IMG/VR virus record: IMGVR_UViG_3300032046_000001
Span: 248,421 to 312,420 of that record
Strand: one strand, 5' to 3'
DNA length: 64,000 bases
Notes under the pieces: model-generated
The model's database searches: none
Told to the model about the DNA's origin: nothing
What the model saw: only the letters and a program-made list of their open reading frames with translations
Translations under genes and position numbers: made by a program
In this document: positions 1-64,000 of the stretch, piece by piece
How the letters are laid out: every line of letters begins with the position of its first letter
Numbering within the stretch: position 1 is the stretch's first letter

Positions 1-65
1 CCATTCACCAGAAGCAAGAATGGAATTGAACCATTAATGATATGCCTATCACCATTACTCGATAA

Positions 66-139
66 CAGGTCAGAGAGGATTTGAACCCCCGATCTTCGGA
101 TTTGGAGTCCGATGTTCTACCAAATTGAACTACTGACCT
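66..139 (-). tRNA. trnW: tRNA-Trp (anticodon CCA)
   Basis: Minus strand folds as a cloverleaf: AGGTCAG/CTGACCT acceptor, TCGGA-CTCCAAA-TCCGA anticodon arm, GGGGG-TTCAAAT-CCTCT T arm; CCA not encoded. Confidence 0.95.
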
Positions 140-242
140 ATTTGAGATTTCAGAAATGATATCCAATCAATATTCCATAATTATAACCACCAATATCGAC
201 TTTTTCACTAAAAATTAAAATAACATTTGGATCGGTATCAGA

Positions 243-435
243 TTAAAATAATGGAACTATATGAAAATTAATAGGAATACCACATCCGGTACACCCTTCA
301 ATACATGAACTTTTTTCAGGCATCAGATCGAAAAATTCCAATGCCTTTCTCACTTTATGGCACTTCTCAGGGGGTTGGTACGTCAAATGTAATATATTCA
401 TTTAGTACAGTTCCTTCAACATGTAATACATCCAT
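243..435 (-). pseudogene. Frameshifted paralog of the Cys-rich ORF at 1286..1540 (pseudogene, +1 frameshift gene or assembly indel)
   Basis: GGAGGA SD + ATG at 435 gives MDVLHVEGTVLNEYITFDVPTP then TGA; the +1 frame continues EKCHKVRKALEFFDLMPEKSSCIEGCTGCGIPINFHIVPLF, aligning with 1286..1540; length 193 = 3n+1; C5 run at 370-374. Confidence 0.75.
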
Positions 436-450
436 TTTGATTCCTCCTAA

Positions 451-630
451 TTAGAAATCGATTTGTAAACTTATTGTATCTTTTTCAATTCCGTCATCAT
501 CTGTTTCTTCGAACACAATTTCTTCAATTTCAGTTTGACTTGCAAAACCATCATCATAAACCAAAACTTCTACATCACCATGTTTTTTAATAATTTTTTC
601 AATCCTATCAATTAATTCTGATGCTAACAT
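451..630 (-). CDS. Small acidic hypothetical protein (59 aa)
   Basis: Manual translation MLASELIDRIEKIIKKHGDVEVLVYDDG...SLQIDF*, below the ORF-track cutoff, with upstream AGGGG. Confidence 0.7.
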   Translation of the reverse strand: MLASELIDRIEKIIKKHGDVEVLVYDDGFASQTEIEEIVFEETDDDGIEKDTISLQIDF

Positions 631-651
631 AAATACCCCTTTTTAAAAAAT

Positions 652-781
652 TGGTCGCACCGTGGAGATTTGAACTCCAATCCGAATAGCCGATCAAGCT
701 ATCCAATCCTTTGATTAAACTCTGCCCATATACAACTATGGCGGACTTTATTTAATCAGATCCCTATTAGACGACGGTGCT
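652..781 (-). ncRNA. tRNA-like RNA with two large inserted hairpins and encoded 3' CCA
   Basis: AGCACCG/CGGTGCG acceptor, A-CCA end, TGGAG-TTCAAAT-CTCCA T arm, GTCT-AATAG-GGAT D arm; central ~55 extra nt fold into long stems. Confidence 0.65.
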
Positions 782-788
782 AAATAAG

Positions 789-862
789 TTGACGTGAAAG
801 GACTTGAACCTTTGACCTAACGCTTATAAGGCGTTTGCTCTAACCAACTGAGCTACACGTCA
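789..862 (-). tRNA. trnI: tRNA-Ile (anticodon TAT)
   Basis: TGACGTG/CACGTCA acceptor, AACGC-CTTATAA-GCGTT anticodon arm, AAAGG-TTCAAGT-CCTTT T arm. Confidence 0.95.
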
Positions 863-879
863 AACTATGATACTAAAAA

Positions 880-1341
880 TTAACCACCGAATGTTTGTCT
901 GAATATTTCCCTAAATTCATTATATGGAATCATATTTTTTCCTTGTGATCCCTGGACACAAGTCATACCACAAAATTTTGAAATTTTGAGATTTTCAGTT
1001 GAATCTACTTGAAGCGGATTCTTTTCAAACACTGTTTGAGCTAAAGTTATACAAAAATCAGTATCTCTACCAATTCCTGCATTATATGCAGCTTGATATA
1101 TGGCGTATAAATTACCACACGCCTTTTCAAACTGTTCATTTTTTTGCTGTGTCTGTTCCAATTGGTTCTGACCTTGACTTGGAACTGGTGGAGCAACCGG
1201 ATAATTTCTGGTACAACCAAAGAGTAATACCATCAACACAATTGAAAAAAGTTTTGCGTATCCCCTTTTCTTTGAATAATTTAAATTAAAATGGCTGGAG
1301 AAGATCGATATCAATATTGAATCCGCATCCAGTGCATCCAT
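880..1341 (-). CDS. Putative lipoprotein (true start probably downstream of the ORF-track start)
   Basis: Hydrophobic stretch LFSIVLMVLLFGC resembling a lipobox, then Gln/Pro linker and Cys-containing domain. Confidence 0.55.
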   Translation of the reverse strand: MDALDADSILISIFSSHFNLNYSKKRGYAKLFSIVLMVLLFGCTRNYPVAPPVPSQGQNQLEQTQQKNEQFEKACGNLYAIYQAAYNAGIGRDTDFCITLAQTVFEKNPLQVDSTENLKISKFCGMTCVQGSQGKNMIPYNEFREIFRQTFGG

Positions 1342-1540
1342 CCGTGCAGGAGCTATTCACAGGAATGATGCTAAAGAATCCCAACGAGTCTCGTACTCGT
1401 GTACATATCGCAGGTGTAGGAACATTGAAGGTAATATGTTCGCCTGTGTCCATAGTACCTTCAACATGCAACGTTTCTTCAAATATGGAAAGATGTTTTA
1501 CCTTATCTCTTTGAGATGAATTCATTATAATTTCCTCCAT
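1286..1540 (-). CDS. Small Cys-rich hypothetical protein
   Basis: ORF track; C-x3-C-x2-C motif SSCTDGCTGCG; has a paralog at 243..435. Confidence 0.7.
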   Translation of the reverse strand: MEEIIMNSSQRDKVKHLSIFEETLHVEGTMDTGEHITFNVPTPAICTRVRDSLGFFSIIPVNSSCTDGCTGCGFNIDIDLLQPF

Positions 1541-1561
1541 TTAAAGTGTGATAAAAAATAG

Positions 1562-1632
1562 TGGCACTATGGAGGATCGAACTCCAGTTGGATGATCGAA
1601 GGTCATCTGTCCTGCCATTAGACGATAGTGCC
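1562..1632 (-). tRNA. trnE: tRNA-Glu (anticodon TTC)
   Basis: GGCACTA/TAGTGCC acceptor, GTCT/GGAC D stem, GATGA-CCTTCGA-TCATC anticodon arm, TGGAG-TTCGATC-CTCCA T arm. Confidence 0.9.
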
Positions 1633-1660
1633 GAATAAAAAATTTGATTGTATTACTACT

Positions 1661-1680
1661 TTCACATATTAATATATATA
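1661..1680 (-). promoter_or_regulatory. Conserved intergenic motif, putative phage promoter (copy 1)
   Basis: Plus strand TTCACATATTAATATATATA, 28 nt upstream of tRNA-Glu; identical to 17205..17224. Confidence 0.65.
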
Positions 1681-1781
1681 AATGTTCATCGATATCCCAA
1701 AATCAAAAAATCAACCTTCCAACACCAAATGCCCCATAATGTTTTCCAACAGGAACACATGGCATTGGATTTAAGGGATTT

Positions 1782-2186
1782 TCATATAATACCATTTCCG
1801 AGTCCTTCAACTAATTGAAAATAAAAAATCATGTATTCATCATATGACCTATGAAATATTGGTCTTATATTGTTTATTGAAAAGGGAACCGTATCCCTTT
1901 CTAAAACGTCAGTTAAACAACCACTTGTAAATTTATGTTTTCGTTTTTTATATATGATTTCTCCTGTCATCATCATACTTCTAAAAAAATTGAATTGATC
2001 ATGAGTTATTGGTCCCGTACATGTTATTGTCTGTCTGGATCTACCTGAGAATAACCAGTGGAGATACTCCGAATTTCTAATATTCGGTGCTCCAATAATA
2101 AAAAATGGTAACATTATACCTTCATACATGATATTTATAATCATTTCGGGTATTTTCATTTCTGGCATTTTAACATCCCTCATCAA
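1782..2186 (-). CDS. Hypothetical protein, paralog of 2671..3090
   Basis: Shared G..LPF, P.I...E...LF..RS, I.C.GP.T.D, G..IY motifs. Confidence 0.7.
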   Translation of the reverse strand: MMRDVKMPEMKIPEMIINIMYEGIMLPFFIIGAPNIRNSEYLHWLFSGRSRQTITCTGPITHDQFNFFRSMMMTGEIIYKKRKHKFTSGCLTDVLERDTVPFSINNIRPIFHRSYDEYMIFYFQLVEGLGNGII

Positions 2187-2197
2187 ATTAATTTTGA

Positions 2198-2656
2198 CTA
2201 TTTATATCTAACAATATTGACACTTGGAAAATATTGAACGATAATGGAAAGATAAACATTCCAATTACCGCCGCCTAATGTACATCCCATTTTTTCTGGA
2301 ATATAAACTTTATCAGGATCTAATTGATGTATTTCAATATGTCGTTTCAGTTTATTGAATGCATGATCAACAGCTTCATAATTTGTTTTTCTACTATCTG
2401 TTCCAATTTTTTCTTGTCCGAAAACATTAACAACTGATAATAATTCATTGATCTTTATAACCTGAATTGATCCTAATAGAGTATAACCACCTTCTCTACA
2501 CAAATCACGATATTGTTGATAAACTTCGGGATATTTATCACGTATTTGTTTCGCTAAACCAGCCCCCATAATACCGAGGCAATTAACCTGATGACAGATT
2601 AATCCCTCGGTAATAGAGAGCAAATTTCCATTCTGAACATGATATGTTATTTCCAA
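2198..2656 (-). CDS. Macro domain protein (ADP-ribose binding/hydrolase)
   Basis: GNLL...ICHQVNCLGIMGAGLAKQIR...YP and KMGCTLGGGNW, typical macro-domain motifs. Confidence 0.9.
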   Translation of the reverse strand: MEITYHVQNGNLLSITEGLICHQVNCLGIMGAGLAKQIRDKYPEVYQQYRDLCREGGYTLLGSIQVIKINELLSVVNVFGQEKIGTDSRKTNYEAVDHAFNKLKRHIEIHQLDPDKVYIPEKMGCTLGGGNWNVYLSIIVQYFPSVNIVRYK

Positions 2657-2670
2657 ATTTTTATTTCTCC

Positions 2671-3090
2671 TTAACTCTCAAAATCATTAATAGATTTAAT
2701 TCTGAATAAATTTCCTTTTATTACAATTGAAAAATTAACAAAATAATCATATTTACGTGATGGTATTTTACTTATTACTGCAATATATCGTGGCAATACA
2801 TCACTTTCTCCAAAACCACTTAATCGGCACTGCAACATTTTGTATGGATTATTATTGTATATCATAATACCCATAACTGGAAATGATTTTAAAATCGAAC
2901 ACTCATCACTTGTTAATGGTCCGTAACATCTTATTGCGCGTTCAATGTCATCACTACGTAATTTAAATAAAAATTCAATTGATTCTTCTCTGGAAATACC
3001 CGGAACACAATCGAGAACAAATGGAAGTAATTTCCCATCAATGTTAAGACAAACAAGAATATCTGATAATCTCATAATTAGTTCCTCCAT
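2671..3090 (-). CDS. Hypothetical protein, paralog of 1782..2186
   Basis: ORF with SD; aligns by eye to 1782..2186. Confidence 0.7.
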   Translation of the reverse strand: MEELIMRLSDILVCLNIDGKLLPFVLDCVPGISREESIEFLFKLRSDDIERAIRCYGPLTSDECSILKSFPVMGIMIYNNNPYKMLQCRLSGFGESDVLPRYIAVISKIPSRKYDYFVNFSIVIKGNLFRIKSINDFES

Positions 3091-3312
3091 AATTGAAGTT
3101 TAAAAAATTAATTATCCGTATCATCTATTAATATATTTAGTTTACCTCGTTTTTAATGATTATTTTATTATATCGTCTAACAGCCTTATGTAATCTTCTC
3201 TTATTTTTTTTATGGGTTTTTTTATTTCTTTTTATATAATTAAAATTATCATCATAATTATGACCAAATAATTTTAATAAATATACTTTCTCAAATTTAC
3301 TCTTAGGTTTCA

Positions 3313-3723
3313 TTAATCGTCATATATTGGTGAAAATTTCTTTTTTAATTTTTCATATAATTCGAGTTCGTTTTGAAATTCTTTTTGATGTTTTTCTATT
3401 TCTTTTTGTTTTTCTTGTTCTTTTTCTAATTCAATTTCTTGTTGTCGTTCTTTAATTAATTTTTCGAGAATTTTTTCTTGTCCGAATAAAAGTTCATTAT
3501 ATTCAACAGAAAAATAATCTATTTCATCTTCGCCGTCATAATAATCATGACTGTACTGATAATAAGTTATTGTAATATAATTATCTCCAAGACGAATTCG
3601 ATTAAAATCAAAATTTATTTTAAAAAATTCAGAAAATTTTTTAGAAATTTCTTCAGCCATTTCATGGAATAATTTATGTAATTTTTTGAAAGTTTCAATT
3701 TGTTCTTTTGTCATGTTTACCAA
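3313..3723 (-). CDS. Hypothetical protein with charged coiled-coil C-terminus
   Basis: ORF track, packed in operon. Confidence 0.65.
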   Translation of the reverse strand: MVNMTKEQIETFKKLHKLFHEMAEEISKKFSEFFKINFDFNRIRLGDNYITITYYQYSHDYYDGEDEIDYFSVEYNELLFGQEKILEKLIKERQQEIELEKEQEKQKEIEKHQKEFQNELELYEKLKKKFSPIYDD

Positions 3724-4303
3724 AGATCACATTTCCTTTCTTCGTTTTATAACAATATCCACATTCTAAACATGTTTTTTTATTTTTTTCATATAAACAT
3801 TCAAACCCATTTGCTCTTTTATCATTATTTATATATGCGATTCTAAATCCGTCGGGTGGATCAGGCATTGTTATATCAGTAGATAAAAAAATTTGGATAT
3901 TATTTAATTTATTTAGAACTTTTATTTTTTCAAATAAATTTGGAATCACACACGAACGAGTGTATGTCCAAAATTTAATACTTGATAATGATGAACAAAT
4001 TTTAATCCATGAATCAATATAATCTTCACTATAAAAATCTCCAGACGTGTGAATACGTACAATTGATTCACACGTCTTAGAGATTTTATTTATAATCATA
4101 TCAGAAAAATTAGTTTGATCTTTAGAATATTGAAAATTATTTTCGTATGATCGTTCACAAACTTTATATCTTTTCTGATATTTTAAAACATAACACTCTT
4201 TTTCACACCATTTACTTCTCCCAGGACAGCTATAATAACTGGGCATACTGATATTTAATATTTTTCCTAACTTTGTATTTCCCTTACTGATACAAAAATT
4301 CAT
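3695..4303 (-). CDS. Gp88-like (radical-SAM-related) phage protein
   Basis: CPGRSKWCEKECY, VRIHTSGDFYSEDY...W and terminal CLECGYC motifs. Confidence 0.7.
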   Translation of the reverse strand: MNFCISKGNTKLGKILNISMPSYYSCPGRSKWCEKECYVLKYQKRYKVCERSYENNFQYSKDQTNFSDMIINKISKTCESIVRIHTSGDFYSEDYIDSWIKICSSLSSIKFWTYTRSCVIPNLFEKIKVLNKLNNIQIFLSTDITMPDPPDGFRIAYINNDKRANGFECLYEKNKKTCLECGYCYKTKKGNVIFGKHDKRTN

Positions 4304-4792
4304 TTACGATTGTTGATTACTTTTCTCCTGTAGTATTTTAATATACTCTTGGATAATTGTGCGATAAACTAATCCATTTGGAAAGAATGGTAAAATATCA
4401 AATTCAGAATTTATCAAATTAAAATCATATTCTGTTTTGATACCATCATTATTCAATATTTTATCGAGTGCTTTTGCTGTAGCCGAACTACGACTTATAC
4501 CAGCATCGCACTGACACACTATCGTGTTAACATTGTCTTTATTTTCAAAAATAAAATTCAAAATTTGTCTGGCATGATTTTCATTGAATAAAGTCAATTT
4601 ATATTTTTCAATAATATCATCACCAATATCTTCTTCAACATCGCTAAATTTTAATTGTAGAATTCCTTTACAGTTTCTTCGTTTCGGAATTTTTGCGAAT
4701 TCTTCCGAATTTTCTGTAATTGAAATTATAATATATGGAACATCTGCATCAAAGAATCCTATAGTCCACCTGCTTTCAACTACCAGAATCAT
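4304..4792 (-). CDS. Predicted protein-tyrosine/dual-specificity phosphatase
   Basis: CX5R P-loop IVCQCDAGISRSSATA; ISIT N-terminal motif. Confidence 0.8.
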   Translation of the reverse strand: MILVVESRWTIGFFDADVPYIIISITENSEEFAKIPKRRNCKGILQLKFSDVEEDIGDDIIEKYKLTLFNENHARQILNFIFENKDNVNTIVCQCDAGISRSSATAKALDKILNNDGIKTEYDFNLINSEFDILPFFPNGLVYRTIIQEYIKILQEKSNQQS

Positions 4793-4970
4793 TTTTCTTC
4801 GTCTTTAATTTATAAATACCCCAAATTGTGAAAATCAATAGGGCTGTTCCAATTGGACACTTGATTAAACCCCAAATAAACAGAATACAAAAAACAATCA
4901 ATAAAATAAAGAAATCAATAGGTTCCATTTTTCCCTCCAATTATTTAATATGAATTAATTTCTTCTTTTG

Positions 4971-5147
4971 TCATACTTTATATAATCTCTTTTCAATTTG
5001 ATATATTTCATCATAATCATGACAGTTTGGACATCCTGCATCATAAGTTTCAGCAACCATTTCTCCTTCATATTCATAATATATCGTTCTTGGTTCTAAA
5101 TCTTCTTCATCACCAATCCAACCACATAATCGACAACTACACTTCAT
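4971..5147 (-). CDS. Small zinc-ribbon protein (58 aa)
   Basis: Manual translation MKCSCRLCGWIG...AGCPNCHD...; two CxxC pairs. Confidence 0.6.
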   Translation of the reverse strand: MKCSCRLCGWIGDEEDLEPRTIYYEYEGEMVAETYDAGCPNCHDYDEIYQIEKRLYKV

Positions 5148-5370
5148 GTTCTTCCATTACACCTGATATGGTGTATTTATCGAATTCGTTTATAGTGATA
5201 TTTGATTCTTCCAATATTTGAAATAGTTTCATCAGATCATGATTCAATTGTTGTCTCAATAAACCATATTCATATGGAAAGACAGACATAACATATTGAC
5301 TATCATGAAACTTAAAAGCCACGGTTGAATTTTTGACTCTTTCACTCATCGTCATCCTCCAATTTAGCAA
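5137..5370 (-). CDS. Hypothetical protein
   Basis: ORF track, overlapping neighbours in operon fashion. Confidence 0.5.
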   Translation of the reverse strand: MLNWRMTMSERVKNSTVAFKFHDSQYVMSVFPYEYGLLRQQLNHDLMKLFQILEESNITINEFDKYTISGVMEEHEV

Positions 5371-5593
5371 GTTTTTTATAAACTCTGTTCATATTATCCA
5401 GTGCTTCTTTAATATCATCTTGGTAAAGAACATATTCATCATCATCTACACTTTCAAGTAGACTTTCAATTTCTTTTATATATTCTAAGATTCTATTACC
5501 AATCGAATAACTTGTTGAACTACTATTTGTAACCAAATCATTTTTAACTTTCAATCTGAATTGTCCTCTTATCAATCTCGATAAGTCGTTCAC
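5342..5593 (-). CDS. Hypothetical protein
   Basis: ORF track, operon context. Confidence 0.5.
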   Translation of the reverse strand: MNDLSRLIRGQFRLKVKNDLVTNSSSTSYSIGNRILEYIKEIESLLESVDDDEYVLYQDDIKEALDNMNRVYKKLAKLEDDDE

Positions 5594-5732
5594 GTATTTT
5601 ATTAATTTTTTCTAAAATTTTTTTAATATCTGATTTTGTAACAAAATGATCATTGATTGAATTTTCAACTCTCTTAAGATTGTCTAATAATTCATCGACG
5701 ACAGACCGAAATATAATTCGCCCAAATATCAT
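5544..5732 (-). CDS. Hypothetical coiled-coil protein
   Basis: ORF track, operon context. Confidence 0.5.
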   Translation of the reverse strand: MIFGRIIFRSVVDELLDNLKRVENSINDHFVTKSDIKKILEKINKIRERLIEIDKRTIQIES

Positions 5733-5733
5733 T

Positions 5734-6321
5734 CTAATCAGGTTTTCTCCTAATTATTGATCGAAAATAAATATCCCTACCATCATAGGTGCATTGTGTT
5801 GATTGTATAACTTCAAATCGTCCCTCATATTCAAATAATCGTTTTATTCTTTGAGGAGTCGTGATATTTTGATGAGGATCATATGTTTCATTAAACATCT
5901 CAGTTGAGATAATTATGTCATTTTTATCAAAATTAGGATCATCAACATCTTCATCAAGAATCATCTGGGATAATGATCTGAAATTAGGACACACTAAATC
6001 AATGACACCATTTGTTTCTATTGCGGTTGAAAGAAGATAGATAAAAAATCCTGTCTGATCTCTTGGAATATGTTCGAAATATCTGTAAATTAAAGCCCCA
6101 TTGAATTTATATTTATAAGTTTTCAAAAATTCAAAAATATCATATTTTACTTCAAGAACACAATGATTAATTTCACCACTTAACCATTTCTTGTGTTGTA
6201 ATTCAGCGTATTCTGGTAAATCAGCCGTGAAATAATTGCGGTCTAAATTAACAATAAATTTACCTTCAATATCAATACCCAAATCTGGTTTACCAGCACC
6301 AATATTAAGAAACGATTCCAT
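5734..6321 (-). CDS. SAM-dependent methyltransferase-like protein
   Basis: FLNIGAG motif I, FEH and L...G.I.LVCP motifs. Confidence 0.65.
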   Translation of the reverse strand: MESFLNIGAGKPDLGIDIEGKFIVNLDRNYFTADLPEYAELQHKKWLSGEINHCVLEVKYDIFEFLKTYKYKFNGALIYRYFEHIPRDQTGFFIYLLSTAIETNGVIDLVCPNFRSLSQMILDEDVDDPNFDKNDIIISTEMFNETYDPHQNITTPQRIKRLFEYEGRFEVIQSTQCTYDGRDIYFRSIIRRKPD

Positions 6322-6336
6322 AAATAATATTCTCCT

Positions 6337-6504
6337 TTAACTAAATAACATTCCTATAAAAACAATACCCAAATAAATTATTGCGATTACACCTATTATG
6401 GCAAGTACAATAAAAAATTTAATTAAAAATATACTAAATGCCATAAATATAATTGGAAATATAAAAAAACATATGATAAATAATATAATAAATAATTCAA
6501 ACAT
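6337..6504 (-). CDS. Small membrane protein (55 aa)
   Basis: Manual translation MFELFIILFIICFFIFPIIFMAFSIFLIKFFIVLAIIGVIAIIYLGIVFIGMLFS*, upstream GGAGAG. Confidence 0.6.
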   Translation of the reverse strand: MFELFIILFIICFFIFPIIFMAFSIFLIKFFIVLAIIGVIAIIYLGIVFIGMLFS

Positions 6505-6516
6505 TGTCTATCTCTC

Positions 6517-7239
6517 CTATATAAACTCAATTACTATACTGTTAAAGAACGGTTTCAAATACTTATCAAAATATATTTCTTTATCAATATCATTACAATC
6601 TATCATCTGAATCACTGTTTCTGAAATTTTCATTCTACCATATTTTAAAAGAATTATTTCATAATATTCATTACTGATTGGAATACAAAAAATTTCTGGA
6701 TCTTCATTATTGATTAACTCGTCTCTTATTCTCTGTAGTGATCTAAAAATTGACTCTTTACTAAGAAAATTTATTTTTAGTATCTTTGAATAAAAATAAT
6801 TCATTTGACCATATTTATTAGCTATACCTTTAGCTGTGATTTCATTTTTATTATTGATTGCTATATAACTATTACGATCAGATGATATTATAAAATTTAG
6901 ATAAATATCTCTAAGTTTTAAAGATGTTTCATGATCGAGTATTTTTACTGGAGTTAATAACAATCCATCATATTGCCTCGTTATTATATCACTGTCAACG
7001 ACCTTATTTTTTAGAATAAAGTCATTGACAGTAGCCTCGGTTATTTTTCTTAAAATATTTATCAAATTGGGATACTTTTTCATTAAATTCCCTATTTGAA
7101 TATTTCGTTTTATTTTGTCATTTTTATCAATATTAGAAATATCATAACCCAATGATTCGAGTATAAAATAATGACAACTTTCTATATCGTATAAATAAAT
7201 ATTATTTAAAAATAGTTTACATTTCTCATTTATTTTCAT
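6517..7239 (-). CDS. Minimal family-B DNA polymerase palm-like protein
   Basis: YLYDIESCHY (motif A-like), RQYDGLL (motif C-like), ITAKG; far shorter than a full polymerase. Confidence 0.5.
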   Translation of the reverse strand: MKINEKCKLFLNNIYLYDIESCHYFILESLGYDISNIDKNDKIKRNIQIGNLMKKYPNLINILRKITEATVNDFILKNKVVDSDIITRQYDGLLLTPVKILDHETSLKLRDIYLNFIISSDRNSYIAINNKNEITAKGIANKYGQMNYFYSKILKINFLSKESIFRSLQRIRDELINNEDPEIFCIPISNEYYEIILLKYGRMKISETVIQMIDCNDIDKEIYFDKYLKPFFNSIVIEFI

Positions 7240-7519
7240 CTTTTATAAAATTTATTTCTAATTTATATCCAAATTGAAGGCAAATTTCAGTCATAATACT
7301 AACCACTGTATTATTAATCTCACTATTATCAAATGCGTAGTTAACATGTATCCAATCAAGACCAATTAAATCGCATAATGTCTTGTTTTCTTTGTTTAAA
7401 ATTTCAATTATTTTTTCTCTGATTTGAGATAAGTTTTGAAGTTGTAGTTCTTTTCTTTTAATATACAAGGGAATTAATTCCTCTTCCATTGTTTCATCCT
7501 GTAACATTATTTCCTCCAT
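7226..7519 (-). CDS. Hypothetical protein
   Basis: ORF track with SD. Confidence 0.6.
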   Translation of the reverse strand: MEEIMLQDETMEEELIPLYIKRKELQLQNLSQIREKIIEILNKENKTLCDLIGLDWIHVNYAFDNSEINNTVVSIMTEICLQFGYKLEINFIKDENK

Positions 7520-7526
7520 TATTTTA

Positions 7527-8399
7527 TTACATATTATCCCTTAAAATTTGTCTACCAACATGAGTTGATGTGTTTTCATTAGTTGGAAACTCACCAGTCA
7601 CTAATCCAATCATAATATTGTCTATTTTAATATGATGTAAATTATCTCTGATATCTTTTTGAAGGTTTAGAAAATATTCACACATATCTCCGTTTGTCCT
7701 CATAGTAGACCAGTTTTCAGTATTAGCGATAACCTTATATAACATCTTGACCATTTCTCTATTAGCTGATTCAGTTAATCGTTGTTCAATATTGATTGTA
7801 TTTTCTTTAAATAATACTGCATTATTATTTTTAACTTTGACAATATAATATGGAATTAGATTTTGATGTGCCATTGATATAATCAAATAATTTGATTTTC
7901 CACCATAACACTTCAAACAATAATCATTGAATATATGTACCATTCTGAATCCAGAATTATACACCGATATTTCAGAGACAGGTAAATCTAATACTGGAAT
8001 CTTATCCGCATTTTTGAAAATTAATAATTCGCGCCTTTTATTACCATCTGAAAGAAATCCACCTTTGGGATGGGGAATACTCAAAAATAAATATTCATCT
8101 GAATTAACACCTTTTACTCCAGCAGTTACAGATTTAATATCTGCTCCTTCTGGAAGTTCTGTTTTATATCTCTTCATCCACTCACTTAATGAAGTTATGG
8201 GTATTGCGATTTTTGGTTGCCTTGTAGTAGAAACTTGATCAGTAGTTTCTGTTATACAATCTTCAACAACTGGTTCAATTTCTTGAGTTGATTTTTTACG
8301 ATATTTCCTTTTAGTTGGGACTATAGCATCAATATCTTTTGGTATACCTGTAATCCCTTCGATCATTTTCAATATATCGTCATCTTTATCATCAATCAT
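7527..8399 (-). CDS. Hypothetical protein (290 aa)
   Basis: Long ORF with AAAGGA SD; no recognisable motif. Confidence 0.75.
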   Translation of the reverse strand: MIDDKDDDILKMIEGITGIPKDIDAIVPTKRKYRKKSTQEIEPVVEDCITETTDQVSTTRQPKIAIPITSLSEWMKRYKTELPEGADIKSVTAGVKGVNSDEYLFLSIPHPKGGFLSDGNKRRELLIFKNADKIPVLDLPVSEISVYNSGFRMVHIFNDYCLKCYGGKSNYLIISMAHQNLIPYYIVKVKNNNAVLFKENTINIEQRLTESANREMVKMLYKVIANTENWSTMRTNGDMCEYFLNLQKDIRDNLHHIKIDNIMIGLVTGEFPTNENTSTHVGRQILRDNM

Positions 8400-8430
8400 T
8401 GAAAAAATTTATTCCTTTCATTATAAAATA

Positions 8431-8464
8431 TTTGGAAGATCCGAGTAATTTCGGATCTTCCAAA
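8431..8464 (-). terminator. Perfect 14-bp hairpin, probable intrinsic terminator
   Basis: TTTGGAAGATCCGA-GTAATT-TCGGATCTTCCAAA just after the 8469..8666 stop. Confidence 0.7.
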
Positions 8465-8468
8465 ACAA

Positions 8469-8666
8469 TTAGAGAATACTATGACGAGCACAATATGCTC
8501 CTTTTATTATTTTGTCACTATTTTTGGGATTATGATACGATCTAAGTCCAACAGGATCATTATGTTCTGATGGATATGGTGCTTTAAACCAAGTATAAAT
8601 ACCTGTTTCTAATTCCCACAGACATTGTGGGCATGTTGGTAAAACAGAATCATCTTTTCTTTTCAT
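8469..8666 (-). CDS. Small hypothetical protein with CxxC
   Basis: ORF track, CPQC motif. Confidence 0.55.
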   Translation of the reverse strand: MKRKDDSVLPTCPQCLWELETGIYTWFKAPYPSEHNDPVGLRSYHNPKNSDKIIKGAYCARHSIL

Positions 8667-8890
8667 AAAATTGGATTTGCTGAAAATCTATTTTTGCCCT
8701 CGTTTACATAGCTGACTTTATACATTACGCCATTAATTGAAAATACAGTTCCTGTTGATGGTAATAATTGAGGCGGGACGTCAGCCTGTTTTGGTGCCAA
8801 AGATTCCTTAATTTCTTCAAGAGTCGCTGGTACTGTTACTACCGGAAATTCATTTCCATTTTGATCCTTAAAAATCACTTCATCAGACAT
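8663..8890 (-). CDS. Hypothetical protein
   Basis: ORF track with AGGAG SD. Confidence 0.65.
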   Translation of the reverse strand: MSDEVIFKDQNGNEFPVVTVPATLEEIKESLAPKQADVPPQLLPSTGTVFSINGVMYKVSYVNEGKNRFSANPIL

Positions 8891-8903
8891 AATTTATTCT
8901 CCT

Positions 8904-9560
8904 TTAAATATTTTGATGATATTTATCATTTAAAATTTTTCGTATACTACTTATTGCGTGTTGTTCATATTTTTCTCTAAATAATTCAGTACGAAAAATA
9001 TGTTTTTTTGGATCTAAAAGAGTTAGTAAAAAATTTATTCTGGCATTTTTACTGAATGATAATCCATATTCCTTTTCAATATTATCATCATATTGATTGA
9101 AAGTTTCTTCATCAGAACCTAATATTGAAAAATCAATGTCATACATATAATTATATTCAATTATTGGTTTGGTTGATGTTCCATATTTTGTTTCTAAAAT
9201 TAAATCAGCAACTAAATCTGGATTTAATATCAAGTCTAACTCATATATTGATCTTACTGCTTCTATAGAACTTAATAATTCTGATTCTCCATTATAAGTA
9301 GTCATGATAAAATCATGCCAGAATATGGCGTACTCCATTTCTTCACGATTTGGAAGGGTTTGCTTGATACTATCTAATAGATCAATACTTCTCATAATAT
9401 GATCAATATTATGATAATGTCTTCTATGAGAAGTATATGCCGATATTAATTGATTTAAATATGCGGAGTGACTAAATCCACCACCATATAACGCAACACT
9501 TTGACATAATCTTGAAAATCTTTCTCTAAATGATGATATATCCATTATGACCACCACCAA
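8904..9560 (-). CDS. HD-superfamily predicted metal-dependent phosphohydrolase
   Basis: Y...RRHYHNIDHI, AIFWHD, DIDFSILG, FDQY...I..EY motifs. Confidence 0.85.
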   Translation of the reverse strand: MVVVIMDISSFRERFSRLCQSVALYGGGFSHSAYLNQLISAYTSHRRHYHNIDHIMRSIDLLDSIKQTLPNREEMEYAIFWHDFIMTTYNGESELLSSIEAVRSIYELDLILNPDLVADLILETKYGTSTKPIIEYNYMYDIDFSILGSDEETFNQYDDNIEKEYGLSFSKNARINFLLTLLDPKKHIFRTELFREKYEQHAISSIRKILNDKYHQNI

Positions 9561-10711
9561 TATCGCTGAATTGTCTCAGCTAATTTATGAAAACATTCTC
9601 GATCAAATTCAGTATCTGATACATTTGAATTATTGAATGTGATAATATCTCCGTGACCATCTTTTTTAATTTGATCTTGTATTCGTTTTCTAAGTTCTCC
9701 TGATGTTAATTGACTATTGATTCTTTCTTCGATTTGTTTATCAGTTAAAGATCTTGATCTTAATCTTTCATATTGTTCACTTGGGCTTGTCTCAACCAAG
9801 ATCACATTGTTATTAGATAGATAACCCAAATTAAAATCTAATATTTTATTACCGAATAAATAGGCACAATTCAGAAGAATAATACAATCTTTATTTTTCT
9901 GTAATTTCTCTCGATAGAGCATGAATAGAGCTTCATCTACTAATTTATATAGTTTAATCAATCTTTCAGGATTAGGGAAAACTTTCTCAGCCAGGATATG
10001 AGAATCTATCAAACACATACAATTATTATTAGAAAATATAATATCATCACCAAATTCGTCAACAATGTTTCGACGAATTTGTGTATAATATGGTTGAAAT
10101 CTCTGTGTATAAATCTCATGAACAAGATTATCGAAGTCTATATTAATCATCTTTAATGAACCAGCTTCAATTATCTTTTTTGTGACGAATGACTTACCAC
10201 AACCGATACCACCTACAACTCCAATAATTATTTGTCCAGAAATTTTTTTCTCAAGAGCTTGTTTGACATATAAAGGTACAAACTCATGAATGAATCCTTT
10301 GTGTTGTTCTAATACTTTAACAACAGAAGAACTCACATTTTCATACTTCTGTTCCGAAAATAAAAGTAAAGTCTCGATATTGGGAGCTTGTGATTTACCA
10401 ACTTTATATAGATTTGTTTCATACTGATAATCTTCTTGATTTCGGACACTTTTCACAATGATATCTATACCGTTTAAGATCGCATAATCAACAAGCAACC
10501 CATCAAATGCTGATACTTCAACATTAGGTATATGAGCAACTGATTTACGGATAAGTTCCAATCTCTCATATAAATTAAAAACATACTTCTTTGTTTCATT
10601 AATTCCAACGGCAACATGTACTTGTTCAAATAGTTTAGCTGCTCGTTCGATTGTATTTATATGACCAAAATGGATCGGGTCTCCACTCAGAGCAAACATA
10701 GCTTTTGACAT
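9545..10711 (-). CDS. coaD: Bifunctional phosphopantetheine adenylyltransferase / dephospho-CoA kinase (CoaD-CoaE fusion)
   Basis: N-term DPIHFGH (HxGH), FDGLLVDY, R..EDYQYE, SSSVVK; C-term IGVVGGIGCGKS P-loop plus CoaE-like segments. Confidence 0.88.
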   Translation of the reverse strand: MSKAMFALSGDPIHFGHINTIERAAKLFEQVHVAVGINETKKYVFNLYERLELIRKSVAHIPNVEVSAFDGLLVDYAILNGIDIIVKSVRNQEDYQYETNLYKVGKSQAPNIETLLLFSEQKYENVSSSVVKVLEQHKGFIHEFVPLYVKQALEKKISGQIIIGVVGGIGCGKSFVTKKIIEAGSLKMINIDFDNLVHEIYTQRFQPYYTQIRRNIVDEFGDDIIFSNNNCMCLIDSHILAEKVFPNPERLIKLYKLVDEALFMLYREKLQKNKDCIILLNCAYLFGNKILDFNLGYLSNNNVILVETSPSEQYERLRSRSLTDKQIEERINSQLTSGELRKRIQDQIKKDGHGDIITFNNSNVSDTEFDRECFHKLAETIQRYWWWS

Positions 10712-10721
10712 AATCGATCTC

Positions 10722-10934
10722 CTATGGTGTATCTACTTCTATTACTGTCTCATCAATACTTAATTCAACTATATAAAATATAATATTTCTATAATTAGAA
10801 TTTGGATCTTTTCTTTCATCAATAATCCATTCGTTTATCCTATTTTCATCTTCGGAAGAATAAACACAATCTCCTTGTGGTGAATTAATTCTACATTCAA
10901 ATTTGATATATGTTTTTTCCATTGTTTCTCTCAT
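10722..10934 (-). CDS. Hypothetical protein, paralog of 11352..11618
   Basis: FE.R..SP.G..VY......I..W....R shared. Confidence 0.6.
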   Translation of the reverse strand: MRETMEKTYIKFECRINSPQGDCVYSSEDENRINEWIIDERKDPNSNYRNIIFYIVELSIDETVIEVDTP

Positions 10935-10944
10935 TGTTTTTCTC

Positions 10945-11358
10945 CTATTTCTTTTTTTTCACAAAATACCGTGGCCAATTTTCATAACTTCCATTAATAA
11001 CTGGTGTATTAGGAAACCATGTATTTTTATGGTTGAATTGATCTGTGAGCAAAACTGTTAATTCACCACGTTCCATTTGTTCATACCGAATGGGACAATC
11101 TTTTTTGAAGGCGTCCCAAGCGTCAATGACATTCTGTTTTTCTTTTTGTTGTGTATGTTCACCATCTTTATATGGAGCTTTGTATGTATATAAACAATAA
11201 TGTTCGGTATTATCCGATACTTTGATATTTTCTTCTAATATTGGAGACCATGTATATTCTCCTACTCTTACTACAAAATAATAATTTATATATACAAGTC
11301 CGATATGCTCCCAAGTTCTATCAATACGTGATGGATCTACTCCTTGTTTTGTTAACAT
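10945..11358 (-). CDS. Hypothetical protein
   Basis: ORF track, operon context. Confidence 0.6.
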   Translation of the reverse strand: MLTKQGVDPSRIDRTWEHIGLVYINYYFVVRVGEYTWSPILEENIKVSDNTEHYCLYTYKAPYKDGEHTQQKEKQNVIDAWDAFKKDCPIRYEQMERGELTVLLTDQFNHKNTWFPNTPVINGSYENWPRYFVKKKK

Positions 11359-11618
11359 TTTGTTTGCCTCTTCACAATATTCGTATATATAGGTTTTGTC
11401 TTTGTCTCCATAACCACAAAATCATGTTTACAGTATTTTCCTTCTTCTCTTTGTCTATTCATCCATCCGATTATTTCACTTAAACCAGTACCAGTATATA
11501 CTCTTCTACCTTTTGGACTATCAAGTCGAATTTCAAATATCGTTCGTCCCTTATCATTTTCTATAAATTCTTCACTATAATTCATATACAATCTTTTGTC
11601 ATAATAGGTTCTTTCCAA
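11352..11618 (-). CDS. Hypothetical protein, paralog of 10722..10934
   Basis: FEIRLDSPKGRRVY motif shared. Confidence 0.6.
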   Translation of the reverse strand: MERTYYDKRLYMNYSEEFIENDKGRTIFEIRLDSPKGRRVYTGTGLSEIIGWMNRQREEGKYCKHDFVVMETKTKPIYTNIVKRQTKC

Positions 11619-11854
11619 TCATCATCTTGGATTGGTTTGGTATCATACCAATCCAATATAGCTCCACAGTATGGACACCAATAAATATATGTTTCACCAC
11701 CAGATGATGAATGTGGGTGTTCATGATGTTCAATTAATTCCATCTGATAATTACAAAATTTACAAATTTCATCAAAATTCATTTTTTCAAACCTGTTCCT
11801 ATATAGTATTTTTATGATATTCGTAGAACTTATTATTATAATCACGACATACAT
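11582..11854 (-). CDS. Zinc-ribbon protein (start probably internal)
   Basis: CKFC and WCPYCG pairs. Confidence 0.55.
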   Translation of the reverse strand: MYVVIIIISSTNIIKILYRNRFEKMNFDEICKFCNYQMELIEHHEHPHSSSGGETYIYWCPYCGAILDWYDTKPIQDDDWKEPIMTKDCI

Positions 11855-12791
11855 CTAAACAATTATTACGACATATAGAATCTTTATAAGTATCATGGTT
11901 TTTATACCAATTATATCTTTCTTCCATTATCTTATTTCTGATAATTGAGTGTTTCGATCCACAATGTAATATATTTCCGATTGGTTTTCCCTTTTCTCGC
12001 ATATAAATAATACATGGATAATGATATTCTCCGGCGATTGCTATATCATCTAATACCAATGGACATCGATTATAATCAGATAAAGAAAGACCTCGTACTG
12101 GAATATTATTTATGATATTGTTATACCGATATTTTAGTATTGGATGTTTATATAATATAGACGATTCAATATAAAATGTTGGATATTGTGTCCCATTTTG
12201 CGCTGCTGGTATAATGCGTATATCATCTACATGTAAGTCATGTGCTAATCTAATTATATCTCCCAATTCGGACATATTTTGTTCAGTCAATACCACACCA
12301 ACTGTTATATAAGATATCAATGATAAAAATTCAATTGTATCTATTACCTTTTTCCATTGACCTGTTTTTCCAGTCATTGTGTCACCTGTTGATGAACAAC
12401 ACGAATCCAGTGAAACAGAAAAATCATTCACTCCTGCGGCCATTAAATAAAAATATAATTCTTGATCATTAGACCCATTTGTTGAAATGGCAATATGTCC
12501 TATGTTATTTTGTCTCGCATATTTAATCATTTTTAACAGATCTTTATTTAAAGTTGGTTCTCCTCCTGAAAATCTGATATTCCTGATTTTATTATTGAAT
12601 ATATCAAGAATACATTTAATAGAATCTATCGTAAGATCACCACATAATTTATCTTCGAGTCCACGACAATATGGACATTTAAAATTACATCTATCGGTAA
12701 TTATTATTTCACATCGATTGATTATACCATCGGGAATTTTTTTTACTCTTTCTTCACACAATGTATAAAAACCTATTTCTTCAAGATTCAT
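11799..12791 (-). CDS. Radical SAM enzyme
   Basis: CNFKCPYC (CxxxCxxC), FSGGEPTL, ISTNG, SLD. Confidence 0.92.
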   Translation of the reverse strand: MNLEEIGFYTLCEERVKKIPDGIINRCEIIITDRCNFKCPYCRGLEDKLCGDLTIDSIKCILDIFNNKIRNIRFSGGEPTLNKDLLKMIKYARQNNIGHIAISTNGSNDQELYFYLMAAGVNDFSVSLDSCCSSTGDTMTGKTGQWKKVIDTIEFLSLISYITVGVVLTEQNMSELGDIIRLAHDLHVDDIRIIPAAQNGTQYPTFYIESSILYKHPILKYRYNNIINNIPVRGLSLSDYNRCPLVLDDIAIAGEYHYPCIIYMREKGKPIGNILHCGSKHSIIRNKIMEERYNWYKNHDTYKDSICRNNCLDVCRDYNNKFYEYHKNTI

Positions 12792-12844
12792 AATTTATAC
12801 TCCTTTCAATAATAAAATGTAATATATCTCCATATTTTCAAATT

Positions 12845-13171
12845 TTATTTTCTATAATTCCAATAACTTCTTTCATCTATTAATTCAGTACATTTTTCAA
12901 ACCATTCATCCACTGTATAAATTTCTGGTAAATTCAAACTAATTTTACCATAAGCACCATTATGAATTATATCAGAGGCATAAAACGTATAACCTCCAAT
13001 TTTAAAGGAATGTTTAAGATATATATTTTTTTCAAAATCATAACAAGCTCTACACTCCCGTTCTATATCACATAATAATGCCTCAGCAGATTCATACTCA
13101 GCGGGGAAAATAATTTCCCCGCCTTCATACTCACTACCATATTGATAAATAATAACGAGTCTCATCAACAA
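12845..13171 (-). CDS. Hypothetical protein
   Basis: ORF track. Confidence 0.55.
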   Translation of the reverse strand: MLMRLVIIYQYGSEYEGGEIIFPAEYESAEALLCDIERECRACYDFEKNIYLKHSFKIGGYTFYASDIIHNGAYGKISLNLPEIYTVDEWFEKCTELIDERSYWNYRK

Positions 13172-14670
13172 TCACCAGATTCGATTCGTTTCTTCATTAT
13201 TTCTTTCAATTCTTGAAGCTCTCTGCTAACCCAAACCGATTGTCTCTTTGGAAATTTAAGATCTTTCCATTGAGGTTTCAATAATGCCATTTCAGACTGA
13301 TGATATATCTTAATTTCATTAGCCATCAATGGCACTGTTAATCTCACATCATTCTGTAAAGTAGGTTGTAGCATGTTATGACGAATATCCCTTAGATCAG
13401 TATATCGTCTTCTTCCACTATTCGACCGCTCAACCATCTCTTGAGAATCAGATTTTGGTTGATCTTTTAAAGAAGTTGAATACTCTCCTTCAGAATCACG
13501 ATGTAATGATTTTTTACCAGGATCGGTCATTTTCTCTATACTACTACTAAGTTTGATGGTTGGATTACCATCAATATCAACTAATTTATAAACAACTCCT
13601 AACGGTACAGGAACAAGTTTAGTTCCAATACCATCAGCATCATTAGCTGCTTCTTTTTCCATCATCAACATTCTAGTATCTTCATCAATATCATTAGATG
13701 TAACGATCTTTACTGCTTTAAATCCGTTATCATCCAGAATCTTTCTTACAGTTTGAGAATCCCAAATTAAATCACCGGAATCGATACGAACTTTAAATCT
13801 CCGTAAACCGTGTTTATTTGCCGTTTTAAGGGCATCTCTTAGTCCTGTGAAGGTTCCATAGGTATCTAAAATAAATGCGGATTTCTCCCCAAATAACGAA
13901 GCCTGGGCATCAAAACTATAGAGTTGTCTCCTGTATGCCTCAACGGAACTATGGCTTGCTGTTCCTGATAATGGAATACCATATACTTGTCCCGCTAAAA
14001 CATTAGAACTTGATGTTGCCCCAGTGATATAGAATGCTCTTGATAATTCCAATGCCGCTTCTCTACCCATTCCTCTTCGCATATGAAAGTCTGCCCAAGG
14101 AACAGATGGATTAGCCAATGTCATTCTGGCACCATTGGTAGCACCAGCAATAACATATCCCATACATCCTAATATATAGGTTTCAATAAAATCACCGATT
14201 GCCAAAGGTGCTGTTATTTGAATTAAAGGAATATGGGGTTGAATAACAGTTCCTTCTGGAACCATTTCAACATATCCTTTAAACGATAACTCTCTTAAGT
14301 ATTCATATAATATCTCTGGAAAGTTCCATTGAGATTTGATAAAATCGATATCTCTTCCAGTCATTTCAAGCTGTTGGAGATATTCAATTACTTTTTCATT
14401 TCCCATCATTATACCGAAACTACCATTCTTTGGATTGTTTCGATAAAACATGTTAAACGTAGCGATGTCGTCTTGTTTACCAGAATGTAAATACATCGCC
14501 ATTTTCAATAGTTGATAAAAATCTGTTGACATGGCTGAGTTTAGAGGAGGTTTATCTGTAATATAAAATCTATTACCTTGAGGATCTTGAATTTCAACAT
14601 AACCATTCTTCATCACTTTCAATATTTTATTACCGCTATTGACAAGTGATTCTAAAAACTTATCATTCAT
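13165..14670 (-). CDS. pncB: Nicotinate phosphoribosyltransferase (internal start of the 13165..15171 ORF)
   Basis: TDFYQL, FHMRRG, SNVLAG..YGIP.SGTASHS, LDTY, VRIDSGDL, SNDIDE, GIGTKL, VYKLV, KxTDPGKK; SD GGAGGG ahead of ATG at 14670. Confidence 0.88.
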   Translation of the reverse strand: MNDKFLESLVNSGNKILKVMKNGYVEIQDPQGNRFYITDKPPLNSAMSTDFYQLLKMAMYLHSGKQDDIATFNMFYRNNPKNGSFGIMMGNEKVIEYLQQLEMTGRDIDFIKSQWNFPEILYEYLRELSFKGYVEMVPEGTVIQPHIPLIQITAPLAIGDFIETYILGCMGYVIAGATNGARMTLANPSVPWADFHMRRGMGREAALELSRAFYITGATSSSNVLAGQVYGIPLSGTASHSSVEAYRRQLYSFDAQASLFGEKSAFILDTYGTFTGLRDALKTANKHGLRRFKVRIDSGDLIWDSQTVRKILDDNGFKAVKIVTSNDIDEDTRMLMMEKEAANDADGIGTKLVPVPLGVVYKLVDIDGNPTIKLSSSIEKMTDPGKKSLHRDSEGEYSTSLKDQPKSDSQEMVERSNSGRRRYTDLRDIRHNMLQPTLQNDVRLTVPLMANEIKIYHQSEMALLKPQWKDLKFPKRQSVWVSRELQELKEIMKKRIESGDC

Positions 14671-15171
14671 TAAAACAATTCCCTCCAGTTTCGTTTGAAT
14701 AAGGTTGGTTGATCTACCATACCAGTATATTCGAATTTTCTTTTTCCCAAATTTAAAAGCCTCATATGGCTTTAATATATCAATTCTTGATCGAAATCGA
14801 GAACTTGTTTTATCAAGAACGATTTTTTCTCTAACTACATTATCGCTCTTGTAATAAATTTTTGTGTTTCGATCTAATCCTAATTTTACCAGATCTTTCG
14901 AAACAGCAATAATTTTGTGACGATTCTTGTTATGAATCCTGTCATTCCACGCACAAATATTTGGTGTAGAATCACATTGTTTTTTTGTGGCATTATATGC
15001 AGTTGCATCAACAATCTTACTATTTATAATCGGAATTTCCGATTGTTTAATACTCCAAATATAAAAAGATCTAAAATGATTTTTTGATTGAGTATCATAA
15101 ATTTTTGAAGTTGTAATTACTACCGGACACAATATAATTAAAATAAATAACATCATAAATGTCTTTTTCAA
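14671..15171 (-). CDS. Exported 3D-domain (MltA-like) protein, in frame with pncB and lacking its own stop
   Basis: Signal-like N-terminus; ATAYN...QCDSTP, IIAVSKDL, VLD...R..RIDI, FG.KKIRIYW. Confidence 0.7.
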
Positions 15172-15182
15172 ATTATTATCTC

Positions 15183-15545
15183 CTATTTAATTATTCTATT
15201 TTTATTATGATCTCCTGTATGTTTAGACGTAGGTTTTTTTTCTAAATTTTCAAAAGTATTTTCTAATTTATTTTTATTTTTATGGTGAATAACTTCATCA
15301 CATTTTAATTTTTCTATAAAAGTTTCATATAGTAAACGATGAACTCTCCTAGTTTTTATTATTTTATTTTGACATAAACGAGCACGAAGATATCCAGTAC
15401 TACTCTTGGTTTGTTTTAATATTTTATTTTTCTTGATAGATTTAATTCTACTAAAATTACTTATTAGATATTCTGGAAACTCTTCGATTATTTTCCAAGT
15501 TTCATTTTTTAAATCTCGTAAGTTTAAATTTTTATATATTTTCAC
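15183..15545 (-). mobile_element. NUMOD4-HNH homing endonuclease (short, probably truncated)
   Basis: ETWK.I..FPEY.ISNFSRIKS, RVHRLLYETF, IHHKNKNKLEN..ENLE. Confidence 0.8.
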
Positions 15546-15572
15546 TAAAATTCCTTTTTAAAAAATTTATAA

Positions 15573-15620
15573 AAAAAATCCTCTGGATTAGGAGGGAGTA
15601 AAATATCCAGAGGATTTTTT
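15573..15620 (-). terminator. Intrinsic terminator after SPFH operon
   Basis: 16-bp inverted repeat AAAAAATCCTCTGGAT / ATCCAGAGGATTTTTT with T tract on the minus strand. Confidence 0.75.
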
Positions 15621-15641
15621 CAATTAATACTGTTAAACAAA

Positions 15642-16580
15642 CTATTCTTTGGTTGGGAATGTCTGTTTGTAGAGCATTGAACTCCCTACTATGGGACCGA
15701 AATTCTTACTGGTTAGTGCATCATAAGGTGCCAACATAAAAGTATTATTTGGACCCTTTGCCATTTCTTCGTACATCTTGTACTGTTCTAATGCTAATAC
15801 AGCCGGTGTTAAGGAGGCACCGACAATGGCATTGGCTTTGGCTGTAGCTCTCGCTCTTTCTACTTGGGCTTCGCCTTCCTTAATGGCAATCTCTGTCTGT
15901 CGTTCAGCTTCTCTTGTCCGCGCTTGGGCTTCTGCGGCCTTCTGTAAATCATCAAGTTCGGCATTTTTAATAGCCGTTTTCTTGTTCTTGATCTTTTCCT
16001 CATAATCCAGGTCAGATACCTTAAGGCCGGTGGTGATTATCGGGAATCCCTTACCCTTTATTTCAGCAGCAATCTGTTTGTTTAATTCATTCTCAATGGG
16101 TCCGCGTAGATCCTGGAGATTGTCAGTATTGTATGGTGCTACAACACTTCGTGTAGTACTCCGAATGGTACTTTGTATTACGGCCTTGTAGAAGGTGGCG
16201 AATTCAACTTTGTATATCTTGGAGTCACTTGTGGGAGTTGGTTTCACTATACTCAGAATTTTCTTAACAGACTCATCATCCCGTAGGTCAAACTGGCCAA
16301 AGTACTTCACATCCATGATTACAGGTATCTGATCTTTACAGAGGATGTGCATCGTGTCTTCATCAAACTTATTGATGGAACCGTCGATATAAATGGTAAG
16401 ATCACGGCCATATGCGTGGTAGTTGCCATCACGAATGATATTGAAGTTTCCACCAGAATCCTTGATAACAATTACTGTTGCTGGAGGCACGGTCTTACCC
16501 ATACAACCGAAGATCGAAGGAAGGACACATAAAATCAAAGCCATAAATAGTACATATTTCAGAGATTGTTTCGGATTCAT
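15642..16580 (-). CDS. SPFH/band-7 (prohibitin-like) membrane lipoprotein
   Basis: Lipobox IFGC, CKDQIPV.MDV, IRS.TR.V...Y, VSDLDY, Ala/Glu-rich coiled coil. Confidence 0.85.
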   Translation of the reverse strand: MNPKQSLKYVLFMALILCVLPSIFGCMGKTVPPATVIVIKDSGGNFNIIRDGNYHAYGRDLTIYIDGSINKFDEDTMHILCKDQIPVIMDVKYFGQFDLRDDESVKKILSIVKPTPTSDSKIYKVEFATFYKAVIQSTIRSTTRSVVAPYNTDNLQDLRGPIENELNKQIAAEIKGKGFPIITTGLKVSDLDYEEKIKNKKTAIKNAELDDLQKAAEAQARTREAERQTEIAIKEGEAQVERARATAKANAIVGASLTPAVLALEQYKMYEEMAKGPNNTFMLAPYDALTSKNFGPIVGSSMLYKQTFPTKE

Positions 16581-16643
16581 ATTAATGCTCCTTATATTAG
16601 AATAACATTGTTTAAACTACCATTAATATTAAGATTCTCCCTC

Positions 16644-17078
16644 CTAAAGAGTATCTAGATACTTCTGGAACTCATCACGAGCTTTTTGATTCTTTTCTCG
16701 AATCTTGTCGTTCAGTTCCATTTCACGTTTTTCTTTCATATCCTTAATGAGTTGTTCAATTGTATTCGGATCAGATGTTTTGTGATCCTCCAATTGTTTT
16801 TGATTATATTGCTCGGATTGTGTACCAACACCGCTGTCATATGATTTCACTGTTACATCATGAAGGAATATTCTGGAAGCGATAAATATGATCGCACCAG
16901 CGGTCAGAAGTACTTTAATAACAGAATAAATAACAGCCAGGACATTATACCATGATTCATTAACTTCAAAAATGGTGAACAATTTCTTAATTCCCCATTT
17001 CGAAGTCATAAAGATGATAATCATAAATATGACCGATGCCACAAACCAAATCAGCGGTTGAATATGAAAATTTAACAT
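16644..17078 (-). CDS. Two-TM membrane protein with coiled-coil tail
   Basis: Two hydrophobic helices, GAGGAG SD. Confidence 0.75.
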   Translation of the reverse strand: MLNFHIQPLIWFVASVIFMIIIFMTSKWGIKKLFTIFEVNESWYNVLAVIYSVIKVLLTAGAIIFIASRIFLHDVTVKSYDSGVGTQSEQYNQKQLEDHKTSDPNTIEQLIKDMKEKREMELNDKIREKNQKARDEFQKYLDTL

Positions 17079-17204
17079 AATTTGTTCTCCTCTCGAAAAA
17101 GATTTCCTGAATCACTAATGTTGTCATCATAACTCTTCAGGTGGATAGTATCATTTATACGTGCTATTCATTTAACTACTATGAATTGTAGAGATATAAA
17201 TTAC

Positions 17205-17224
17205 TTCACATATTAATATATATA
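17205..17224 (-). promoter_or_regulatory. Conserved intergenic motif, putative phage promoter (copy 2)
   Basis: TTCACATATTAATATATATA, identical to copy 1. Confidence 0.65.
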
Positions 17225-17249
17225 ATAACTTCGGTTTATTTCTAAATTA

Positions 17250-18020
17250 TTACTCTATATTCTCATCCCATCGTACCAATGCTATTGGAGCTAATGCCCT
17301 CTTATGCTCAGTAGCTTCCATAATTTTTGAAATTCTCACTTCGTCTGGTGTTGTAGGTGTCTTACCACTGAGATATATTTTTGTGAGAACATCATCAAGA
17401 ACATCATAATTTCCGATATCATCCTCATCATAATGATTTGGTGTTAGATCAGCAGTTGGTCGCTTTGTCAGAATTTTTTCGGGAATTTGAATATAGTCGT
17501 GTTGAGTACAAAGTATATTATTATAATAATGTGCTAGACCATATACATCTCTTTTTAGTAATTCACCTAATAATTCGATATCTGATGCTCCATCGCCGAA
17601 TTTTGTAAAATATCCAGTCATAATTTCTGATAAATTACAAGTTCCAATAACTTTACTATTATGTTCATTGGCGTATGCATACAATAGACACATTCTTATC
17701 CTAGACATTATATTTTCTTTAGTTCCATTTTGCCATAAGATTCCGGTATTATAAAAGCTATCGTATATATTTCTAATGTTTATAATAGAGTATGATACAC
17801 CGAATTGGTGTACTAGATCAATACCATCCTTAAGATGTTCATTTTCCCAATATGGCATAAGCATAGCATGAATCTTGTCTTTTCCAACAGCCTGAACAGT
17901 CATTGCGAGACAAAGAGATGAGTCAATTCCACCAGATACTCCGAGGATAAAACCACTAGATGTTTCTAATTCTTCTCTGACAAAATCAACAATAATTTGA
18001 TTCACTTTTTCATAATTCAT
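17250..18020 (-). CDS. nadE: NH3-dependent NAD+ synthetase
   Basis: LGVSGGIDSS, NIMSRIRM..LY..AN, GTCNLSE..GYFTKFGDG, K.PTADL. Confidence 0.93.
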   Translation of the reverse strand: MNYEKVNQIIVDFVREELETSSGFILGVSGGIDSSLCLAMTVQAVGKDKIHAMLMPYWENEHLKDGIDLVHQFGVSYSIINIRNIYDSFYNTGILWQNGTKENIMSRIRMCLLYAYANEHNSKVIGTCNLSEIMTGYFTKFGDGASDIELLGELLKRDVYGLAHYYNNILCTQHDYIQIPEKILTKRPTADLTPNHYDEDDIGNYDVLDDVLTKIYLSGKTPTTPDEVRISKIMEATEHKRALAPIALVRWDENIE

Positions 18021-18675
18021 TTTCCATTCTCCTTTTTATTTTTGATACTGTTGAATGAACTACTCCGTGTTTATTTGCAATCTGTCTTTGAGTTAAATCA
18101 TCTTTTTCAATATCAATTTTTATATCAATATATTTTTGATTTGACAACCTGTTAAGATTATTTTCACTCATTATCTTTTTTGTTTTTTCTGAATGTTTTT
18201 TTCCTTTATTGCTTTCACTTATTTTTATTTTAGTTTCTTCTGAAAGTAATCTACCTTTTGGATTATGAAGTTTGTTATGTTCTTTTTTAGGTATCATTAT
18301 TAAATTTTCTAAAATATTATTTTCTTTATTTCTATCTTTATCATGATGAACACATTCATCAGATTTTAATTTATAATCATTAAAAGTTTCATAAACTAAT
18401 ATATGAATTTTTTTAGTTTTCTTGTTTCCATTTTTAGATAAATTAATTACAAAATAATCATCATTATCTTTATGTTGTTTTATTATTTTTCCACTTATTT
18501 TATCATATTTAAAACTTTTAACTCGACCCAGATTACTAACTTGATAATCACAATCATAATCTAAAATATCTTTCCAAATTTCATTATCTAAATCATTAAT
18601 ATCTAAATTTTCGTATATTTTCATTTTAATGCTCCAAGTATCTGAAAGAAAATTTTTATAATATAAAAATGACAT
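18010..18675 (-). mobile_element. NUMOD4-HNH homing endonuclease with NUMOD3/HTH tail
   Basis: EIWKDI.DY..DYQVSNLGRVKS, IHILVYETF, VHHD.D.NKENN.LENL, SEETKIKISES. Confidence 0.85.
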
Positions 18676-18703
18676 CTTTTTAAAACGTTATTTTACTTAT
18701 TCT

Positions 18704-18723
18704 TTCATAGATTAATATATATA
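18704..18723 (-). promoter_or_regulatory. Conserved intergenic motif, putative phage promoter (copy 3)
   Basis: TTCATAGATTAATATATATA, 18/20 to consensus. Confidence 0.5.
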
Positions 18724-18728
18724 GTTCT

Positions 18729-19322
18729 TCATGACTTTGAAAAATCTGGATTCTTACCTAAAAATAAAGACCTATTTAATGCGTTTGGATCAATACCAGC
18801 TTTTTGACACAAACCAATAATATATATAGGATCTATTGGTAATTTATATTCTTTTAATTTTCGTCGAACGTGTCGATCAATAGGAAATGCTGGTAATTTC
18901 AAATAATCTCTGATAAATAACCAAAGTACTTTAGTTCCTTTGGGATTTGCACCACATAAATTGAAAAATTCAACAATTGGTGTAGTCCATGAATATTTAC
19001 CTTTTTCAAGCCAAATATCACATAATGTTTTAAATTCAATTTGTTTTTTATTTAACGAAGTTATCATATTGAATAACATATCATTTTCCCATTTTAGTGG
19101 GTAGATATTTTCAAATTGACTTGGTAAAATATTTCCCAAATCTCTATTATTTAACCACTGAATAGCCCTGGTTTGAACTTTTTTTCTTCTTTCGACTTTC
19201 CAAGGACCAGCACCTATACAAATAAGAAATGCCTTATTTGATTCAGAACCTACCCATGTATGATCATAAGTAGGTTCTGATGAATACATTTTTTTTATTT
19301 TTTCGATATCTTCACTTGACAT
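18729..19322 (-). CDS. HhH-GPD DNA glycosylase-like protein
   Basis: G.KV..LF........FPIDRHVRR resembles the endonuclease III/OGG HhH-GPD signature. Confidence 0.6.
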   Translation of the reverse strand: MSSEDIEKIKKMYSSEPTYDHTWVGSESNKAFLICIGAGPWKVERRKKVQTRAIQWLNNRDLGNILPSQFENIYPLKWENDMLFNMITSLNKKQIEFKTLCDIWLEKGKYSWTTPIVEFFNLCGANPKGTKVLWLFIRDYLKLPAFPIDRHVRRKLKEYKLPIDPIYIIGLCQKAGIDPNALNRSLFLGKNPDFSKS

Positions 19323-19584
19323 GATAACCTCTATCTGATAGTTCCGTCATTGATTCAAAAAAATTATTATGATGAAATAAAATTTTTCTTCCATCACATT
19401 CAAATATTATCCAACCATTTCCTAAATTTTTTAATATTTTTGCCTCTGTTGGAATATCATACATGACAGAAAAACCACCTTCATGAACAACTTTTGATGG
19501 ATCTTGTTCATATGTTTTACAGGAAATAGTTCCTAATATAATAAAAATAATTAATAAAAATTTTTTAATATTTTTGATAGTCAT
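19312..19584 (-). CDS. Putative lipoprotein
   Basis: KKFLLIIFIILGTISC signal/lipobox. Confidence 0.65.
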   Translation of the reverse strand: MTIKNIKKFLLIIFIILGTISCKTYEQDPSKVVHEGGFSVMYDIPTEAKILKNLGNGWIIFECDGRKILFHHNNFFESMTELSDRGYHVK

Positions 19585-19723
19585 TTAGTGATGAAATTTT
19601 TCCAGTTTTCCAATCAAAAACTAAAGTATTTTCCATACGTTGACGTAGAAGTTTATCTATTTCTTCATTATGCGCCAGTTCATTTGCAAGTTTTTCCAAT
19701 TTTATTTTTTCATCTTCTGTCAT

Positions 19724-20035
19724 TTACCAAGCTCCCTCACTTTTATATCCAAGATCTTCTATTGAACTCAAATCAAAACCTCGTTCATCTTCGAACATCT
19801 GTTTTAACCTGATTCCCTTATTAATACCTTCTTGTCTCAAACATGCTGATAAATATAAAATATCTTCTCTTAAGTTTTTTAATCGTTGAATTCTGTCTTC
19901 GATTGCTCTATTTACACCTATTGTTTGTTTGTAAGATCTTTGGCTGTCTAAATTATCAATTTCAACTTTTATCAATCTTGCGATTTCAAATAACTCTTCA
20001 CCATCAAAAAATCGACCTATTATTTTATTATCCAT
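19724..20035 (-). CDS. Hypothetical protein
   Basis: ORF track, operon context. Confidence 0.6.
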   Translation of the reverse strand: MDNKIIGRFFDGEELFEIARLIKVEIDNLDSQRSYKQTIGVNRAIEDRIQRLKNLREDILYLSACLRQEGINKGIRLKQMFEDERGFDLSSIEDLGYKSEGAW

Positions 20036-20705
20036 TGAAATCTCGATTTATTAGATTAATCACACTATCTGTTCTAATAAAAAGAGCACCTGCTTTCATC
20101 ATCTCAAATAAGGCATTCTGTTTGCCTTCCTCAGTGATATGATATATACAATCATCAATTACCCATACTTTCTTTCCTCGTTTAAGAAGACCAAGTACAG
20201 CAGCTAAAACACAGTACTCAGTTGCAACACCATATACAAAGAAAGTATCAATATCGAGATATTTTAAACAAAAATCAATATTTTGATTACCACCTGGGTT
20301 CGTTTCATCCCAAAAAACATTATAGCTTTGTTTTTCAAAAGTAATTTGACATGCTGCATCTAAAAGAATTTTTAAAAGTTCTTCACTATACATATCTTCT
20401 GAATCAATATGTATTGAATACTCTGGTGTTGTTGATTCTTCAATTTTACTACAACCATTTGTATCATCTTCACAATGCATTGGAAATGGTCCACCATTTA
20501 CATCAAGTTCTATTTCCGCTTCTTTATGTGCGGTATCTCCAAAATGTCTATCACCACAACCAAGTATTTTAATATTATTTTCATAACCATATTTTGTTAA
20601 TTTAGAAATATTTGGAATAATTTTTTCAGAATCTTTTATATATAATTTACCATTCTTGGTCATAAAATCAACTAACGTATCTACATCAAAAAAAGCGCAT
20701 TTCAT
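20028..20705 (-). CDS. pncA: Nicotinamidase / isochorismatase-family hydrolase
   Basis: DVDTLVDF..GKL, D.H, FPMHC, FEKQSYNVF, YGVATEYCV (catalytic Cys). Confidence 0.9.
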   Translation of the reverse strand: MKCAFFDVDTLVDFMTKNGKLYIKDSEKIIPNISKLTKYGYENNIKILGCGDRHFGDTAHKEAEIELDVNGGPFPMHCEDDTNGCSKIEESTTPEYSIHIDSEDMYSEELLKILLDAACQITFEKQSYNVFWDETNPGGNQNIDFCLKYLDIDTFFVYGVATEYCVLAAVLGLLKRGKKVWVIDDCIYHITEEGKQNALFEMMKAGALFIRTDSVINLINRDFNG

Positions 20706-20980
20706 TTCTTTAGTTCCTCCAACTGTAATTTGATTCTTTCCCTGAGTTCACTTAAATATTCACCAGGATTCCAACCAAAACCTTCAGTGATAAAACTAAC
20801 ATCACTGTCACTCATTCCAATACCTTGGGGTCTGTGTAATATTTCAACTAATCTGGTATATTTAGATTTATTTTTCACAAATTTCTTAATCAATAAATCA
20901 ATATCATCATCGAGCAGGACTCGATCCCTAAGTCTCAGAATCAAGTCCTGCATCTTCTCGAATTTGTTTGTGGTTTTCAT
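20702..20980 (-). CDS. Hypothetical protein
   Basis: ORF track. Confidence 0.55.
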   Translation of the reverse strand: MKTTNKFEKMQDLILRLRDRVLLDDDIDLLIKKFVKNKSKYTRLVEILHRPQGIGMSDSDVSFITEGFGWNPGEYLSELRERIKLQLEELKK

Positions 20981-20987
20981 CCCATTC

Positions 20988-21170
20988 CTATGTTGTTAAT
21001 AAAATATCAATAATTTTATTATTGAGTTTTTTACTCCAGATTACATCAGCAATAAATTCATTATAAGTCCAGCCATTTTTTACCAATTCACTGTTAATTT
21101 CCTCATGATTCAAATTAGGTAACTTAGACTCCAGTAATTTCATCAATTCTTTAAAACCGATCTTCTCCAT
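20988..21170 (-). CDS. Hypothetical protein
   Basis: ORF track with AAAGGA SD. Confidence 0.5.
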   Translation of the reverse strand: MEKIGFKELMKLLESKLPNLNHEEINSELVKNGWTYNEFIADVIWSKKLNNKIIDILLTT

Positions 21171-21200
21171 TTTAACATCCTTTCCTGTAGGCGATTTAAT

Positions 21201-22382
21201 TTAGGCGATCATTTCTTCTGTTATATCATAGTCCTTTTCAGTGTCATCTCTTTCAACTTCAAATTGAAAATCAACCATTAAAGACTCAATAACAGATTTT
21301 AATCCTCTCGCTCCAATCCCCTTTCTGTCAGCGATTTCGGCAATTCTTCTTATAGCATTGTCAGTAAAATTTAAATTAATATTATCAATTTCTAATAATC
21401 TCTGATATTGTTTGATTATTGAATCAACTGGGTCTGTTAAAATACGAGCTAATTCATCAATGGATAATCTATTAAGTACCGACACTATTGGAATTCGGCC
21501 AACTAATTCAGGTATTAAACCATACTGAATAAGATCATCTTGTTCTAAATAATTTAATAAATCGATATCGCGTTCAGCTTTAGACATCTTTGTATTAAAA
21601 CCAATATTATTTTTACATAGACGAGCTGAAACAATATCAGAAAGACCATTAAAGGCACCACCAAATACAAATAATATATTTGATGTATCCATTAACAATC
21701 GATCTCCATGTGGGTGTTTTCTTGCACCTGTTGGTTGAATATTCATTACTGAACCTTCAATCATTTTTAACAAACCAAACTGAACACCTTCACCTGATAC
21801 GTCTCGTGTTATCGATGTACTTGCTGAACTCTTCTTGGCTTTTTTATCAATCTCATCAATAAAAATAATTCCCTTAGATGCTCGTTCAACATCAAAATCA
21901 CAAGCGAGTAATAACATTTGAATCATTGATTCAATATTATCACCCACATAACCTTCTTCGGTTAATGTTGTTGCATCAGCAATAATAAATGGAACTCTCA
22001 ATATTTTTGATAATGTCTGTGCAAAAAGTGTCTTTCCAGATCCAGATGGACCTATTAAAAGAATATTACTTTTTTGGACATTAAGGTTACATAGAATCTT
22101 TAACATATGATTATAGACACCAACAGAAATTATTTTTTTAGTTTTTTCTTGACCAATAATATATTGATCTAAAATAATTTTAATCTCTTTTGGTGTCATG
22201 ATTTTTTGTTTTTTAGGCTTTGAATTTTTAATTTGATCAACTTTAAGATCCGAATTAATATTTTCAGCCGTTAATGCCAATCTTGCTGTATCAATACAAG
22301 AATCACAGATACAAATATTCGGATCGCTCGATTCAATTATTAATTTATAATCTGTACTATGACAGAAGCTACATTCTCTCAT
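21201..22382 (-). CDS. clpX: ATP-dependent Clp protease ATP-binding subunit ClpX
   Basis: CSFC..ICDSC zinc finger, GPSGSGKT, GYVG, FIDEIDK, RDVSGEGVQ, IGF loop, GARGL. Confidence 0.96.
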   Translation of the reverse strand: MRECSFCHSTDYKLIIESSDPNICICDSCIDTARLALTAENINSDLKVDQIKNSKPKKQKIMTPKEIKIILDQYIIGQEKTKKIISVGVYNHMLKILCNLNVQKSNILLIGPSGSGKTLFAQTLSKILRVPFIIADATTLTEEGYVGDNIESMIQMLLLACDFDVERASKGIIFIDEIDKKAKKSSASTSITRDVSGEGVQFGLLKMIEGSVMNIQPTGARKHPHGDRLLMDTSNILFVFGGAFNGLSDIVSARLCKNNIGFNTKMSKAERDIDLLNYLEQDDLIQYGLIPELVGRIPIVSVLNRLSIDELARILTDPVDSIIKQYQRLLEIDNINLNFTDNAIRRIAEIADRKGIGARGLKSVIESLMVDFQFEVERDDTEKDYDITEEMIA

Positions 22383-23050
22383 TCTTCGTAATCATCCTCA
22401 ATTTCATCATATATCATATTTTCTTCTTCAAATAAATTATCACTAACAATACAATTTACTGGTGAAAGACAGTTTCTATCTCTCATTAATTCATATGGTC
22501 TTCCATTTGTTAAATATTGAAGATATCTACACCAAGTTTTATATTTATCCAATCCAAAAATTGAATTTGAATATTTCTTCTTAAACTCATCACTCACATC
22601 TCCAACACAACATGGCATTATAATTAGAAATGGTGATTTTGAATTTTTATATATTTCTATAATTCTAATTGCCAAATTCTTACAAGGATGTGATGCCATG
22701 ATTATCGTATTTTCGTCAATCAAGTCTATTATATCATCATCATAAATATTTTTTTCAATATACTCAAATCGTCTGATTCTCGCATATTTTCTTCTAACTA
22801 TACGTTTATCAATCGCAACAGCTTTTGACACGGGTAATGAAAAAAGAGAAAGTACGCTGGAAATTGGATTTCCAGCGCACAATTCTACAATGTTATATTT
22901 CATTGGATTATCTAAAGTAAGTTTTCGAATTTTTTCCCGTAAAGTCATCGCTTCAGATATCTCTTTACAATATCCACTACCAATAGGTGATAACAATCCT
23001 AATACATCAGAAGAACAACGTAACCTCAAAAACATTTCAACATATTTCAT
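22379..23050 (-). CDS. SAM-dependent methyltransferase-like protein
   Basis: IVELCAGN motif I, HPC..LA, MPCC. Confidence 0.65.
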   Translation of the reverse strand: MKYVEMFLRLRCSSDVLGLLSPIGSGYCKEISEAMTLREKIRKLTLDNPMKYNIVELCAGNPISSVLSLFSLPVSKAVAIDKRIVRRKYARIRRFEYIEKNIYDDDIIDLIDENTIIMASHPCKNLAIRIIEIYKNSKSPFLIIMPCCVGDVSDEFKKKYSNSIFGLDKYKTWCRYLQYLTNGRPYELMRDRNCLSPVNCIVSDNLFEEENMIYDEIEDDYEE

Positions 23051-23064
23051 TTTCTTTATTCTCC

Positions 23065-23640
23065 TTAATATATTTTCATCATACTCTTAATTATTTCACT
23101 GTCATTCTTACTGGAAACAATAGTTGAAATATCATTTGTTCCAAATTTTTTAATTCGAATTGCCCATTCATCGATATCTGAAAATATGTCTAAATATTTA
23201 TGAGTTTCATTAACTCTATCTTCAAGCGTTTGGTTTGGAATCTTATTTATATTTAAATAATCTATTAATAGACTGATTAAAAATTCAAAATTAAAATTTT
23301 GATTTTTTGATCTAACAATCAATTCATGATAAAAACCATCAGCATAAATCGACATTCCTCTATACATCTTAAATTCGTCATCGATATGAAAATTGAAAAA
23401 ACAATTGTGATAATTGTCTTTATACTTGTAACTGAAATTAATTTTCAAATAAAAATTTTTTAAATTTATTTTTTCAATTAGATCATCTGGAATAACAACA
23501 ACACTTAATATTTGTCTTAACTCATTAAGATCTACTTTAGTTTCACTTAAAAATGAAACCATTGCTATTGATCCATAATTGTGATGATTATCAATAAATA
23601 ATATAGACTGTTTAAATTGCTCAATTCCAAAATATGTCAT
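23065..23640 (-). CDS. Hypothetical protein coupled to rpoB
   Basis: ATG overlaps the rpoB stop. Confidence 0.65.
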   Translation of the reverse strand: MTYFGIEQFKQSILFIDNHHNYGSIAMVSFLSETKVDLNELRQILSVVVIPDDLIEKINLKNFYLKINFSYKYKDNYHNCFFNFHIDDEFKMYRGMSIYADGFYHELIVRSKNQNFNFEFLISLLIDYLNINKIPNQTLEDRVNETHKYLDIFSDIDEWAIRIKKFGTNDISTIVSSKNDSEIIKSMMKIY

Positions 23641-26600
23641 TAATCTCCTTTATCGATTCCGATAACTGTTAGATATGAATTTAATAATCGTACAGATTCA
23701 CTTATCATATCATTCTCTTTATAAATTTCATTCCGTAATTTATTTCCAGAATCGATTTGATCAAACATCCATTTATTCTTAGCCTCAATTGAATCAGACT
23801 TGGTTGTCATTGATTCATTCAAATTATGAACAGAATCATGAGCAATCATACAACTAACTTCCATTTCACCAAGTCTTTGACCACCATTATTTCTTTTACC
23901 ACCAGTTGGTTGTAGTGTTTTCTTAGTATATGTTCCAATTCCTCTCGCTGATAATTTATCTTCAGCTATATGAATCATTCGAAAGAAATACAAATACCCT
24001 ACAGCTAAATCATTTACAAGCGTATCACCGGCAACTGGATCATATATTGGATATTTAAATCGAGTGTTTGTATATTTCAACGCTTTTTTACATTGCTTTA
24101 TATTTATCGATTCAAATGGTGGTTGAATCAAAGAAAGATCATCAATAAATTTTTCATCAATCTTGACCATTTTTAATTGATTTTTAAACTGGTTAAAATA
24201 CCAGTTATCTTTTGTATTATCAATAATTTTAATATATTTTAATAAATATTTTTTAATGGTTGATTGTGATAAGATACCCTCCTTCAATTCTTGATATTTG
24301 AGTTTTTCTTCTTCAGATTCAAGTGAATCAATCATTTGTAATAATTCATTATCTTTTTTAATCAAACTTCGCATGTTATTTTTCAGATCCATTAATGACA
24401 TTGCCAAATGAAGTTCAAATAACTGTCCGATGTTCATTCGACTTATTATTCCTAATGGATTGATGATAATATCTAATGGTCTACCATCAGGTAATTTCGG
24501 CATATCTTCAGTTTTGACAATCTTTGAAATAACACCTTTATTGCCGTGTCTATTTCCTATTTTATCGCCAACTTCGATTTTCCGAATATAATATCCTGTT
24601 AGATGAACAAAAATACCATCAAACTTCTCACCTTTAATTTTATACTTACCCTCAGATAAAAAGTTGTTTAAATTATTTTTAGCGAATTTATTATATTCAC
24701 TTTTGGGTAAATATTTTCCCAAGATTTTACTTATTTTTTTCTCTTTTATTTTTTGATCAATAATTTTTTGTTCAATCCAATCTTGAAATTCTTGAGGTAC
24801 ATTCTTAGTTGGATAATCATTGACATAAATATTACTTTCGAGAATACACATCTTTTTGGGAGATATTAAATTTTCATCTTCTTCAAATAACACACTGAAG
24901 TCATTGTTTTGTTGTACTTTTCGTAACATTGCATATGGTTGACCAGTATTAATCCACTCCCCAGGTTCAGGTAATGGTTTATATTCCATAGTCCTCGCAC
25001 GTTCACCATATTCGTCATACTCTTCAGGTTGTGGCTTACATGTATTCAAATTTGAAAGTATTTTATTTGATGGGATAAAGAATGAGAGATCTCGATAATG
25101 AATAGAAGATAAGATTCGTTCATCGACTAATCTTTCGGATATCACTATACCATCTTCATAATTATAACCATAGTATATACCAATACCTGTTAATAAATTT
25201 CTACCAATACTAATATTACGATCCTTTGTAAATAATGATTCAACTAAAATATCACCTTGACGAAATCGTTCTCCCTCTTTGAAGTTCGTTTCCATCATGT
25301 CCATATTATCAGTATAAATTTTCTTGTAACCAGTTTGAATTAATTCGATTTCATCATCATCATACTTGACAATAATAAATCCCTCATCATCGTCATGATA
25401 TAATACAATTCCATCTTTTTTGGCCATCTTAAGAAAGTTTGTATATTGCGTATATAAACTCTCACATCCACTTTGAATCAATGGTTTTTCTGGTTTTCTT
25501 AAAAGGATAGCTTGTCTCATTTGAGACGAGGCCATTTGTAATCTTGTTTGGTCGTCATGCTCTAAAAAAGGCACCATAGCAACTGGAATTGATATGGGAC
25601 TTTTAGATTGAATCTCGCTTGTGAATTTCATATTATGATCTAATTTTGAAGTTGGTAGAATATTTCCGACAATTCCACAATTATCTCTATCTGGTGTATC
25701 AACAACACAAATTCGTCCGAACATTGAATCATTGATATCACGAATATTTTCTGGAACACTCTTTCTTTCGAAACCATTCGGACCCAATAATGATATTCTT
25801 GATAATTCAGTCAATGAATCAATAGGATTTATTGAAAAATCAAATTGAATAATTTCCGATACATTACAGTTCTGTAATATTTCGGATGAATTGATATTAA
25901 ATTTTGGTTTTGAATTTTTAGTTATAATACATAGATTGAATATTGCTTTTGCCACATAACTAAAAATTAAATATTCAAAACATCTAATTCGTTTATTTTC
26001 ATAATTTAAAAAATCAAAAGGTCCATTTTGTATAGCATCAATAAAATCTTCTATAACAGAACCAGTTTTAAGAAATCTGGCTGTTATAACATCAATTTTT
26101 GGTATAAGATCTAATCCATATAATATTTCTTCACCTTTAAGTTTGGCATTATACTTAGTAAAAGTTTCACCCAACATCTTGGTATATTCGTCTTTGGTCT
26201 TATTCATATTATAATATAAATAGACTTGTTTAATTAATCGATTATAAAATGTGTCTTCTAAACCTTCAACGTTTTCCTGACTTAAATTAAATCGTGAATT
26301 TAATACTTCTGGACCATAATAGGCCAATAATAATAATGCGAAAGGTAGTTTTTTATTAAGAAAGGTAAATATGATCGTTTTCTTTTCATAAAGTATTATA
26401 GTCTGGACATTTGATTTAAACTTAATTATAAAACTATCATCTGATTTTTTATTCAATTTTGTTATTATTGGAAAATCGGTAATTTGAAAATGAGGAATCT
26501 TTCTTTTACCATTGATAAAAATATAATTATCGTCAATGAGTTCTGGAATGTTAATACTTAGATCAACTTTTGCCTCATCTTTTGATAAGATAATATTTAA

Positions 26601-26801
26601 ATTTTTCTTAAACGTTTTCTGTAACTCTTCCCCTTGAGATCGACAATCGTTTATTTCAAACTTCTCAATTTTATATCCAATTTCTTTGACTGGTTGTAAT
26701 GCCTCAAATATTTGTCCTTCAAGTTTTTCATATTCACGTTTTCTTAAAGTAAAAATATTATCAACATCATCAATTTTTAGATTCGGATTTTCTATAATCA
26801 T
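23640..26801 (-). CDS. rpoB: DNA-directed RNA polymerase subunit beta (phage-encoded)
   Basis: GRICVVDTPD..NCG, PFLEHDD..R..M.S.QMRQA, GYNYEDG, GDKIGNRHGNKGV, PLGIISRMNIGQL, GGQRLGEME. Confidence 0.96.
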   Translation of the reverse strand: MIIENPNLKIDDVDNIFTLRKREYEKLEGQIFEALQPVKEIGYKIEKFEINDCRSQGEELQKTFKKNLNIILSKDEAKVDLSINIPELIDDNYIFINGKRKIPHFQITDFPIITKLNKKSDDSFIIKFKSNVQTIILYEKKTIIFTFLNKKLPFALLLLAYYGPEVLNSRFNLSQENVEGLEDTFYNRLIKQVYLYYNMNKTKDEYTKMLGETFTKYNAKLKGEEILYGLDLIPKIDVITARFLKTGSVIEDFIDAIQNGPFDFLNYENKRIRCFEYLIFSYVAKAIFNLCIITKNSKPKFNINSSEILQNCNVSEIIQFDFSINPIDSLTELSRISLLGPNGFERKSVPENIRDINDSMFGRICVVDTPDRDNCGIVGNILPTSKLDHNMKFTSEIQSKSPISIPVAMVPFLEHDDQTRLQMASSQMRQAILLRKPEKPLIQSGCESLYTQYTNFLKMAKKDGIVLYHDDDEGFIIVKYDDDEIELIQTGYKKIYTDNMDMMETNFKEGERFRQGDILVESLFTKDRNISIGRNLLTGIGIYYGYNYEDGIVISERLVDERILSSIHYRDLSFFIPSNKILSNLNTCKPQPEEYDEYGERARTMEYKPLPEPGEWINTGQPYAMLRKVQQNNDFSVLFEEDENLISPKKMCILESNIYVNDYPTKNVPQEFQDWIEQKIIDQKIKEKKISKILGKYLPKSEYNKFAKNNLNNFLSEGKYKIKGEKFDGIFVHLTGYYIRKIEVGDKIGNRHGNKGVISKIVKTEDMPKLPDGRPLDIIINPLGIISRMNIGQLFELHLAMSLMDLKNNMRSLIKKDNELLQMIDSLESEEEKLKYQELKEGILSQSTIKKYLLKYIKIIDNTKDNWYFNQFKNQLKMVKIDEKFIDDLSLIQPPFESINIKQCKKALKYTNTRFKYPIYDPVAGDTLVNDLAVGYLYFFRMIHIAEDKLSARGIGTYTKKTLQPTGGKRNNGGQRLGEMEVSCMIAHDSVHNLNESMTTKSDSIEAKNKWMFDQIDSGNKLRNEIYKENDMISESVRLLNSYLTVIGIDKGD

Positions 26802-27068
26802 TTGTCACTTTCATTTTGTTCTGATTTTTCGGATGAATTAAATATCAATATACTCTCCCAATTTATCCTGTCTTCTGTACAGAATTCTTCGTCGAACTTT
26901 GATGAGAAATTATCAATTATATTATTATATGCGATATTGAATTCATTATTTTTTCTTTTTTAAAACATCTTTTAATTTCAGATTTTTTAAATTATCTAAT
27001 TTATTAATGTGATAATAGACTATATTATTATTAATATAGTCTTCAATTTGTCTTGTTAATTCATTCAT
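26798..27068 (-). pseudogene. Internally deleted PmeII/EcoO109I-family type II restriction endonuclease remnant
   Basis: MNELTRQIEDYINNNIVYYHINKLDNLKNLKLKDVLK(R/K)KN joined directly to EFNIAYNNIIDNFSSKFDEEFCTEDRINWESILIFNSSEK; both ends match my recollection of the family termini, the catalytic middle is absent, and there is one extra A in the poly-A at ~26950-26961. Confidence 0.65.
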
Positions 27069-27867
27069 ATAATAACTTTAAAATAATCATCAACTGTTTT
27101 AAAATATTCGTGATTGAGTTCTATTCCGATTCCATGACGATTTAACTTCGCAGCAACTTTTAACGTTGTACCACTTCCCATAAACGGATCTAAAATATTA
27201 TCATTGGGTTGTGTAAAAAGTTTTATAAACCATTCAGGAATCCATATTGGAAACACAGCACTATGATTTTTATTATTACATTCAGTAGCACCATATAAGA
27301 CATTAGTTGGATAAACCATATCTCTTTTGATCCAATTAGAGACGTTTTTTCCAAAACCACTTCCAACTTTCGATTGATCTCTAATTTTATCCGTTTCACT
27401 TAAATTTTTTAATCTTGATTGTGACCAATCACCAATTGGAATCATTACATTATCTTGAAACATGTTGAATTTTTTATCTTTATTGAATTGATAAAGATGT
27501 TCCCATGAATCACGAAATCTATTTGGCCATTTTCCAGGAAAACAGTTCTTTTTATGCCAGATGAATTCCTCAGTCCATAACCATCCCTGTTTTCTCATAG
27601 CCAAAACAAGTTCTATTACATATGTATGTCTTTCTCCTCCAACTGCACACTCTTTTATATTTAAAATAAACGTACCTGTCGGTTTCAAGACTCTTAAAAG
27701 TTCTTGTGATATTGGAATAAACCATTCTATATATTTATCTGGATGTACACCACCGTATGTATTTTTCTCTGATTCGCATATGGTGGAGATGTTAATATTA
27801 AGTCTATTGAATTACTATCTATTTCTTTTAATTTATCTGAACAATCACCAAGTAATAAACGTATCAA
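27065..27867 (-). CDS. N4-C/N6-A DNA methyltransferase, broken by a 1-nt frameshift at the T5 run 27762-27766
   Basis: TTG start with GAGGTG SD; LGDC...IDLILTSPPY, then -1 frame YGG..PDKY.EWF..LRVLKPTG...IWHK...HSAVFP...ILDPFMGSGTT; length 803 = 3n+2. Confidence 0.85.
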
Positions 27868-27883
27868 AACTTTTACACCTCAA

Positions 27884-30667
27884 TTATTTTATTTTCTCTC
27901 CAAGTAGGATCTTATCTATTATTCCTGAATATTGACCAACTTCAAAAAGACCTTTTATGATACTTCTTTTTGGATCTGAAAAACCAAGACTTAGAATCCA
28001 TGATTCGAATGCCGGAACTTGTTGTATACTATGCCATTCTGGTTTAACATTCTCTCTATTTTCAACCAATCTCCATTTTGTATAACCACTCCACATTAAT
28101 TGACTAATGACAGCTTCAATATGAATATGATGAATCTTTCCATTATTATTATAAATTTTGAATAATTTTTCTGCCATTTCACCAGGAATTTGATTATCAC
28201 TAAAATGATGAAAAGCATCACAAGCAACCGAAAGATCAGCAACAATATCATCTTGTTTTAAATCACCATCAGATTTTGCACCTCTAATATTTGCAACACC
28301 TGACGTATGAAATGTTCTTAGAATCAATTGAGTAGACCGTTCACCTAATGTTTGTGCTGCAATAATACCAATATATTTACTATTTAAAATCTTGTAAAGA
28401 TTACCATAACATTTGTGACAAATTTTATTACTTCTACAATATATCGGTGATCTCAAAAGAATGATTTTACCAATTAGATTCTTATAATTTTCTTTTGTAA
28501 TTTCAACATATTCATTATTATCATTTAAATAATAACGATATAATAACATCTCGGCTTTTTGTACAGAATCGACATTGATAGTTAAGTGATCTCTTGTTCC
28601 ACAATCTTCTAAATCAAGATCCTTTTGAAGATTAACACAAGAAAAATTTAATTTTCTTGAAAGATAGCCAGATTCCCCTGTATTTAAAGCAACATCTAAT
28701 AATCCTTTTCTACATCCGTATGTTGATATAAAAAATTCTTCAGGTGTTAAACCATCTAATAAACTCGATTTAACTGGTGTTGGTATAATCTCACCTTTAA
28801 AGTTCGAAATAAAACCTCTTGATAGAATAATTTGTCTTGCTTGATCCCATGTTCCTCTAGATCCAGAACTAATCATATAAGAATAGTTAAAATTTTCTTT
28901 CAAAAAGTTTTCTGTTTCCAGACTGGAAATTTTATTTAACTGGGTTACGATATTATCAGATTCATATAATTCTTTCTTAAGCGAATCATCTTTTAATTCG
29001 AATGAATCCAATGACATTGTTGGACCAAATAAGGTAGCGTATTTAAAACCGCAATTTTTAATCTGATCTAAAATTTCAGCTAGGATCGTGTAGTCATATT
29101 TTGATTTAATATCTTCTAAAATATTTAATAGTTCTTTCTTTGATATTATCTTATCAATTATAGGATAATCATTCGGTAAACAATCATTGAATATTTTTCT
29201 ACTTTCTGTAATTTTTTGACCTTTACAAACGACCATCTTTTTCAATTTTGGAAATTGATTTGAAGTTAATGCGTATATACCAAGAATCATATCTTGAGAA
29301 TGAGTAGTTGTTAATAATCCATTTGCGGGATTACTCAAATTTTTAGTTATTAAAAATTTATCATAGACTTCTTGTTTTGATTCTTCTGATATAGGCACAT
29401 ATACAGCCATCTGATCACCATCAAAATCTGCATTAAAACAACCACAAACTAACGGGTGAATCTTGATTGTATTATTCCCATGAATTCGATATACTGTTTC
29501 ATTATTATCATCTTTCTTTTCGAAAATGACAGAATTATTATTATCTAATTTTATTTTGAAACCTAACATACCCAATCTGTGAAGAGAAGGTTGTCGATTA
29601 ATAATACACACTTGAGGATGTTGTTCAAAATATTCTTTGACAAATTCGAATAAATAATATGATTTTGTAAGAATCGTCTGATCTAATATTTGAATCGCAC
29701 TATTAAGAAATTTAACTATTCCGCGATATGTCATTTCTTTTGCGATGTCAATTTTAAATAATTCAAGAATCATACTATAAGGTAAAATACACTCATCTAA
29801 TTTCAACATTGGATCTGGTGTGATCACAGCCCTACCTGAAAAATCAATTCTCTTACCTAATATATGTCCTCTGATTAAACCATCTTTTTCTGACATTGAC
29901 GATAAAATATAACCATATAGTTCATTCACATCTTTTTGAAGTTGATGATAATATTGATAATATATTTTTTTATCATTCGCAATATCATAGTTTGTATTGG
30001 CCATAATTTCTTTTTTGGTTAATAACCTGATATAGAATCTATTTATTTTATCTACGATTTGGTTACGATTATTTTTTTCTGTGATTTTTGATGCAGGACG
30101 TAAATCAGCAGGTAAGACAATAACTTCATTAATCAATACGTTATGAATATTGTCATATATATATTTCCATTTTGGATCATCCAACTTATATTTTGAAGTT
30201 TCATACAATAATTTTATAACAGCTCCCATTTTATCCCATCTTTCAGAATCAGATGGAATATTATTAGGATCATCTGTCACTAAATATTTTTCACCTTTTT
30301 TATATAATATACTTCTTTCATTTGAAATTAATATATCAACCAGGGATTTAATTTTAGAACCACATAAACTGGAAATCAAATCGTAAAAAATTGGATTCAT
30401 AACTGGTAAAGGAAGTTTGATTTTTGCAAATCTTTTTCTTCTTTCACCACAATTAGTTATTTCCACACCACATATTTTACAAACTTCACCTTCACCAGAA
30501 AGTCCATAAAAAGTTCCACATTGACATGTATAATTTTTTACTGGACCAAAAATCTGTTCAGAAAATAAACCATCTTCTGTAAATCTGCCACGATTATTAA
30601 TTATTTTTGAAGTTTTGATTTCTTTCAAATCTTCACAAAAGTCATGTATATCTAAGAGTTTCGACAT
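27884..30667 (-). CDS. rpoC: DNA-directed RNA polymerase subunit beta' (phage-encoded)
   Basis: IFGP...CQCG..CKICG, LGKRIDFSGRAVI, NRQPSLHR, NADFDGDQMAV, RKGL.D.AL.T..SGYL.RKL, LRTFHTSG. Confidence 0.97.
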   Translation of the reverse strand: MSKLLDIHDFCEDLKEIKTSKIINNRGRFTEDGLFSEQIFGPVKNYTCQCGTFYGLSGEGEVCKICGVEITNCGERRKRFAKIKLPLPVMNPIFYDLISSLCGSKIKSLVDILISNERSILYKKGEKYLVTDDPNNIPSDSERWDKMGAVIKLLYETSKYKLDDPKWKYIYDNIHNVLINEVIVLPADLRPASKITEKNNRNQIVDKINRFYIRLLTKKEIMANTNYDIANDKKIYYQYYHQLQKDVNELYGYILSSMSEKDGLIRGHILGKRIDFSGRAVITPDPMLKLDECILPYSMILELFKIDIAKEMTYRGIVKFLNSAIQILDQTILTKSYYLFEFVKEYFEQHPQVCIINRQPSLHRLGMLGFKIKLDNNNSVIFEKKDDNNETVYRIHGNNTIKIHPLVCGCFNADFDGDQMAVYVPISEESKQEVYDKFLITKNLSNPANGLLTTTHSQDMILGIYALTSNQFPKLKKMVVCKGQKITESRKIFNDCLPNDYPIIDKIISKKELLNILEDIKSKYDYTILAEILDQIKNCGFKYATLFGPTMSLDSFELKDDSLKKELYESDNIVTQLNKISSLETENFLKENFNYSYMISSGSRGTWDQARQIILSRGFISNFKGEIIPTPVKSSLLDGLTPEEFFISTYGCRKGLLDVALNTGESGYLSRKLNFSCVNLQKDLDLEDCGTRDHLTINVDSVQKAEMLLYRYYLNDNNEYVEITKENYKNLIGKIILLRSPIYCRSNKICHKCYGNLYKILNSKYIGIIAAQTLGERSTQLILRTFHTSGVANIRGAKSDGDLKQDDIVADLSVACDAFHHFSDNQIPGEMAEKLFKIYNNNGKIHHIHIEAVISQLMWSGYTKWRLVENRENVKPEWHSIQQVPAFESWILSLGFSDPKRSIIKGLFEVGQYSGIIDKILLGEKIK

Positions 30668-30672
30668 TAATT

Positions 30673-31098
30673 TTATATCCCCAATTTGTGTAAATTAAAA
30701 AAATTTGATATTTTACCAATTATTGAGTTCTCTTTTTTCTCTACCTTTTTCATATATTCTTGATGATCATATGGTTCATACTCTATATAATTAAATGGAG
30801 TGAAATAACAATTATTTAAATTATAAGTTCTGATTAAATTTTCAATTAATTTAATTAAATCATTTGATAATACTTTATATTTGACATTAGCTGATAAACA
30901 AAATAAATCAGTATATGGATCGGCATTACAATGATCAGCATCTAATTTAATACTAATTAATTTATTTTTGCCATCTGTTATTCTAACTGAATATTTATCA
31001 ATTATATAATTTGGATCTATTTTTGTTATTCTGTAAATTTTATTATTATGAATCATTCTCTCAGGTACAAGTTTTTTTGCTATTACAAACTGTTTCAT
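30673..31098 (-). CDS. Hypothetical protein between ThiF2 and rpoC
   Basis: ATG overlaps the stop of 31098..31991; ends 5 nt before rpoC. Confidence 0.65.
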   Translation of the reverse strand: MKQFVIAKKLVPERMIHNNKIYRITKIDPNYIIDKYSVRITDGKNKLISIKLDADHCNADPYTDLFCLSANVKYKVLSNDLIKLIENLIRTYNLNNCYFTPFNYIEYEPYDHQEYMKKVEKKENSIIGKISNFFNLHKLGI

Positions 31099-31991
31099 TA
31101 TGCTGCACCAGACTCTGGAAGAAGATTTATAATATAATTATTTTGAGTCTGTGTAATTGAAATGATGTAATAGAGTTCAGGTTCATTTGAATTATTTATT
31201 AGATGTGACATTGTTGAAATGATATCATTAGCTGATTGAATTGAATTTTTGGGAATTTTTCTAATTGGATATTTATTAGAATCACCAATTGTTATTAGAA
31301 CATCTTTATTTCTATTCTCCTGAATTATATCAGTTACATTCTCTTCAAAATTTAATAATTTCTTAGATGCTTCATAATCTATAATCATGTTTCTATTATT
31401 ATATTTTTTCTTGATATCATTGGATACTTCATCTAAATAATCAAGAGATATTTCTTTCACTATTTGATTATCAATCATATAATTAATAAAACCACTTTGT
31501 AGAAAAGATGTTGCTATCATTGTTGCTTTTCTTAAATCATTTTTTGATAACAGTGTTGTATATCGGCCTTCATAATTCTTATCATATGTTATATTTTTTC
31601 TACAATCTACAACAAGATATCTGGACGTGATATACAATCTAACATCTATTTTATTTTTGCGATTATAAACAAAATCTCGACAATCAATTATTAAATCTGA
31701 ATATGGGAGTTCCGTAATTTCTTCTTCATATCTAGTTGTTAATATTTCAACATCTATATTACTTTGATCTTTTATGATATCATGAAGAACTGTTGTTTTA
31801 TATTTTCCAACATCACTCTTTCTATATATTGAATTATATGTATTCTTCATTTCAACTCTATCATAATCAACCAAGATTAATTTTTGTAAATTATCCAGTT
31901 CGGATAATGATTGAGACAAAAAACTACCTATGGTACCAAGACCAATAACTGCTACTGTTTTTATAGAAGATTCCTCCACAATTTTTTTCAA
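31098..31991 (-). CDS. ThiF/E1-family adenylyltransferase-like protein (second copy, divergent C-terminal half)
   Basis: VAVIGLGTIGS, LVDYDRVEMKN..NSIY..SDVGKYKT, DLIIDCRD. Confidence 0.8.
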   Translation of the reverse strand: MKKIVEESSIKTVAVIGLGTIGSFLSQSLSELDNLQKLILVDYDRVEMKNTYNSIYRKSDVGKYKTTVLHDIIKDQSNIDVEILTTRYEEEITELPYSDLIIDCRDFVYNRKNKIDVRLYITSRYLVVDCRKNITYDKNYEGRYTTLLSKNDLRKATMIATSFLQSGFINYMIDNQIVKEISLDYLDEVSNDIKKKYNNRNMIIDYEASKKLLNFEENVTDIIQENRNKDVLITIGDSNKYPIRKIPKNSIQSANDIISTMSHLINNSNEPELYYIISITQTQNNYIINLLPESGAA

Positions 31992-32111
31992 TATCTAAAA
32001 TTGGTGGGTAATTAAAGTTAAATAAAATATATTTTTAATTTGTTATTTAAATAAATTTTTTATTCCCATAAAAAAATAAAAAAATAAATTAGGATAATTA
32101 TAGGATAAGGG

Positions 32112-32137
32112 AAGGGATGGAATTTCTTCCATCCCTT
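32112..32137 (-). terminator. Hairpin after the Ubl gene
   Basis: AAGGGATGGAA-TTTC-TTCCATCCCTT. Confidence 0.6.
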
Positions 32138-32186
32138 TTTCCACTTATGTACTACACCCGGTATATCATATTATAATATTGGGTTA

Positions 32187-32741
32187 TTAACCCTTGCGAT
32201 CGGCAGGCTTCGTGAACTCCAGGGTCAAATCAGTCGATGTCAAAACGTAGTCGTATGCTACCTCGGTCGTACCGTTGACCAAAGCTTTGGAACCGGCAGC
32301 GATATTGAACGCTCCACTGAGCAAATTGAATACTTCCTGGACTGCATGTCCTACGGTGTCTTCGATCTCCTGTTTGTTGGTACCGCAGGTAACGACAATC
32401 TTGGTGTTGACACAGCCGTCATTGGCATTGGTGACAGTAAACGTACCGGAAACCGCAGCAAGGGCAACCCTGGTAAAATGGGCAATGAGAAGTTCCACCA
32501 AAATAGCCTTGGGTTGTTTTCCCAGACCGGACATACCATTTTCCTCGGCCAGCGTGAGCAGATCGGTAACAGACATTGCATTCAATTGTTCCCGGCTAAG
32601 AACCTCGGATTTCTCGACCATATCGTTCTCAATTACTTTGGCAATCATCTCGACGGTCTGTCCGTCCAATCCAGTGATCCCACGTCCAGCAGCGATTTGA
32701 AGAAGTTCGGCCTTTGACTTACCATTCAGTGCTTGATTCAT
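32187..32741 (-). CDS. Ubiquitin-like (beta-grasp) protein with two N-terminal Rho-N/HeH-like helical repeats
   Basis: Repeats SKAELLQIAAGRGITGL / SVTDLLTLAEENGMSGL; C-terminal domain ...ALVNG.......VL.......LEFTKPADRKG ending in a free Gly like Prok_Ub proteins. Confidence 0.75.
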   Translation of the reverse strand: MNQALNGKSKAELLQIAAGRGITGLDGQTVEMIAKVIENDMVEKSEVLSREQLNAMSVTDLLTLAEENGMSGLGKQPKAILVELLIAHFTRVALAAVSGTFTVTNANDGCVNTKIVVTCGTNKQEIEDTVGHAVQEVFNLLSGAFNIAAGSKALVNGTTEVAYDYVLTSTDLTLEFTKPADRKG

Positions 32742-32914
32742 AAAAATAATTCTCCTTTTGGAAATAGATTAGGTTCACTAAGTGAATCCTTTGAGATAAA
32801 ATACAGCGGCGACATTAATTATTTTTTTCTATCTCCTAAATAATTATAGCACCTCCCTTTGGATTTATCCATGAAGTTAGAGAGTTAAGACAACTCTCTC
32901 TTGATGGATTCTAT

Positions 32915-33181
32915 TTACTGAGTAAATTCCTGAAGCTTTTTCACTTTTCCCTCAATCCAATCAATACGATTCTTGGCATCCTGTTGACCAGCCTTAGCAG
33001 CCGAAATCTGATGATTTAGTTTCTGCACTTTTCGTGTCAAGGATTCAATTCGTTGTTCCTCCATTTGCGATGCCTGTTGAAGTTTCTTCTCAGCAACTGC
33101 AAACATTTTCAATGCGTTACCAAGAACTGTGGGAGCAACATTAATACCAAAATGAGATAATAAAATATAAAACCAGTCCAT
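32915..33181 (-). CDS. Small coiled-coil protein
   Basis: GGAGG SD, heptad pattern. Confidence 0.65.
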   Translation of the reverse strand: MDWFYILLSHFGINVAPTVLGNALKMFAVAEKKLQQASQMEEQRIESLTRKVQKLNHQISAAKAGQQDAKNRIDWIEGKVKKLQEFTQ

Positions 33182-33223
33182 TACAGACCTCCTTTACAAT
33201 ATTAAAAAGTACGAATTGTACCT

Positions 33224-33244
33224 TTCACATATTTATTATATATA
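33224..33244 (-). promoter_or_regulatory. Conserved intergenic motif variant, putative phage promoter (copy 4)
   Basis: TTCACATATTTATTATATATA; first 10 nt identical to consensus. Confidence 0.45.
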
Positions 33245-33297
33245 GATATAATCGTATATACAAGAATTTAAATATTTGGGTGCTTTGTATAATTAAA

Positions 33298-33999
33298 CTA
33301 TACTGGGAACTGTTTGGCTAAAACTTCACCTGTGAGAATATCGAAATCATTCTCACAGGTGGTATCGAGTTGACCAAGGATACAGATCTTGTAAAATCGA
33401 CACAACACAATCCATGCCGCTCCCATGTTTGCGAATAACAATTGTGGTTCTGCTTGATGCAATGCCTCACATCCGAGACGCTGAGGGTGTTGTCCATCAC
33501 CAACGGATATCTCTTCATGGTATCTGGTAATTGACGCAGTGTAGTTTTGTCCTGCAATCCGAACGTTTGTCAAAACATCGCCGGTGTAGAATCCATTACC
33601 CCCAGAAATTAAAACTACATTTTGCAGGGTAGCAACTTTTTCTGCAATCAACGCTCTGGTATCATGATTGTCAACACACACTAATACAATATCATCTTCT
33701 TGGATGATACTACTAATGTTGCTCTCACTGAGATATTCAGGAACCGAATGGATAGTTAAATCATACTTCTGCATGAGTTCGGTGGCTTTAATCTCGGCTT
33801 TATTACCGAAGTTATAAAAATCCTGTCTCTCCCGATTACGCTGCTCGAAGCTATCTCCGTCTACGATAGTTACCTCGAAGGTGTCAGCCTCTTCGCCTTC
33901 TGCTGGTTGCGGATGATAATAATTGAGGAATTGGCACAACGGATCAAGTAATTTAGTACCAATACCACCAGCACCTATAACTTTAATCGACCGATTCAT
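33298..33999 (-). CDS. E1-like ubiquitin-activating ThiF-family enzyme
   Basis: VIGAGGIGT, DGDSFEQRNRERQ, K(A), VCVDNH, GGNG, GCE....PQLLFAN (candidate catalytic Cys). Confidence 0.88.
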   Translation of the reverse strand: MNRSIKVIGAGGIGTKLLDPLCQFLNYYHPQPAEGEEADTFEVTIVDGDSFEQRNRERQDFYNFGNKAEIKATELMQKYDLTIHSVPEYLSESNISSIIQEDDIVLVCVDNHDTRALIAEKVATLQNVVLISGGNGFYTGDVLTNVRIAGQNYTASITRYHEEISVGDGQHPQRLGCEALHQAEPQLLFANMGAAWIVLCRFYKICILGQLDTTCENDFDILTGEVLAKQFPV

Positions 34000-35191
34000 A
34001 TGCTGAAATCTCCTCTTTTGTCATAATGATTACTCCTTCAGAGTCAATCATGTTGCCATTAGAATCATATGATAATTCAAAATCGCGGTTGTTGTTTGGT
34101 GTGTGTTCACCATAACATCCCATAGTTGTCAATAATAAGTCATCGACCAATCCACCTTCCATTGCCTGAATAGCAATATTACGATAATGACACTTTGGAC
34201 AGATGGTATAATCAATTAGTGGATAATAATCTGTATCATCACTACCATAACAATCAGGACGGGCAATTGGAGATGTTGGTGAATATTCAGGAGTTTTAGC
34301 AGGACTTGGAAGATACTTCGTTTCCGACGGAACATATGTGTTGTTTGATTGGGAAGAACATTTGATAAGTTTACCACCAACGAATTTATATACTACATCG
34401 GGTGTATAAACCATGTTCTCATACCATTCTATGGGAACCTCAACAGCATCCATATCAACGTCTAAACTAAAATGAAATTTAGTTGCAACCGATTGCGCTG
34501 TTACATCTGTCATATTATGAGTCGATACTTTAGATGCGGCATAATCTTCCCATACAGCACCCGAAGACACATACTTGGTTTCTTCCCGACTTGTGATTGT
34601 AACATCAAGATATCTTAATATTTCCTCCTCTTTAAGTTGAAATCTATTGCCGTTAATAACAATCGCTGCCGTGACCGATGGGGTATCTGTATTTATGTGT
34701 CCAAACACAATATGAATACCATCCAACTCACCCTCACTACCTTTGTCGGTACCACTATGAAACGCCGACATTGCACCACCGTGTGAGTGTAGTGTTCCAA
34801 CATACATAAAATCTTTCGGTGGACTGGAATTCTTCCAATCCGTTGACGCGCCCGAAATTTTCTGATTGGGAACATCAAATAAATAAAACTCGGTATATGG
34901 ATTATAGAAAATCCGTATACCAGCTTCAGATTTGTACGTTTCATAGATCTGTTTGAAAAACTTAAGACCTTGAGCTAACAAATCTTTGTGAATCTTCGGT
35001 ATCTTCATCTCCCCAAACGGTTGTAGTTTGGGGAGATGACTGATTCCATTAACCTTAGTTAAACTTCTCAATAATTGTTGATTCTTTAGAACAAAGTTGC
35101 CGTTACCGGCAACGATGTATAAAAGATCCTGGTCTTCAGGCAAGACATAATCCTTCGGTAATATAATAACAGGAATTTCACCAAATTTCAT
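33983..35191 (-). CDS. JAB/MPN (JAMM) metalloisopeptidase with C-terminal extension
   Basis: SEAG, P.Q..S, GTLHSHG.MSAFHSGTD, GIHIVFG; start placed at ATG 35191 just after the upstream stop. Confidence 0.88.
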   Translation of the reverse strand: MKFGEIPVIILPKDYVLPEDQDLLYIVAGNGNFVLKNQQLLRSLTKVNGISHLPKLQPFGEMKIPKIHKDLLAQGLKFFKQIYETYKSEAGIRIFYNPYTEFYLFDVPNQKISGASTDWKNSSPPKDFMYVGTLHSHGGAMSAFHSGTDKGSEGELDGIHIVFGHINTDTPSVTAAIVINGNRFQLKEEEILRYLDVTITSREETKYVSSGAVWEDYAASKVSTHNMTDVTAQSVATKFHFSLDVDMDAVEVPIEWYENMVYTPDVVYKFVGGKLIKCSSQSNNTYVPSETKYLPSPAKTPEYSPTSPIARPDCYGSDDTDYYPLIDYTICPKCHYRNIAIQAMEGGLVDDLLLTTMGCYGEHTPNNNRDFELSYDSNGNMIDSEGVIIMTKEEISAYESVD

Positions 35192-35192
35192 A

Positions 35193-37607
35193 TTAATTAT
35201 CCTCACTAACATTTGGAATTGTTGATGGATAATATCCATCAGAAAACGTATGAGTATTCCCATTTACAAAATTCGGGAGACTCTCATAAACAACATGTGA
35301 ATGGTTTTTAGATAATCTGGGGTCTAAAATACCATATCTCTTAAAATCTGGATTATTCTGTGAACTTACCACAGCCTTTGAACGGAAAGATCCTGTTTTC
35401 ACAAAAACAGGATCAATTAACATATACAACTTTCCGAGGTATGTGTTGTCATCATTGAAAACGAATAAATTATCACTTTTGGTACATAGATCACCTGTCT
35501 GCCAAGGAATCTTGGCCAAGTTTATTGTTTCGGGTGTTCTGGCTGATGTAACTACGTTGAAGTTATTGGTTAAATCTTCAACAGTAATTGTCAGACCATT
35601 TCCACACAATATAAGAGGCTTTTCACCATCGACAATAAATGCGTCAATTCTGTTTATCACCTTTTTCGGAAATCCTAATATTCCAGGATTCTTAGCTTGG
35701 ATAAGACCAACTTCAATACCATTCAGAGACTTGGATGCTTTCCTAATAGATCCGATGTAAACTCTACCGTTTGATAGGTTGATATATTGAGAACTAGTTG
35801 TTTCTTCACCACATCGTAATTCAAAATTCAAATAACCATTTGATCTGGCAAATGCTGTAATCGTCCAGATTTTACCAATTGTATCAGGATTGTTCCAGTT
35901 AGGACATACAACCTCATCACCAACACTGAAATTGATATCGACATCATATGATGGTATATGTAACTTGGTACCATCATTCGTCAATATATCCTCAAGTGCT
36001 GTTTCGCGGAAGAAAGTACTGCTCCAGATATTGGATGAGTCGTTACTGGAAAAAATGCCTATGCCTTTTACAATACGAAAATCTCGATCGGTTATAATCT
36101 GATCCAAAAATCTGAATGTTCTGGATTGAGTAATCCTTGGGTCATTTGCTTCAAAAATTGAGAAATCACCATTATAGATTGAATCTACAGAGATTCCTCG
36201 CTCATCACCATCACCACCGAAGAATATGTGGAGAATGTTGTAAGAATTATTCTGAATACGAAGCATTCTCCCGGTGAAGTAGGTCCGATATTGATTATTA
36301 AAGATCACATAATCCTTACCAGAAACCAATTCAGTATCGCCAGCCTTCACAGAATCGATTACGTCATATGTACCATCCAATGCCAGAAAGAACTTTGAAC
36401 CGATGACGAATTCAATCGTATTATCTCTGGCTAACCTAATCTTATCTACAACCTCATAGGTATTCATAGATTTGATTTTGATTATTGTGCCTGATGATAC
36501 GGTTTTACCATCAACTGTTAATGATTGTAAATAATTCGTTCTTTGAGCGGCAACATCTGTTTCCCATTGGGCTAATAAGGCTGGTGTTAACTCAACAGTA
36601 ATTTTTTCATTATTGAGATTAACCAGTTCCACCTGTTTAGGTGTATTAAAATTTCCCCTAATGGTATCAATATACCAATCTGCTTCTTCATATATTAATT
36701 TGTCGCCAATACTTACGACGCTCTCAACTAACCTGAAATTTTGATATATGGTTGATCCATTACCTCCAGATAGTTGTTCGTCAAGTGGTACAACAAACAC
36801 TCTCTCAAAGGTTGGAACTGTTCTAGAGACAACAAAAGTATCAATCTCCTGATACAATGTTTTATCGTGCATTATCAATGGAATGTTAAATCCGAATGTT
36901 GGTTTTTGACTAGCCATTGACCAAGCCAGAAAGGAATTCATCGGCGGTGTATTCTTGTATTTATCATGACGACAGCGATATTCCGCTGCAAATGGTGCTG
37001 CCCAATACAGAGCAATTAATTCTTCAACAGCAGATGACAGAGTATGAGTTTGTTTTGACCATGAACGTTTGTTACCACCAAAACAAACTTCATTGCCACT
37101 ACTAACATTAAATAAATTTGCATATCCCAAATAGTCGCCGGATGCTCCCAATGGATGATTTCGGAAAAATACCCGACAATAGGGAACTTCAAATACATCC
37201 TTTTTTTCCTGAACGAAGAGAAGAAACACTATATATGGTAATTGGATTCGGAGCGAGTACGGTATTTGTTGCCCTTCCAGCAACGATTCTAGTCCTAGTG
37301 CCGCCTGTCCACTCTTCTTGGTTGTTCTTGTTTCTTCAACAAAATCCCAGTCAAACTTCAAATGTCTTGATCTTGGAGCTTCCTCAATAACCAGAACTCT
37401 TGCACCACCTGAGCATGGAATATTTAATCTACAATTCCTGGGCAAAACATGACAGTCAGATCCCAACTGACTGGTAATTCGGGCAATATAATCTGCTGTT
37501 CGTATTAATTTTTTCCTGAAGACTGGTTGGGCTTCACCATTTTCTCCAATAATGGATTCAACAAACGATGTAGTTTCTTTGTCGATTATTAACGTGGGAT
37601 TTGTCAT
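35193..37607 (-). CDS. Prokaryotic E2-like conjugating domain fused to a ~550-aa beta-rich extension
   Basis: VLVIEEAPRSR, LPYIVF, FFRNHPL, ANLFNV..G.EVCFG (Cys at the E2 active-site position), YWAAPF. Confidence 0.72.
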   Translation of the reverse strand: MTNPTLIIDKETTSFVESIIGENGEAQPVFRKKLIRTADYIARITSQLGSDCHVLPRNCRLNIPCSGGARVLVIEEAPRSRHLKFDWDFVEETRTTKKSGQAALGLESLLEGQQIPYSLRIQLPYIVFLLFVQEKKDVFEVPYCRVFFRNHPLGASGDYLGYANLFNVSSGNEVCFGGNKRSWSKQTHTLSSAVEELIALYWAAPFAAEYRCRHDKYKNTPPMNSFLAWSMASQKPTFGFNIPLIMHDKTLYQEIDTFVVSRTVPTFERVFVVPLDEQLSGGNGSTIYQNFRLVESVVSIGDKLIYEEADWYIDTIRGNFNTPKQVELVNLNNEKITVELTPALLAQWETDVAAQRTNYLQSLTVDGKTVSSGTIIKIKSMNTYEVVDKIRLARDNTIEFVIGSKFFLALDGTYDVIDSVKAGDTELVSGKDYVIFNNQYRTYFTGRMLRIQNNSYNILHIFFGGDGDERGISVDSIYNGDFSIFEANDPRITQSRTFRFLDQIITDRDFRIVKGIGIFSSNDSSNIWSSTFFRETALEDILTNDGTKLHIPSYDVDINFSVGDEVVCPNWNNPDTIGKIWTITAFARSNGYLNFELRCGEETTSSQYINLSNGRVYIGSIRKASKSLNGIEVGLIQAKNPGILGFPKKVINRIDAFIVDGEKPLILCGNGLTITVEDLTNNFNVVTSARTPETINLAKIPWQTGDLCTKSDNLFVFNDDNTYLGKLYMLIDPVFVKTGSFRSKAVVSSQNNPDFKRYGILDPRLSKNHSHVVYESLPNFVNGNTHTFSDGYYPSTIPNVSEDN

Positions 37608-37636
37608 GATAACATCCTTTCCAAGTAATATAAAAT

Positions 37637-38620
37637 TTAATTTCTCTTATCTGCATGGATTAGATCATTATAATCGTATGCAGATGTCATGATACAACTC
37701 GTCCAATTACATCCCTCACAAACTTTATTTTGGTCATATTGTAAATTATTTTTCAATTCATCCAGATTCATTAAATATTCATCAATTGTCATTGATGGTG
37801 TTTTCAATCCTCTGATTCTTAAACATAACCTAACCATACCATCTGCATCGATAACAATATTATCCAGTGATTGAACATGGCATTTGAAATTATAGGGTAA
37901 ATTTTCATATAATATCTTCAAACTTTGAGGCATATGAATATTATAGTTTTTTGCCTGTTCTAATATTTCTTTCAATTCAGGTGTTTTGTGGACTATCAAG
38001 TCGCTATTTTTTTCTATTCCAGCAAAATCATAATATTTATTTTTATAAGCATCAATAAAAGATATTACACTATTGATACCATGACCAGTTAAAAGTTCCA
38101 ATGTTTTAATTAAATATTTATAATTTCTGCTATCACATGTTACTTCCGCAACAGGATCTTTTATTCTGTCTTTATATTTTAATAAACAATTCAATCCATA
38201 GAGACTTTTAAAATATCTGTCCTTATCATACTGTTCACTGAATATTATGGGGTCGATTGAAGTTGTAAAACCCATTACTTCTCCAACTTCTGAAAAAAAT
38301 CGATCTAATAAATCTGTACATGTACCATTAGAAATTATCGTGTATAAAATACTGTTTTCATTACAGTATTTTATAATATCAATTAAGTCATTATGAAGTA
38401 ATGGTTCACCTCCCATAAAAATATGAAAACATTCTGGATTATTAATTTTCATCAAGTCCAGTATTTTCACTATATTAATATATTTAATTTGATACTTATT
38501 AAAATAATAAATATTTGGATATGGAGCATCGAGATAATATTTTGCAATCCTACAATACTCACAGCTTAAATTACATTGTCTATTCAAAAACCAAGTCATG
38601 ACCTTTATATCTTTTATCAT
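37637..38620 (-). CDS. Radical SAM enzyme with C-terminal Cys cluster
   Basis: CNLSCEYC, FMGGEPLL, ISNG, IDADG.V.LC, CEGCNWTSC. Confidence 0.9.
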   Translation of the reverse strand: MIKDIKVMTWFLNRQCNLSCEYCRIAKYYLDAPYPNIYYFNKYQIKYINIVKILDLMKINNPECFHIFMGGEPLLHNDLIDIIKYCNENSILYTIISNGTCTDLLDRFFSEVGEVMGFTTSIDPIIFSEQYDKDRYFKSLYGLNCLLKYKDRIKDPVAEVTCDSRNYKYLIKTLELLTGHGINSVISFIDAYKNKYYDFAGIEKNSDLIVHKTPELKEILEQAKNYNIHMPQSLKILYENLPYNFKCHVQSLDNIVIDADGMVRLCLRIRGLKTPSMTIDEYLMNLDELKNNLQYDQNKVCEGCNWTSCIMTSAYDYNDLIHADKRN

Positions 38621-38675
38621 TTTAACTCCAAATAAAATAAAAACATTTAATTTTTTTTAAAAAAATTAAAACATC

Positions 38676-38711
38676 AAATAAGGAGAGAGAATAAGTTCTC
38701 TCTCCTTATTT
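38676..38711 (-). terminator. Perfect 16-bp hairpin terminator after porin operon
   Basis: AAATAAGGAGAGAGAA-TAAG-TTCTCTCTCCTTATTT. Confidence 0.75.
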
Positions 38712-38732
38712 AGCCACCATCATCGGAACATC

Positions 38733-38999
38733 CTACTTCTTCTTAGTCTTTTCTCGTGGGAAATAGGCGGGTGATTGTAGATAATCCTTCATCCAGTGAT
38801 TTCTTTCAGCCTTCTGGAAGTTCTGATACTGATCATAATTCATGCCATAATTATGATAATACTCGGCATCCCGCTCCAATTTGTTTTGACCACAACCAAA
38901 TATAGGCATAAATAACAAAACACATACAATACATATGAAATAATTTTTCATAAATTTTCTCCTATAAAGGGAAGGAAAATATTTCTCCTTCCCAGTCAA
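38733..38999 (-). CDS. Small lipoprotein (probable start MKNYFICI)
   Basis: LLFMPIFGC lipobox. Confidence 0.65.
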   Translation of the reverse strand: MTGKEKYFPSLYRRKFMKNYFICIVCVLLFMPIFGCGQNKLERDAEYYHNYGMNYDQYQNFQKAERNHWMKDYLQSPAYFPREKTKKK

Positions 39000-39030
39000 T
39001 AAATCTGGTTGATGGTCTGATCAATCAGAA

Positions 39031-40026
39031 TTAAAAGGTGTATGTCAAAGCACCAATGCTCTGGTTCTGACTAAGTTGCCAATCGGCATAGTGTGTCAGT
39101 TCGAGGTCGAGATTTTTGATTCCAGTTGGTAAAGTAATCGCTACTGCATGACCATTATCGAATGGGAAATCAATATCAGCCATTATTGATTTCGAATCAA
39201 TTTCTCGATAATTATAGTCAACTGTTACCTCACCTATTCCTAACTTGGCACCAGCCAACCAGGACACAACATTATCACCAACAGTCACAGCATAATCACC
39301 GTATATAGATGATGTATCATAGCCGATTTCAGCCATTGCCTCCCTATAGGCATTCCCTTCATAGAAATCATAATATCCGACTGCTCCAACAATATATGCC
39401 TTATCGCCGATCTGGATGCCGATCTGACCACCATTCATAACATCATTGAAATATCCACCAGTGGCAAAACACGAAAGAGTCCGGTCATCATTAACAGCGA
39501 AATAGTTGGATGCAACACCTTCTCCACGAAAGACATCAGTATCGAACAAAAGACCAGAATCACCAGGAGTCTGAAATGGTAATTCGCTTTTACCGAGATG
39601 TAATTCAAGACCTGGAAACAAATCCGGGGTAATATTCAAATTGGCAACATCAATCATGGCATCATCTTGTTGTTGATCACCAACTTGTTGGGTTCCAGTA
39701 TTAAGTCGAAAATACAAATCGGCCTGATTATCCAAAGCAATACCGAGGCCAAACCGGATGCGATAATCCTGGGAATATTCATTGAGTTGGTGATCATACA
39801 ATGTGCGATAACGGGCATCACCATCAACAAAGAATTTAGAAGGATCTGTAACGCCGGGATTTTCTCTCTCGAAAATTTCCCACTCTTCCTCAGCGGTTTC
39901 AGCATAGACGGTATCCTCAGTTCTGAGACTGGTGGTTGTACCTTCTTCATAGGTGTTGAAAGCATAGACATTGATATGAGCAAAGAGCACCAACAATAAA
40001 ACAAACACGACATAATACTTTTTCAT
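39031..40026 (-). CDS. Putative outer-membrane beta-barrel (porin-like)
   Basis: Signal peptide, amphipathic beta strands (RIRFGLG, YFRLNTG), C-terminal ALTYTF aromatic beta-signal. Confidence 0.7.
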   Translation of the reverse strand: MKKYYVVFVLLLVLFAHINVYAFNTYEEGTTTSLRTEDTVYAETAEEEWEIFERENPGVTDPSKFFVDGDARYRTLYDHQLNEYSQDYRIRFGLGIALDNQADLYFRLNTGTQQVGDQQQDDAMIDVANLNITPDLFPGLELHLGKSELPFQTPGDSGLLFDTDVFRGEGVASNYFAVNDDRTLSCFATGGYFNDVMNGGQIGIQIGDKAYIVGAVGYYDFYEGNAYREAMAEIGYDTSSIYGDYAVTVGDNVVSWLAGAKLGIGEVTVDYNYREIDSKSIMADIDFPFDNGHAVAITLPTGIKNLDLELTHYADWQLSQNQSIGALTYTF

Positions 40027-40103
40027 AGTTTTTTCCTTTCGAGTAAAATAGATTTAACATCAATTTAAAAACTTGGTATCAAATATCAATTTTTAAATTA
40101 TTT

Positions 40104-40376
40104 TCACCTCCTTTCAAAAAGATCCTCATAAATTTCATCCTCAGTATCACCAACTGGTAAATGTGGTGGACGTGATGTTGATCGTAACTTCTGACAAACA
40201 TCCTGATAAAATTTTTGTTTCCATGCTAACTCTTGATCTTCTTCGTCACGTTGACGAGACTTAACGGCTTCTGCTGTCTCATGAATAACACCAGACAATC
40301 CCTCTTCTAATTCAAAACTTCCATCTTCGGTTATTATAATAACCATTATATTATCTCCCATACAAAATTTTGACAA
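40104..40376 (-). CDS. Hypothetical protein
   Basis: ORF track, first gene after motif copy 5. Confidence 0.55.
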   Translation of the reverse strand: MSKFCMGDNIMVIIITEDGSFELEEGLSGVIHETAEAVKSRQRDEEDQELAWKQKFYQDVCQKLRSTSRPPHLPVGDTEDEIYEDLFERR

Positions 40377-40393
40377 AGAAACGGTTTTATAAT

Positions 40394-40413
40394 ATCACAT
40401 ATTAATATATATA
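40394..40413 (-). promoter_or_regulatory. Conserved intergenic motif, putative phage promoter (copy 5)
   Basis: ATCACATATTAATATATATA, 19/20 to consensus. Confidence 0.62.
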
Positions 40414-40430
40414 ATTCACTTAGGTCATAA

Positions 40431-40937
40431 TCAGAAAAATATGAATTTTTTCTTCTTTTTATCAATATTGTTGGCTATTATATCAGAATAGATATACATG
40501 TCTTTGGCAACAATGACATCTAACTTCTTTTTGAAAATACCATCATATTTTTCATATCCAATAACAATCACATTTTTTAACTTTACTTTGGTGAGTATAT
40601 ACATCACACTATTTATTCTTCGATATTTATTAAATTCCAATTTAGCATCTTTTAAATTTGTATAGCAGTGATATCCTGATCGATAATGTCTATCAAAATT
40701 ATTTTCAGGTTGATATCCAAAACCAGGAACATATGATCGTTCTTCACCACTACACAATAATATATTTTTTTCATCGTGATACCAACAGCCTAAATAATAT
40801 TCACCATATAGATATGGAGAAGCTAATGAATGTCCATCATACCAAAAAATTTTATATCCCTCAGTTTTATCATCTGAATAATAAGGATCGAATGATTTAG
40901 TTATTTTATAAAGACACATTCTATCAACTAATATCAA
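40431..40937 (-). CDS. Hypothetical phage protein
   Basis: ORF track. Confidence 0.65.
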   Translation of the reverse strand: MILVDRMCLYKITKSFDPYYSDDKTEGYKIFWYDGHSLASPYLYGEYYLGCWYHDEKNILLCSGEERSYVPGFGYQPENNFDRHYRSGYHCYTNLKDAKLEFNKYRRINSVMYILTKVKLKNVIVIGYEKYDGIFKKKLDVIVAKDMYIYSDIIANNIDKKKKKFIFF

Positions 40938-41265
40938 TCAAATAATTTCCAGGTATAAGACATCTATTATAGACAAGACATTCTAATATCCATTCAGTCT
41001 TAATACCACAATAACCTGTCTCTTCTTCAATAGTATTCTCATCATTGGTTTGTAAAAAATATTTCATTTTTTCCATGAATCTTTTAAAGGATGGTTCATC
41101 TTTTTCGGTTTTACAATCATTCCCAATATTTTCATATAATTGATATGTGTTTTTATGAAAATAATCGATATATTCCGTTATATCAAATTTATTATTCCCA
41201 AAATCATATTTCATGATACTATCAATATCTTTATGGTGAATAATAATAACTTCTAATTCTTGCAT
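40924..41265 (-). CDS. Hypothetical protein
   Basis: ORF track; ends GNYLI like its neighbour. Confidence 0.6.
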   Translation of the reverse strand: MQELEVIIIHHKDIDSIMKYDFGNNKFDITEYIDYFHKNTYQLYENIGNDCKTEKDEPSFKRFMEKMKYFLQTNDENTIEEETGYCGIKTEWILECLVYNRCLIPGNYLIDIS

Positions 41266-41277
41266 AATTTATTCTCC

Positions 41278-41535
41278 TCAAATAATAATATAATTTCCAG
41301 CTTCAATAACTTCTTTATGACATAAATCATTTAATACTTCTTCAACACGATGTTCACATGATCCAGTCTCAATCACTTCTTTTATACATCGATCGAATAT
41401 CATCTTACCATTAATATTTGGAAAATATCGTCGAAAAGTTGCGATTCTAATATTTTTGCAGTATATTGTTTTAGTAATATTTTCTAATTCTTCCATTGTA
41501 AGTTCAATTACTTCAACTTTTCTCATCAGTAACAT
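41278..41535 (-). CDS. Hypothetical protein
   Basis: ORF track; ends GNYII. Confidence 0.6.
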   Translation of the reverse strand: MLLMRKVEVIELTMEELENITKTIYCKNIRIATFRRYFPNINGKMIFDRCIKEVIETGSCEHRVEEVLNDLCHKEVIEAGNYIII

Positions 41536-41539
41536 CCTT

Positions 41540-43738
41540 TCACAATTTTAGTTCTTCATCAGCCTCAATCTGGTCGATATGTCGATGACTTATTAGAAAC
41601 ATACATTTATTTTTTGTTAAATTTTTCAATACTTTAGATACTCGATAAATATTCTCATCATCAAGTGTATCAAATATCTCATCAAATAATAATAAATTAA
41701 ATTTAATATCTTGCACACTACTTTGTAAATCACAAAGAGTCAGAATTATGGCAATATCTAAAATTCTAACTTGACCTGCTGAAAAATTTTCTCTTGAATT
41801 AGATAGTGTAACATTATCAAGTACATTCAAACTTATTTTATCACAATACTCATCAGAACTCTTTAATTTTTTCAATGTATCAAATGTGACAATATATCTA
41901 CCAAATGAAATATCATTTAAATACTGAGCAATACGTGTATTCATAAATGGAATTGATTCATCAATCAACATACTTTCAATTCCACTTTTTGAAAACGCAT
42001 CTTTCCAGAATAATAGAACATCATTCTTCTTTTTTAATTCAATATTTTTTGATTTTAAATTTTCAATTTCAGTCATTGTTTCTTTTATCTTCTTATAACA
42101 TGACTTCAATCTACTATCATCATATTTTTCAGATTTTTTTAATTCAATTAATTCTTGATATTTTTTAATATCAGCTTCAGTTGATATTATTTGATCTTTC
42201 AATTCTTGAATTTTAAGAACAATACGATTCAACATATCTTTTTCTAATTCAAAATCTTTAATTTTTTCAGTTAGTTCTGACCTTTGTTGTTTTATATCTT
42301 GAGTTTTATTTGTGACTGCTTCGTTCGCTAATTTCTGTAGTTCCTGAAGTGAATTTTTAAAATTTAAATCAAGTTCTTTTATATCTGCTTCAAATTTTGA
42401 TTTTAAATTATCTGTCTCACTTTTTATAGTAGTAAACTGACTATTTAAATCTTCTGATTTTTTCAACCATTCACTTTTTAATTGTCCGATTTTTAAATAT
42501 TGAACTTTATTCTCTTCTTCTAAATTTTTAATTTTATCTTTAAGAGATTCAATATATTGATTTAACTTTGTTTTTACATCTTGGTCAATTACCTGTTGAC
42601 ATGTTGGACACACAGACACAGTATTTCTAAAAATATCATTAAAAAATTTTTGTCTCTCTTCATCTAAATTTATAATAGTTTGTTTACTAAATTGAATTGA
42701 ATTCTCTATGGTTTTAATTTCATTACTAACAGAAGCCTCATCTAATTTTTTATTAGATCTAATTATATTTGACTGATCATTCAATTTTGATAACGTAGAA
42801 TTATAATCATCGGTTAATTTAATCTTCTTTTGACTACGAAAACTATCCATCTCGTATTGTTTATTCTGAAGTTTTATTTTGATTTGTTCAATGATATTAT
42901 TTAATTGAGAATCTAATTCTAATAATTGTCGATTATGATTGGATAATCTATCATTAACTAACTCTAATTTAATATTCACTTCATTATCATTTAATTCGGA
43001 TAAATTATGTTTCAGTTCAACTCCACGACTGTTCAATCTTATAATATCATTCTCATATTCTCTGACTTTATTTTCTTTTAACTTACCAAATTCGTCTTTT
43101 TCTTTATTTAACAATAGAATATGATTTTTCAGGTCTTCAATTATATAAGTTTTCGCTGAATTTTGATTTTCAATTCCAGTTGATTCTTTTTGAAGTAATT
43201 CTATAAGTTCAGATGATTTCTTGTTATATGTGACATAATCATCTAATTTTAATATTTTTCTGAAAATTTCTTTTTGATCAGTATCACTTAATTCAGTAAA
43301 GAAAGTTTTATTTTTCTGACCAAATAACAAAGTACTGAAAAATAATTTTTTAGGAATCAAGATTTTTTCTAATTCGGCAACTACTTCTTGACTTCCTCTT
43401 TTATAAAGAACACCATCTCTTGTTAAATGTGCAGTATCTCCAAGTTTTGTATGACCATAATATCGTTCAGCTTTATAATGGGTATCATTAATATCAAATT
43501 CAACATAGGTATAACAATCTTTCTGGGTTCGATTATTAATGGCACTTTTTCCTCTTATACCTTTACTTGTAGCACCAAATAACGTGAAAGGAATTGAATC
43601 AAATATTGTAGTTTTACCAATACCATTCGGACCATGAATCAAAATAAGTTTATTATTTTGAATTTCAATTTCAAATAATTCATCTCCATAACAACAAAAA
43701 TTTTTAAATCCGATTTTTTTAAAATTAACTTCTTTCAT
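41540..43738 (-). CDS. sbcC: SbcC/Rad50-like (gp46-like) ATPase
   Basis: GPNGIGKTT Walker A, long coiled coil with CPTC zinc hook, FSAGQ signature, LLFDEIFD. Confidence 0.93.
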   Translation of the reverse strand: MKEVNFKKIGFKNFCCYGDELFEIEIQNNKLILIHGPNGIGKTTIFDSIPFTLFGATSKGIRGKSAINNRTQKDCYTYVEFDINDTHYKAERYYGHTKLGDTAHLTRDGVLYKRGSQEVVAELEKILIPKKLFFSTLLFGQKNKTFFTELSDTDQKEIFRKILKLDDYVTYNKKSSELIELLQKESTGIENQNSAKTYIIEDLKNHILLLNKEKDEFGKLKENKVREYENDIIRLNSRGVELKHNLSELNDNEVNIKLELVNDRLSNHNRQLLELDSQLNNIIEQIKIKLQNKQYEMDSFRSQKKIKLTDDYNSTLSKLNDQSNIIRSNKKLDEASVSNEIKTIENSIQFSKQTIINLDEERQKFFNDIFRNTVSVCPTCQQVIDQDVKTKLNQYIESLKDKIKNLEEENKVQYLKIGQLKSEWLKKSEDLNSQFTTIKSETDNLKSKFEADIKELDLNFKNSLQELQKLANEAVTNKTQDIKQQRSELTEKIKDFELEKDMLNRIVLKIQELKDQIISTEADIKKYQELIELKKSEKYDDSRLKSCYKKIKETMTEIENLKSKNIELKKKNDVLLFWKDAFSKSGIESMLIDESIPFMNTRIAQYLNDISFGRYIVTFDTLKKLKSSDEYCDKISLNVLDNVTLSNSRENFSAGQVRILDIAIILTLCDLQSSVQDIKFNLLLFDEIFDTLDDENIYRVSKVLKNLTKNKCMFLISHRHIDQIEADEELKL

Positions 43739-44279
43739 TACTCTTCCTTAATTTTTTAAAAAAATAATCTTTTATTAAATTATTATCAATAATAGATCTT
43801 TCTTTATTTTTTTGCCATGTTATATACCAAGGACCATCTTCATCATGAGTCATATTTGATAATTGAATTCCTGTAAATTTATCGAAAGTTTTATATATCT
43901 CATTTAAAAATGATATTTTAAACTCATCATAAATCATTGGTATGAATGGTTTTCCTCCATCATAATCAATAGCATAACGAGTAATCGGATCATTTCCAAA
44001 TTCAGACACAAATTCAAAATATATTTGTGGTATTACAATACCATATGACCATGCTTCAATATGTGAATTAAATAAGATATCATTTTTGATTGCTAAATAA
44101 TATCCATAGGATAAATATAATAAATTTTTTAATTTCATAAGATCTACACCAAAACTATAAAGGTGCCAAAAATAATTAGCTATGGCTTTGACATTTAAGG
44201 AAGAATCTACAATTGGAATACAATCACACTTTTCCAAAAGGTAGATTCTCTCTTTTAAATAATTATAGTGTTTTATCAT
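43725..44279 (-). CDS. Panacea (DUF4065/GepA/SocA-like) antitoxin domain protein
   Basis: IANYF, MKLKNLLYLSYG, IEAWSYG.V.P.IY, LSNMTH..DGPW. Confidence 0.82.
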   Translation of the reverse strand: MIKHYNYLKERIYLLEKCDCIPIVDSSLNVKAIANYFWHLYSFGVDLMKLKNLLYLSYGYYLAIKNDILFNSHIEAWSYGIVIPQIYFEFVSEFGNDPITRYAIDYDGGKPFIPMIYDEFKISFLNEIYKTFDKFTGIQLSNMTHDEDGPWYITWQKNKERSIIDNNLIKDYFFKKLRKSNERS

Positions 44280-44749
44280 TTTCGTTGAAATATTATTGTT
44301 CCTCTTGATGGTCCATTTAGTATAGTTGGTAAATATGAAAAATCAAATATAATATCAGAAAACTTTTTTCGAATATCACATTCATAATCAAGTAATTTAT
44401 CCATTAATTCATCATCATATTGATTAATATCTAAATATATTTTTATTGATATTTGAGAATCATATTCATGACATTGAACAATCTTGATGACTTTCTCAGA
44501 TTTAATAAATTCAGCAATAATTTCTTGTAAAATCTCATCATCCGTTGATATTTCTTCTATTGTTATTCGAAAAGGTGCAAATCTTAATATTTCAATGCCA
44601 CATTCTTTACAACGGACTATCTCTTTTTTACCTTCTTTGAATGATAAGTAAGACGAAACAAAACACTCATGCCCATTTTGACACAATCCAAACTCGCCAT
44701 TTATTTCTTTTCTACAATCCACAATTTTCCATTGAATATTTTCTTTCAT
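44276..44749 (-). CDS. Hypothetical protein with N-terminal zinc ribbon
   Basis: CQNGH...CKECG. Confidence 0.6.
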   Translation of the reverse strand: MKENIQWKIVDCRKEINGEFGLCQNGHECFVSSYLSFKEGKKEIVRCKECGIEILRFAPFRITIEEISTDDEILQEIIAEFIKSEKVIKIVQCHEYDSQISIKIYLDINQYDDELMDKLLDYECDIRKKFSDIIFDFSYLPTILNGPSRGTIIFQRK

Positions 44750-45063
44750 TCAATTTTATTCTCCATAGTTCCATAAATACCGTCATAACTGTGAATATAA
44801 CCATCGTATATAAAATCAAACAAAAATATGGTTTCAGCTTTTGTTATATTTTTAAGATGTATTCCATACTTTTGGAAATGATCATCAAAAATTTTTTTTA
44901 ATCTTGAATTTTTATATTTCCTGGTTTTCAAATATGACTGAATCTTTTTTGAAAATCTCTCGGCTTTTTCTAAATTATCAAAATCTCTACTACAATGAAT
45001 AAAACCATTATCTCCAGCACCTGAATTATATTGATAACAGATAAAACGTACTTGATATTTCAT
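44746..45063 (-). CDS. Hypothetical protein
   Basis: ORF track. Confidence 0.55.
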   Translation of the reverse strand: MKYQVRFICYQYNSGAGDNGFIHCSRDFDNLEKAERFSKKIQSYLKTRKYKNSRLKKIFDDHFQKYGIHLKNITKAETIFLFDFIYDGYIHSYDGIYGTMENKIE

Positions 45064-45293
45064 TCAATCTTCTCTAATGGACAATTATCACTAATTATTC
45101 TACGATCTGATGTTGGTTTTTTTACTTCTTCTAAAGTGGCAATTATATCACCATTATTTTCTGGATGATGACATAAAAATTTACTTCTATTATAATTTAA
45201 ATAATTCATTTCTAAATGACAATAAGGGCACTCATCACAAAATTTTTCTATAATCAAATTAATTCTTCTTTTCATACATCCTCCAAATTCCAT
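45060..45293 (-). CDS. Cys-rich hypothetical protein
   Basis: CDECPYC...CHH...CPL. Confidence 0.55.
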   Translation of the reverse strand: MEFGGCMKRRINLIIEKFCDECPYCHLEMNYLNYNRSKFLCHHPENNGDIIATLEEVKKPTSDRRIISDNCPLEKIE

Positions 45294-45435
45294 TTTGATT
45301 TTTTCATGATATCACGTATTGGATGACAATTACAATCAGGTTTATCTTTAAAATCTGATTGCCATATCCATCGCCATGTTAATAATTTACCACAGTATCC
45401 ACAAAATAAATATCGTTTTAATTTATTTATTATTT

Positions 45436-46455
45436 TCATATATCATCCGTACACGCATTTATAATTTCAAAACCAATAGATAAATAGTTATTCAGTTCAC
45501 TTTCTGGAATCTCTTTTATTTCTAAATATTTCTTTAATTTTTCTTCCATTGACATATTGATTGTTAATCCACGATTTGTTATATCTTTGATTGTTTTATC
45601 AACAACATTGAATTCATCTTTAATATCATCGGTATCTACTTTATCTTTTTTGACTATATTAATATGATGACCTTGTTCTTTTAAATACCGAGCTTCATGA
45701 ATAATTTCATTTTTATTTTCACTAGTGACTTCAAATTCGTAATGTTTCTTGTATCCCTGCGTTAAAACACTTTCAATTATATCAATATCAGTATCGACAA
45801 CCAAGAATCGTTTGTCGTCATTTTTCTCACCCCAATCCAATTGGATAAGAGATCCGACATAGTACAATCTAATATCATCTCTTATTATTTCTTGGGATTT
45901 ATGATAATGGGATAATAATACTGTTCCATATTTTCCAATTAATTCTGATAATCTAATGTCAGCAATAACACTGATACCAGAATTTAATATTCCTTCATTT
46001 AAACCGAAATGTGAAACTAAGTATCTTGCAGTATTATTTTTGATGACATCAACCATTCCATATGAATATGGAATATACATGATATCACCTATTTTGGTGG
46101 GTTTTGAAATTCGAATAACATTTGGTTCATTATCAACACATGATAAAGCCGATACTACATCTTCACCACGTCCTGAAAGGTCATGATTACCATCAATTAT
46201 TGTAAATCTCAAATTTTTATATGATCTGATAAAAGATAGGAATATATTCATTGCTAAAGAATGAATAATTGATTTATTATGAAATACATCACCAGAAATA
46301 ACAATATTTTCAATATTATTATCAACAGCATAATTTGCCATTTGATATAATATCATATTGATATCGTGTAATCTCTCTGGTAAATTCGATTCATGATTTA
46401 TTCTATCATTTGAATATTTACTGAGATGAATATCTCCTGTGAATAAAAATTTAAT
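45436..46455 (-). CDS. sbcD: SbcD/Mre11-like (gp47-like) nuclease, apparent non-canonical ATT start
   Basis: 33 in-frame codons upstream of ATG 46356 read (I)KFLFTGDIHLS (DxH motif), then SGDVFH, DGNHD, SHFG, SHYH. Confidence 0.88.
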   Translation of the reverse strand: MKFLFTGDIHLSKYSNDRINHESNLPERLHDINMILYQMANYAVDNNIENIVISGDVFHNKSIIHSLAMNIFLSFIRSYKNLRFTIIDGNHDLSGRGEDVVSALSCVDNEPNVIRISKPTKIGDIMYIPYSYGMVDVIKNNTARYLVSHFGLNEGILNSGISVIADIRLSELIGKYGTVLLSHYHKSQEIIRDDIRLYYVGSLIQLDWGEKNDDKRFLVVDTDIDIIESVLTQGYKKHYEFEVTSENKNEIIHEARYLKEQGHHINIVKKDKVDTDDIKDEFNVVDKTIKDITNRGLTINMSMEEKLKKYLEIKEIPESELNNYLSIGFEIINACTDDI

Positions 46456-46706
46456 TATTTATCACTCCTTTCATATTTTAAATTATCCATTATATCTAAA
46501 ATTGAAATTAATTGATTATATATACAATCTCTTTCTTCTTTTTCAGAATATACTAATTTTATCGGTTGTTGATTCTTATAAAAAATAACTAAATAATATA
46601 CCCAATAATAACATAATTCTTGTTGTTCTCGCTCTTCGGCATCTTTTCCGACACACAATAATTCATCATTAATATTTACTATTGATTTTCCATCACTTAT
46701 ATACAA
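46455..46706 (-). CDS. Hypothetical protein
   Basis: ORF track. Confidence 0.55.
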   Translation of the reverse strand: MYISDGKSIVNINDELLCVGKDAEEREQQELCYYWVYYLVIFYKNQQPIKLVYSEKEERDCIYNQLISILDIMDNLKYERSDK

Positions 46707-46709
46707 TCT

Positions 46710-46904
46710 TTATTCTCCTATTATTTCTAAACATCTTTTACATGTCACTTTCGATTTATCTGTAGTAGATGAAATTCTCCTCGCTGTTTTACCACAAAGA
46801 GTATTAGGATCTTCTGGACGACATTTCCCTGAAACCATGTGAACCCATTGATCATAATTTTTTCTCTTCTTTGGAGCGTACAGACTTGGCATTTTTGAAA
46901 TCAT
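46710..46904 (-). CDS. Small zinc-finger protein
   Basis: H...TLCG...VTCKRC; paralog of the next gene. Confidence 0.6.
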   Translation of the reverse strand: MISKMPSLYAPKKRKNYDQWVHMVSGKCRPEDPNTLCGKTARRISSTTDKSKVTCKRCLEIIGE

Positions 46905-47113
46905 TCTAATTTACCATCTTGTTTTAAAATTTCAATACATCTTTCACAAGTGACTTTATCTACAATAAATGTCCTTTTAACTTTCTTCGTTCTGTCACCA
47001 CAAAGAGTTTTACACAAATAATGATCATAATGATCATATGAAGGATAGTGTATTAATTTATAATTACTGTTTTTCACAACATATAAGAGTTTTGTGGGAA
47101 TTTTTCTTTTCAT
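46901..47113 (-). CDS. Small zinc-finger protein
   Basis: H...TLCG...VTCERC. Confidence 0.6.
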   Translation of the reverse strand: MKRKIPTKLLYVVKNSNYKLIHYPSYDHYDHYLCKTLCGDRTKKVKRTFIVDKVTCERCIEILKQDGKLE

Positions 47114-48207
47114 TTACACTTTTTCACCTCATTCGGAGTCACTGCCTTGTGAAGCCAGTGATGGCGATTCTTTACATCTTCACTAAATCGTTGGGCTACA
47201 AATTTGGCAACTGAATTTTTAAATTCTCGATATGGAAAACTACTTGTAAGTCTAATGACATAACCTTCACAATCGTCATTTTCAAAATTAGAACGATATA
47301 AATTTTTAATCAAATCAGCATTAAATGGTCCGACATATACTATCGGGACAGTTTCCAGTCCGAGTAAGTAGCACCATTCAGTTGTTGTTTTCCAATCTAA
47401 ACATATGTTATTCTCATCCCAAATTGAATATACCATAAAATAATTTCTCAAATTATGATAATGAATCGTATGTTTGGCAAATAAATTTTCACCACATATT
47501 CTCCAACCATCTGGTATATCATAACAGATTTGAGAATGTAGATTCTTAATCCAAGTTCTTGATGGGTGATTACCACTATCGATAGAACGGGCATGATAAT
47601 AATCTTTATAAAGACTTGATTGTTCACCATCCATCTTCACCGTTAAAACAATCTGTTTTCCAATGAAATGATCAATTGATTGTAATCTCTTATCATCACT
47701 TGTTACCGTCTCTGACCAAGGTAAGTGATAGGTCCTTGGATATTTAATATATGGACAAAATAAATCAAGAACTGGTTCTATAATCTTCTGAACCGATTCA
47801 TCAAAGAATAATGGACCTCTTAATCGTCTTCCATTTTGAAGAATAATATTACCCCATTTATCATATCGTTCATCGGTATAAAAGTCTTCAGGTAAAACTA
47901 TTTCAGTAATACCTGAAGACTCTCTTATTTGGTCACAACTTATGATTGTTTGTTCAGCTTTTATATGACAATCTCCACATAATGATGCTCCATTATTTAA
48001 ATAATAACCGCCATCATTGAATAATCTTCTTTCGATTATATGATGAGCGTCTTGAGATGGAGATTTACAAATGACGCATTGATTATTATCTCTCTTGAAT
48101 ACTTCGGTTCTAAAAACATCCCTTGAAAGTAACATAGAAACCTCCTTTAATTTATGAAAACCATTCTTCTGCTGTTCCTTCATATTCACAAAATAAATAT
48201 GATTCAT
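47110..48207 (-). CDS. HNH domain - RNA ligase fusion
   Basis: VFKRD..QCVIC...DAHHI...NGASLC.DCH; then KYPRTYHLPWS, KMDGE (motif I), ICGEN, EGYVIR, KFV. Confidence 0.82.
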   Translation of the reverse strand: MNHIYFVNMKEQQKNGFHKLKEVSMLLSRDVFRTEVFKRDNNQCVICKSPSQDAHHIIERRLFNDGGYYLNNGASLCGDCHIKAEQTIISCDQIRESSGITEIVLPEDFYTDERYDKWGNIILQNGRRLRGPLFFDESVQKIIEPVLDLFCPYIKYPRTYHLPWSETVTSDDKRLQSIDHFIGKQIVLTVKMDGEQSSLYKDYYHARSIDSGNHPSRTWIKNLHSQICYDIPDGWRICGENLFAKHTIHYHNLRNYFMVYSIWDENNICLDWKTTTEWCYLLGLETVPIVYVGPFNADLIKNLYRSNFENDDCEGYVIRLTSSFPYREFKNSVAKFVAQRFSEDVKNRHHWLHKAVTPNEVKKCK

Positions 48208-48337
48208 CTTTTAGATAATTATTATTTTTATCAAATAATTCAACAGTTAATACTTTAGCAAAAGGACAATTTTCACAATTATTATATTTATCACAATAAT
48301 AATTTTTTTCTAATTTTTCAATCATTAAATCTCCCAA
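48152..48337 (-). CDS. Small Cys-rich protein
   Basis: ORF track. Confidence 0.45.
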   Translation of the reverse strand: MGDLMIEKLEKNYYCDKYNNCENCPFAKVLTVELFDKNNNYLKDESYLFCEYEGTAEEWFS

Positions 48338-48370
48338 AAAAATAAGGGAGATTTTATCTCCCTTATTTTT
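48338..48370 (-). terminator. Intrinsic terminator
   Basis: AAAAATAAGGGAGAT-TTT-ATCTCCCTTATTTTT. Confidence 0.75.
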
Positions 48371-49070
48371 AAGCGACTAATTCATAGTCACTGTGTGTTT
48401 TTCTTGCTGGAATAATATATCCAGGAAAATCTTCCATTGGATATGTTTTTTGCTCGAACGGATTGACTCTTACTCTCCAATAATTTGCCTTAATGACATT
48501 ATATATTGTTTGTGGAGTCACTCGACCAATATTTCCTATATGGCCAAATCTTTTTATAATTTCTCTGGCCGTTATATTGGGATTTTTATAAACTTCCTGC
48601 CTTATTAATAAAATATCGTCATTCTCCAATTTATGATTCCAATGACGAATTCCTCTTGGCCAGAAATTGATTCTCAAATTTTTATAATGGCAGTTCTTTT
48701 TATCACCATCCTCAAATTCGATAATCATTTTTGTCAATTCGGTTTGAATGATATTTTTGGTACCTTCTGCGATTCGTCGTTCTTCAACATAGCGTGGAAA
48801 ATCACAATTAAATGTGTCCCAAACCAATCGTTTTACTTCAATCGTATCAGCAACACCATCTTCTGATAATCTAACAATGTCTGCATTTCCCCACGTTAAT
48901 GGATATAATACTCTACCAACATATGTTGATTTTCCTGGTTTTATTCTAACGATTGTTCCATCTTCCACAACCGCATAATTTTTATAACCTTTAATACGAG
49001 ATATTTTCTTATTTGGAAATTGATTTACAACACATGATGGTATACCAGTATTATCGAATAATTCACCCAT
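48369..49070 (-). CDS. Degenerate NUMOD4-HNH-HTH protein lacking the catalytic His
   Basis: IKGYKNYAV..DG.I, EVKRLVWDTF, IEFEDGDKKNCHYKNL (vs VNHIDG.K.NN..NL), HKL...DILLIR, VTPQTIYNV. Confidence 0.6.
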   Translation of the reverse strand: MGELFDNTGIPSCVVNQFPNKKISRIKGYKNYAVVEDGTIVRIKPGKSTYVGRVLYPLTWGNADIVRLSEDGVADTIEVKRLVWDTFNCDFPRYVEERRIAEGTKNIIQTELTKMIIEFEDGDKKNCHYKNLRINFWPRGIRHWNHKLENDDILLIRQEVYKNPNITAREIIKRFGHIGNIGRVTPQTIYNVIKANYWRVRVNPFEQKTYPMEDFPGYIIPARKTHSDYELVA

Positions 49071-49208
49071 TTTTAATTCTCCCTATTATATTTGATAGTA
49101 TAGATTTTAGTATTTTTTTTAATTTATTTTGTAGATAAAATCATTGTTAAATTCAAATTCTATTTTTATTTTTAATTATTTTTGGAGAACAAAAACTAAT
49201 TATTTTAT

Positions 49209-49886
49209 TTATAATTTAATATGTGACCACGATCTTCCAGTTTTTATCGCTGAAATTGTTAATTGACTAACTCCAAACATATCAGCTATTTCTTGTTGAG
49301 TTAATATTCCCTCTTTTAATAATAATTTTATTTGAATCACTTGTTCTTCTGTTAGTTTGTGATTTGTAGAATTTTCTCCTCTTAAAATTTTTAATTCGCC
49401 ACTTTTAAATTTTTCTTTTCTACTTTCACTTATTTTCGTTATTGTTTCTTTAGAATGATGTTCTCCTTTCTTTTTTTCACTGATTTTCTTTTTTGTTTCT
49501 TTTGATATATTTTTCATATGTAGTTTTTGATGTTCAGATTTTGACATCATCATTAAATTATCTAAATTATTATTTTCTTTCGAAATTTCTGGAAGTATAT
49601 TTATAAAATCAATATGATGAACATCTTCATCTGATTTTAATTTATAATTATTATGAGTTTCAAAAACTAATCGATGAACTTGTTTAGGTTTACATTTTCC
49701 ATTTTTACAAAAATCAACTCTAAAATATTCTCCACCATGTTTTTGTTGTTTTAATATTCTCTCTTTTCCAAATTTTAATGATTTAACTCTACCTAAATTA
49801 CTCACATAATAATCTGAAAAATCTTCTATAACTTTCCATATTTCATTTTCTAAATCATTAATATCTAAATTTTCATATATTTTCAT
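49209..49886 (-). mobile_element. NUMOD4-HNH homing endonuclease with HTH tail
   Basis: EIWKVIEDFSDYYVSNLGRVKS, QVHRLVFETH, VHHID...NNNLDNL, KLTEEQVIQIK, IADMFGVS. Confidence 0.85.
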
Positions 49887-51304
49887 TTTTTATTACTTTC
49901 TATTTCTTTTAAGAAACTATAAATATCATCAATTTTTTCAATTTTATCTTCTATTTTGAAATAATTTATTTCCCACTCTTTACTTTTATAAAATTGAATT
50001 CTTTTATATACAGTTTTAAAAATATCTTTATAACCAATATCTACAAGATCAAAGATGACTGGTTTTTTCTTATTTAGTGATGTTCTTAAAATTCTACCAC
50101 AAATTTGTGTGATGTTTCCTATAGGAGATGTCATTATTAATGAATCCTTTTCTGGCGCATCAATTCCGTCACGAACTTTTCCTGGAGTTGCGAAAACGAC
50201 TCTTGATTTTAAATTATCGTTCTTATCAGTTTTAAAATAAGTCGCTTTATCATCACACTCAAATGATTTGAATAACTGTTCAACAAATTTGACTCTCTCA
50301 ATAATAATAAAAATATTTCTATCTCTTGATTTATATAATAATTCTAGACAAATTTTATTTAATTTATCTGATTTTTTTAATAAATTTAAATACCTGGAAC
50401 GCTCGAATTTACCTCCCCAATAAACGTATTTAAAACTCTTTGTCAAACCAAAATTAAAAAATATGATATTAACCTTGGCTTTCATTATACCACTTTCGCC
50501 ATCGGGTTTATATATTTTTCCGAGATGATATATCAAAATATCAGATGTACCATCATATCGTTTAGGAGTTGCTGATAATCCAAATCTACGTTTTACAGGA
50601 ATATATAATGAACATTCAGAAAATTTTTTAGCTCCACTGGTTACATGTAATTCATCAGAAAAAAGTAAACCAAAGTTAGCTTTTTCTAATTCTAATATGA
50701 ATTCATCTTTTCTATTTTTTAATGCCATCATAAAACTTTGAACCGTTGCGATTACTATAGATTTCGAAAAAGATTCTTTTATTTTTGAATTTTCTAATAT
50801 AGAAATATTATCTCCAATATCAGTAAATTCTCTAAACCTTTCAATCCATTGATGTGCCAGATTGGTTCTATGAAGAAGAATTAGTGTCTTTTTTTTAATT
50901 TTTGATATAGCCATGATCGCAATGATAGTTTTTCCACTGCCAGTGTCTAATTGAATTATTCCTTCATTATTATTTAATAAATAGTCTAAGGTTTCTTCTT
51001 GTAATTTATTTCTTGGAATGGCATTACATTGAATTTCTATATCACAACCATCGATTCTTTCATCAATAATATCACAATCAATCAAATCTTCAATTGGATA
51101 AAGAACTGGAACATACAGATTGGTTTCATCTTCATTAAAAAATTGATTGATTTCACCTTTATTATTATGATAATTATTAAATCTTCTGGTTAGATTTTTT
51201 TTAATTATATTACACAATTCAGAGTGATGTTTTGATATAATCAATGAATCTCTTCTAATAATTTTTATTTTATGCGACTCAGTATCTAAATTTTCATAAA
51301 TCAT
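49883..51304 (-). CDS. Superfamily 2 helicase (UvsW/XPB-like)
   Basis: LDTGSGKT, SDELH, GLSATPKRYDG, GIDAPE, QICGRILR. Confidence 0.9.
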   Translation of the reverse strand: MIYENLDTESHKIKIIRRDSLIISKHHSELCNIIKKNLTRRFNNYHNNKGEINQFFNEDETNLYVPVLYPIEDLIDCDIIDERIDGCDIEIQCNAIPRNKLQEETLDYLLNNNEGIIQLDTGSGKTIIAIMAISKIKKKTLILLHRTNLAHQWIERFREFTDIGDNISILENSKIKESFSKSIVIATVQSFMMALKNRKDEFILELEKANFGLLFSDELHVTSGAKKFSECSLYIPVKRRFGLSATPKRYDGTSDILIYHLGKIYKPDGESGIMKAKVNIIFFNFGLTKSFKYVYWGGKFERSRYLNLLKKSDKLNKICLELLYKSRDRNIFIIIERVKFVEQLFKSFECDDKATYFKTDKNDNLKSRVVFATPGKVRDGIDAPEKDSLIMTSPIGNITQICGRILRTSLNKKKPVIFDLVDIGYKDIFKTVYKRIQFYKSKEWEINYFKIEDKIEKIDDIYSFLKEIESNKK

Positions 51305-51318
51305 TATTACCTCAAAAG

Positions 51319-51765
51319 TTAGTTTATACCGTTAATTTTTCTTATAAATTCATCTATAATATTTATTGGTGTTGATGGATTAAAACTATGAAATTTAACA
51401 TCAAAATCATAAAATCTATTTTGATATCGAGATGATAAACCATCAAAATTAATATTATTTAAATTTTGATTTATTGATAACCCTGATAAAACAAATTCAT
51501 TTTTTCGAAATTGATCCAATGTTATTATACGTTGAGTACCATCTATTACCAATTCATTACCATCACGTTGTTCATGAAAATATAATGGCTGAATTGGGAT
51601 TCTCATTAAACAACTTTCAATAAATTCACTTTGTTTTATTCTATCCCAAGTCAAATCATTATGATCAGTAATACAAATACGTCCTTTTTCCAAACATTGT
51701 AATATATCATAGATAATTTTATGATTACTTCGAATATCAACATAAATAACATCATCAATTTTCAT
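51319..51765 (-). CDS. Stand-alone DUF262 (GmrS/ParB-like) domain protein
   Basis: W...KQSEFIES.L.RIPI.P.YF, LVIDGTQRI (DGQQR-like). Confidence 0.78.
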   Translation of the reverse strand: MKIDDVIYVDIRSNHKIIYDILQCLEKGRICITDHNDLTWDRIKQSEFIESCLMRIPIQPLYFHEQRDGNELVIDGTQRIITLDQFRKNEFVLSGLSINQNLNNINFDGLSSRYQNRFYDFDVKFHSFNPSTPINIIDEFIRKINGIN

Positions 51766-52749
51766 TTATTTCTCCATATTTTTATAATATTCTATAGTCT
51801 GATATAATCCTTCATTCAAATCAATATATGATGAAAAATTTAAATCTCGTATTGCAGGTAAAGTATCGGCACGACTATAACTAACATCACCTTTTCGAGT
51901 TTCTTGATATATCGGTCTAATGTCTTTTTCAAGAATTTTATTTATGGTTTCTAAAAGTTCATTCAAAGTTACACCATCACCACAACCAATATCTAAAATA
52001 TTTCCACTAATTGGTGATTGTGTTGCAAGATAATTAGCATGTATAATATTATCAACATAAGTGAAATCTCTTACCTGATTCCCATCACCATAAATTATTG
52101 GTTGTTCATCATTTAAGATTTTATTTATAAATATTGGAATAACCGCTGAATATTGAGAATTTGGATTTTGATATTTACCAAAGACATTAAAATATCTCAG
52201 TACTGTTACTGGTATATTAAATGAGTGATGATATGAATTAACTAATAATTCACCAATACCTTTTGTAGCTGCATATGGTGACTTACATAGTGGTGGTCTT
52301 AATGATGGTTCATCTTTAAAATTATATACTCCACCATAATAACTACTTGAACTTGCATACACAAGTTTCTTAACACTATGATTTTCTCTTATCACCTCCA
52401 ACAAATTTAAAGTTGATTTCACATTATTTTTAATCACCCATTCTGGATCATCAATGGATCGTTGAATAGACGGTATAGCGGCAAGATGAATCACATAATC
52501 TATTTTATAATGTCTAAGTAAATATCTTAAATCGGCATAATTTTCTGTCAATCTATCATGTGTTAGATTGATATTATAAAATAAAAAATTATCATTTTCT
52601 TCTAATTTTTTTATAACTGGATGACAAATTGGAATATATGATGTCACATAATTATCAATTCCTATGACTCTATGACCTATTCGTACTAAATCTTCACATT
52701 GATTCATTCCAATGAATCCAGCCGCGCCAGTAACTAAAAAAGTTTTCAT
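51766..52749 (-). CDS. NAD-dependent nucleotide-sugar epimerase/dehydratase
   Basis: TGAAGFIG, HLAA, YASSSS, SPYAATK, LRYFNVFG, GDG.QVRDFTYV. Confidence 0.93.
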   Translation of the reverse strand: MKTFLVTGAAGFIGMNQCEDLVRIGHRVIGIDNYVTSYIPICHPVIKKLEENDNFLFYNINLTHDRLTENYADLRYLLRHYKIDYVIHLAAIPSIQRSIDDPEWVIKNNVKSTLNLLEVIRENHSVKKLVYASSSSYYGGVYNFKDEPSLRPPLCKSPYAATKGIGELLVNSYHHSFNIPVTVLRYFNVFGKYQNPNSQYSAVIPIFINKILNDEQPIIYGDGNQVRDFTYVDNIIHANYLATQSPISGNILDIGCGDGVTLNELLETINKILEKDIRPIYQETRKGDVSYSRADTLPAIRDLNFSSYIDLNEGLYQTIEYYKNMEK

Positions 52750-54059
52750 TTCACAACCTCGGCATACTTATTTAATATATATTGATTAATATTATTCAAA
52801 TTATTTTCATATTCTTTTATTTTATTTTCGATTTCTTCAATATCAACATTCAAAGTCAATAATTTATTTATTCGATATTTTGAAAATAAAAATTTAATCA
52901 TTTCTTCAGATACTGAAGTCTTTTCATGAATCTCTTTTATTATTTCGTCAACAATAATTTGATTCTTACCCTTAATACACTTTGAGAGAACTGGTCTTAT
53001 TTTTAATAATGCCAGATATTCTTCTTTTAAATCATTACAATCTTTTATCTTTGAATTCAACATAACCTTCGTTATTTCAAAATAATTATTATATGATTTT
53101 AATAATAATTCATCAACAGATGTTCGTCTGACATTCCAATTTGAATCGGTCACAATTATATCAAAAGGTATAGTTCCATTGAGAAACTTATCTAACTTTT
53201 CTACAAATCGGTTAAATAATAATTCTCTATTTCTTTGTTTATTTAATTCAAATACTACTTCTGTTCCAACTTTAGCACTGGATAAATCAGAGATATCAAA
53301 ATTTTCAATATCATTTTGTAATTGTTTTTTATTTTTTAATTTTTCAAATGATCCAGGCCACGATTTTAATTTAATTGTGAAATTTTGATTGTTATGAATG
53401 TAAATACCTTTAACTCTTATTTTTGATCGACCAACTGTTAATAATTTTTCTAATTCTTCATCAGATGATAATATTTCACAATTGCTGATTGGTTTGATTA
53501 TTGGTTTCTTTTTAGTCACACCCAATAAATATAATAATCTTTTATAAAGATCTTTTATCTTATAACAAGGTATAATAGTTCTATATCCGAATCCAATCCC
53601 TGATGTATATTCATTTCCCAATAAACAAAGAGGGAACATTGATGGAAAATATAAGGGTTCCTTATCTAAATCAAGAGCTTCCCACGGAACATAATTAATC
53701 AAACTGAATGTCAAATCAATCATGTGATTTGATAAACAACATTCAGTATATCTCATTGCTGCACATTTAGCTTCGGATTCATCAGTCCCAAGTTTTGATC
53801 CCCAGTTTCCTTGACCAATTACAAATCCTTGATGTACAAGTTGTTCTAATGTTCCGTAGACACTTCCATGTGGATGATAATGAAAAATCGTATGACCATC
53901 TATTCTTGCTGATTTTACAAATTGTTCTCTGGCAACTTGATATACCGATAGAAGTGTTCGTCTTTCGACTGGTTTTAAACCATCTACATCTAATGGAAAA
54001 CATCTATAATTACAATAGTCTCCATAATTTTTATATAATTTTAAAATAATATCATTCAA
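52746..54059 (-). CDS. Type IIA topoisomerase, GyrA/ParC-like subunit lacking CTD
   Basis: DGLKPVERR, YHPHG, GQGNWG, AAMRYTE (catalytic Tyr), GIGFG. Confidence 0.92.
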   Translation of the reverse strand: MNDIILKLYKNYGDYCNYRCFPLDVDGLKPVERRTLLSVYQVAREQFVKSARIDGHTIFHYHPHGSVYGTLEQLVHQGFVIGQGNWGSKLGTDESEAKCAAMRYTECCLSNHMIDLTFSLINYVPWEALDLDKEPLYFPSMFPLCLLGNEYTSGIGFGYRTIIPCYKIKDLYKRLLYLLGVTKKKPIIKPISNCEILSSDEELEKLLTVGRSKIRVKGIYIHNNQNFTIKLKSWPGSFEKLKNKKQLQNDIENFDISDLSSAKVGTEVVFELNKQRNRELLFNRFVEKLDKFLNGTIPFDIIVTDSNWNVRRTSVDELLLKSYNNYFEITKVMLNSKIKDCNDLKEEYLALLKIRPVLSKCIKGKNQIIVDEIIKEIHEKTSVSEEMIKFLFSKYRINKLLTLNVDIEEIENKIKEYENNLNNINQYILNKYAEVVK

Positions 54060-55857
54060 GTGAAAAATTTCCTTCTAATAAAAGTCTCTTTGTTTCAGAG
54101 TCTAAAAGTAGTTGTATGATCTTATCAAAATTTTCATCATATGTTATTTGTACTAATTTTCTTTTTTCAGACAACGCACAAATTTCAAGTTGCCAAGGGT
54201 TAAACTCACCAATCCCTTTATATCTTGTAATTGGTAGGTTTTTCTCTCTTGCATTGTCTAATTCTTCCTTAGTCCAAAGAGGAATAAAAGTTTTACCTTT
54301 ATTAATCGCAAATAATGGAGTTTGACAAATATATAAATAACCTTGTTTTACTAACTCAGGAAGAAGATATCGAATATCTGACATCAACAAACAATTGATA
54401 TGATTACCATCAGGATCTGAATCAGAACATAGTATTATCTTTGAATATCTCAATTTCGAAATATCAAAATTAGATCCAATACCAGTTCCCAAAGCTGATA
54501 TGATTTCTTTAATTTCTTCATTTTCAAGTAACGACTTCTTCTTCTTTTTTAGATCAATAGTTGGAGGTTTGCCTTTCAAGGGCATGATCGCATGAATCTC
54601 AGAATTACGACATTGAATTAGAGAACCAGCCGCCGAATCACCCTCAACTATAAATAACTCTCCATCTCGTCTTTTACAATCTTTTAATTTTGTGTTCTTT
54701 AATTTTTTAGGAGAATTTGATTGAACTTTCTTTGTATTAAAATTTGCTCTATATTCTTCAAATTTATTTAAAATTAATAATAAATCATCTTGATTTTTAT
54801 TAAAATAACCTTTCAATATTAATTGAAGTTTATTAAATAAGTTTTCTAAATATGATTTTCTATTAATTAATTGTCCCTTTATTTGACCACCAAATTCTGG
54901 TTCAACTAAATATAAATCAAGATATGCTCTCAAGCCACAAAAAATATCCTGACTATCAAAATTTTTATTTAGTTTCTTTCCATAATACATAAAAATATCT
55001 TTTAATATATTTTTCAATAATTTAACATGTGTACCACCTTCTTCAACTGGAAGAAGATTGACAGATGAAATAATTTTAGGTGTTATCGCTCCATTTAGTG
55101 AATAACAAAGTTTAATACTCAATTTCTCAGTTACAGGAATATCGTTAATTATTTTTTTGTCTTTAACTTCAAAATTAATTATATTTGTTGTTTCTTCATC
55201 TTGAAAATAACTTTTAAAATATTCATCACCAGTTATCTTGATAACTTCTTTATTATCATCAACCACCAAAGCAAAAGTTGATTCTGGCATATGTGCGGAA
55301 GCTACTAATAATCTCTCCCTTATTCTCTCTATATTTGGTAATAAATTCTCAAATATATTTTTATCTGGTTTAAAAGTTATTCTCGTTGAGAATGGTTGAA
55401 GATTGAAGTTAACAGAATATTTTTTAATTAAATTGAAATTATCAAATTCAAATATTGAATAAACTGAGTTTCTAATAACTTCTACTTTATAAAACTCACT
55501 TAAAGCATTAACCGCTGCTAATCCAACTCCATGTAGTCCAGAACATACTTCATATGATTTTTTAAATCCCTTAAATTTCGAACCACTATGTAACTTAGTT
55601 GAAATTGTGATAGGAATATCATCTTCAACTGGAATACCTCGGCCATTATCGACAACTGAATATAAATTATTTTTGGCATCGATTGTAACTATTATGATAT
55701 TCGCATAACCAGCTAATGCCTCATCTAAGGCGTTGTCAAGAAGTTCTCCGATTAAATGTGTAGGATCTAAAGTTGAACCTATATACATACCTGGGTTAGT
55801 ACGTATCGATTCATAGTCTGTTAATGTCTTAAATGAATTTGATGAATATTCTTCCAA
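54052..55857 (-). CDS. Type IIA topoisomerase, GyrB/ParE-like subunit
   Basis: PGMYIGS, ELLDNALDE, DNGRGIP, GLHGVG, EGGTH, IVEGDSAAG, PLKGK, DSDPDGNHI, RYKGIGE. Confidence 0.94.
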   Translation of the reverse strand: MEEYSSNSFKTLTDYESIRTNPGMYIGSTLDPTHLIGELLDNALDEALAGYANIIIVTIDAKNNLYSVVDNGRGIPVEDDIPITISTKLHSGSKFKGFKKSYEVCSGLHGVGLAAVNALSEFYKVEVIRNSVYSIFEFDNFNLIKKYSVNFNLQPFSTRITFKPDKNIFENLLPNIERIRERLLVASAHMPESTFALVVDDNKEVIKITGDEYFKSYFQDEETTNIINFEVKDKKIINDIPVTEKLSIKLCYSLNGAITPKIISSVNLLPVEEGGTHVKLLKNILKDIFMYYGKKLNKNFDSQDIFCGLRAYLDLYLVEPEFGGQIKGQLINRKSYLENLFNKLQLILKGYFNKNQDDLLLILNKFEEYRANFNTKKVQSNSPKKLKNTKLKDCKRRDGELFIVEGDSAAGSLIQCRNSEIHAIMPLKGKPPTIDLKKKKKSLLENEEIKEIISALGTGIGSNFDISKLRYSKIILCSDSDPDGNHINCLLMSDIRYLLPELVKQGYLYICQTPLFAINKGKTFIPLWTKEELDNAREKNLPITRYKGIGEFNPWQLEICALSEKRKLVQITYDENFDKIIQLLLDSETKRLLLEGNFSLE

Positions 55858-55866
55858 AATTACTCC

Positions 55867-56148
55867 TTAGTTAAAAGTTAAAATATAATAATCACGTTCT
55901 TTATATTCTAATGACCCAGGACGGAATGTGTAACTTACATTCCAACCAGTATTTTTATATAATTCACACAGTGTTGATACGATATTATAATCAGCATCTT
56001 CTATTTTTATATTGATTCTATCATAATCTTTAATACTTTCTAAAATTTTATCAATTTTCTCTTCAAAAAAAGACACAATTTCAGATAATCGAAAACAGTA
56101 TGTATATATATTTGGTTTTGATATTATTTTATCTCTTTCAAGTGCCAT
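55867..56148 (-). CDS. Hypothetical protein
   Basis: ORF track. Confidence 0.55.
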   Translation of the reverse strand: MALERDKIISKPNIYTYCFRLSEIVSFFEEKIDKILESIKDYDRINIKIEDADYNIVSTLCELYKNTGWNVSYTFRPGSLEYKERDYYILTFN

Positions 56149-56408
56149 TATTTAAATAACCTCATATCATTATTACTTTCATTATATAACCTAATTAATC
56201 TCAAAAATTCCCATTGATTTAATTCAATTTCATAACAATCGTATATTTTAGGATCTTCTAAAAATTCTTGAGTAAATGAACAAGGATGTCCGTTTAATCT
56301 ATTCAATGTTGCTATAATAGTCGCCCTATCAGTTTCATCTATTTCTTTAACTTCCTTAATCATTCCCCACAAATTTAAAGCAATCGCTTCACCTTTTGTA
56401 ATTTTCAT
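56148..56408 (-). CDS. Hypothetical protein
   Basis: ORF track with GAGGAG SD. Confidence 0.6.
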   Translation of the reverse strand: MKITKGEAIALNLWGMIKEVKEIDETDRATIIATLNRLNGHPCSFTQEFLEDPKIYDCYEIELNQWEFLRLIRLYNESNNDMRLFK

Positions 56409-56429
56409 TTTTCTCCTCTAAAACGAGAT

Positions 56430-56461
56430 GACAGAGGAGGAAAATTAATCCCTCCTCTGTC
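56430..56461 (-). terminator. Hairpin, probable terminator
   Basis: GACAGAGGAGG-N10-CCTCCTCTGTC. Confidence 0.6.
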
Positions 56462-56484
56462 TTTTTCAGCGTATTATTGTTTTT

Positions 56485-56667
56485 CTAATTGACATATGAT
56501 TTATAATATACTGTGATTTCATTAAGATTCTCAGTTATTGAAATTACATCATTTATATTTATTTCTTCTTCTTTAAGACAATTATTAATTTGTTCAATAA
56601 TATGATTTCTGGTAAAATGTTCATTTCTTTCAAAATGAATATAGTCAATTTTCATTTCAAAAATCAA
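56485..56667 (-). CDS. Small hypothetical protein
   Basis: ORF track. Confidence 0.45.
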   Translation of the reverse strand: MIFEMKIDYIHFERNEHFTRNHIIEQINNCLKEEEININDVISITENLNEITVYYKSYVN

Positions 56668-57541
56668 AATTCTTCAAGAATTCCTGTGTTTCAGCAGTAG
56701 ACGCCTCACTGGTTTGTGTCTGTGTTTGTTGAGTTGATTCAGAATCGTCTTCTGAATCACCATATGACATTTGATTTGATTTTAATGACCAATCAAATTT
56801 TTCACAAAACTGTGGAAGAGTCTTTTTCTGAATATCGATAACTTTCTTTACCATCGCTTCAGCTATTTTAGTCCCAGGAGTTAATACAAATACTTTCTTC
56901 ATTCCAAACTTTGTTTTCTCTTCTCCAGTTGTTATGACCGTGACATAACGTTTGTTCTGTGCGATCATTTTTTCCAAAACTGGATTATCAGGAAATATAG
57001 CTGGTTGTATATCTTCCTTAGAAAGATCATCTAAATATTTTGATATATTACCGTATTTAAGACCTTGCCCTCGAAGAAAAATAAAAACTGACTTTTTGGT
57101 TCCAGTATCTTCATCTTCAATCATTACTGGAATACCCTGTTCATTTGTTAATATAAAACTAACAAGGAGTTCGCCTCTACAACCAGAACATGAAGGAGTG
57201 GCTTCCCTATCTTTTCTATTTGATGGACAAATATTTCCTGATGTTCCTTTGAAAACTTTCTGTCCTTTCATAAATGAAAAACATGCCGTTTTTTCTTTAC
57301 CATTACTATCTTTTTCTTTTTTCACTAATATTCTTTTCACATGAGTAATTATACCATAAATCTTATTTAAATTATACTGAAAACCCCTGATTTGAAGTTT
57401 TCCAGGTATCTCTTCTTCACCAGTTTGATTTGTCCGCAATATACCACAAATATATATACTCTTAAAAAATTCTTTTTCGGGTGGAACAACCGTTGGCGGC
57501 ATATACCCAGTTCCTAAAAGATCATCATAATTATCAGACAT
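56657..57541 (-). CDS. Putative single-stranded DNA-binding protein
   Basis: Replication-gene context, beta-rich core, acidic disordered tail ending FDF; no family motif recognised. Confidence 0.45.
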   Translation of the reverse strand: MSDNYDDLLGTGYMPPTVVPPEKEFFKSIYICGILRTNQTGEEEIPGKLQIRGFQYNLNKIYGIITHVKRILVKKEKDSNGKEKTACFSFMKGQKVFKGTSGNICPSNRKDREATPSCSGCRGELLVSFILTNEQGIPVMIEDEDTGTKKSVFIFLRGQGLKYGNISKYLDDLSKEDIQPAIFPDNPVLEKMIAQNKRYVTVITTGEEKTKFGMKKVFVLTPGTKIAEAMVKKVIDIQKKTLPQFCEKFDWSLKSNQMSYGDSEDDSESTQQTQTQTSEASTAETQEFLKNFDF

Positions 57542-57716
57542 TTATTTATTCTCCTTTAAATATTTAATACTTTTTTTACTTCTGGATCATTAAAAAAATT
57601 TAGAAATTCTACTTTGTTTTCACATTCAATTTCTAAATCCAAATCTATTTCTTGATCATATTCTTCAGAATAATTAATTTTATGTGTTTTTATTTTTATA
57701 TTAGATAATTTTATTT

Positions 57717-58328
57717 TCATTTATTTGTTATCAAACAAAATTGAACATTTTCATCTGGTACTGTCACCAGACTAAACTCATCATTAAACCAACATTTGAT
57801 CCACATTTTCAATAATTCATTTGAACTGAATTGGGCATATACTTTATTACTAAATTGGACTACTGATGGCAATTTAGTTACAATCGTACTTATTTTTTTT
57901 ATTTTATGCGATGTGAGTTGTAATTTTTCATCCGTAGGATTCTGTTGGATTAATTTTGGGTGTGGACAGTAAATGATACACAACTTATCATCTACCATCT
58001 TGAAGATCTCGTTCATGTATAAAAATGTCTGAGTATCAATATCATAACAGACTTTATCTGTATTTAACACACGTTGAATTGATGTGTGTTTTCTACAGAG
58101 TAAATCAATACCTCTATTTTTATTATCAATACAAGCTGGACATTCTTTTTCATCTAATAAAATTTTTGATGGGATTTTATCAAACTCGATTTGACCAACT
58201 TTATTAAAAAAAGATAATACAATGTCTCTATTTAATAGATATTTCAATATTGTAATTGGAAAAATATCTTTAGTTGGATCTGATCCTAAATTCTCTTTAA
58301 TTATTTTTTCTGCTGGTATAATATTCAT
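57717..58328 (-). CDS. Hypothetical protein with CPAC..C..H zinc motif
   Basis: ORF track. Confidence 0.7.
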   Translation of the reverse strand: MNIIPAEKIIKENLGSDPTKDIFPITILKYLLNRDIVLSFFNKVGQIEFDKIPSKILLDEKECPACIDNKNRGIDLLCRKHTSIQRVLNTDKVCYDIDTQTFLYMNEIFKMVDDKLCIIYCPHPKLIQQNPTDEKLQLTSHKIKKISTIVTKLPSVVQFSNKVYAQFSSNELLKMWIKCWFNDEFSLVTVPDENVQFCLITNK

Positions 58329-58502
58329 TTAACCTACGTTCTCCTTTAATGATATTTCTTTTTTTTGCGTTTAGTCTGTTTTAAATATAAGTTTGAAAAA
58401 AATAAAATTAAGTTATCTTATATAAATACACCTCCAAAAATATTTAAAAAATTTGGAAAAAAATTGATTTTGAATTGATATTTTTTCAAACATCAATTCT
58501 CT

Positions 58503-58522
58503 ATCACAAATTAATATATATA
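58503..58522 (-). promoter_or_regulatory. Conserved intergenic motif, putative phage promoter (copy 6)
   Basis: ATCACAAATTAATATATATA, 18/20. Confidence 0.55.
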
Positions 58523-58544
58523 GTTGTTTTGTTTAAAACAAAAA

Positions 58545-58811
58545 CTACACCGATAAAGTAACAGGGTTATTGTAATTGTCTAAATTAATTTCAATATTCC
58601 CATTCACCATTTGATCTACAGTCAATTTGATCTTCATCTTAGCATGGGTTGGTAAAAAATTATCTGTGTATAAAACATGCATCCCATTCTTAAATTGAAA
58701 TGCGATACCATCTGGAGCTTCAGAACAAACTATAAGTTCTGATCGTTTAATTGTGAAAACATGATCACCTTTTTTTATTCTGATTTCATATTGTGGTTTT
58801 GGCTGATTCAT
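58545..58811 (-). CDS. Hypothetical protein
   Basis: ORF track with GAGGAG SD. Confidence 0.65.
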   Translation of the reverse strand: MNQPKPQYEIRIKKGDHVFTIKRSELIVCSEAPDGIAFQFKNGMHVLYTDNFLPTHAKMKIKLTVDQMVNGNIEINLDNYNNPVTLSV

Positions 58812-59400
58812 TATATCTCCTCACTAAAATTTCATTTGATACTAATCTTTTGTTCTTATAAATCATTTTTGAAACTATATAAATTAAAATTTCATCTTCA
58901 AGTGTATTTTTTAAATTAGCAAAAATTTCGGGCAACAACTCATCATTATACAATTTAACATATTTCATTATCTCATTTTTATTTTCGTCAATAAATTTAC
59001 TCAAGACATCTAAAAGATTGACTTTAAAATTTTTAAATATTTCAACTAAAAAATTTATATTATTGAATTCTAAAAACTCAACTAACGTATAAACATTTTG
59101 AAAATCTGGTATGTCATTGATAGAAATATTTTCTGGAAAGTCAAACTTATATACTTCTTGTATCTTATTAATTATGTGTTGACATAATATTCTCTGATTA
59201 TTAATCGATTGATTTTTTACATCATCGATAAAGTTTAAGTATGTTTCTTTAAAACTTGTTTTTCCAATATTGTCTATTATTTCATTAAATTCAAATTGAA
59301 TAATCCCATCACCTACAATCTCACTTTGAATTTTTCCTTCATCGTCATCTAACAATTCAGTTGGGAGCATCGAACTCATTAAAATATCTTTATTTGTCAT
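58786..59400 (-). CDS. Hypothetical protein
   Basis: ORF track with GAGG SD. Confidence 0.65.
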   Translation of the reverse strand: MTNKDILMSSMLPTELLDDDEGKIQSEIVGDGIIQFEFNEIIDNIGKTSFKETYLNFIDDVKNQSINNQRILCQHIINKIQEVYKFDFPENISINDIPDFQNVYTLVEFLEFNNINFLVEIFKNFKVNLLDVLSKFIDENKNEIMKYVKLYNDELLPEIFANLKNTLEDEILIYIVSKMIYKNKRLVSNEILVRRYNESAKTTI

Positions 59401-59458
59401 GTATTTCCTCTATTCAGAAAGAAAATTTTTAATGATAATTTTTAAAACGTTATTTTAC

Positions 59459-60019
59459 TTATTCTTTATAATTTAATAATTCTGTTTTGGTCATAATCGA
59501 ATAAACTGGAATTTTTAATTCTTCCATAATAAGTTGTTTCGCGTTATTTTCTTCACGATCAACTAAAACAATTATAGCCACTGGATTATAATCGTGTTGT
59601 TTTAAAACTTCATATGAATATTTTAAGGAATCGCCTGTTGTTAAAACATCATCAACAATGAGGGTATCTTTATGTACATCTTCAGATCCTATTCGTCTTC
59701 CTTCTATTAATTTTTTAGTTCCATAATCTTTTTGTTGTTTTCTTATAAATAATCCATTTCTATGTAAGTTTGTAACAACCGAACAAACGATTGGATCGGC
59801 ACCAGATGTAATACCAGCCACATTTAAAAATTTAATATTATTTTCTATTACAATATAATCAATATTCCATCCGATTACATTGGGTATTCCGGGATATAAT
59901 AATAATTCTTTACAATCAATGTAAAAATCACTTTTCTTTCCTGATGATAACGTGAAATCTCCGTACTTCACAATTTTAGAAAATTCTTCTAATAACTTTT
60001 GTTTTTCATAATTCATCAT
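59459..60019 (-). CDS. pyrE: Orotate phosphoribosyltransferase
   Basis: GDFTLSSGKKS.FYID, FIRKQ.KDYGT, LIVDDVLTTG.S PRPP motif, VLVDRE. Confidence 0.93.
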   Translation of the reverse strand: MMNYEKQKLLEEFSKIVKYGDFTLSSGKKSDFYIDCKELLLYPGIPNVIGWNIDYIVIENNIKFLNVAGITSGADPIVCSVVTNLHRNGLFIRKQQKDYGTKKLIEGRRIGSEDVHKDTLIVDDVLTTGDSLKYSYEVLKQHDYNPVAIIVLVDREENNAKQLIMEELKIPVYSIMTKTELLNYKE

Positions 60020-60065
60020 AGTTCCTCCTAAAAAAAATTATAAAAAAAATTTGAATATTTTACTA

Positions 60066-60085
60066 TTCGCTTATTAATATATATA
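60066..60085 (-). promoter_or_regulatory. Conserved intergenic motif, putative phage promoter (copy 7)
   Basis: TTCGCTTATTAATATATATA, 18/20. Confidence 0.55.
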
Positions 60086-60100
60086 GACGAACTATGTTAT

Positions 60101-61126
60101 TCAAGAATTTGGAAATTGATTTATACTAAGATCTTTGTAATCCAATATTTTATCACTACGAAATCGAACAAATCTAGGTTGATCTATCATTATGCCTTCT
60201 TCTGTTCCTAATACGCTATATTTATTATTTTCATATTTTAATAATGGTACTTTAGCTTTTCTAGCTCTTAAATATTTTATTTCAATAATCAAAGTTGGTG
60301 GAACCCATAACTCACCACTTTTCTTTTCAACGAAATTATTATGTGCCCATTGAAACAGTTCAATTCTTGTTCTCTGACTAAAACCAATTCCAACTTTTGA
60401 TGTCATTAAGAAGTTATTACTCTTATTGAGAAACGCAAGTCGTAAATAACTTATTTGATGTTTATCCCAAGTTTTTTCAAGTTCTTTACCTATAGCGATA
60501 ACAGCACAATCTACTGTTTGAACATTCTTTATTCTATAAAGTACTTTCGGTTTATCTGGATTTCTTGCAACAATCCCTTCACCTTTACCTTCAACTACTA
60601 CTTGTTGCCATAACTTTTTGAATTCGTTCAAACTACCGTAATACCATTTTGGAGAATGTATATGTTCTGTGTTAAACATTTTCTCTAATTTAGGGAACGT
60701 GTACTTCCCCCAAACTAAGGCCGAATCAAGTTCGTAGATATCTATTATAAAATGATGAATTTTACTAACATCACCAGTTTGTATAATACTTTGACTTTTA
60801 TTGAATGGAAATTGTTTTCTGCCTTCCAACGCAATTAATTCACCTATTATTACAATATTTTCTATTTTTGTTTTATCAAGAAGTTCCCTATATTCTCTTA
60901 ATACTGGATATTCTCGGTCTCTGTATACACCACCTTTAGTTATAAAATAAGGCATCTTATCTTTTTCATATACTAAACTAGTCAATTCTCCATCAACCTT
61001 TTGTGAAAAATAAAATTTTTCTTTTGTTGATATTAAAAATGATATAAAATCGTTATATGAATATTCAATGAAACGAACAGTTTCGCGCCAGTTTCTAGTA
61101 TAGCCTAAAATAGATTTTTTTATCAT
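60101..61126 (-). CDS. ATP-dependent DNA ligase
   Basis: SQKVDGE motif I, IGELI, DIY, EGIVAR, RIK, KVGIGFS, IEIKY, PRFVRFRSDK. Confidence 0.9.
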   Translation of the reverse strand: MIKKSILGYTRNWRETVRFIEYSYNDFISFLISTKEKFYFSQKVDGELTSLVYEKDKMPYFITKGGVYRDREYPVLREYRELLDKTKIENIVIIGELIALEGRKQFPFNKSQSIIQTGDVSKIHHFIIDIYELDSALVWGKYTFPKLEKMFNTEHIHSPKWYYGSLNEFKKLWQQVVVEGKGEGIVARNPDKPKVLYRIKNVQTVDCAVIAIGKELEKTWDKHQISYLRLAFLNKSNNFLMTSKVGIGFSQRTRIELFQWAHNNFVEKKSGELWVPPTLIIEIKYLRARKAKVPLLKYENNKYSVLGTEEGIMIDQPRFVRFRSDKILDYKDLSINQFPNS

Positions 61127-61188
61127 TTTATTATACCTTTATATAAGACCAATTTTTTCCAGTTTTTATATGTGAAATCGTCATTTGA

Positions 61189-62061
61189 CTAACTCCAAAC
61201 ATTTTTGGCTATTTTTCTTTGAGATATTTTTCCTTCTTTTAATAATAATTTTATTTGAATAACTTGTTCTTCTGTTAATTTATGATTTGGTCTATTTTCA
61301 CCTCTTAATTTTTCACTCACCAATTCTCTACCACAAATAAAACATCCATGATTTTGTTGAAAACTATTCCAAATAACGAAACCATTATGTCCTTTTGGAC
61401 AAATATATTCTAATTTTGTGATGCTATTTTTATATTTATTTTCTTTAGATAATAATTTATAACCTCTCCTTTCAAATTCTTTTTTAATATCTGAGAAATC
61501 TTTTTTATTTTTTTCATCTTCACATGTAGGACAACAACATCCTTGTTGAAAACTACTCCATACAATATAATTTTCGTGTCCTTCTTGACAAATATATTTT
61601 AATTTTGTTTTATTATTTTTATAATCTTTTTCTTCTGTTAATAAAATATAACCTCTTCTTTCAAATTCTTTTTTAATTTCTTGAAAGTTTTTTCTTTGTT
61701 TTTTTAGTTGTTCTTCTGAAAATTTATAACCACTTATTCCATCACCACCATCAGTCATATTAAGAAGAATTTCAAAATTTTCTTTTCTTATTTCATTAAT
61801 ATATTCAATTTCTTTTTTTAAAGATTCTTTTTCATTTAAATTTTCATATAATTTTATTACTATTGGTTCCAATCCAGATTTTTTGATTTTATTTATTTTA
61901 TTTTTAAAATATTTATTTCTTCCCCATTTAATTTCTTTCCATCTATCTTTTTTCCCTTTTCCAACATAAAAAGGTTCATATAAAAAACATAGATCCTTAT
62001 AACAATATCTTCCAGATTTTCTTGGATCTAAATAAATATAAATATAATAATTATTCACCAT
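61189..62061 (-). mobile_element. GIY-YIG-type homing endonuclease with Cys/His repeats and HTH tail
   Basis: YIYIYLDPRK...FYVGKGK.DR, E..YI, LLNMTDGGDG, two C..GH...W..FQQ..GC repeats, KLTEEQVIQIK. Confidence 0.75.
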
Positions 62062-62800
62062 CTCTATTTTTATTAAATTTAATCAGTCTTCCTTTATTAA
62101 TTAAAAAAACAACATTATCTTCTGTTATATTATCTAGGTTAGTACTATCAACAACAACAGTTCTATCTTTATTTTCTTTTATAATATCTGTTGATGATAC
62201 GTTCATCATAGTCGCTATTCCATATTCTATATTCTCTGTGTCATTAATTAATTGACTATCGGTTTTATAAAAACTTATATTCATCCCAGGTTTGGGTTTC
62301 ATAGAAAATTTATTTTCTGATATAACTTTATTAAAAGTTTTTTGATCACATTTAATAGTCCTATATAATTTCACAAATTCTCTTTTATGAATTGATTCTC
62401 CCAATATATTTTTAATCTCCTTTTTCACTGGTGTATTTTTAACTTCAGTTGTTTCTTGATTTTTAGATTCGACAATAACTTTTCTTTCCTCACTTTTTTG
62501 TTCTTTAACTACAATTTTTAATCCGCGATCAAATTTAATATCATCTGTCCAAATCTGATAATATTGATTATCGGACGAAATCATTTCTAAACTACACGAT
62601 CCTATTTTTTCTTGTATATCTAATGGTGGAAGATCAACACTTACAGAATTATTTTCAATTATAGCTGGAAATACAAGTCGATATGATTTATTAGGACAAG
62701 ATAATATAAATCTTGTTTCTTTTATTTCATTACTATCTCCACCTTGTATATCAATATCGAATGTTAATGTCTTTCCTTTTCCTGTCTCAATTTTTATCAT
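62051..62800 (-). CDS. Hypothetical protein (beta-rich N-terminal domain)
   Basis: ORF with GGGAG SD. Confidence 0.7.
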   Translation of the reverse strand: MIKIETGKGKTLTFDIDIQGGDSNEIKETRFILSCPNKSYRLVFPAIIENNSVSVDLPPLDIQEKIGSCSLEMISSDNQYYQIWTDDIKFDRGLKIVVKEQKSEERKVIVESKNQETTEVKNTPVKKEIKNILGESIHKREFVKLYRTIKCDQKTFNKVISENKFSMKPKPGMNISFYKTDSQLINDTENIEYGIATMMNVSSTDIIKENKDRTVVVDSTNLDNITEDNVVFLINKGRLIKFNKNRDGE

Positions 62801-62815
62801 TTTAAATCTCCCACA

Positions 62816-63055
62816 TTATCTACATTTCAGAGTAATTTTAAGCGGAGATGATTGCTTATCGGTTGATTTTAAAGACAAAACATTGATATTTAATCTCAAT
62901 CTCTCACTTTCTTGATGTTGATATAATATTGCACCACCAACATGTATTTTAGGTAAAAATTTTCCCATCGTAGCCAGGGCAATACTCATTCTATTCCTCC
63001 AATATTTCATCAATAATATCTGAAAAATAATTACTCCATGTATTAGTGTCAACAA
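62816..63055 (-). CDS. Small hypothetical protein (probable start MSIALATMGKF)
   Basis: GGAGG SD ahead of the internal ATG. Confidence 0.5.
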   Translation of the reverse strand: MLTLIHGVIIFQILLMKYWRNRMSIALATMGKFLPKIHVGGAILYQHQESERLRLNINVLSLKSTDKQSSPLKITLKCR

Positions 63056-63179
63056 ATCTGGTTTTTAAATTTTTTAAAAAATTTTTCAATTTAATATTTT
63101 CTTGTTCAAGTTTATTAATTCTATTTTGTAATACTTTAATAAGTTCATCATCTATCATTATGACCTCACTTGTTTCCAA
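62991..63179 (-). CDS. Small coiled-coil protein
   Basis: ORF track. Confidence 0.45.
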   Translation of the reverse strand: METSEVIMIDDELIKVLQNRINKLEQENIKLKNFLKNLKTRFVDTNTWSNYFSDIIDEILEE

Positions 63180-64000
63180 TTTGTAAATTTACCAGGACCA
63201 CTACTATCACTTTCAATAATGTATGTTGCTAATATATTATTATTAGTTCCGACTGATATTGGATTTGAATAAATTCTGAGTCGAGCTGAAATTAAATTAC
63301 TATCATCATCATAACTTGGTAAATCAATAAAAATATTTTCATGAACTAAACCCAAAACACGTTTTAAGTCATTTGAAATTTCAGTACATTTTGAATCAAT
63401 AATATCTAATTTAATATCCATGTTTGTTGAATCTATAAGAATCTCATCAACTTTATTATTAATTTCATTAGTTGTACTAATTATAATATCTGATTTATTA
63501 TCAATAATATCAATTTTCTCATTAAGATTAGTACAATCTGTACTAAGTATATCAATCTTATTATCGATAATATTTGTTGTATTTATTATTACATCAGATT
63601 TAGTATTCAATATATCAATTTTAGAATCTAAGTTTGTACAATCAGTTGATAAAATATCAATCTTATTATCAATAATATTTGTTGTATTTATTATAGTATC
63701 TACCTTATTATCAATTTCACCAACAACTTCAGATAAATTAGTACAATCTGTATTAAGTATGTCAATCTTATTATCAATAATATTAACTTCAGTATTTATA
63801 TCATTTGTTGTATTAATAATTACGTCTGATTTATTATCAATAATATCAATTTTTTCATTAAGATTAGTACAATCTGTATTAAGTATGTCAATCTTATTAT
63901 CAATAATATTAACTTCAGTATTTATATCATTTGTTGTATTAATAATTACGTCTGATTTATTATCAATAATATCAATTTTTTCATTAAGATTAGTACAATC
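63158..64000 (-). CDS. 3' part of a repeat-rich coiled-coil protein (fibre-like), open to the window edge
   Basis: Frame has no stop from 64000 to 63161; heptad repeats DNKIDIL.TDCTNL. Confidence 0.75.
   Translation of the reverse strand, partial: DCTNLNEKIDIIDNKSDVIINTTNDINTEVNIIDNKIDILNTDCTNLNEKIDIIDNKSDVIINTTNDINTEVNIIDNKIDILNTDCTNLSEVVGEIDNKVDTIINTTNIIDNKIDILSTDCTNLDSKIDILNTKSDVIINTTNIIDNKIDILSTDCTNLNEKIDIIDNKSDIIISTTNEINNKVDEILIDSTNMDIKLDIIDSKCTEISNDLKRVLGLVHENIFIDLPSYDDDSNLISARLRIYSNPISVGTNNNILATYIIESDSSGPGKFTNWKQVRS
63737..64000. repeat. Perfect 126-bp tandem repeat (42 aa), at least two units
   Basis: ATTAGTACAATC recurs at 63737, 63863 and 63989 with identical intervening sequence. 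Confidence 0.9.

What the first reader, a model, noticed from the sequence alone, without database searches (positions are those of the whole stretch)
652..781. 130-nt tRNA-like RNA: tRNA-Glu-like frame with giant central arms and encoded CCA
Seen: the acceptor, D and T arms resemble the local tRNA-Glu (GCAC..TCGTCTAAT...TGGAGTTC.A..CTCCA..GTGC). The centre instead has an 8-bp stem TGATTAAA/TTTAATCA capped by a second hairpin (CCATA/TATGG), plus a 9-bp arm TTGGATAGC-TTGATCG-GCTATTCGG. Position 1:72 is mismatched and it is the only one here with a genomic CCA. No canonical anticodon loop is present. Inference: intact pairing argues against decay; it could be a tRNA decoy for anticodon nucleases, synthetases or uncharged-tRNA sensors, an intron-containing tRNA, or a new structured ncRNA.
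Basis: partly seen in the sequence, partly recalled or inferred. Interest (0 to 1): 0.7.

Follow-up and report, generated by a model that had tools for sequence, protein, structure and literature searches.

The report
Anticodon-less tRNA-like RNA in phage
A jumbo phage from sediment carries, inside its tRNA gene cluster, a conserved 130-nt RNA gene that is a remodelled copy of its own tRNA-Glu/Asp with no anticodon, so it is a tRNA look-alike rather than a decoder, and its job is unknown.

Summary
On the minus strand (781..652) lies a 130-nt tRNA-like gene in the tRNA cluster of a 312-kb jumbo phage. ARAGORN and Rfam do not call it as a tRNA.

Walking contigs of close relatives gave four homologues (120-145 nt). 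All sit right after tRNA-Ile(UAU), and all end in an encoded CCA. Covariation is strong: 16 of 33 pairs show compensatory changes, and 98.8% of cells are paired against about 40% in slid controls. So it is a selected structured RNA, not a decaying pseudogene.

The homologues change the anatomy. The 9-bp arm is the old anticodon arm of tRNA-Glu/Asp, lengthened and capped by a non-conserved loop. The 47-nt arm is a hairpin inserted in or beside the D loop.

No anticodon is conserved, which rejects the intron-tRNA-Leu(CAA) reading. The 1:72 pair is always weak or mismatched.

The closest analogue is T4 species 1 RNA (rnaC), which has the same setting and a like architecture. A covariance model of rnaC does not recognise this element.

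Function is untested. My best guess is a non-decoding tRNA mimic, matured by tRNA enzymes, that acts as a decoy or scaffold.

The parts
652..781 (-). Whole tRNA-like RNA gene (130 nt; 5' end at 781, 3' CCA at 654-652)
   Evidence: Sequence. Single-sequence model R1 matches it once in the genome. Four homologues found.
775..781 (-). Acceptor 5' strand AGCACCG (A1 unpaired against G72)
   Evidence: Pairs 2-7 are kept in all 5 homologues. Pair 6:67 covaries C-G / U-A / U-G. Pair 1:72 is AxG, A-U three times, or GxG, and never G-C.
656..662 (-). Acceptor 3' strand CGGTGCG
652..655 (-). Discriminator A73 and encoded CCA
   Evidence: CCA is encoded in all 5 homologues, with discriminator A or G. In this genome only this element and one odd tRNA encode CCA.
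769..772 (-). D-stem 5' strand GUCU (invariant)
   Evidence: Identical in tRNA-Glu and in all homologues.
759..768 (-). D-loop-like AAUAGGGAUC, holding the local partner GGAU (760-763) for GUCU
   Evidence: Present in G000, L123 and L126. L128 and L130 keep only the first three bases, AAU. The local D hairpin is 3.8 kcal/mol better than the long-range pairing in the nearest-neighbour model.
712..758 (-). Arm 1: a 9-bp AU-rich basal helix with a variable distal hairpin, inserted in or beside the D loop
   Evidence: 8 of the 9 basal pairs show compensatory changes. The distal part differs in length and sequence in every homologue. z -2.8.
706..709 (-). Second GGAU, the family-wide (long-range) partner of GUCU
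   Evidence: Invariant in all 5. It is the only available partner in L128 and L130, whose own MFE folds pair it with GUCU.
683..705 (-). Arm 2: the anticodon-arm homologue, lengthened to 8-9 bp, with a non-conserved 5-7 nt loop (UUGAUCG here)
   Evidence: 5 of 9 pairs show compensatory changes. The loops are UUGAUCG, UUGAUCA, UCGCU and CGCGCA. The L130 stem GAUGA/UCAUC equals the anticodon stem of the phage tRNA-Glu/Asp.
663..679 (-). T arm TGGAG-TTCAAAT-CTCCA
   Evidence: 2 of 5 stem pairs are compensatory in L123. The loop is canonical in G000, L123 and L126. It is an 8-nt non-canonical loop in L128 and L130.
788..862 (-). tRNA-Ile(UAU), immediately upstream (about 6-nt spacer); a conserved neighbour
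   Evidence: The same neighbour is found in all four relatives.
451..630 (-). ORF59 (phrog_10692, unknown function), starting 21 nt after the CCA
   Evidence: Homologues follow the element in L123 and L126.

Best explanation
It is a gene for a non-decoding, tRNA-derived structured RNA, and five related jumbo phages share it.

Origin (shown). It arose from the phage's own tRNA-Glu/Asp lineage.
- It keeps the acceptor stem, the GUCU/GGAU D stem, a 4-nt variable loop, the T stem and an encoded N73-CCA.
- The anticodon stem is lengthened from 5 to 7-9 bp and capped by a small loop whose sequence is not conserved.
- A long hairpin (47 nt here) is inserted in or beside the D loop.
- Pair 1:72 is always weak or mismatched.

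Maturation and exclusion from translation (inferred). It sits 5-12 nt from flanking tRNAs and is co-oriented with them. It is therefore most likely transcribed with the cluster and cut out by RNase P and the 3' tRNA-trimming enzymes. The encoded CCA then gives a finished tRNA-like end. Lacking an anticodon, and having a poor 1:72 pair, it should stay out of the ribosome.

Function (guess). It acts through its tRNA-like body and CCA end. It could be a harmless decoy or sponge for a host factor that binds, modifies or cleaves tRNA. Alternatively it could be a tRNA-shaped scaffold that presents its two helices.
For: Real gene under selection:
- Four homologues scored with R1 at 121.8, 109.7, 45.1 and 41.7 bits, E 1e-26 to 4e-8.
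- All lie just downstream of tRNA-Ile(UAU), with or without one further tRNA between.
- 98.8% of cells are paired and 16 of 33 pairs have changes on both sides. 0 of 500 shuffles reach this, and slid controls give 32-46% paired.
- Four of the five sequences fold on their own into these helices, so the result does not depend on the alignment. In L130 the T-stem region folds differently.

tRNA-Glu/Asp origin:
- The closest frame among about 86 tRNAs is the phage's own tRNA-Glu.
- The family model R3 scores the phage's own tRNA-Glu (45 bits) and tRNA-Asp (41 bits) next after the element.
- The L130 arm 2 stem is the Glu/Asp anticodon stem plus 2 bp.

Not a decoder:
- No ARAGORN or Rfam tRNA call, even at E up to 10.
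- The loops of arm 2 differ in every lineage.

tRNA-type processing is plausible:
- Spacers to neighbouring tRNAs are 5-12 nt, and tRNA-Asp follows 6-7 nt after the CCA in L128 and L130.
- No promoter or terminator consensus lies near it.
- T4 makes its species I RNA from one tRNA-cluster precursor (PMC2330249).

tRNA conflict context: the phage encodes an RtcB RNA ligase.
Against: - No expression data: no RNA run holding it was listed.
- Ends, processing and charging are all inferred.
- The family is narrow. Model R3 found only ordinary-length tRNA hits and one weak 129-nt match in 46 more distant relatives.
- The alignment used for the pair counts was fitted to the model's structure, which favours pairing.
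- The GUCU/GGAU stem never varies, so which GGAU it pairs with in this phage is open.
- L128 and L130 have non-canonical 8-nt T loops. A perfect tRNA elbow is therefore not required across the family, which weakens a strict 'tRNA mimic' reading.
- Nothing links it to any particular defence system.
Confidence: 0.62

Rival explanations
1. A decaying pseudo-tRNA: a duplicated tRNA-Glu/Asp that picked up hairpin insertions and has no function.
For: It is absent from 46 more distant relatives. Related phages carry other, unrelated long tRNA-like genes that are not conserved either. The same cluster holds a tRNA with an 11-nt anticodon loop.
Against: Five homologues keep every helix through 16 compensatory pair changes while the arm sequences diverge. 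CCA is kept in all of them. GC is far above background. The position in the cluster is fixed.
Confidence: 0.06
2. An intron-containing class II tRNA (ARAGORN: tRNA-Leu(CAA) with a 38-nt intron) that is spliced, perhaps with the phage RtcB as the ligase, and then decodes.
For: ARAGORN gives this reading at 92% or less of its threshold. The putative loop AUCAAAG has U33 and A37, and the discriminator is A73. RtcB is in the genome.
Against: The putative loop and anticodon are missing in L128 and L130. The 'mature' anticodon stem would have 3 G-U pairs in 5. There is no bulge-helix-bulge motif, and no splicing endonuclease gene. No ribozyme or group I match in Rfam. The D arm is of class I type.
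Confidence: 0.03
3. A distant true homologue of T4 species 1 RNA (rnaC), that is, one old family of phage tRNA-cluster RNAs with a shared function.
For: The setting is the same: inside or at the end of a phage tRNA cluster and co-oriented. The layout is alike: acceptor-like stem, long irregular arm, second hairpin of about 10 bp, then T arm. In rnaC this layout is supported by covariation in 19 of 46 pairs.
Against: The rnaC model R2 gives the element 7.8 bits, E 6.4, below ordinary tRNAs. The invariant rnaC loops (UUGACG, CGUCAA) are absent. This element is clearly derived from its own phage's tRNA-Glu/Asp, which points to independent origin.
Confidence: 0.1
4. It is aminoacylated, for example by GluRS, which could use the retained D-helix features, and serves a non-ribosomal use or titrates a synthetase.
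For: All five homologues keep U11-A24, U13-G22, a 4-nt variable loop with A46, and N73-CCA. By my own recall of the E. coli tRNA-Glu literature, these D-helix features are GluRS determinants.
Against: The anticodon, also a GluRS determinant by my own recall, is gone. Pair 1:72 is not G-C. There are no charging data.
Confidence: 0.08

Closest known systems
Bacteriophage T4 species 1 RNA (rnaC / RNA C), and with it rnaD
   Same: A stable small RNA gene of about 130-140 nt inside a phage tRNA cluster, co-oriented with the tRNAs. In T4 it is made from the cluster's precursor transcript (PMC2330249). It has an acceptor-like terminal stem, a canonical T arm, one long irregular arm and a second hairpin of about 10 bp. 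It has no anticodon. Its function is unknown (PMC3014915, PMC9697503). Neither RNA has an Rfam family.
   Different: No detectable sequence or profile homology: R2 gives 7.8 bits. rnaC has no encoded CCA, no GUCU/GGAU D stem and two U-U mismatches in its acceptor stem. It also has invariant, mutually complementary loops. The element here keeps a tRNA-Glu-type core and an encoded CCA, and its loops vary.
Canonical phage-encoded tRNAs (Rfam RF00005), specifically this phage's tRNA-Glu(UUC) and tRNA-Asp(GUC)
   Same: It shares the acceptor stem pattern, U8-C9, the GUCU D stem, the T arm sequence and a 4-nt variable loop. It sits in the same operon-like array.
   Different: It has no 7-nt anticodon loop and no conserved anticodon. 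The anticodon stem is 8-9 bp. A 47-nt hairpin lies in or beside the D loop. Pair 1:72 is mismatched and the CCA is encoded. RF00005 and ARAGORN at default settings do not detect it.
Bacterial Y-RNA-like YrlA (the tRNA-mimicking partner of Rsr/Ro60)
   Same: A non-coding RNA with tRNA-like T and D modules and no decoding role. Some jumbo phages carry Ro/TROVE proteins (PMC7824862).
   Different: By my own recall, the ends of YrlA lie in the Ro-binding stem and its 'acceptor' is closed. Here the ends form the acceptor stem with a free CCA. No TROVE gene is in this genome.

Membership tests
Canonical tRNA (RF00005 / ARAGORN) | 7-bp acceptor stem, discriminator, CCA end | tested here: met
   AGCACCG/CGGTGCG, then A73 and an encoded CCA. 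Pair 1:72 is AxG.
Canonical tRNA (RF00005 / ARAGORN) | 5-bp anticodon stem with a 7-nt loop (U33, purine 37) and an anticodon kept among orthologues | tested here: not met
   The homologous arm has 7-9 bp. Its loops are UUGAUCG, UUGAUCA, UCGCU and CGCGCA.
Canonical tRNA (RF00005 / ARAGORN) | Score at or above the family threshold | tested here: not met
   No RF00005 match even at E up to 10. ARAGORN at default settings finds nothing, with or without introns.
Canonical tRNA (RF00005 / ARAGORN) | T arm: 5-bp stem with a 7-nt T-psi-C loop | tested here: met
   TGGAG-TTCAAAT-CTCCA here. L128 and L130 instead have 8-nt non-canonical loops.
T4 rnaC (species 1 RNA) | Gene inside or at the end of a phage tRNA cluster, on the same strand | tested here: met
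T4 rnaC (species 1 RNA) | Layout: terminal stem / long arm / second hairpin / T arm | tested here: met
   searches compared. This is a resemblance of layout only.
T4 rnaC (species 1 RNA) | Match to a covariance model built from five rnaC sequences | tested here: not met
   R2 gives 7.8 bits, E 6.4, below ordinary tRNAs.
T4 rnaC (species 1 RNA) | Invariant loops UUGACG and CGUCAA | tested here: not met
   Absent from the element.
Intron-containing tRNA | Bulge-helix-bulge motif or a group I intron core | tested here: not met
   Arm 1 has a 4-nt bulge on the 5' side and a 1-nt bulge on the 3' side, 6 positions apart. No intron or ribozyme family in Rfam.
Intron-containing tRNA | The mature anticodon loop is conserved in homologues | tested here: not met
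   AUCAAAG is absent in L128 and L130.
Intron-containing tRNA | A splicing endonuclease is available | tested here: not met
   PF01974 is absent from the phage genome. The host is unknown. RtcB is present.
YrlA / Y RNA | Rsr/Ro60 (TROVE) partner gene | tested here: not met
   PF05731 is absent.
tmRNA | tRNA-Ala-like domain plus a tag reading frame | tested here: not met
   ARAGORN finds no tmRNA. Rfam tmRNA scores 4.8 bits over 17 nt.
tRNA-Sec / allo-tRNA | 8/5, 9/4, 8/4 or 9/3 acceptor/T stems, a long variable arm and a normal anticodon arm | tested here: not met
   An 8/4 reading is possible, with U8-A119. There is no normal anticodon arm, the long arm is not a variable arm, and RF01852 gives no match.

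The most novel reading that the evidence does not exclude
An anticodon-less tRNA-Glu mimic with a CCA end that the phage makes in bulk from its tRNA operon. It would soak up a host factor that attacks or senses tRNA: for example an enzyme that modifies or cuts the CCA end or acceptor stem, or a protein that reads the tRNA-Glu body. That would make it an RNA anti-defence decoy. It would also be a second, independently evolved example of what T4 species 1 RNA may be doing.
Probability: 0.2. Interest if true: 0.85.

Novelty: new variant of a known kind. Interest (0 to 1): 0.6.

Why it matters
Phage tRNAs are now seen as tools against host systems that deplete or damage tRNA. Non-decoding tRNA look-alikes in phage tRNA clusters have hardly been studied.

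The one classic case, T4 species 1 RNA, still has no known function; two papers read here (2010, 2022) say so.

This work gives a second, independent family with a clear ancestry (tRNA-Glu/Asp) and a covariation-backed structure. It also shows a telling pattern of what is kept and what is free. The acceptor end, CCA, D stem and helix lengths are kept. The loops, the distal hairpin and even the T loop are free to change.

That pattern makes the question 'what do such RNAs bind?' directly testable. It also shows that standard tRNA finders miss such genes.

Tried and rejected
**Searches for homologues that found nothing**
- blastn against GenBank phages.
- Exact or degenerate DNA patterns in viral contigs.
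- The same in genome contigs.
- The neighbour protein ORF153 in metagenome contigs, which returned only the source contig.
- ORF153 and ORF59 in the 5.8-billion protein set, which returned only themselves.
- Single-sequence model R1 against 43 relatives with RNA polymerase 51-57% identical.

What worked was a more conserved neighbour, orf162, followed by contig walking.

**Reads**
- Only DNA runs at low depth, with no variants in the element.
- No RNA run was listed.

**The TGGGCAGA motif**
- It is shared with long tRNA-like genes of G005 and G026.
- I rejected it as meaningful because it is absent from the true homologues.

**Other rejected readings**
- Mobile repeat: the arms are unique in the genome.
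- Arm 2 loop as anticodon GAU(Ile): the loop is not conserved and position 37 is C.
- A weak 129-nt R3 match in G043: many broken pairs and 27% GC.
- Long tRNA-like genes of relatives (L086, L087, L094, L095): not homologous to this element.

Full report
**Where it lies.** The window is the last 64 kb of a 312,420-bp virus record with direct terminal repeats. Runs that hold it are sediment and soil metagenomes. GC is 28.6%, and the phage encodes its own multisubunit RNA polymerase.

The element is on the minus strand, 781..652. It sits in a minus-strand array of tRNA genes and small ORFs. The order is:
- tRNA-Glu
- ORF84 and ORF153
- tRNA-Ile(UAU)
- the element
- ORF59 and ORF52
- tRNA-Trp, Leu, Asp, Lys and His
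- an odd tRNA
- tRNA-Ser

**Check of the observation.** ARAGORN, with or without introns, and Rfam, at gathering scores and at E up to 10, do not call it.

It is not a chance look-alike:
- A genome-wide scan for a T arm closed by an acceptor stem returns, apart from AT-rich matches of no further tRNA character, the true tRNAs and this element only.
- The element and each arm fold better than shuffles.
- GC is 43.8%, in the top 1.2% of windows.
- No ORF of 50 aa or more overlaps it.

Its frame is closest to the phage's own tRNA-Glu; tRNA-Asp ranks third. Against tRNA-Glu, pairs 6:67 and 7:66 changed on both sides and stayed paired, while 1:72 went from G-C to AxG.

An encoded CCA is found only here and in one odd tRNA at genome 248056-248135.

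**Finding homologues.** Direct searches failed. The neighbouring gene orf162 has relatives at 76-88% identity. orf162 has a CX5R motif and is called 'predicted protein tyrosine phosphatase' by a source.

Walking their contigs reached the tRNA cluster in four relatives. Each carries a homologue of the element:

| Locus | Coordinates | R1 score |
|---|---|---|
| L126 | 4498-4642 | 121.8 bits |
| L123 | 4616-4759 | 109.7 bits |
| L128 | 4069-4188 | 45.1 bits |
| L130 | 6094-6213 | 41.7 bits |

All four follow tRNA-Ile(UAU), with or without one more tRNA between. In L128 and L130 they are followed after 6-7 nt by tRNA-Asp.

**Structure and selection.** On the five-sequence alignment:
- 98.8% of cells pair.
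- 16 of 33 pairs show changes on both sides.
- No shuffle in 500 reaches this.
- Sliding the partners drops pairing to 32-46%.

By helix, the pairs with compensatory changes are:
- arm 1 base: 8 of 9
- arm 2: 5 of 9
- T stem: 2 of 5
- acceptor stem: 1 of 6
- GUCU/GGAU stem: none; it is invariant

The alignment was fitted to a model, which favours pairing. However, four of the five sequences fold on their own into these helices; in L130 the T-stem region folds differently. A plain MAFFT alignment of the three close sequences shows the T-stem double changes.

**Revised anatomy.** L128 and L130 lack the local AGGGAUC. In them GUCU can pair only with the GGAU that follows arm 1.

Read against tRNA-Glu, which runs GUCU, D loop, GGAC, A, GAUGA, anticodon loop, UCAUC, 4-nt variable loop, UGGAG, the family runs:
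- GUCU
- AAU, followed by AGGGAUC in three members only
- arm 1
- GGAU
- one base
- arm 2
- RGAU
- UGGAG

The arm 2 stem of L130 is GAUGA/UCAUC plus two pairs. So arm 2 is the anticodon arm, lengthened and with its loop replaced. Arm 1 is a hairpin inserted in or beside the D loop.

In this phage both pairings of GUCU are possible. The local one scores -38.8 kcal/mol and the long-range one -35.0 kcal/mol.

What varies and what is kept:
- The arm 2 loops differ in each lineage.
- The distal part of arm 1 differs in length and sequence.
- L128 and L130 have 8-nt non-canonical T loops.
- CCA is kept in all five.
- The discriminator is A or G.
- Pair 1:72 is AxG, A-U three times, or GxG.

**What this excludes.** A decoder is excluded, because no anticodon is conserved.

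The ARAGORN reading 'tRNA-Leu(CAA) with a 38-nt intron' appears only at 92% or less of the threshold. It needs a 5-bp stem with three G-U pairs. Its loop is absent from L128 and L130. There is also no bulge-helix-bulge motif, no ribozyme match and no splicing endonuclease gene.

Decay is excluded by the covariation.

**Distribution.** The family model R3 finds the element, then the phage's own tRNA-Glu (45 bits) and tRNA-Asp (41 bits). In 46 more distant relatives it finds only ordinary-length tRNA hits and one unconvincing 129-nt match. The family is therefore confined to a narrow clade and is kin to tRNA-Glu/Asp.

**Closest known.** T4 species 1 RNA (rnaC, 139 nt) lies at the end of the T4 tRNA cluster. 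It is made from the cluster's precursor transcript (PMC2330249), and its function is unknown (PMC3014915, PMC9697503).

rnaC occurs in 748 phage records. Five diverse copies support, with 19 covarying pairs, a terminal stem, a long arm, a second hairpin of 10 bp and a T arm. The layout and setting match.

The rnaC model gives this element only 7.8 bits, E 6.4, and the invariant loops are not shared. I therefore file the element as working like rnaC in layout, not as a member of that family.

**Likely mechanism.**
- Shown: the gene is conserved, structured, tRNA-derived, lacks an anticodon and ends in CCA.
- Inferred: it is co-transcribed with the cluster and released by RNase P and 3' trimming. 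It is kept from EF-Tu and the ribosome by the weak 1:72 pair and the missing anticodon. This rests on established tRNA biology recalled from my own knowledge.
- Guessed: it acts as a decoy or sponge for a tRNA-binding host factor, or as a scaffold.

Two pieces of context fit a conflict over tRNA. The phage encodes RtcB. Its tRNA set (Lys, Glu, Asp, His, Arg-like) overlaps the usual targets of anticodon nucleases, by my own recall. It has no CCA-adding enzyme and no Ro/TROVE protein.

No expression data could be obtained.

Noticed in passing
G000:C1:248056-248135 (-), 286 nt outside the window's low end; homologues at L126:5019-5100 and L128:4942-5019: A second non-canonical tRNA with an encoded CCA. 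It scores 38 bits with RF00005. Its anticodon arm is either a 5-bp stem with the 11-nt loop UUACGCGCGAA or a 7-bp stem with the loop ACGCGCG. It looks like tRNA-Arg(ACG) with an extra CGCG. Relatives keep the gene but have other odd loops (GUGCGCG; AUCGCUA).
   Followed up: partly
window 1-63 (gene runs to genome 248397): The 'tRNA-Leu(CAA)' called by ARAGORN scores only 12.8 bits with RF00005. It has U at position 37 and an unstructured long variable region. Homologues are called in L126 and L128.
   Followed up: no
window 683-705 and the arm 2 loops in L123, L126, L130; the odd tRNA loop at genome 248056-248135: Several loops of these odd RNAs contain self-complementary tetranucleotides: GAUC in G000, L123 and L126, and CGCG in L130 and in the odd tRNA. 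UCGCU occurs both in the L128 arm 2 loop and in the L128 odd-tRNA loop. Loop-loop pairing or a shared recognition site is possible.
   Followed up: no
window 243-401 (-) and 1286-1540 (-): ORF52 and ORF84 are paralogous small proteins. Both end in a Cys motif (SSC-x-(E/D)-GCTGCG) and both lie within the tRNA array. No Pfam or PHROG match. ORF84 homologues are kept in the relatives (L120, L123, L126).
   Followed up: partly
window 4304-4792 (-): orf162 has a CX5R motif (VCQCDAGISRS). It matches phrog_5614, and a source names it 'predicted protein tyrosine phosphatase'. It is the best-conserved gene near the tRNA cluster. A 40%-identical copy lies just downstream of the long tRNA-like gene of relative G005 (L086:10910-11158).
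   Followed up: partly
G000:C1:177143-178207 (-): The phage encodes an RtcB RNA ligase (272 bits). It has no CCA-adding enzyme, no TROVE protein and no tRNA splicing endonuclease.
   Followed up: yes
L101:2909-3047 (-) (T4 rnaC) and alignment A3: In T4-type rnaC, the apical UGAC loop of the long arm (UUGACG with its closing pair) is exactly complementary to the CGUCAA loop of the second hairpin. Both are invariant in five phages of four genera. A kissing-loop contact is possible. Rfam has no family for rnaC.
   Followed up: partly
L086:11244-11347, L087:3315-3429, L094:6381-6487, L095:2873-3001, L092:4988-5084: More distant relatives carry their own long (93-129 nt) tRNA-like genes, unrelated to this one. 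One is tRNA-Leu-like with CUA and an 8-bp extra helix. Another is a tRNA-Ile(UAU) with a long variable arm. The one tested, the L095 129-nt gene, was not conserved in the other records.
   Followed up: partly
L092:211-561, L093:4076-4465, L096:7670-8029; L091:14785-14861, L095:12668-12743, L099:1760-1830: Relatives G012, G031 and G008 encode a tmRNA. G012, G031 and G026 encode tRNA(CUA) suppressors, which hints at TAG recoding in those phages. This phage has neither, and its ORFs read well under code 11.
   Followed up: no
L111:5556-6137 (genome about 245914-246495); L120:6597-6743; L112:5781-6413; L130:774-1340: Homing-endonuclease genes sit in or beside the tRNA cluster in this phage and its relatives: HNH/NUMOD4 types, and one N-terminus that looks GIY-YIG-like by eye. 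The stretch between ORF84 and tRNA-Ile or Trp is swapped between relatives (ORF153, a 205-aa beta-barrel-like protein, or an endonuclease). This recalls segB in the T4 tRNA cluster.
   Followed up: no
window 720-728; L087:3368-3376; L086:11311-11319: The 8-mer TGGGCAGA is shared by the long tRNA-like genes of three phages, and with a downstream T loop it occurs nowhere else in 47 records. It is absent from the true homologues of the element, so I take it as coincidence or as a relic of a D-arm-like consensus.
   Followed up: yes

What the first reader, a model, noticed from the sequence alone, without database searches (positions are those of the whole stretch)
1661..60085. Seven co-oriented copies of a 20-bp motif define a probable phage promoter
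Seen: minus-strand consensus TATATATATTAATATGTGAA at 1661, 17205, 18704, 33224, 40394, 58503 and 60066. All are intergenic or at gene ends, and upstream of transcription units that often end in hairpins. There is no obvious sigma70 -35 element. Inference: the recognition element of the phage RNAP or a phage regulator.
Basis: partly seen in the sequence, partly recalled or inferred. Interest (0 to 1): 0.6.

Follow-up and report, generated by a model that had tools for sequence, protein, structure and literature searches.

The report
Conserved jumbo-phage non-late promoter motif
A 19-base AT-rich signal repeated on one strand of an uncultured 312-kb phage genome is almost certainly the phage's own promoter for its non-structural genes. 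It closely resembles the early promoter of Bacillus phage AR9, which also makes its own multi-subunit RNA polymerases.

Summary
Six of the seven listed copies match the 20-mer with 2 or fewer mismatches (0.22 expected).

The window is the last 64 kb of a complete 312,420-bp IMG/VR phage genome (28.6% GC). Genome-wide, the 13-mer core TATATATATTAAT occurs 18 times, all on the minus strand (0.2-0.4 expected per strand). Seventeen copies lie in the 6.8% non-coding DNA, mostly at the head of minus-strand gene blocks, and GA is invariant 5-6 nt after the core.

The same 19-mer recurs, strand-biased, in many related uncultured jumbo-phage contigs whose proteins are only 35-60% identical. At two orthologous intergenic sites it is the only block that survives.

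The motif precedes tRNAs, DNA, NAD and nucleotide metabolism genes and one beta'/beta RNA polymerase operon, never capsid or tail genes. A second motif, GGGAACAAAAT, precedes those.

It closely resembles the AR9 early (virion-polymerase) promoter AAATATATATTAT-(6N)-G. The best reading is a non-late promoter read by a phage-encoded polymerase, starting at the conserved TGA. No transcript data exist, so which enzyme reads it is inferred. This is a new member of a known kind.

The parts
1661..1680 (-). Promoter copy with exact 20-mer. The predicted start is at the G or A of TGA (1663/1662). It lies 29 nt upstream of tRNA-Glu (1561-1632) and heads the tRNA and small-ORF unit.
   Evidence: 29.0 bits
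3120..3139 (-). It lies 37 nt upstream of the start of ORF 2671-3090.
   Evidence: 24.6 bits
17205..17224 (-). Promoter copy with exact 20-mer, between the NAD synthase gene (17250-18020) and ORF 16644-17078. It is positionally orthologous to L142:13637.
18704..18723 (-). Promoter copy (2 mismatches) upstream of the NUMOD4/HNH homing-endonuclease ORF 18010-18675. It is kept in relatives whose beta is 98% identical (L004-L006).
33224..33243 (-). Degenerate copy (one inserted base plus one substitution in the AT block; TGA kept) upstream of ORF 32915-33181 and the beta'/beta operon. A canonical core sits at the orthologous place in L141.
40394..40413 (-). Promoter copy (1 mismatch, top matrix score). 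It heads the unit running through the GC-rich island (radical-SAM, 804-aa, JAB-like and ThiF-like ORFs) towards the polymerase operon.
   Evidence: 31.0 bits
58503..58522 (-). Promoter copy (2 mismatches) upstream of ORF 57717-58328, followed by the topoisomerase II, helicase, RNA ligase and SbcC genes.
60066..60085 (-). Promoter copy (2 mismatches; CGA in place of TGA), 56 nt from the core end to the start codon of the phosphoribosyltransferase-like ORF 59459-60019.
27884..30667 (-). Unsplit beta'-like RNA polymerase subunit (927 aa), bacterial type. It lies downstream of the 33224 and 40394 copies.
23640..26801 (-). Unsplit beta-like RNA polymerase subunit (1053 aa). Its only AR9 match is the subunit annotated 'non-virion RNAP beta, C-terminus'.

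Best explanation
The motif (consensus a-a-c TATATATATTAAT N-N-N T-G-A) is the promoter of the phage's non-late transcription class. It is a single, long, directional, AT-rich element centred near -10, without a -35 element. Transcription is predicted to start at the conserved G or A of TGA, 5-6 nt after the AT block, and to run into minus-strand units. These units encode tRNAs, many small ORFs, nucleotide, NAD and DNA metabolism genes, homing endonucleases and one of the two phage beta'/beta polymerase operons.

I infer that it is read by a phage-encoded multi-subunit RNA polymerase and not by the host sigma-70-type holoenzyme. The most likely reader is the second, virion-type set encoded at genome 3.2-10.4 kb, delivered with the DNA, as in AR9 and phiKZ. 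The polymerase encoded in the window would then read the second motif (GGGAACAAAAT...) in front of structural genes.

Shown: over-representation, strand and position rules, clade-wide conservation, and the partition of gene functions. Inferred: the start point, the temporal class 'early', and the identity of the polymerase.
For: Over-representation and direction.
- There are 18 exact cores, all on the minus strand, against 0.2-0.4 expected per strand, and 17 of 18 are non-coding.
- The weight matrix gives 21 hits on the minus strand and 0 on the plus strand.
- The copies head minus-strand blocks, eight of them at divergent junctions.
- G and A at core+5 and +6 are invariant in 18/18 copies found with the core alone.
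- TGA is also kept in 12 of 16 exact-core copies in relatives that were not selected for it.

Spacing.
- A ribosome-binding site and start codon follow 43-63 nt after the core in 11 of 18 copies.
- At genome 214658 the ribosome-binding site begins right after TGA, so the start must be at or before it.

Conservation.
- An IMG/VR scan for the 19-mer returned at least 115 loci. Most share proteins at 35-70% identity with this genome, and the motif sits 30-50 nt upstream of ribosome-binding site and ATG.
- Whole related contigs carry 16, 7 and 7 copies split 14/2, 6/1 and 7/0 by strand, with 0 hits to the reversed-pattern control. They encode the same beta types.
- Footprints: window 17205 against L142:13637, and window 33224 against L141:2073. 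Only the motif block survives at 57-58% beta identity.

Gene classes.
- The motif precedes tRNAs, NAD synthase, ThyX, ligases, topoisomerase II, SbcC and the beta'/beta operon.
- GGGAACAAAAT precedes the major head, portal, sheath and baseplate genes.

Not host-type.
- There is no -35, sigma-70-like sites are at chance, and no Sigma70_r2 is found in the genome.

Analogy.
- The AR9 early promoter is AAATATATATTAT-(6N)-G+1 and is assigned to the virion polymerase because its transcripts need neither host RNAP nor new protein synthesis; no virion polymerase has been purified. RNAP-encoding jumbo phages in general have a ~10-nt AT-rich early element centred near -10 (PMC5312081, PMC7598289).
- There are two beta/beta' sets.
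- The window beta matches AR9 non-virion beta.
- The other beta matches AR9 'virion RNAP' beta N-terminus, and virion-associated beta in phiKZ-like phages.
- In relative G001 the virion-like operon is directly preceded by the late-type motif.
Against: - No transcript ends are available. All public runs that hold the phage are DNA from sediment or soil.
- Assigning the motif to a virion-delivered polymerase rests on analogy alone. Virion packaging is untested, and no specificity factor (sigma, gp68/gp226-like) was identified.
- Both beta' proteins are much closer to bacterial beta' than phiKZ-type subunits are (E about 1e-93 and 1e-75). They might therefore work with host factors.
- The core contains a 5-of-6 match to the -10 hexamer (TATATT) at a spacing compatible with a sigma-70-type start.
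- A conserved copy (genome 16558; also in L095) lies upstream of the block that ends in the virion-like polymerase genes. That set may therefore also be expressed from this motif.
- In G001 no canonical copy was found within 20 kb upstream of the window-type polymerase operon.
- The window copy upstream of that operon (33224) is degenerate.
- The similarity to AR9 is a low-complexity AT string and could be convergent.
Confidence: 0.6

Rival explanations
1. It is a phage promoter, but for a middle class read by the polymerase made during infection (the window's beta'/beta set, alone or with a phage factor). True early genes would then use another signal.
For: - Many genes behind the motif are replication, recombination and nucleotide genes, typical of middle classes.
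- Some blocks, such as the DNA polymerase block at genome 121842 and the minus block 140538-145569, have neither motif. More than two classes therefore exist.
- G001 lacks a canonical copy upstream of its window-type polymerase operon.
Against: - A copy sits upstream of the window-type polymerase operon in this genome (degenerate) and in L141 (canonical). A polymerase cannot provide its own first transcripts.
- The 55-gene block of small ORFs at genome 200-221 kb, typical of early genes, is headed by three copies.
- No third over-represented upstream motif turned up in the k-mer screen.
Confidence: 0.2
2. It is a -35-less promoter read by the host RNA polymerase core. The reader would be the host primary sigma (using TATATT as the -10 element) or an unrecognised phage sigma-like factor, as T4 gp55 reads TATAAATA.
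For: - The core contains TATATT, with a conserved purine 7-8 nt downstream.
- The phage has several T4-like replication genes (split topoisomerase II, SbcC/gp46-like, UvsX-like).
- No phage specificity factor was found.
Against: - There is no -35 and no TG extension.
- Invariance of 13 nt plus 2 nt over 18 copies, and across phages of 26-38% GC whose proteins are 35-60% identical, is not how host promoters behave.
- No Sigma70_r2 domain is found in six frames.
- The genome and its relatives carry two complete beta/beta' sets.
- Unlike T4 late promoters, the motif does not precede structural genes.
- AR9 promoters of nearly the same sequence are transcribed independently of host RNAP (PMC5312081, PMC7598289).
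Confidence: 0.15
3. It is not a promoter but a binding site for a phage DNA-binding protein (operator, partition, replication or packaging signal) that happens to lie between genes.
For: Part of the core (TATATTAATATA) is palindromic in the copies that continue with ATA (5 of 18).
Against: - The motif is strictly directional (21 to 0 by strand) and co-oriented with the downstream genes.
- The right half of the palindrome is variable, while the asymmetric TGA is invariant.
- Its distance to the ribosome-binding site and start codon is fixed and short.
- It sits at the head of nearly every minus-strand block.
- It is dispersed over 300 kb, unlike origins or pac sites.
Confidence: 0.05

Closest known systems
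Early (virion-RNA-polymerase) promoters of Bacillus phage AR9/PBS1: AAATATATATTAT-(6N)-G+1 (PMC5312081)
   Same: - It shares a contiguous ATATATATTA block.
- A conserved purine lies 6-7 nt after the block. Aligning the blocks puts AR9 G+1 on the invariant A of TGA.
- There is no -35 and the motif is multi-copy (34-41 in AR9; about 21 here).
- It can be found by over-representation alone and lies upstream of non-structural units.
- The phage encodes two multi-subunit polymerases.
- A second promoter class containing AACA precedes late genes (AR9 AACA-(6N)-TA/G; here GGGAACAAAAT).
   Different: - The polymerases here are unsplit and clearly bacterial-type. AR9 subunits are split and very divergent.
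- The phage encodes ThyX and dUTPase, so it probably has thymine DNA, unlike the uracil DNA of AR9.
- Proteins are not closely related (beta 22-29% identity over parts).
- The TA/G spacing of the AR9 late consensus is not kept in the second motif.
- No start points have been mapped here.
phiKZ-type early promoters (about 10-nt AT-rich block centred near -10, conserved start 6 nt downstream; PMC7598289)
   Same: The architecture and the logic of a two-polymerase programme are the same. [quoted passage not shown]
   Different: The sequence differs from phage to phage. The present clade is not phiKZ-like in gene content as far as tested, and has no cultured relative in the phage collection.
T4 late promoter TATAAATA read by gp55 with host core
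   Same: It is a single AT-rich -10-like element without a -35, in a phage with T4-like replication genes.
   Different: The T4 element drives late structural genes and is 8 nt long. This one is 13+3 nt, avoids structural genes, and no sigma-like protein was detected.
Single-subunit phage polymerase promoters (T7/T3/SP6 type)
   Same: They are long, nearly invariant, directional, multi-copy promoters specific to the phage's own enzyme.
   Different: No single-subunit polymerase was seen among the proteins scanned here (not searched for specifically). The enzymes present are beta/beta' homologues.

Membership tests
[quoted passage not shown] | Highly conserved AT-rich block of about 10-13 nt, over-represented and located upstream of operons | tested here: met
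   There are 18 exact 13-mers against 0.2-0.4 expected per strand. Seventeen of 18 are non-coding and they sit at the heads of minus-strand blocks.
[quoted passage not shown] | Block centred near -10, with a conserved transcription start about 6 nt downstream | not testable with these tools
   No RNA run holds the phage. Indirect support: GA is invariant 5-6 nt after the block, and one copy has its ribosome-binding site starting right after TGA.
[quoted passage not shown] | The phage encodes two multi-subunit RNA polymerases | tested here: met
   Set 1 is beta at window 23640-26801 and beta' at 27884-30667. Set 2 is beta at genome 3210-7313 and beta' at 8038-10380. Relative G001 carries both beta types.
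[quoted passage not shown] | One polymerase is packed in the virion and transcribes these promoters without host polymerase or new protein synthesis | not testable with these tools
   There are only weak hints. The second beta matches AR9 'virion RNAP' beta N-terminus and annotated virion-associated beta subunits. An HD-domain ORF lies nearby. A late-type motif sits in front of this operon in G001.
[quoted passage not shown] | Genes of the non-virion polymerase lie behind early promoters | tested here: inconclusive
   There is a degenerate copy at window 33224 and a canonical copy at the orthologous place in L141. No canonical copy lies within 20 kb upstream in G001.
[quoted passage not shown] | The polymerases are split into several polypeptides and are highly divergent (phiKZ-related group) | tested here: not met
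   Both sets are single beta and single beta' ORFs with strong matches to bacterial beta'. The motif works like this family's promoters, but the phage is not a member of the phiKZ-related group by this criterion.
Bacterial sigma-70-type promoter | -35 TTGACA-like hexamer 16-18 nt upstream of a TATAAT-like hexamer (or a TG extension) | tested here: not met
   There is no conserved -35 and no TG, only a weak T-run. The scanner scores the copies 9 of 12 at best, and such sites are at chance level (134 against 133).
T4-type late promoter (gp55-dependent) | It precedes late structural genes, and the phage encodes a sigma-like late factor | tested here: not met
   Structural genes carry the other motif. 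No Sigma70_r2 match was found. A gp55-specific profile was not run.
mReC clade (metagenomic Caudovirales with cellular-like beta and beta'; PMC7481178), for the phage and not the motif | Tailed-phage markers plus unsplit beta and beta' recognisable with cellular profiles; placement in the mReC branch of the polymerase tree | tested here: inconclusive
   The markers (head, portal, sheath, baseplate) and unsplit beta/beta' are met. There are 630 homologues of about 1000 aa on contigs up to 277 kb. No tree was built, and contig names were not compared with the paper's list.

The most novel reading that the evidence does not exclude
A very large, uncultured clade of jumbo phages with two unsplit, bacterial-type beta/beta' polymerases uses the same two-promoter grammar as AR9. 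That grammar is an AT-rich ATATATATTA-type element for a virion-delivered polymerase and an AACA-containing element for the polymerase made after infection. This would mean that the host-independent two-polymerase programme of phiKZ/AR9-like phages is homologous to, and probably descended from, this less derived system. The promoter-recognition mode would then predate the splitting of the subunits.
Probability: 0.3. Interest if true: 0.75.

Novelty: new member of a known kind. Interest (0 to 1): 0.5.

Why it matters

This work gives a precise, testable promoter, and a candidate late promoter, for a widespread uncultured clade whose polymerases have been used to discuss the deep history of RNA polymerase. 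The paper describing such phages (PMC7481178) does not mention promoters.

The motif lets transcription units and temporal classes be predicted from sequence in hundreds of metagenomic contigs. It also supplies templates for in vitro work with recombinant polymerases, and a sequence link between the unsplit and the split phage polymerase systems.

The kind of element itself is expected for such a phage, so the surprise is moderate.

Tried and rejected
- **Transcript evidence.** The one run search found nine DNA runs (sediment, soil, mine drainage, freshwater) and none on record as RNA. Read laying was therefore not used, since contigs cannot show starts.
- **Close relatives in the phage collection.** There is no near DNA match and no cultured relative. 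The best 'phage' hits to beta are host rpoB contaminants at 30-37% identity.
- **A specificity factor next to the polymerase operon.** The conserved 804-aa and 426-aa ORFs have no Pfam, PHROG or PDB sequence match. The 426-aa one looks like a Prok-JAB protein and sits with two ThiF-like ORFs, so it is not a polymerase factor. No structure prediction was run. A gp68/gp226 homologue was not searched for directly, because I had no reliable coordinates for it.
- **Uracil DNA as in AR9.** This is rejected as unlikely, because the genome has ThyX and dUTPase (ThyA is absent).
- **Terminator hairpins bounding the units.** They are not enriched.
- **Rfam.** It finds only the three tRNAs.
- **Virion-like versus non-virion-like assignment.** AR9 matches are weak, and both beta proteins hit AR9 non-virion beta best. 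No phylogeny was attempted because of the split and very divergent reference subunits.
- **Exact AR9 late consensus.** The second motif keeps only AACA plus an A/T-rich tail, and the TA at fixed spacing is not conserved.
- **Unrelated IMG/VR hits.** Some 19-mer hits fall in contigs without protein similarity to this genome at the cut-off used: a 3300045988 group, a 'cctgcctgtattttta' group and giant-virus bins. They were set aside.

Full report
**What the window is.** The window is the last 64 kb (G000:C1:248421-312420) of a single-contig IMG/VR virus record. The record is 312,420 bp with a 127-bp direct terminal repeat, is rated 100% complete, and has 28.6% GC. All window genes lie on the minus strand. 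The genome as a whole alternates between minus- and plus-strand blocks.

It is a tailed jumbo phage. Its genes include major head protein, portal, tail sheath, baseplate wedge, DNA polymerase, DnaB-like helicase, UvsX-like recombinase, anaerobic ribonucleotide reductase, split topoisomerase II and SbcC.

It encodes two sets of unsplit beta/beta' RNA polymerase subunits. One set is in the window (beta 23640-26801, beta' 27884-30667). The other is at genome 3210-7313 and 8038-10380. Both beta' proteins match bacterial beta' strongly (E about 1e-93 and 1e-75).

There is no near relative among deposited phages. Beta does have 630 homologues of about 1000 aa on metagenomic contigs up to 277 kb. The phage fits the description of the metagenomic 'mReC' phages (PMC7481178), but I did not test placement in that clade.

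**The observation.** Six of the seven listed copies match the 20-mer with 0-2 mismatches, all on the minus strand. Chance gives 0.22.

The copy at 33224 is degenerate. The 3' half with TGA is intact, but the AT block carries one extra base and one substitution. It fails an ungapped matrix.

One good copy was missed (core 3127-3139, 24.6 bits). A weak in-ORF candidate lies at 9939-9951.

In the whole genome the 13-mer core TATATATATTAAT occurs 18 times, always on the minus strand. Markov models give 0.2-0.4 expected per strand. Seventeen copies lie in the 6.8% of the genome that is non-coding. A matrix built on the copies gives 21 hits on the minus strand and none on the plus strand.

The consensus is a-a-c, the core, three variable bases, then T-G-A. 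G and A are invariant in all 18 copies, although the copies were collected with the core alone. There is no -35; only a weak T-run lies about 20 nt upstream. Sigma-70-type sites in window 1-20000 are at chance level (134 against 133).

**Where the copies sit.** They head nearly every minus-strand block. Eight of them lie in divergent junctions (genome 68808, 74588, 115509, 121744, 147076, 161482, 181359, 221793).

A ribosome-binding site and start codon follow 43-63 nt after the core in 11 of 18 copies. At genome 214658 the ribosome-binding site begins directly after TGA, so a start point must lie at or before TGA. In the window, the copy at 1661 lies 29 nt before tRNA-Glu.

**What is behind the copies.** In the window the downstream genes are:
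- three tRNAs;
- an NAD salvage and synthesis set;
- homing endonucleases;
- DNA and RNA ligases;
- helicase, topoisomerase II and SbcC;
- a GC-rich island with radical-SAM, ThiF-like and JAB-like ORFs;
- the beta'/beta operon.

Elsewhere the downstream genes are ThyX and a block of 55 small ORFs. None of the copies precedes a recognisable structural gene.

A k-mer screen of upstream regions found only three enriched signals besides the ribosome-binding site:
- this motif;
- GGGAACAA(A);
- a structured leader of homing-endonuclease genes.

GGGAACAAAAT(A)T(T)AA occurs about 16 times co-oriented with downstream genes. It precedes the units holding the major head protein, portal, tail sheath and baseplate genes. 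The two motifs therefore partition the genome into a non-late and a late class. At four junctions they stand back to back, about 25 bp apart.

**Conservation.** Most of these share proteins with this genome at 35-70% identity, in contigs of 26-38% GC. In them the motif lies 30-50 nt upstream of ribosome-binding site and ATG. It often has TTTGTTCT 25-30 nt upstream, which is AGAACAAA on the other strand, their version of the late motif.

Further exact-core copies in these loci were not selected for their 3' part, yet 12 of 16 keep TGA at the same spacing.

Three large related contigs carry 16, 7 and 7 copies, split 14/2, 6/1 and 7/0 by strand, with no hit to the reversed-pattern control. Three of the four contigs searched encode the same beta types, and the most complete one has both.

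Two positional orthologues were found at 57-58% beta identity. Window 17205 corresponds to L142:13637 (after the NAD synthase gene). Window 33224 corresponds to L141:2073 (after a ThiF-like gene, upstream of the beta'/beta operon). In both alignments the motif is the only conserved block. Relatives with beta 98% identical keep the 18704 copy.

**Comparison with what is known.**
- AR9 early promoters are AAATATATATTAT-(6N)-G+1. They are assigned to the virion polymerase.
- AR9 late promoters are AACA-(6N)-TA/G. They are read by the non-virion polymerase (PMC5312081).
- The review PMC7598289 states that every RNAP-encoding jumbo phage has an AT-rich block of about 10 nt near -10 upstream of early operons, findable by bioinformatics.

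The present motif shares the contiguous ATATATATTA block. When the blocks are aligned, AR9's G+1 falls on the invariant A of TGA. The second motif shares AACA, but not the fixed TA spacing.

The window's beta matches the AR9 subunit annotated 'non-virion RNAP'. The other beta additionally matches the AR9 'virion RNAP' beta N-terminus and virion-associated subunits of phiKZ-like phages. An HD-domain ORF lies next to that set. In G001 the late-type motif directly precedes that operon.

These points support the AR9-like model, in which the AT motif is read by a virion-delivered polymerase. They do not prove it.

The differences are clear. The subunits are unsplit and bacterial-like. The DNA is probably thymine DNA, because ThyX and dUTPase are present. 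Protein similarity to AR9 is low.

I found no paper that reports this motif in a phage or promoters for mReC phages.

**Verdict.** The element is real, non-random, directional and conserved, and behaves as a promoter.
- About 0.85: it is a transcription start signal specific to the phage programme.
- About 0.6: the committed model, a non-late promoter read by a phage-encoded polymerase with the start at TGA.

The rivals are a middle-class promoter of the other phage polymerase, a host-core promoter with host or phage sigma, and a non-promoter binding site. They are listed with their tests.

Weak points:
- There are no RNA data.
- A conserved copy lies upstream of the block that ends in the virion-like polymerase genes.
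- G001 lacks a canonical copy near its window-type operon.
- The core contains a -10-like hexamer.

The finding is a new member of a known kind. Its added value is that it extends the AR9/phiKZ promoter logic to a large uncultured clade with unsplit polymerases.

Noticed in passing
Genome G000:C1, e.g. 138022 (L129:18022), 181396 (L132:1396), 184213, 221830 (L134:1830), 224130, 131989, 133266 on +; 25140, 35257, 49764, 244695 on -: A second over-represented upstream motif, GGGAACAAAAT(A)T(T)AA, has about 16 co-oriented copies. It precedes the units with major head, portal, tail sheath and baseplate genes, so it is a probable late promoter. It contains the AACA of the AR9 late consensus. Relatives use (T)AGAACAAA. 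At four junctions it stands back to back with the AT motif.
   Followed up: partly
Genome 1205-, 37656-, 40173-, 46983-, 69411+, 74643+, 125123+, 135972+, 151333+, 172559+, 181414+, 205435-, 244684- (alignment A3): About 13 copies of a ~90-nt conserved leader (AAGAGAGATAGAG...CGAAAAG...CTTCTCTCTT) lie upstream of homing-endonuclease-like ORFs (starting MKIFENL... or MNYYIY...). Eight of 14 predicted pairs show compensatory changes. By eye, a further covarying pairing links a loop to a stretch just before the ribosome-binding site. There is no Rfam match. It may gate endonuclease translation, as hairpins do for T4 homing endonucleases.
   Followed up: partly
window 31098-37607 (-), GC 0.36-0.40 against 0.27 around it: A GC-rich island holds two ThiF/E1-like ORFs (33298-33999, 31098-31991), a 426-aa Prok-JAB-like ORF (33983-35263) and an 804-aa ORF with no match anywhere. 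It looks like a ubiquitin-like conjugation/deconjugation cluster. It is syntenic with the polymerase operon in relatives (L004, L141, L144).
   Followed up: partly
window 9545-10711, 13165-15171, 17250-18020, 20028-20705, 59459-60019 (-): An almost complete NAD salvage and synthesis set is present: NMNAT-like fused to a CoaE-like domain, a NAPRT-like 668-aa protein, NAD synthase, an isochorismatase/nicotinamidase-like ORF and a phosphoribosyltransferase. All lie behind the AT motif. It may counter NAD-depleting host defences.
   Followed up: no
genome 16484-16601 (L123): The motif copy at 16558 is followed at once by a 9-bp stem and a T-run whose 5' arm overlaps the predicted start. Transcripts arriving from the upstream endolysin gene could form the full terminator, while transcripts started at the motif could not.
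   Followed up: no
genome junctions 115446-115559, 121591-121842, 147060-147137, 161422-161511: At four divergent junctions the plus-strand gene (including the DNA polymerase at 121842) starts only 16-85 nt from the AT core, with no late-type motif in between. Their promoters are unidentified. The AT block may work in both directions, or a third class may exist.
   Followed up: no
genome 188359-199647 (L132): A tail sheath gene (652 aa) is followed by an HNH homing endonuclease (676 aa). Next comes a 2382-aa ORF whose C-terminus is again sheath-like.
   Followed up: no
L141:5425-9291 and L141:9303-10016; L145:12810-13697: In relatives the polymerase genes are invaded by mobile elements. There is an intein in beta' (1288 aa, Intein_splicing) and HNH/NUMOD4 endonuclease genes between beta' and beta.
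   Followed up: no
IMG/VR loci L010, L011, L019, L026, L027 and others (3300045988 contigs); L014, L052, L108, L116, L117, L120, L121: Two other groups of viral contigs, without protein similarity to this genome at E<1e-8, carry the identical 19-mer in a conserved context. It is unclear whether they use a similar promoter or match by chance.
   Followed up: no
one search hits P0063, P0110: Contigs of up to 255 kb that encode close homologues of the phage beta are deposited as 'Candidatus Thorarchaeota archaeon' MAG contigs. These are probably phage contigs binned into archaeal genomes.
   Followed up: no

What the first reader, a model, noticed from the sequence alone, without database searches (positions are those of the whole stretch)
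8904..10711. CoaD-CoaE fusion plus overlapping HD hydrolase: phage control of CoA synthesis
Seen: one 388-aa ORF with CoaD then CoaE motifs, overlapping an HD-family gene. Established: bacteria usually encode these steps separately, while eukaryotic CoA synthase fuses them. Inference: an auxiliary CoA module. Alternatives are that the HxGH domain supplies the missing NaMN adenylyltransferase, or makes dephospho-CoA for non-canonical RNA capping by the phage RNAP.
Basis: partly seen in the sequence, partly recalled or inferred. Interest (0 to 1): 0.6.

Follow-up and report, generated by a model that had tools for sequence, protein, structure and literature searches.

The report
Phage CoA-synthesis genes with HD partner
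A 312-kb soil and sediment phage carries a fused gene for the last two steps of coenzyme A synthesis, followed by an uncharacterised HD-type hydrolase that cells also keep fused or adjacent to the same enzyme. With two earlier pathway genes elsewhere in the genome, it is a viral cofactor-supply module of a broadly known kind that also points to an unstudied enzyme partnership.

Summary
ORF 9545-10711(-) is a 388-aa CoaD-CoaE fusion. Both halves pass NCBIfam equivalog cut-offs (coaD 152.7 bits against 103.3; coaE 77.2 against 65.55), and the catalytic motifs are intact.

The next gene, 8904-9545(-), most likely starts at an ATG that overlaps the stop by 1 nt (TAATG). It matches no Pfam or NCBIfam family. 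Its H..HD..D motifs and a confident model (pLDDT 92.7) place it in the HD superfamily, closest to class-I phosphodiesterases (Z about 15).

- **The fusion is not a phage invention.** Proteins with the same two-domain layout (about 40-45% identical) occur in DPANN archaea, Patescibacteria, Bacteroidota, Gammaproteobacteria and Spirochaetales. The phage clade (8 sequences) sits on a long branch with no cellular sister, so the transfer was not recent.
- **The HD-like protein is a recurrent partner of PPAT.** I found CoaD-CoaE-HD and CoaD-HD fusions, an HD-archaeal-PPAT fusion in reverse order, and adjacency in either gene order.
- **The phage also encodes CoaC- and CoaB-like genes** near 141-143 kb. 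That gives four of the five CoA steps. No pantothenate kinase was found.
- **A separate NadM-type NMNAT exists** (67.9-68.4 kb), so the "missing NaMNAT" idea is not needed. An intact CoaE domain argues against dephospho-CoA accumulating for RNA capping.

Verdict: a real auxiliary CoA module inside a cofactor (NAD + CoA) island. The HD partner's substrate is unknown.

The parts
9545..10711 (-). Gene for the 388-aa bifunctional CoaD-CoaE protein (phosphopantetheine adenylyltransferase + dephospho-CoA kinase), stop codon included
   Evidence: ORF. TIGR01510 152.7 bits and TIGR00152 77.2 bits, both above cut-off. Pfam CTP_transf_like + CoaE.
10241..10711 (-). CoaD (PPAT) domain, residues 1-157. 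Motifs: S9-G-D11-P12-I-H14-F-G16-H17 (HxGH type), K41, R90, D94, E98, S127-S128
   Evidence: Gapless alignment with S. aureus PPAT 3f3m/4nah (1.1e-34). These residues are invariant across 30 fused homologues.
9548..10240 (-). CoaE (DPCK) domain, residues 158-388. P-loop G167-x-x-G170-x-G172-K173-S, then D192-F-D194 aligned to the E. coli CoaE D-A-D motif, R320
   Evidence: Alignments with A. aeolicus DPCK 2if2 (6.8e-10) and E. coli CoaE 1vhl. Invariant columns.
10718..10723 (-). AGGAGA ribosome-binding site, 6 nt upstream of the ATG at 10711; it overlaps the stop codon of the upstream 70-aa ORF
   Evidence: Sequence read.
8904..9545 (-). Gene for the 213-aa HD-superfamily, phosphodiesterase-like hydrolase. 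ATG at 9545 overlaps the CoaDE stop by 1 nt (TAATG); an alternative TTG lies at 9560
   Evidence: Sequence. phrog_19425. Motifs. AF2 model pLDDT 92.7. Fold matches: PDE catalytic domains Z 14-15.6, 2pq7 Z 12.9, YedJ Z 10.7, YpgQ Z 10.2. Homologous to the C-terminal domain of CoaD-CoaE-HD fusions.
8431..8464 (-). Terminator-like hairpin (14-bp stem, T-rich tail). It probably ends the transcription unit that holds CoaDE, the HD-like gene and two small ORFs (8663-8890, 8469-8666)
   Evidence: Consensus scan: 5 terminator-like sites against 1.3 expected. This is a pattern match only.
13165..15171 (-). Context: nicotinate phosphoribosyltransferase (PncB) with an unexplained N-terminal extension of about 200 aa
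   Evidence: TIGR01513 324 bits. The extension has no Pfam family. Relatives' products are the same size.
17250..18020 (-). Context: NAD+ synthase (NadE)
   Evidence: TIGR00552 200.5 bits.
20028..20705 (-). Context: nicotinamidase-like (isochorismatase family, PncA-like) protein
   Evidence: NF008623 49.5 bits, below cut-off. The syntenic gene in L001 carries Pfam Isochorismatase.

Best explanation
The locus is a phage-borne coenzyme A biosynthesis module.

The 388-aa protein is a bifunctional enzyme. Its bacterial-type PPAT half adenylylates 4'-phosphopantetheine to dephospho-CoA. Its P-loop kinase half phosphorylates the 3'-OH to give CoA. The phage lineage acquired the gene already fused, from a widespread prokaryotic CoaD-CoaE family, and has kept it for a long time.

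The phage also has CoaB-like and CoaC-like genes at about 141-143 kb of the same 312-kb genome. Together these let it take 4'-phosphopantothenate, made by the host's pantothenate kinase, through to CoA. It can do so independently of host CoaBC, CoaD and CoaE.

The module sits in a conserved cofactor island with NAD salvage genes (PncA-like, PncB, NadE). The likely purpose is to hold up or raise the CoA pool, alongside NAD+, during infection (inferred).

The translationally coupled downstream protein is a metal-dependent, phosphodiesterase-like HD hydrolase. It works with the PPAT step; the link is shown by recurrent fusion and adjacency. Its substrate is not known. My working guess is that it hydrolyses a phosphoester that feeds or tidies the PPAT reaction. 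One option is release of 4'-phosphopantetheine from a conjugate. Another is removal of an adenylylated by-product, by analogy with the NadD-YqeK pair.
For: Shown:
- Both domains pass curated equivalog cut-offs. They align with solved PPATs and DPCKs with catalytic motifs conserved.
- The fused family is the only coaD/coaE homologue in a Nanoarchaeia genome and a Paceibacterota genome. In one organism it sits beside ADP-forming acetyl-CoA synthetase and pyruvate formate-lyase. Both points argue that the family really makes CoA.
- The phage genome has a CoaC-like gene (Pfam Flavoprotein 87 bits; coaC_strep matched over its full length, 119 bits). It also has a CoaB-like gene (Pfam DFP 83 bits; NF005231 matched over its full length, 96.9 bits).
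- Synteny PncA-NadE-Band7-PncB-(rSAM)-CoaDE-HD is kept in relatives.

HD partner link:
- The C-terminal domain of the 580-600-aa CoaD-CoaE-HD proteins is homologous to the phage protein (2e-22).
- CoaD-HD fusions of about 370 aa exist, and so does an HD-archaeal-type-PPAT fusion in the reverse order.
- The HD-like ORF lies directly downstream of CoaDE, separate or fused, in 7 of 17 cellular loci. In Sporocytophaga it lies directly upstream.
- Atlas clusters with CTP_transf_like plus this fold occur in Minisyncoccota and in ciliates.

Other:
- Viral coaD, coaE and nadE have been listed among abundant AMGs in snow viromes (PMC11097641).
Against: - There is no biochemical or expression evidence. 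No RNA run holds the locus.
- The CoaB- and CoaC-like genes score below NCBIfam equivalog cut-offs.
- In Tenacibaculum, Pseudomonas serbica and a Kangiellaceae MAG the fusion is an extra copy beside canonical coaD and coaE. The family could therefore have a specialised or different role in some lineages.
- The phage clade sits on a long branch (1.66 substitutions per site), which allows functional drift.
- Most HD-like family members stand alone (120 of the 150 best are 240 aa or shorter). In Bacteroidota 6 of 17 lie next to a WYL-WCX regulator, so the family's role may not be confined to CoA.
- The host is unknown, so a benefit cannot be tied to host physiology.
Confidence: 0.68

Rival explanations
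1. Counter-defence reading. The NAD + CoA island exists mainly to rebuild cofactors that host abortive-infection systems destroy, as known phage NAD+ reconstitution pathways do. In this view the CoA genes answer a CoA-targeting or ATP/cofactor-depleting immunity. This overlaps with the best explanation on enzymology and differs on purpose.
For: - CoaDE-HD is conserved in the same block as PncA-like, PncB and NadE.
- A separate NMNAT completes NAD synthesis.
- Phage NAD+ reconstitution against NAD-depleting defences is established (my own knowledge, not checked here).
- Standalone HD-like genes often sit next to WYL-WCX regulators. To my knowledge such regulators commonly control defence or stress loci.
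Against: - I know of no CoA-depleting defence system, and none turned up in the literature searches.
- Nothing in the locus is specific to defence.
Confidence: 0.15
2. The HxGH domain supplies the NaMN/NMN adenylyltransferase step for the neighbouring NAD salvage genes.
For: - The gene lies in the same block as PncB and NadE.
- Weak cross-hits to NMNAT profiles (phrog_3462 3.1e-9; TIGR00482 22.7 bits).
Against: - It scores as coaD at 152.7 bits against nadD at 22.7 bits (cut-off 112.45).
- It aligns without gaps to solved PPATs.
- The genome has its own NadM-type NMNAT-like gene of 175 aa at G000:C1:67896-68423, with an HxGH motif and full-length matches to archaeal NMNAT models.
Confidence: 0.04
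3. The module makes dephospho-CoA as a non-canonical initiating nucleotide so that the phage multisubunit RNA polymerase caps phage transcripts. The HD enzyme could act as a cap-related hydrolase.
For: - The phage encodes RNAP beta/beta'-like subunits 13-20 kb away.
- dpCoA capping by bacterial RNAP is known (my own knowledge).
- An HD hydrolase of unknown substrate is coupled to the gene.
Against: - The kinase half has an intact P-loop and catalytic Asp and is covalently fused. That favours passing dephospho-CoA on to CoA.
- The same fusion is the sole CoA route in small-genome archaea and bacteria.
- There is no evidence about phage transcripts.
Confidence: 0.04
4. The fused family, with its HD partner, makes or turns over a different adenylylated small molecule, such as a signalling nucleotide or a modified cofactor. 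In lineages that already have coaD and coaE it is not a CoA enzyme at all.
For: - It is an extra paralogue beside canonical coaD and coaE in three free-living bacteria, one of them on a 1-Mb plasmid.
- Variable third domains occur: HD-like or CYTH.
- The phage clade sits on a long branch.
- Standalone HD-like genes neighbour WYL regulators.
Against: - Equivalog-level scores and conserved substrate-side motifs.
- It is the sole copy in DPANN and CPR genomes.
- The phage also carries CoaB and CoaC, which only make sense for the pantetheine route.
Confidence: 0.08

Closest known systems
Bacterial CoaD (PPAT, TIGR01510) and CoaE (DPCK, TIGR00152)
   Same: Both halves score above the curated cut-offs. 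The HxGH, SSS, P-loop and Asp motifs are conserved. The CoaD half aligns without gaps to solved PPATs.
   Different: The two are fused in one polypeptide. The phage clade has a short insertion in the kinase half and a conserved Trp-rich C-terminus. Canonical bacteria encode the two genes separately.
Prokaryotic CoaD-CoaE fusion family (DPANN archaea, Patescibacteria, Sporocytophaga, Tenacibaculum, Spirochaetales and others)
   Same: Same domain order and length (about 375-390 aa), 37-45% identity over the full length, and the same HD-like partner fused or adjacent in many members.
   Different: The phage clade is a separate long branch. It is encoded by a virus, within an NAD/CoA cofactor island.
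Eukaryotic CoA synthase (COASY)
   Same: Same PPAT-then-DPCK order and the same two reactions.
   Different: It is an independent fusion. The phage PPAT half is bacterial-type, and COASY (2f6r) matches only the kinase half weakly (7.9e-4).
Viral coaD / coaE auxiliary metabolic genes
   Same: Stand-alone coaD occurs in Lak megaphages, Microcystis phage MaAM05, Myxococcus phage Mx1 and Caulobacter/Brevundimonas phages. coaD, coaE and nadE are reported as abundant AMGs in snow viromes (PMC11097641).
   Different: No record in the phage collection covers more than 40% of the fused protein. I found no report of a fused CoaDE plus CoaB and CoaC plus an HD partner in one phage.
NadD-YqeK pair (an HxGH adenylyltransferase with an adjacent or fused HD hydrolase; YqeK is reported as an Ap4A hydrolase - my own recollection, not checked here)
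   Same: Same logic: an HxGH adenylyltransferase of cofactor synthesis paired or fused with a small HD-superfamily hydrolase.
   Different: It is a different HD family; the NCBIfam scan returned no family at all for the phage protein. The transferase and the pathway also differ.
Class I cyclic-nucleotide phosphodiesterase catalytic domain and small bacterial HD hydrolases (2pq7, YedJ 3gw7, YpgQ 5dqv)
   Same: Best structural matches: Z 14-15.6 over about 205 residues for the PDEs, and Z 10-13 for the small HD proteins. The H..HD..D metal-site pattern is present. The Y-H-x-x-x-H motif (Y-H-N in the phage protein) resembles the PDE YHNxxH motif as I recall it.
   Different: There is no sequence-level family match. 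The protein is about 100 residues shorter than PDE catalytic domains. The substrate is unknown.
AcpH (acyl carrier protein phosphodiesterase, PF04336)
   Same: Similar size. It releases 4'-phosphopantetheine, which is the PPAT substrate, and that is why I considered it. To my recollection it is described as an HD-type phosphodiesterase.
   Different: Profile-profile comparison finds no relationship (probability 0.2%). Genomes carrying the fusion also have a bona fide AcpH.

Membership tests
Bacterial PPAT / CoaD (TIGR01510) | Full-length profile match above the curated equivalog cut-off | tested here: met
   152.7 bits against 103.3, positions 2-154 of 155.
Bacterial PPAT / CoaD (TIGR01510) | HxGH-type nucleotidyltransferase motif, the conserved Lys, the R..D..(Y)E motif and the SSS motif | tested here: met
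   H14-F-G16-H17, K41, R90, D94, E98 and S127-S128 are invariant in 30 homologues. They align with GSFDPITYGH, R..DFEYE and ISSSIVK of S. aureus PPAT.
Bacterial PPAT / CoaD (TIGR01510) | Adenylylates 4'-phosphopantetheine | not testable with these tools
   Needs an enzyme assay or complementation.
Dephospho-CoA kinase / CoaE (TIGR00152) | Profile match above the curated cut-off | tested here: met
   77.2 bits against 65.55. Pfam CoaE 63.2 bits against 27.
Dephospho-CoA kinase / CoaE (TIGR00152) | P-loop GxxGxGK(S/T) and the Asp of the D-x-D motif | tested here: met
   GGIGCGKS aligns to GGIGSGKS of E. coli CoaE, and IDFD aligns to IDAD. G167, K173 and D194 are invariant.
Eukaryotic CoA synthase (COASY) | PPAT half of the eukaryotic/archaeal type, fused to DPCK | tested here: not met
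   The PPAT half is bacterial-type (TIGR01510). COASY 2f6r matches only the kinase half at 7.9e-4.
NadD / NMNAT | Profile match above cut-off | tested here: not met
   TIGR00482 22.7 bits against 112.45; other NMNAT models 19-22 bits.
HD superfamily (PF01966) | H..HD..D metal-binding residues on an all-helical HD fold | tested here: met
   H45/H49, H77-D78 and D136/D138 are conserved. The model has pLDDT 92.7. Fold matches to PDEs Z 14-15.6 and to HD proteins 2pq7, 3gw7 and 5dqv Z 10-13.
HD superfamily (PF01966) | Pfam HD profile match | tested here: not met
   The phage protein has no Pfam family at E 0.01 or better. Only weak HD hits appear in two fused homologues (19.5 and 17.8 bits, below cut-off 22).
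Class I cyclic-nucleotide phosphodiesterase | PDEase_I sequence family and full catalytic-domain architecture | tested here: inconclusive
   It is the best structural neighbour (Z about 15, 205 residues aligned). There is no sequence-family match, and the chain is about 100 residues shorter. High Z values are common for helical folds.
AcpH (PF04336) | Homology to the ACP phosphodiesterase family | tested here: not met
   hhalign probability 0.2% between a 118-sequence HD-like alignment and three AcpH sequences.
YqeK-type NadD-associated HD hydrolase | Match to the NCBIfam YqeK model | tested here: not met
   The NCBIfam scan returned no family for the phage protein.
PPAT-associated HD-like family (defined here; COG4339-like by my recollection) | Full-length homology with the C-terminal domain of CoaD-CoaE-HD and CoaD-HD fusion proteins | tested here: met
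   BLASTP 2e-22 and 3e-13. The profile search finds 16,688 representatives, among them 7 triple and 5 double fusions in the best 150.

The most novel reading that the evidence does not exclude
The uncharacterised HD/phosphodiesterase-like family is a missing accessory enzyme of the PPAT step. It would release 4'-phosphopantetheine from a phosphodiester-linked carrier, such as holo-carrier proteins or another conjugate. Organisms and viruses that hold only the late CoA genes could then salvage CoA. In the phage, it would strip host phosphopantetheinylated proteins and channel the prosthetic group into CoA.
Probability: 0.12. Interest if true: 0.75.

Novelty: new variant of a known kind. Interest (0 to 1): 0.5.

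Why it matters
Phage genes for cofactor supply are a known category; NAD is the best-studied case. CoA genes in viruses have so far only been listed in surveys.

- **A near-complete viral CoA route.** One complete 312-kb phage genome carries CoaB, CoaC and a fused CoaD-CoaE next to an NAD salvage set. That makes a viral CoA route directly testable.
- **A lead on an unstudied enzyme family.** The second gene belongs to a very large HD-type hydrolase family, with more than 16,000 cluster representatives. It has fused repeatedly with both bacterial- and archaeal-type PPAT, and fold clusters suggest the same architecture in ciliates. Such recurrent fusion is strong comparative evidence for an unrecognised activity tied to the PPAT step of CoA metabolism.
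- **Relevance to reduced-genome organisms.** That activity could matter for how DPANN archaea and CPR bacteria obtain CoA, since the two such genomes checked here carry the fusion as their only coaD/coaE homologue.

Tried and rejected
- **Close phage relatives.** megablast of the locus against phage records found no match. A degenerate-pattern scan of viral contigs found no relative.
- **Solved homologue of the HD-like protein.** A sequence search gave only a chance-level hit (3zpj, E 0.031). Foldseek against the PDB gave weak E-values of about 0.02 to PDEs. The wide VIA search was clearer.
- **AcpH hypothesis.** Rejected as a homology claim.
- **Complex prediction of CoaDE with the HD-like protein.** No verdict (score 0.00). 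This counts neither for nor against binding.
- **Pantothenate kinase.** Types I and III were not found in the phage genome. The type II search is uninformative because its control failed.
- **ACP and AcpS.** Not found in the phage genome.
- **The 237-aa ORF between the CoaC-like and CoaB-like genes.** It has no family and does not look like a kinase.
- **Literature.** Searches for COG4339, PPAT plus HD domain, coaD/coaE in DPANN, and CoA biosynthesis in jumbo phages returned nothing relevant.
- **Host.** Not identified. The RNAP subunit is at most about 28% identical to anything in the phage collection. One close relative's contig is binned as Patescibacteria, which may be a binning artefact.
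- **Not done.** Read laying was not used.
- **Use of the large profile search.** It was used once, because family scans and the word search left the HD-like protein open.
Full report
**Setting.** The window is the last 64 kb of a complete 312,420-bp virus record with direct terminal repeats. GC content is about 28%, and nearly all genes lie on the minus strand. The genome encodes a T4-type Gp23 major capsid protein and RNA polymerase beta/beta'-like subunits. It also encodes ClpX and topoisomerase II. Near-identical DNA occurs in sediment and soil metagenomes from several studies, and no RNA run holds it. No cultured phage is close, and the host is unknown.

**Observation.** The ORF at 9545-10711(-) encodes 388 aa.
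- Residues 4-156 match TIGR01510 (coaD) end to end at 152.7 bits (cut-off 103.3).
- Residues 162-350 match TIGR00152 (dephospho-CoA kinase) at 77.2 bits (cut-off 65.55). Pfam agrees.
- The CoaD half aligns without gaps to S. aureus PPAT (1.1e-34). The kinase half aligns to A. aeolicus and E. coli DPCK.
- In an alignment of 30 fused homologues, the expected catalytic residues are invariant and present in the phage protein. These are the HxGH histidine H17, K41, R90, D94, E98, S127-S128, the P-loop residues G167 and K173, and D194.
- An AGGAGA site precedes the start codon.
- The downstream gene most likely starts at the ATG that shares one base with the TAA stop (TAATG), giving 213 aa.
- Relatives show a 1-nt overlap or a 6-nt gap.
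- A strong terminator-like hairpin follows two further small ORFs.

**The fusion is inherited, not invented.** The word search found 159 proteins, and the 120 listed nearly all share the same two-domain layout.
- Seven are 68-80% identical and lie on short metagenomic contigs. The two whose contigs I fetched show phage-like synteny.
- The rest are 37-45% identical and come from Woese-, Pace-, Micr- and Nanoarchaeota, Patescibacteria, Sporocytophaga, Spirochaetales and Phycisphaerae.
- A scan of species genomes added Tenacibaculum, Pseudomonas serbica (a 1-Mb plasmid), Kangiellaceae, Aminicenantes and others.
- In a maximum-likelihood tree the eight phage-type sequences form one clade (SH-aLRT 100). 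The clade sits on a long stem (1.66 substitutions per site) and has no supported cellular sister. The acquisition is therefore old.
- In a Nanoarchaeia genome and a Paceibacterota genome the fusion is the only coaD and coaE homologue. In three free-living bacteria it is an extra copy beside canonical genes.
- In one anaerobe it follows an ADP-forming acetyl-CoA synthetase and pyruvate formate-lyase.
- No record in the phage collection covers more than 40% of the protein. Stand-alone coaD does occur in Lak megaphages, Microcystis phage MaAM05, Myxococcus phage Mx1 and others.

**The second gene.** It has no Pfam or NCBIfam family and matches only PHROG 19425, 'phosphohydrolase'.
- The alignment shows R42-x-Y44-H45-x3-H49, H77-D78 and D136-x-D138.
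- The AlphaFold model is confident (pLDDT 92.7, pTM 0.90).
- The best structural neighbours are class-I phosphodiesterase catalytic domains (Z 14-15.6 over about 205 residues). Small bacterial HD hydrolases follow: 2pq7 at Z 12.9, YedJ at 10.7 and YpgQ at 10.2. Helical folds inflate Z, so this shows the HD/PDE fold, not a function.
- A profile search of 1.84 billion representatives returned 16,688 hits, 4,574 of them below 1e-30. Most are stand-alone proteins of about 205-220 aa.

**The link between the two genes.** This is the main new result.
- The 580-600-aa relatives of the fusion carry a third domain homologous to the phage's second protein (31% identity, 2e-22).
- Among the 150 best family representatives, 7 are CoaD-CoaE-HD and 5 are bacterial-type CoaD-HD.
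- One more has the HD domain placed before an archaeal-type PPAT (NF001985), and one is a fragment of a triple fusion.
- In 7 of 17 cellular loci with the fusion, the HD-like ORF lies directly downstream, separate or fused.
- In Sporocytophaga the HD gene lies directly upstream instead.
- Atlas structure clusters add CTP_transf_like + HD-like proteins in Minisyncoccota and in ciliates.
- The independent joins involve two different PPAT types, both gene orders and at least two domains of life. They tie this hydrolase to the PPAT step, not to the kinase step or to chance neighbourhood.
- One relative carries a CYTH domain in the third position instead.
- The substrate remains open. AcpH is unrelated, the NCBIfam scan returned no family for the phage protein, so no YqeK match, and the complex prediction gave no verdict.
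- Stand-alone members in Bacteroidota occur in about 17 of 201 genomes. In 6 of those 17 they lie next to a WYL-WCX regulator, so the family may have roles beyond CoA.

**The rest of the pathway.**
- Searching the whole phage genome found a CoaC-like flavoprotein at G000:C1:142461-143195. It scores Pfam Flavoprotein 87 bits and matches coaC_strep over its full length.
- A CoaB-like ligase lies at 140921-141673. It scores Pfam DFP 83 bits and matches NF005231 over its full length.
- Pantothenate kinase types I and III, ACP and AcpS were not found.
- The phage therefore encodes four of the five CoA steps and presumably relies on host pantothenate kinase.

**The NAD context.**
- Upstream in the window lie PncB, a Band_7 protein, NadE and a PncA-like gene. 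The order is conserved in relatives.
- A NadM-type NMNAT-like gene lies at 67896-68423.
- The second alternative (dephospho-CoA for capping) is unsupported, because the kinase half looks active and is covalently attached.

**Verdict.** This is a real phage auxiliary module for CoA synthesis within a cofactor island. The fused enzyme is a new viral member of a known prokaryotic family. Viral coaD and coaE have been noted before in surveys (PMC11097641). What lies beyond the known is the near-complete pathway in one phage and the conserved HD/PDE-like partner of PPAT. I found no literature on that partnership.

Noticed in passing
G000:C1:140921-143195 (L125:6922-9196, minus strand), outside the window: CoaB-like (250 aa) and CoaC-like (244 aa) genes, separated by a 237-aa ORF of unknown function that contains two similar short repeats. 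With CoaDE this gives the phage four of the five CoA steps.
   Followed up: partly
window 13165-15171 (-): The nicotinate phosphoribosyltransferase carries an N-terminal extension of about 200 aa that starts with a hydrophobic, signal-like segment. The extension has no Pfam family. Relatives have products of similar size (664 and 694 aa).
   Followed up: partly
G000:C1:67896-68423 (L005:1150-1677, minus strand): A 175-aa NadM/archaeal-type NMN adenylyltransferase-like gene, far from the NAD salvage cluster. All its scores are below curated cut-offs, but the matches run the full length and the HxGH motif is intact.
   Followed up: partly
window 11799-12791 (-) and 37637-38620 (-): Two radical SAM proteins. 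The first (MoaA/SPASM-like N-terminal half) sits between PncB and CoaDE. It is present in relative L001 but absent in L003.
   Followed up: no
window 32001-40000: A stretch with higher GC (0.35-0.40 against 0.24-0.31 elsewhere). It holds large ORFs (33983-35263, 35193-37607, 39031-40026) that have no PHROG match.
   Followed up: no
window 21201-22382 (-), 23640-26801 (-), 27884-30667 (-): A full-length ClpX homologue (484 bits) lies next to two RNA polymerase beta/beta'-like subunit genes. The genome also has a T4-type Gp23 capsid protein.
   Followed up: no
L099, L105, L107-L110 (Bacteroidota genomes): Stand-alone HD-like genes of this family lie next to a WYL-WCX domain regulator in 6 of 17 Bacteroidota loci. 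This hints at ligand-controlled or stress- or defence-linked expression.
   Followed up: partly
P0108 (metagenomic protein, 553 aa); P0138 (336 aa): Other architectures in these families: CoaD-CoaE-CYTH, where a triphosphate-tunnel domain takes the place of the HD-like domain, and DUF7079-HD-like.
   Followed up: no
L089:14987-15146 and L089:6318-8146 (Sporocytophaga myxococcoides): The HD-like and CoaDE pair lies about 7 kb from a NAMPT-type gene. This is a second case of CoA and NAD salvage genes lying near each other.
   Followed up: no
window 9548-9562 (C-terminus of the fusion): The phage-clade proteins end in a conserved Trp-rich tail (YWWW), which cellular homologues lack. Its role is unknown.
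   Followed up: no
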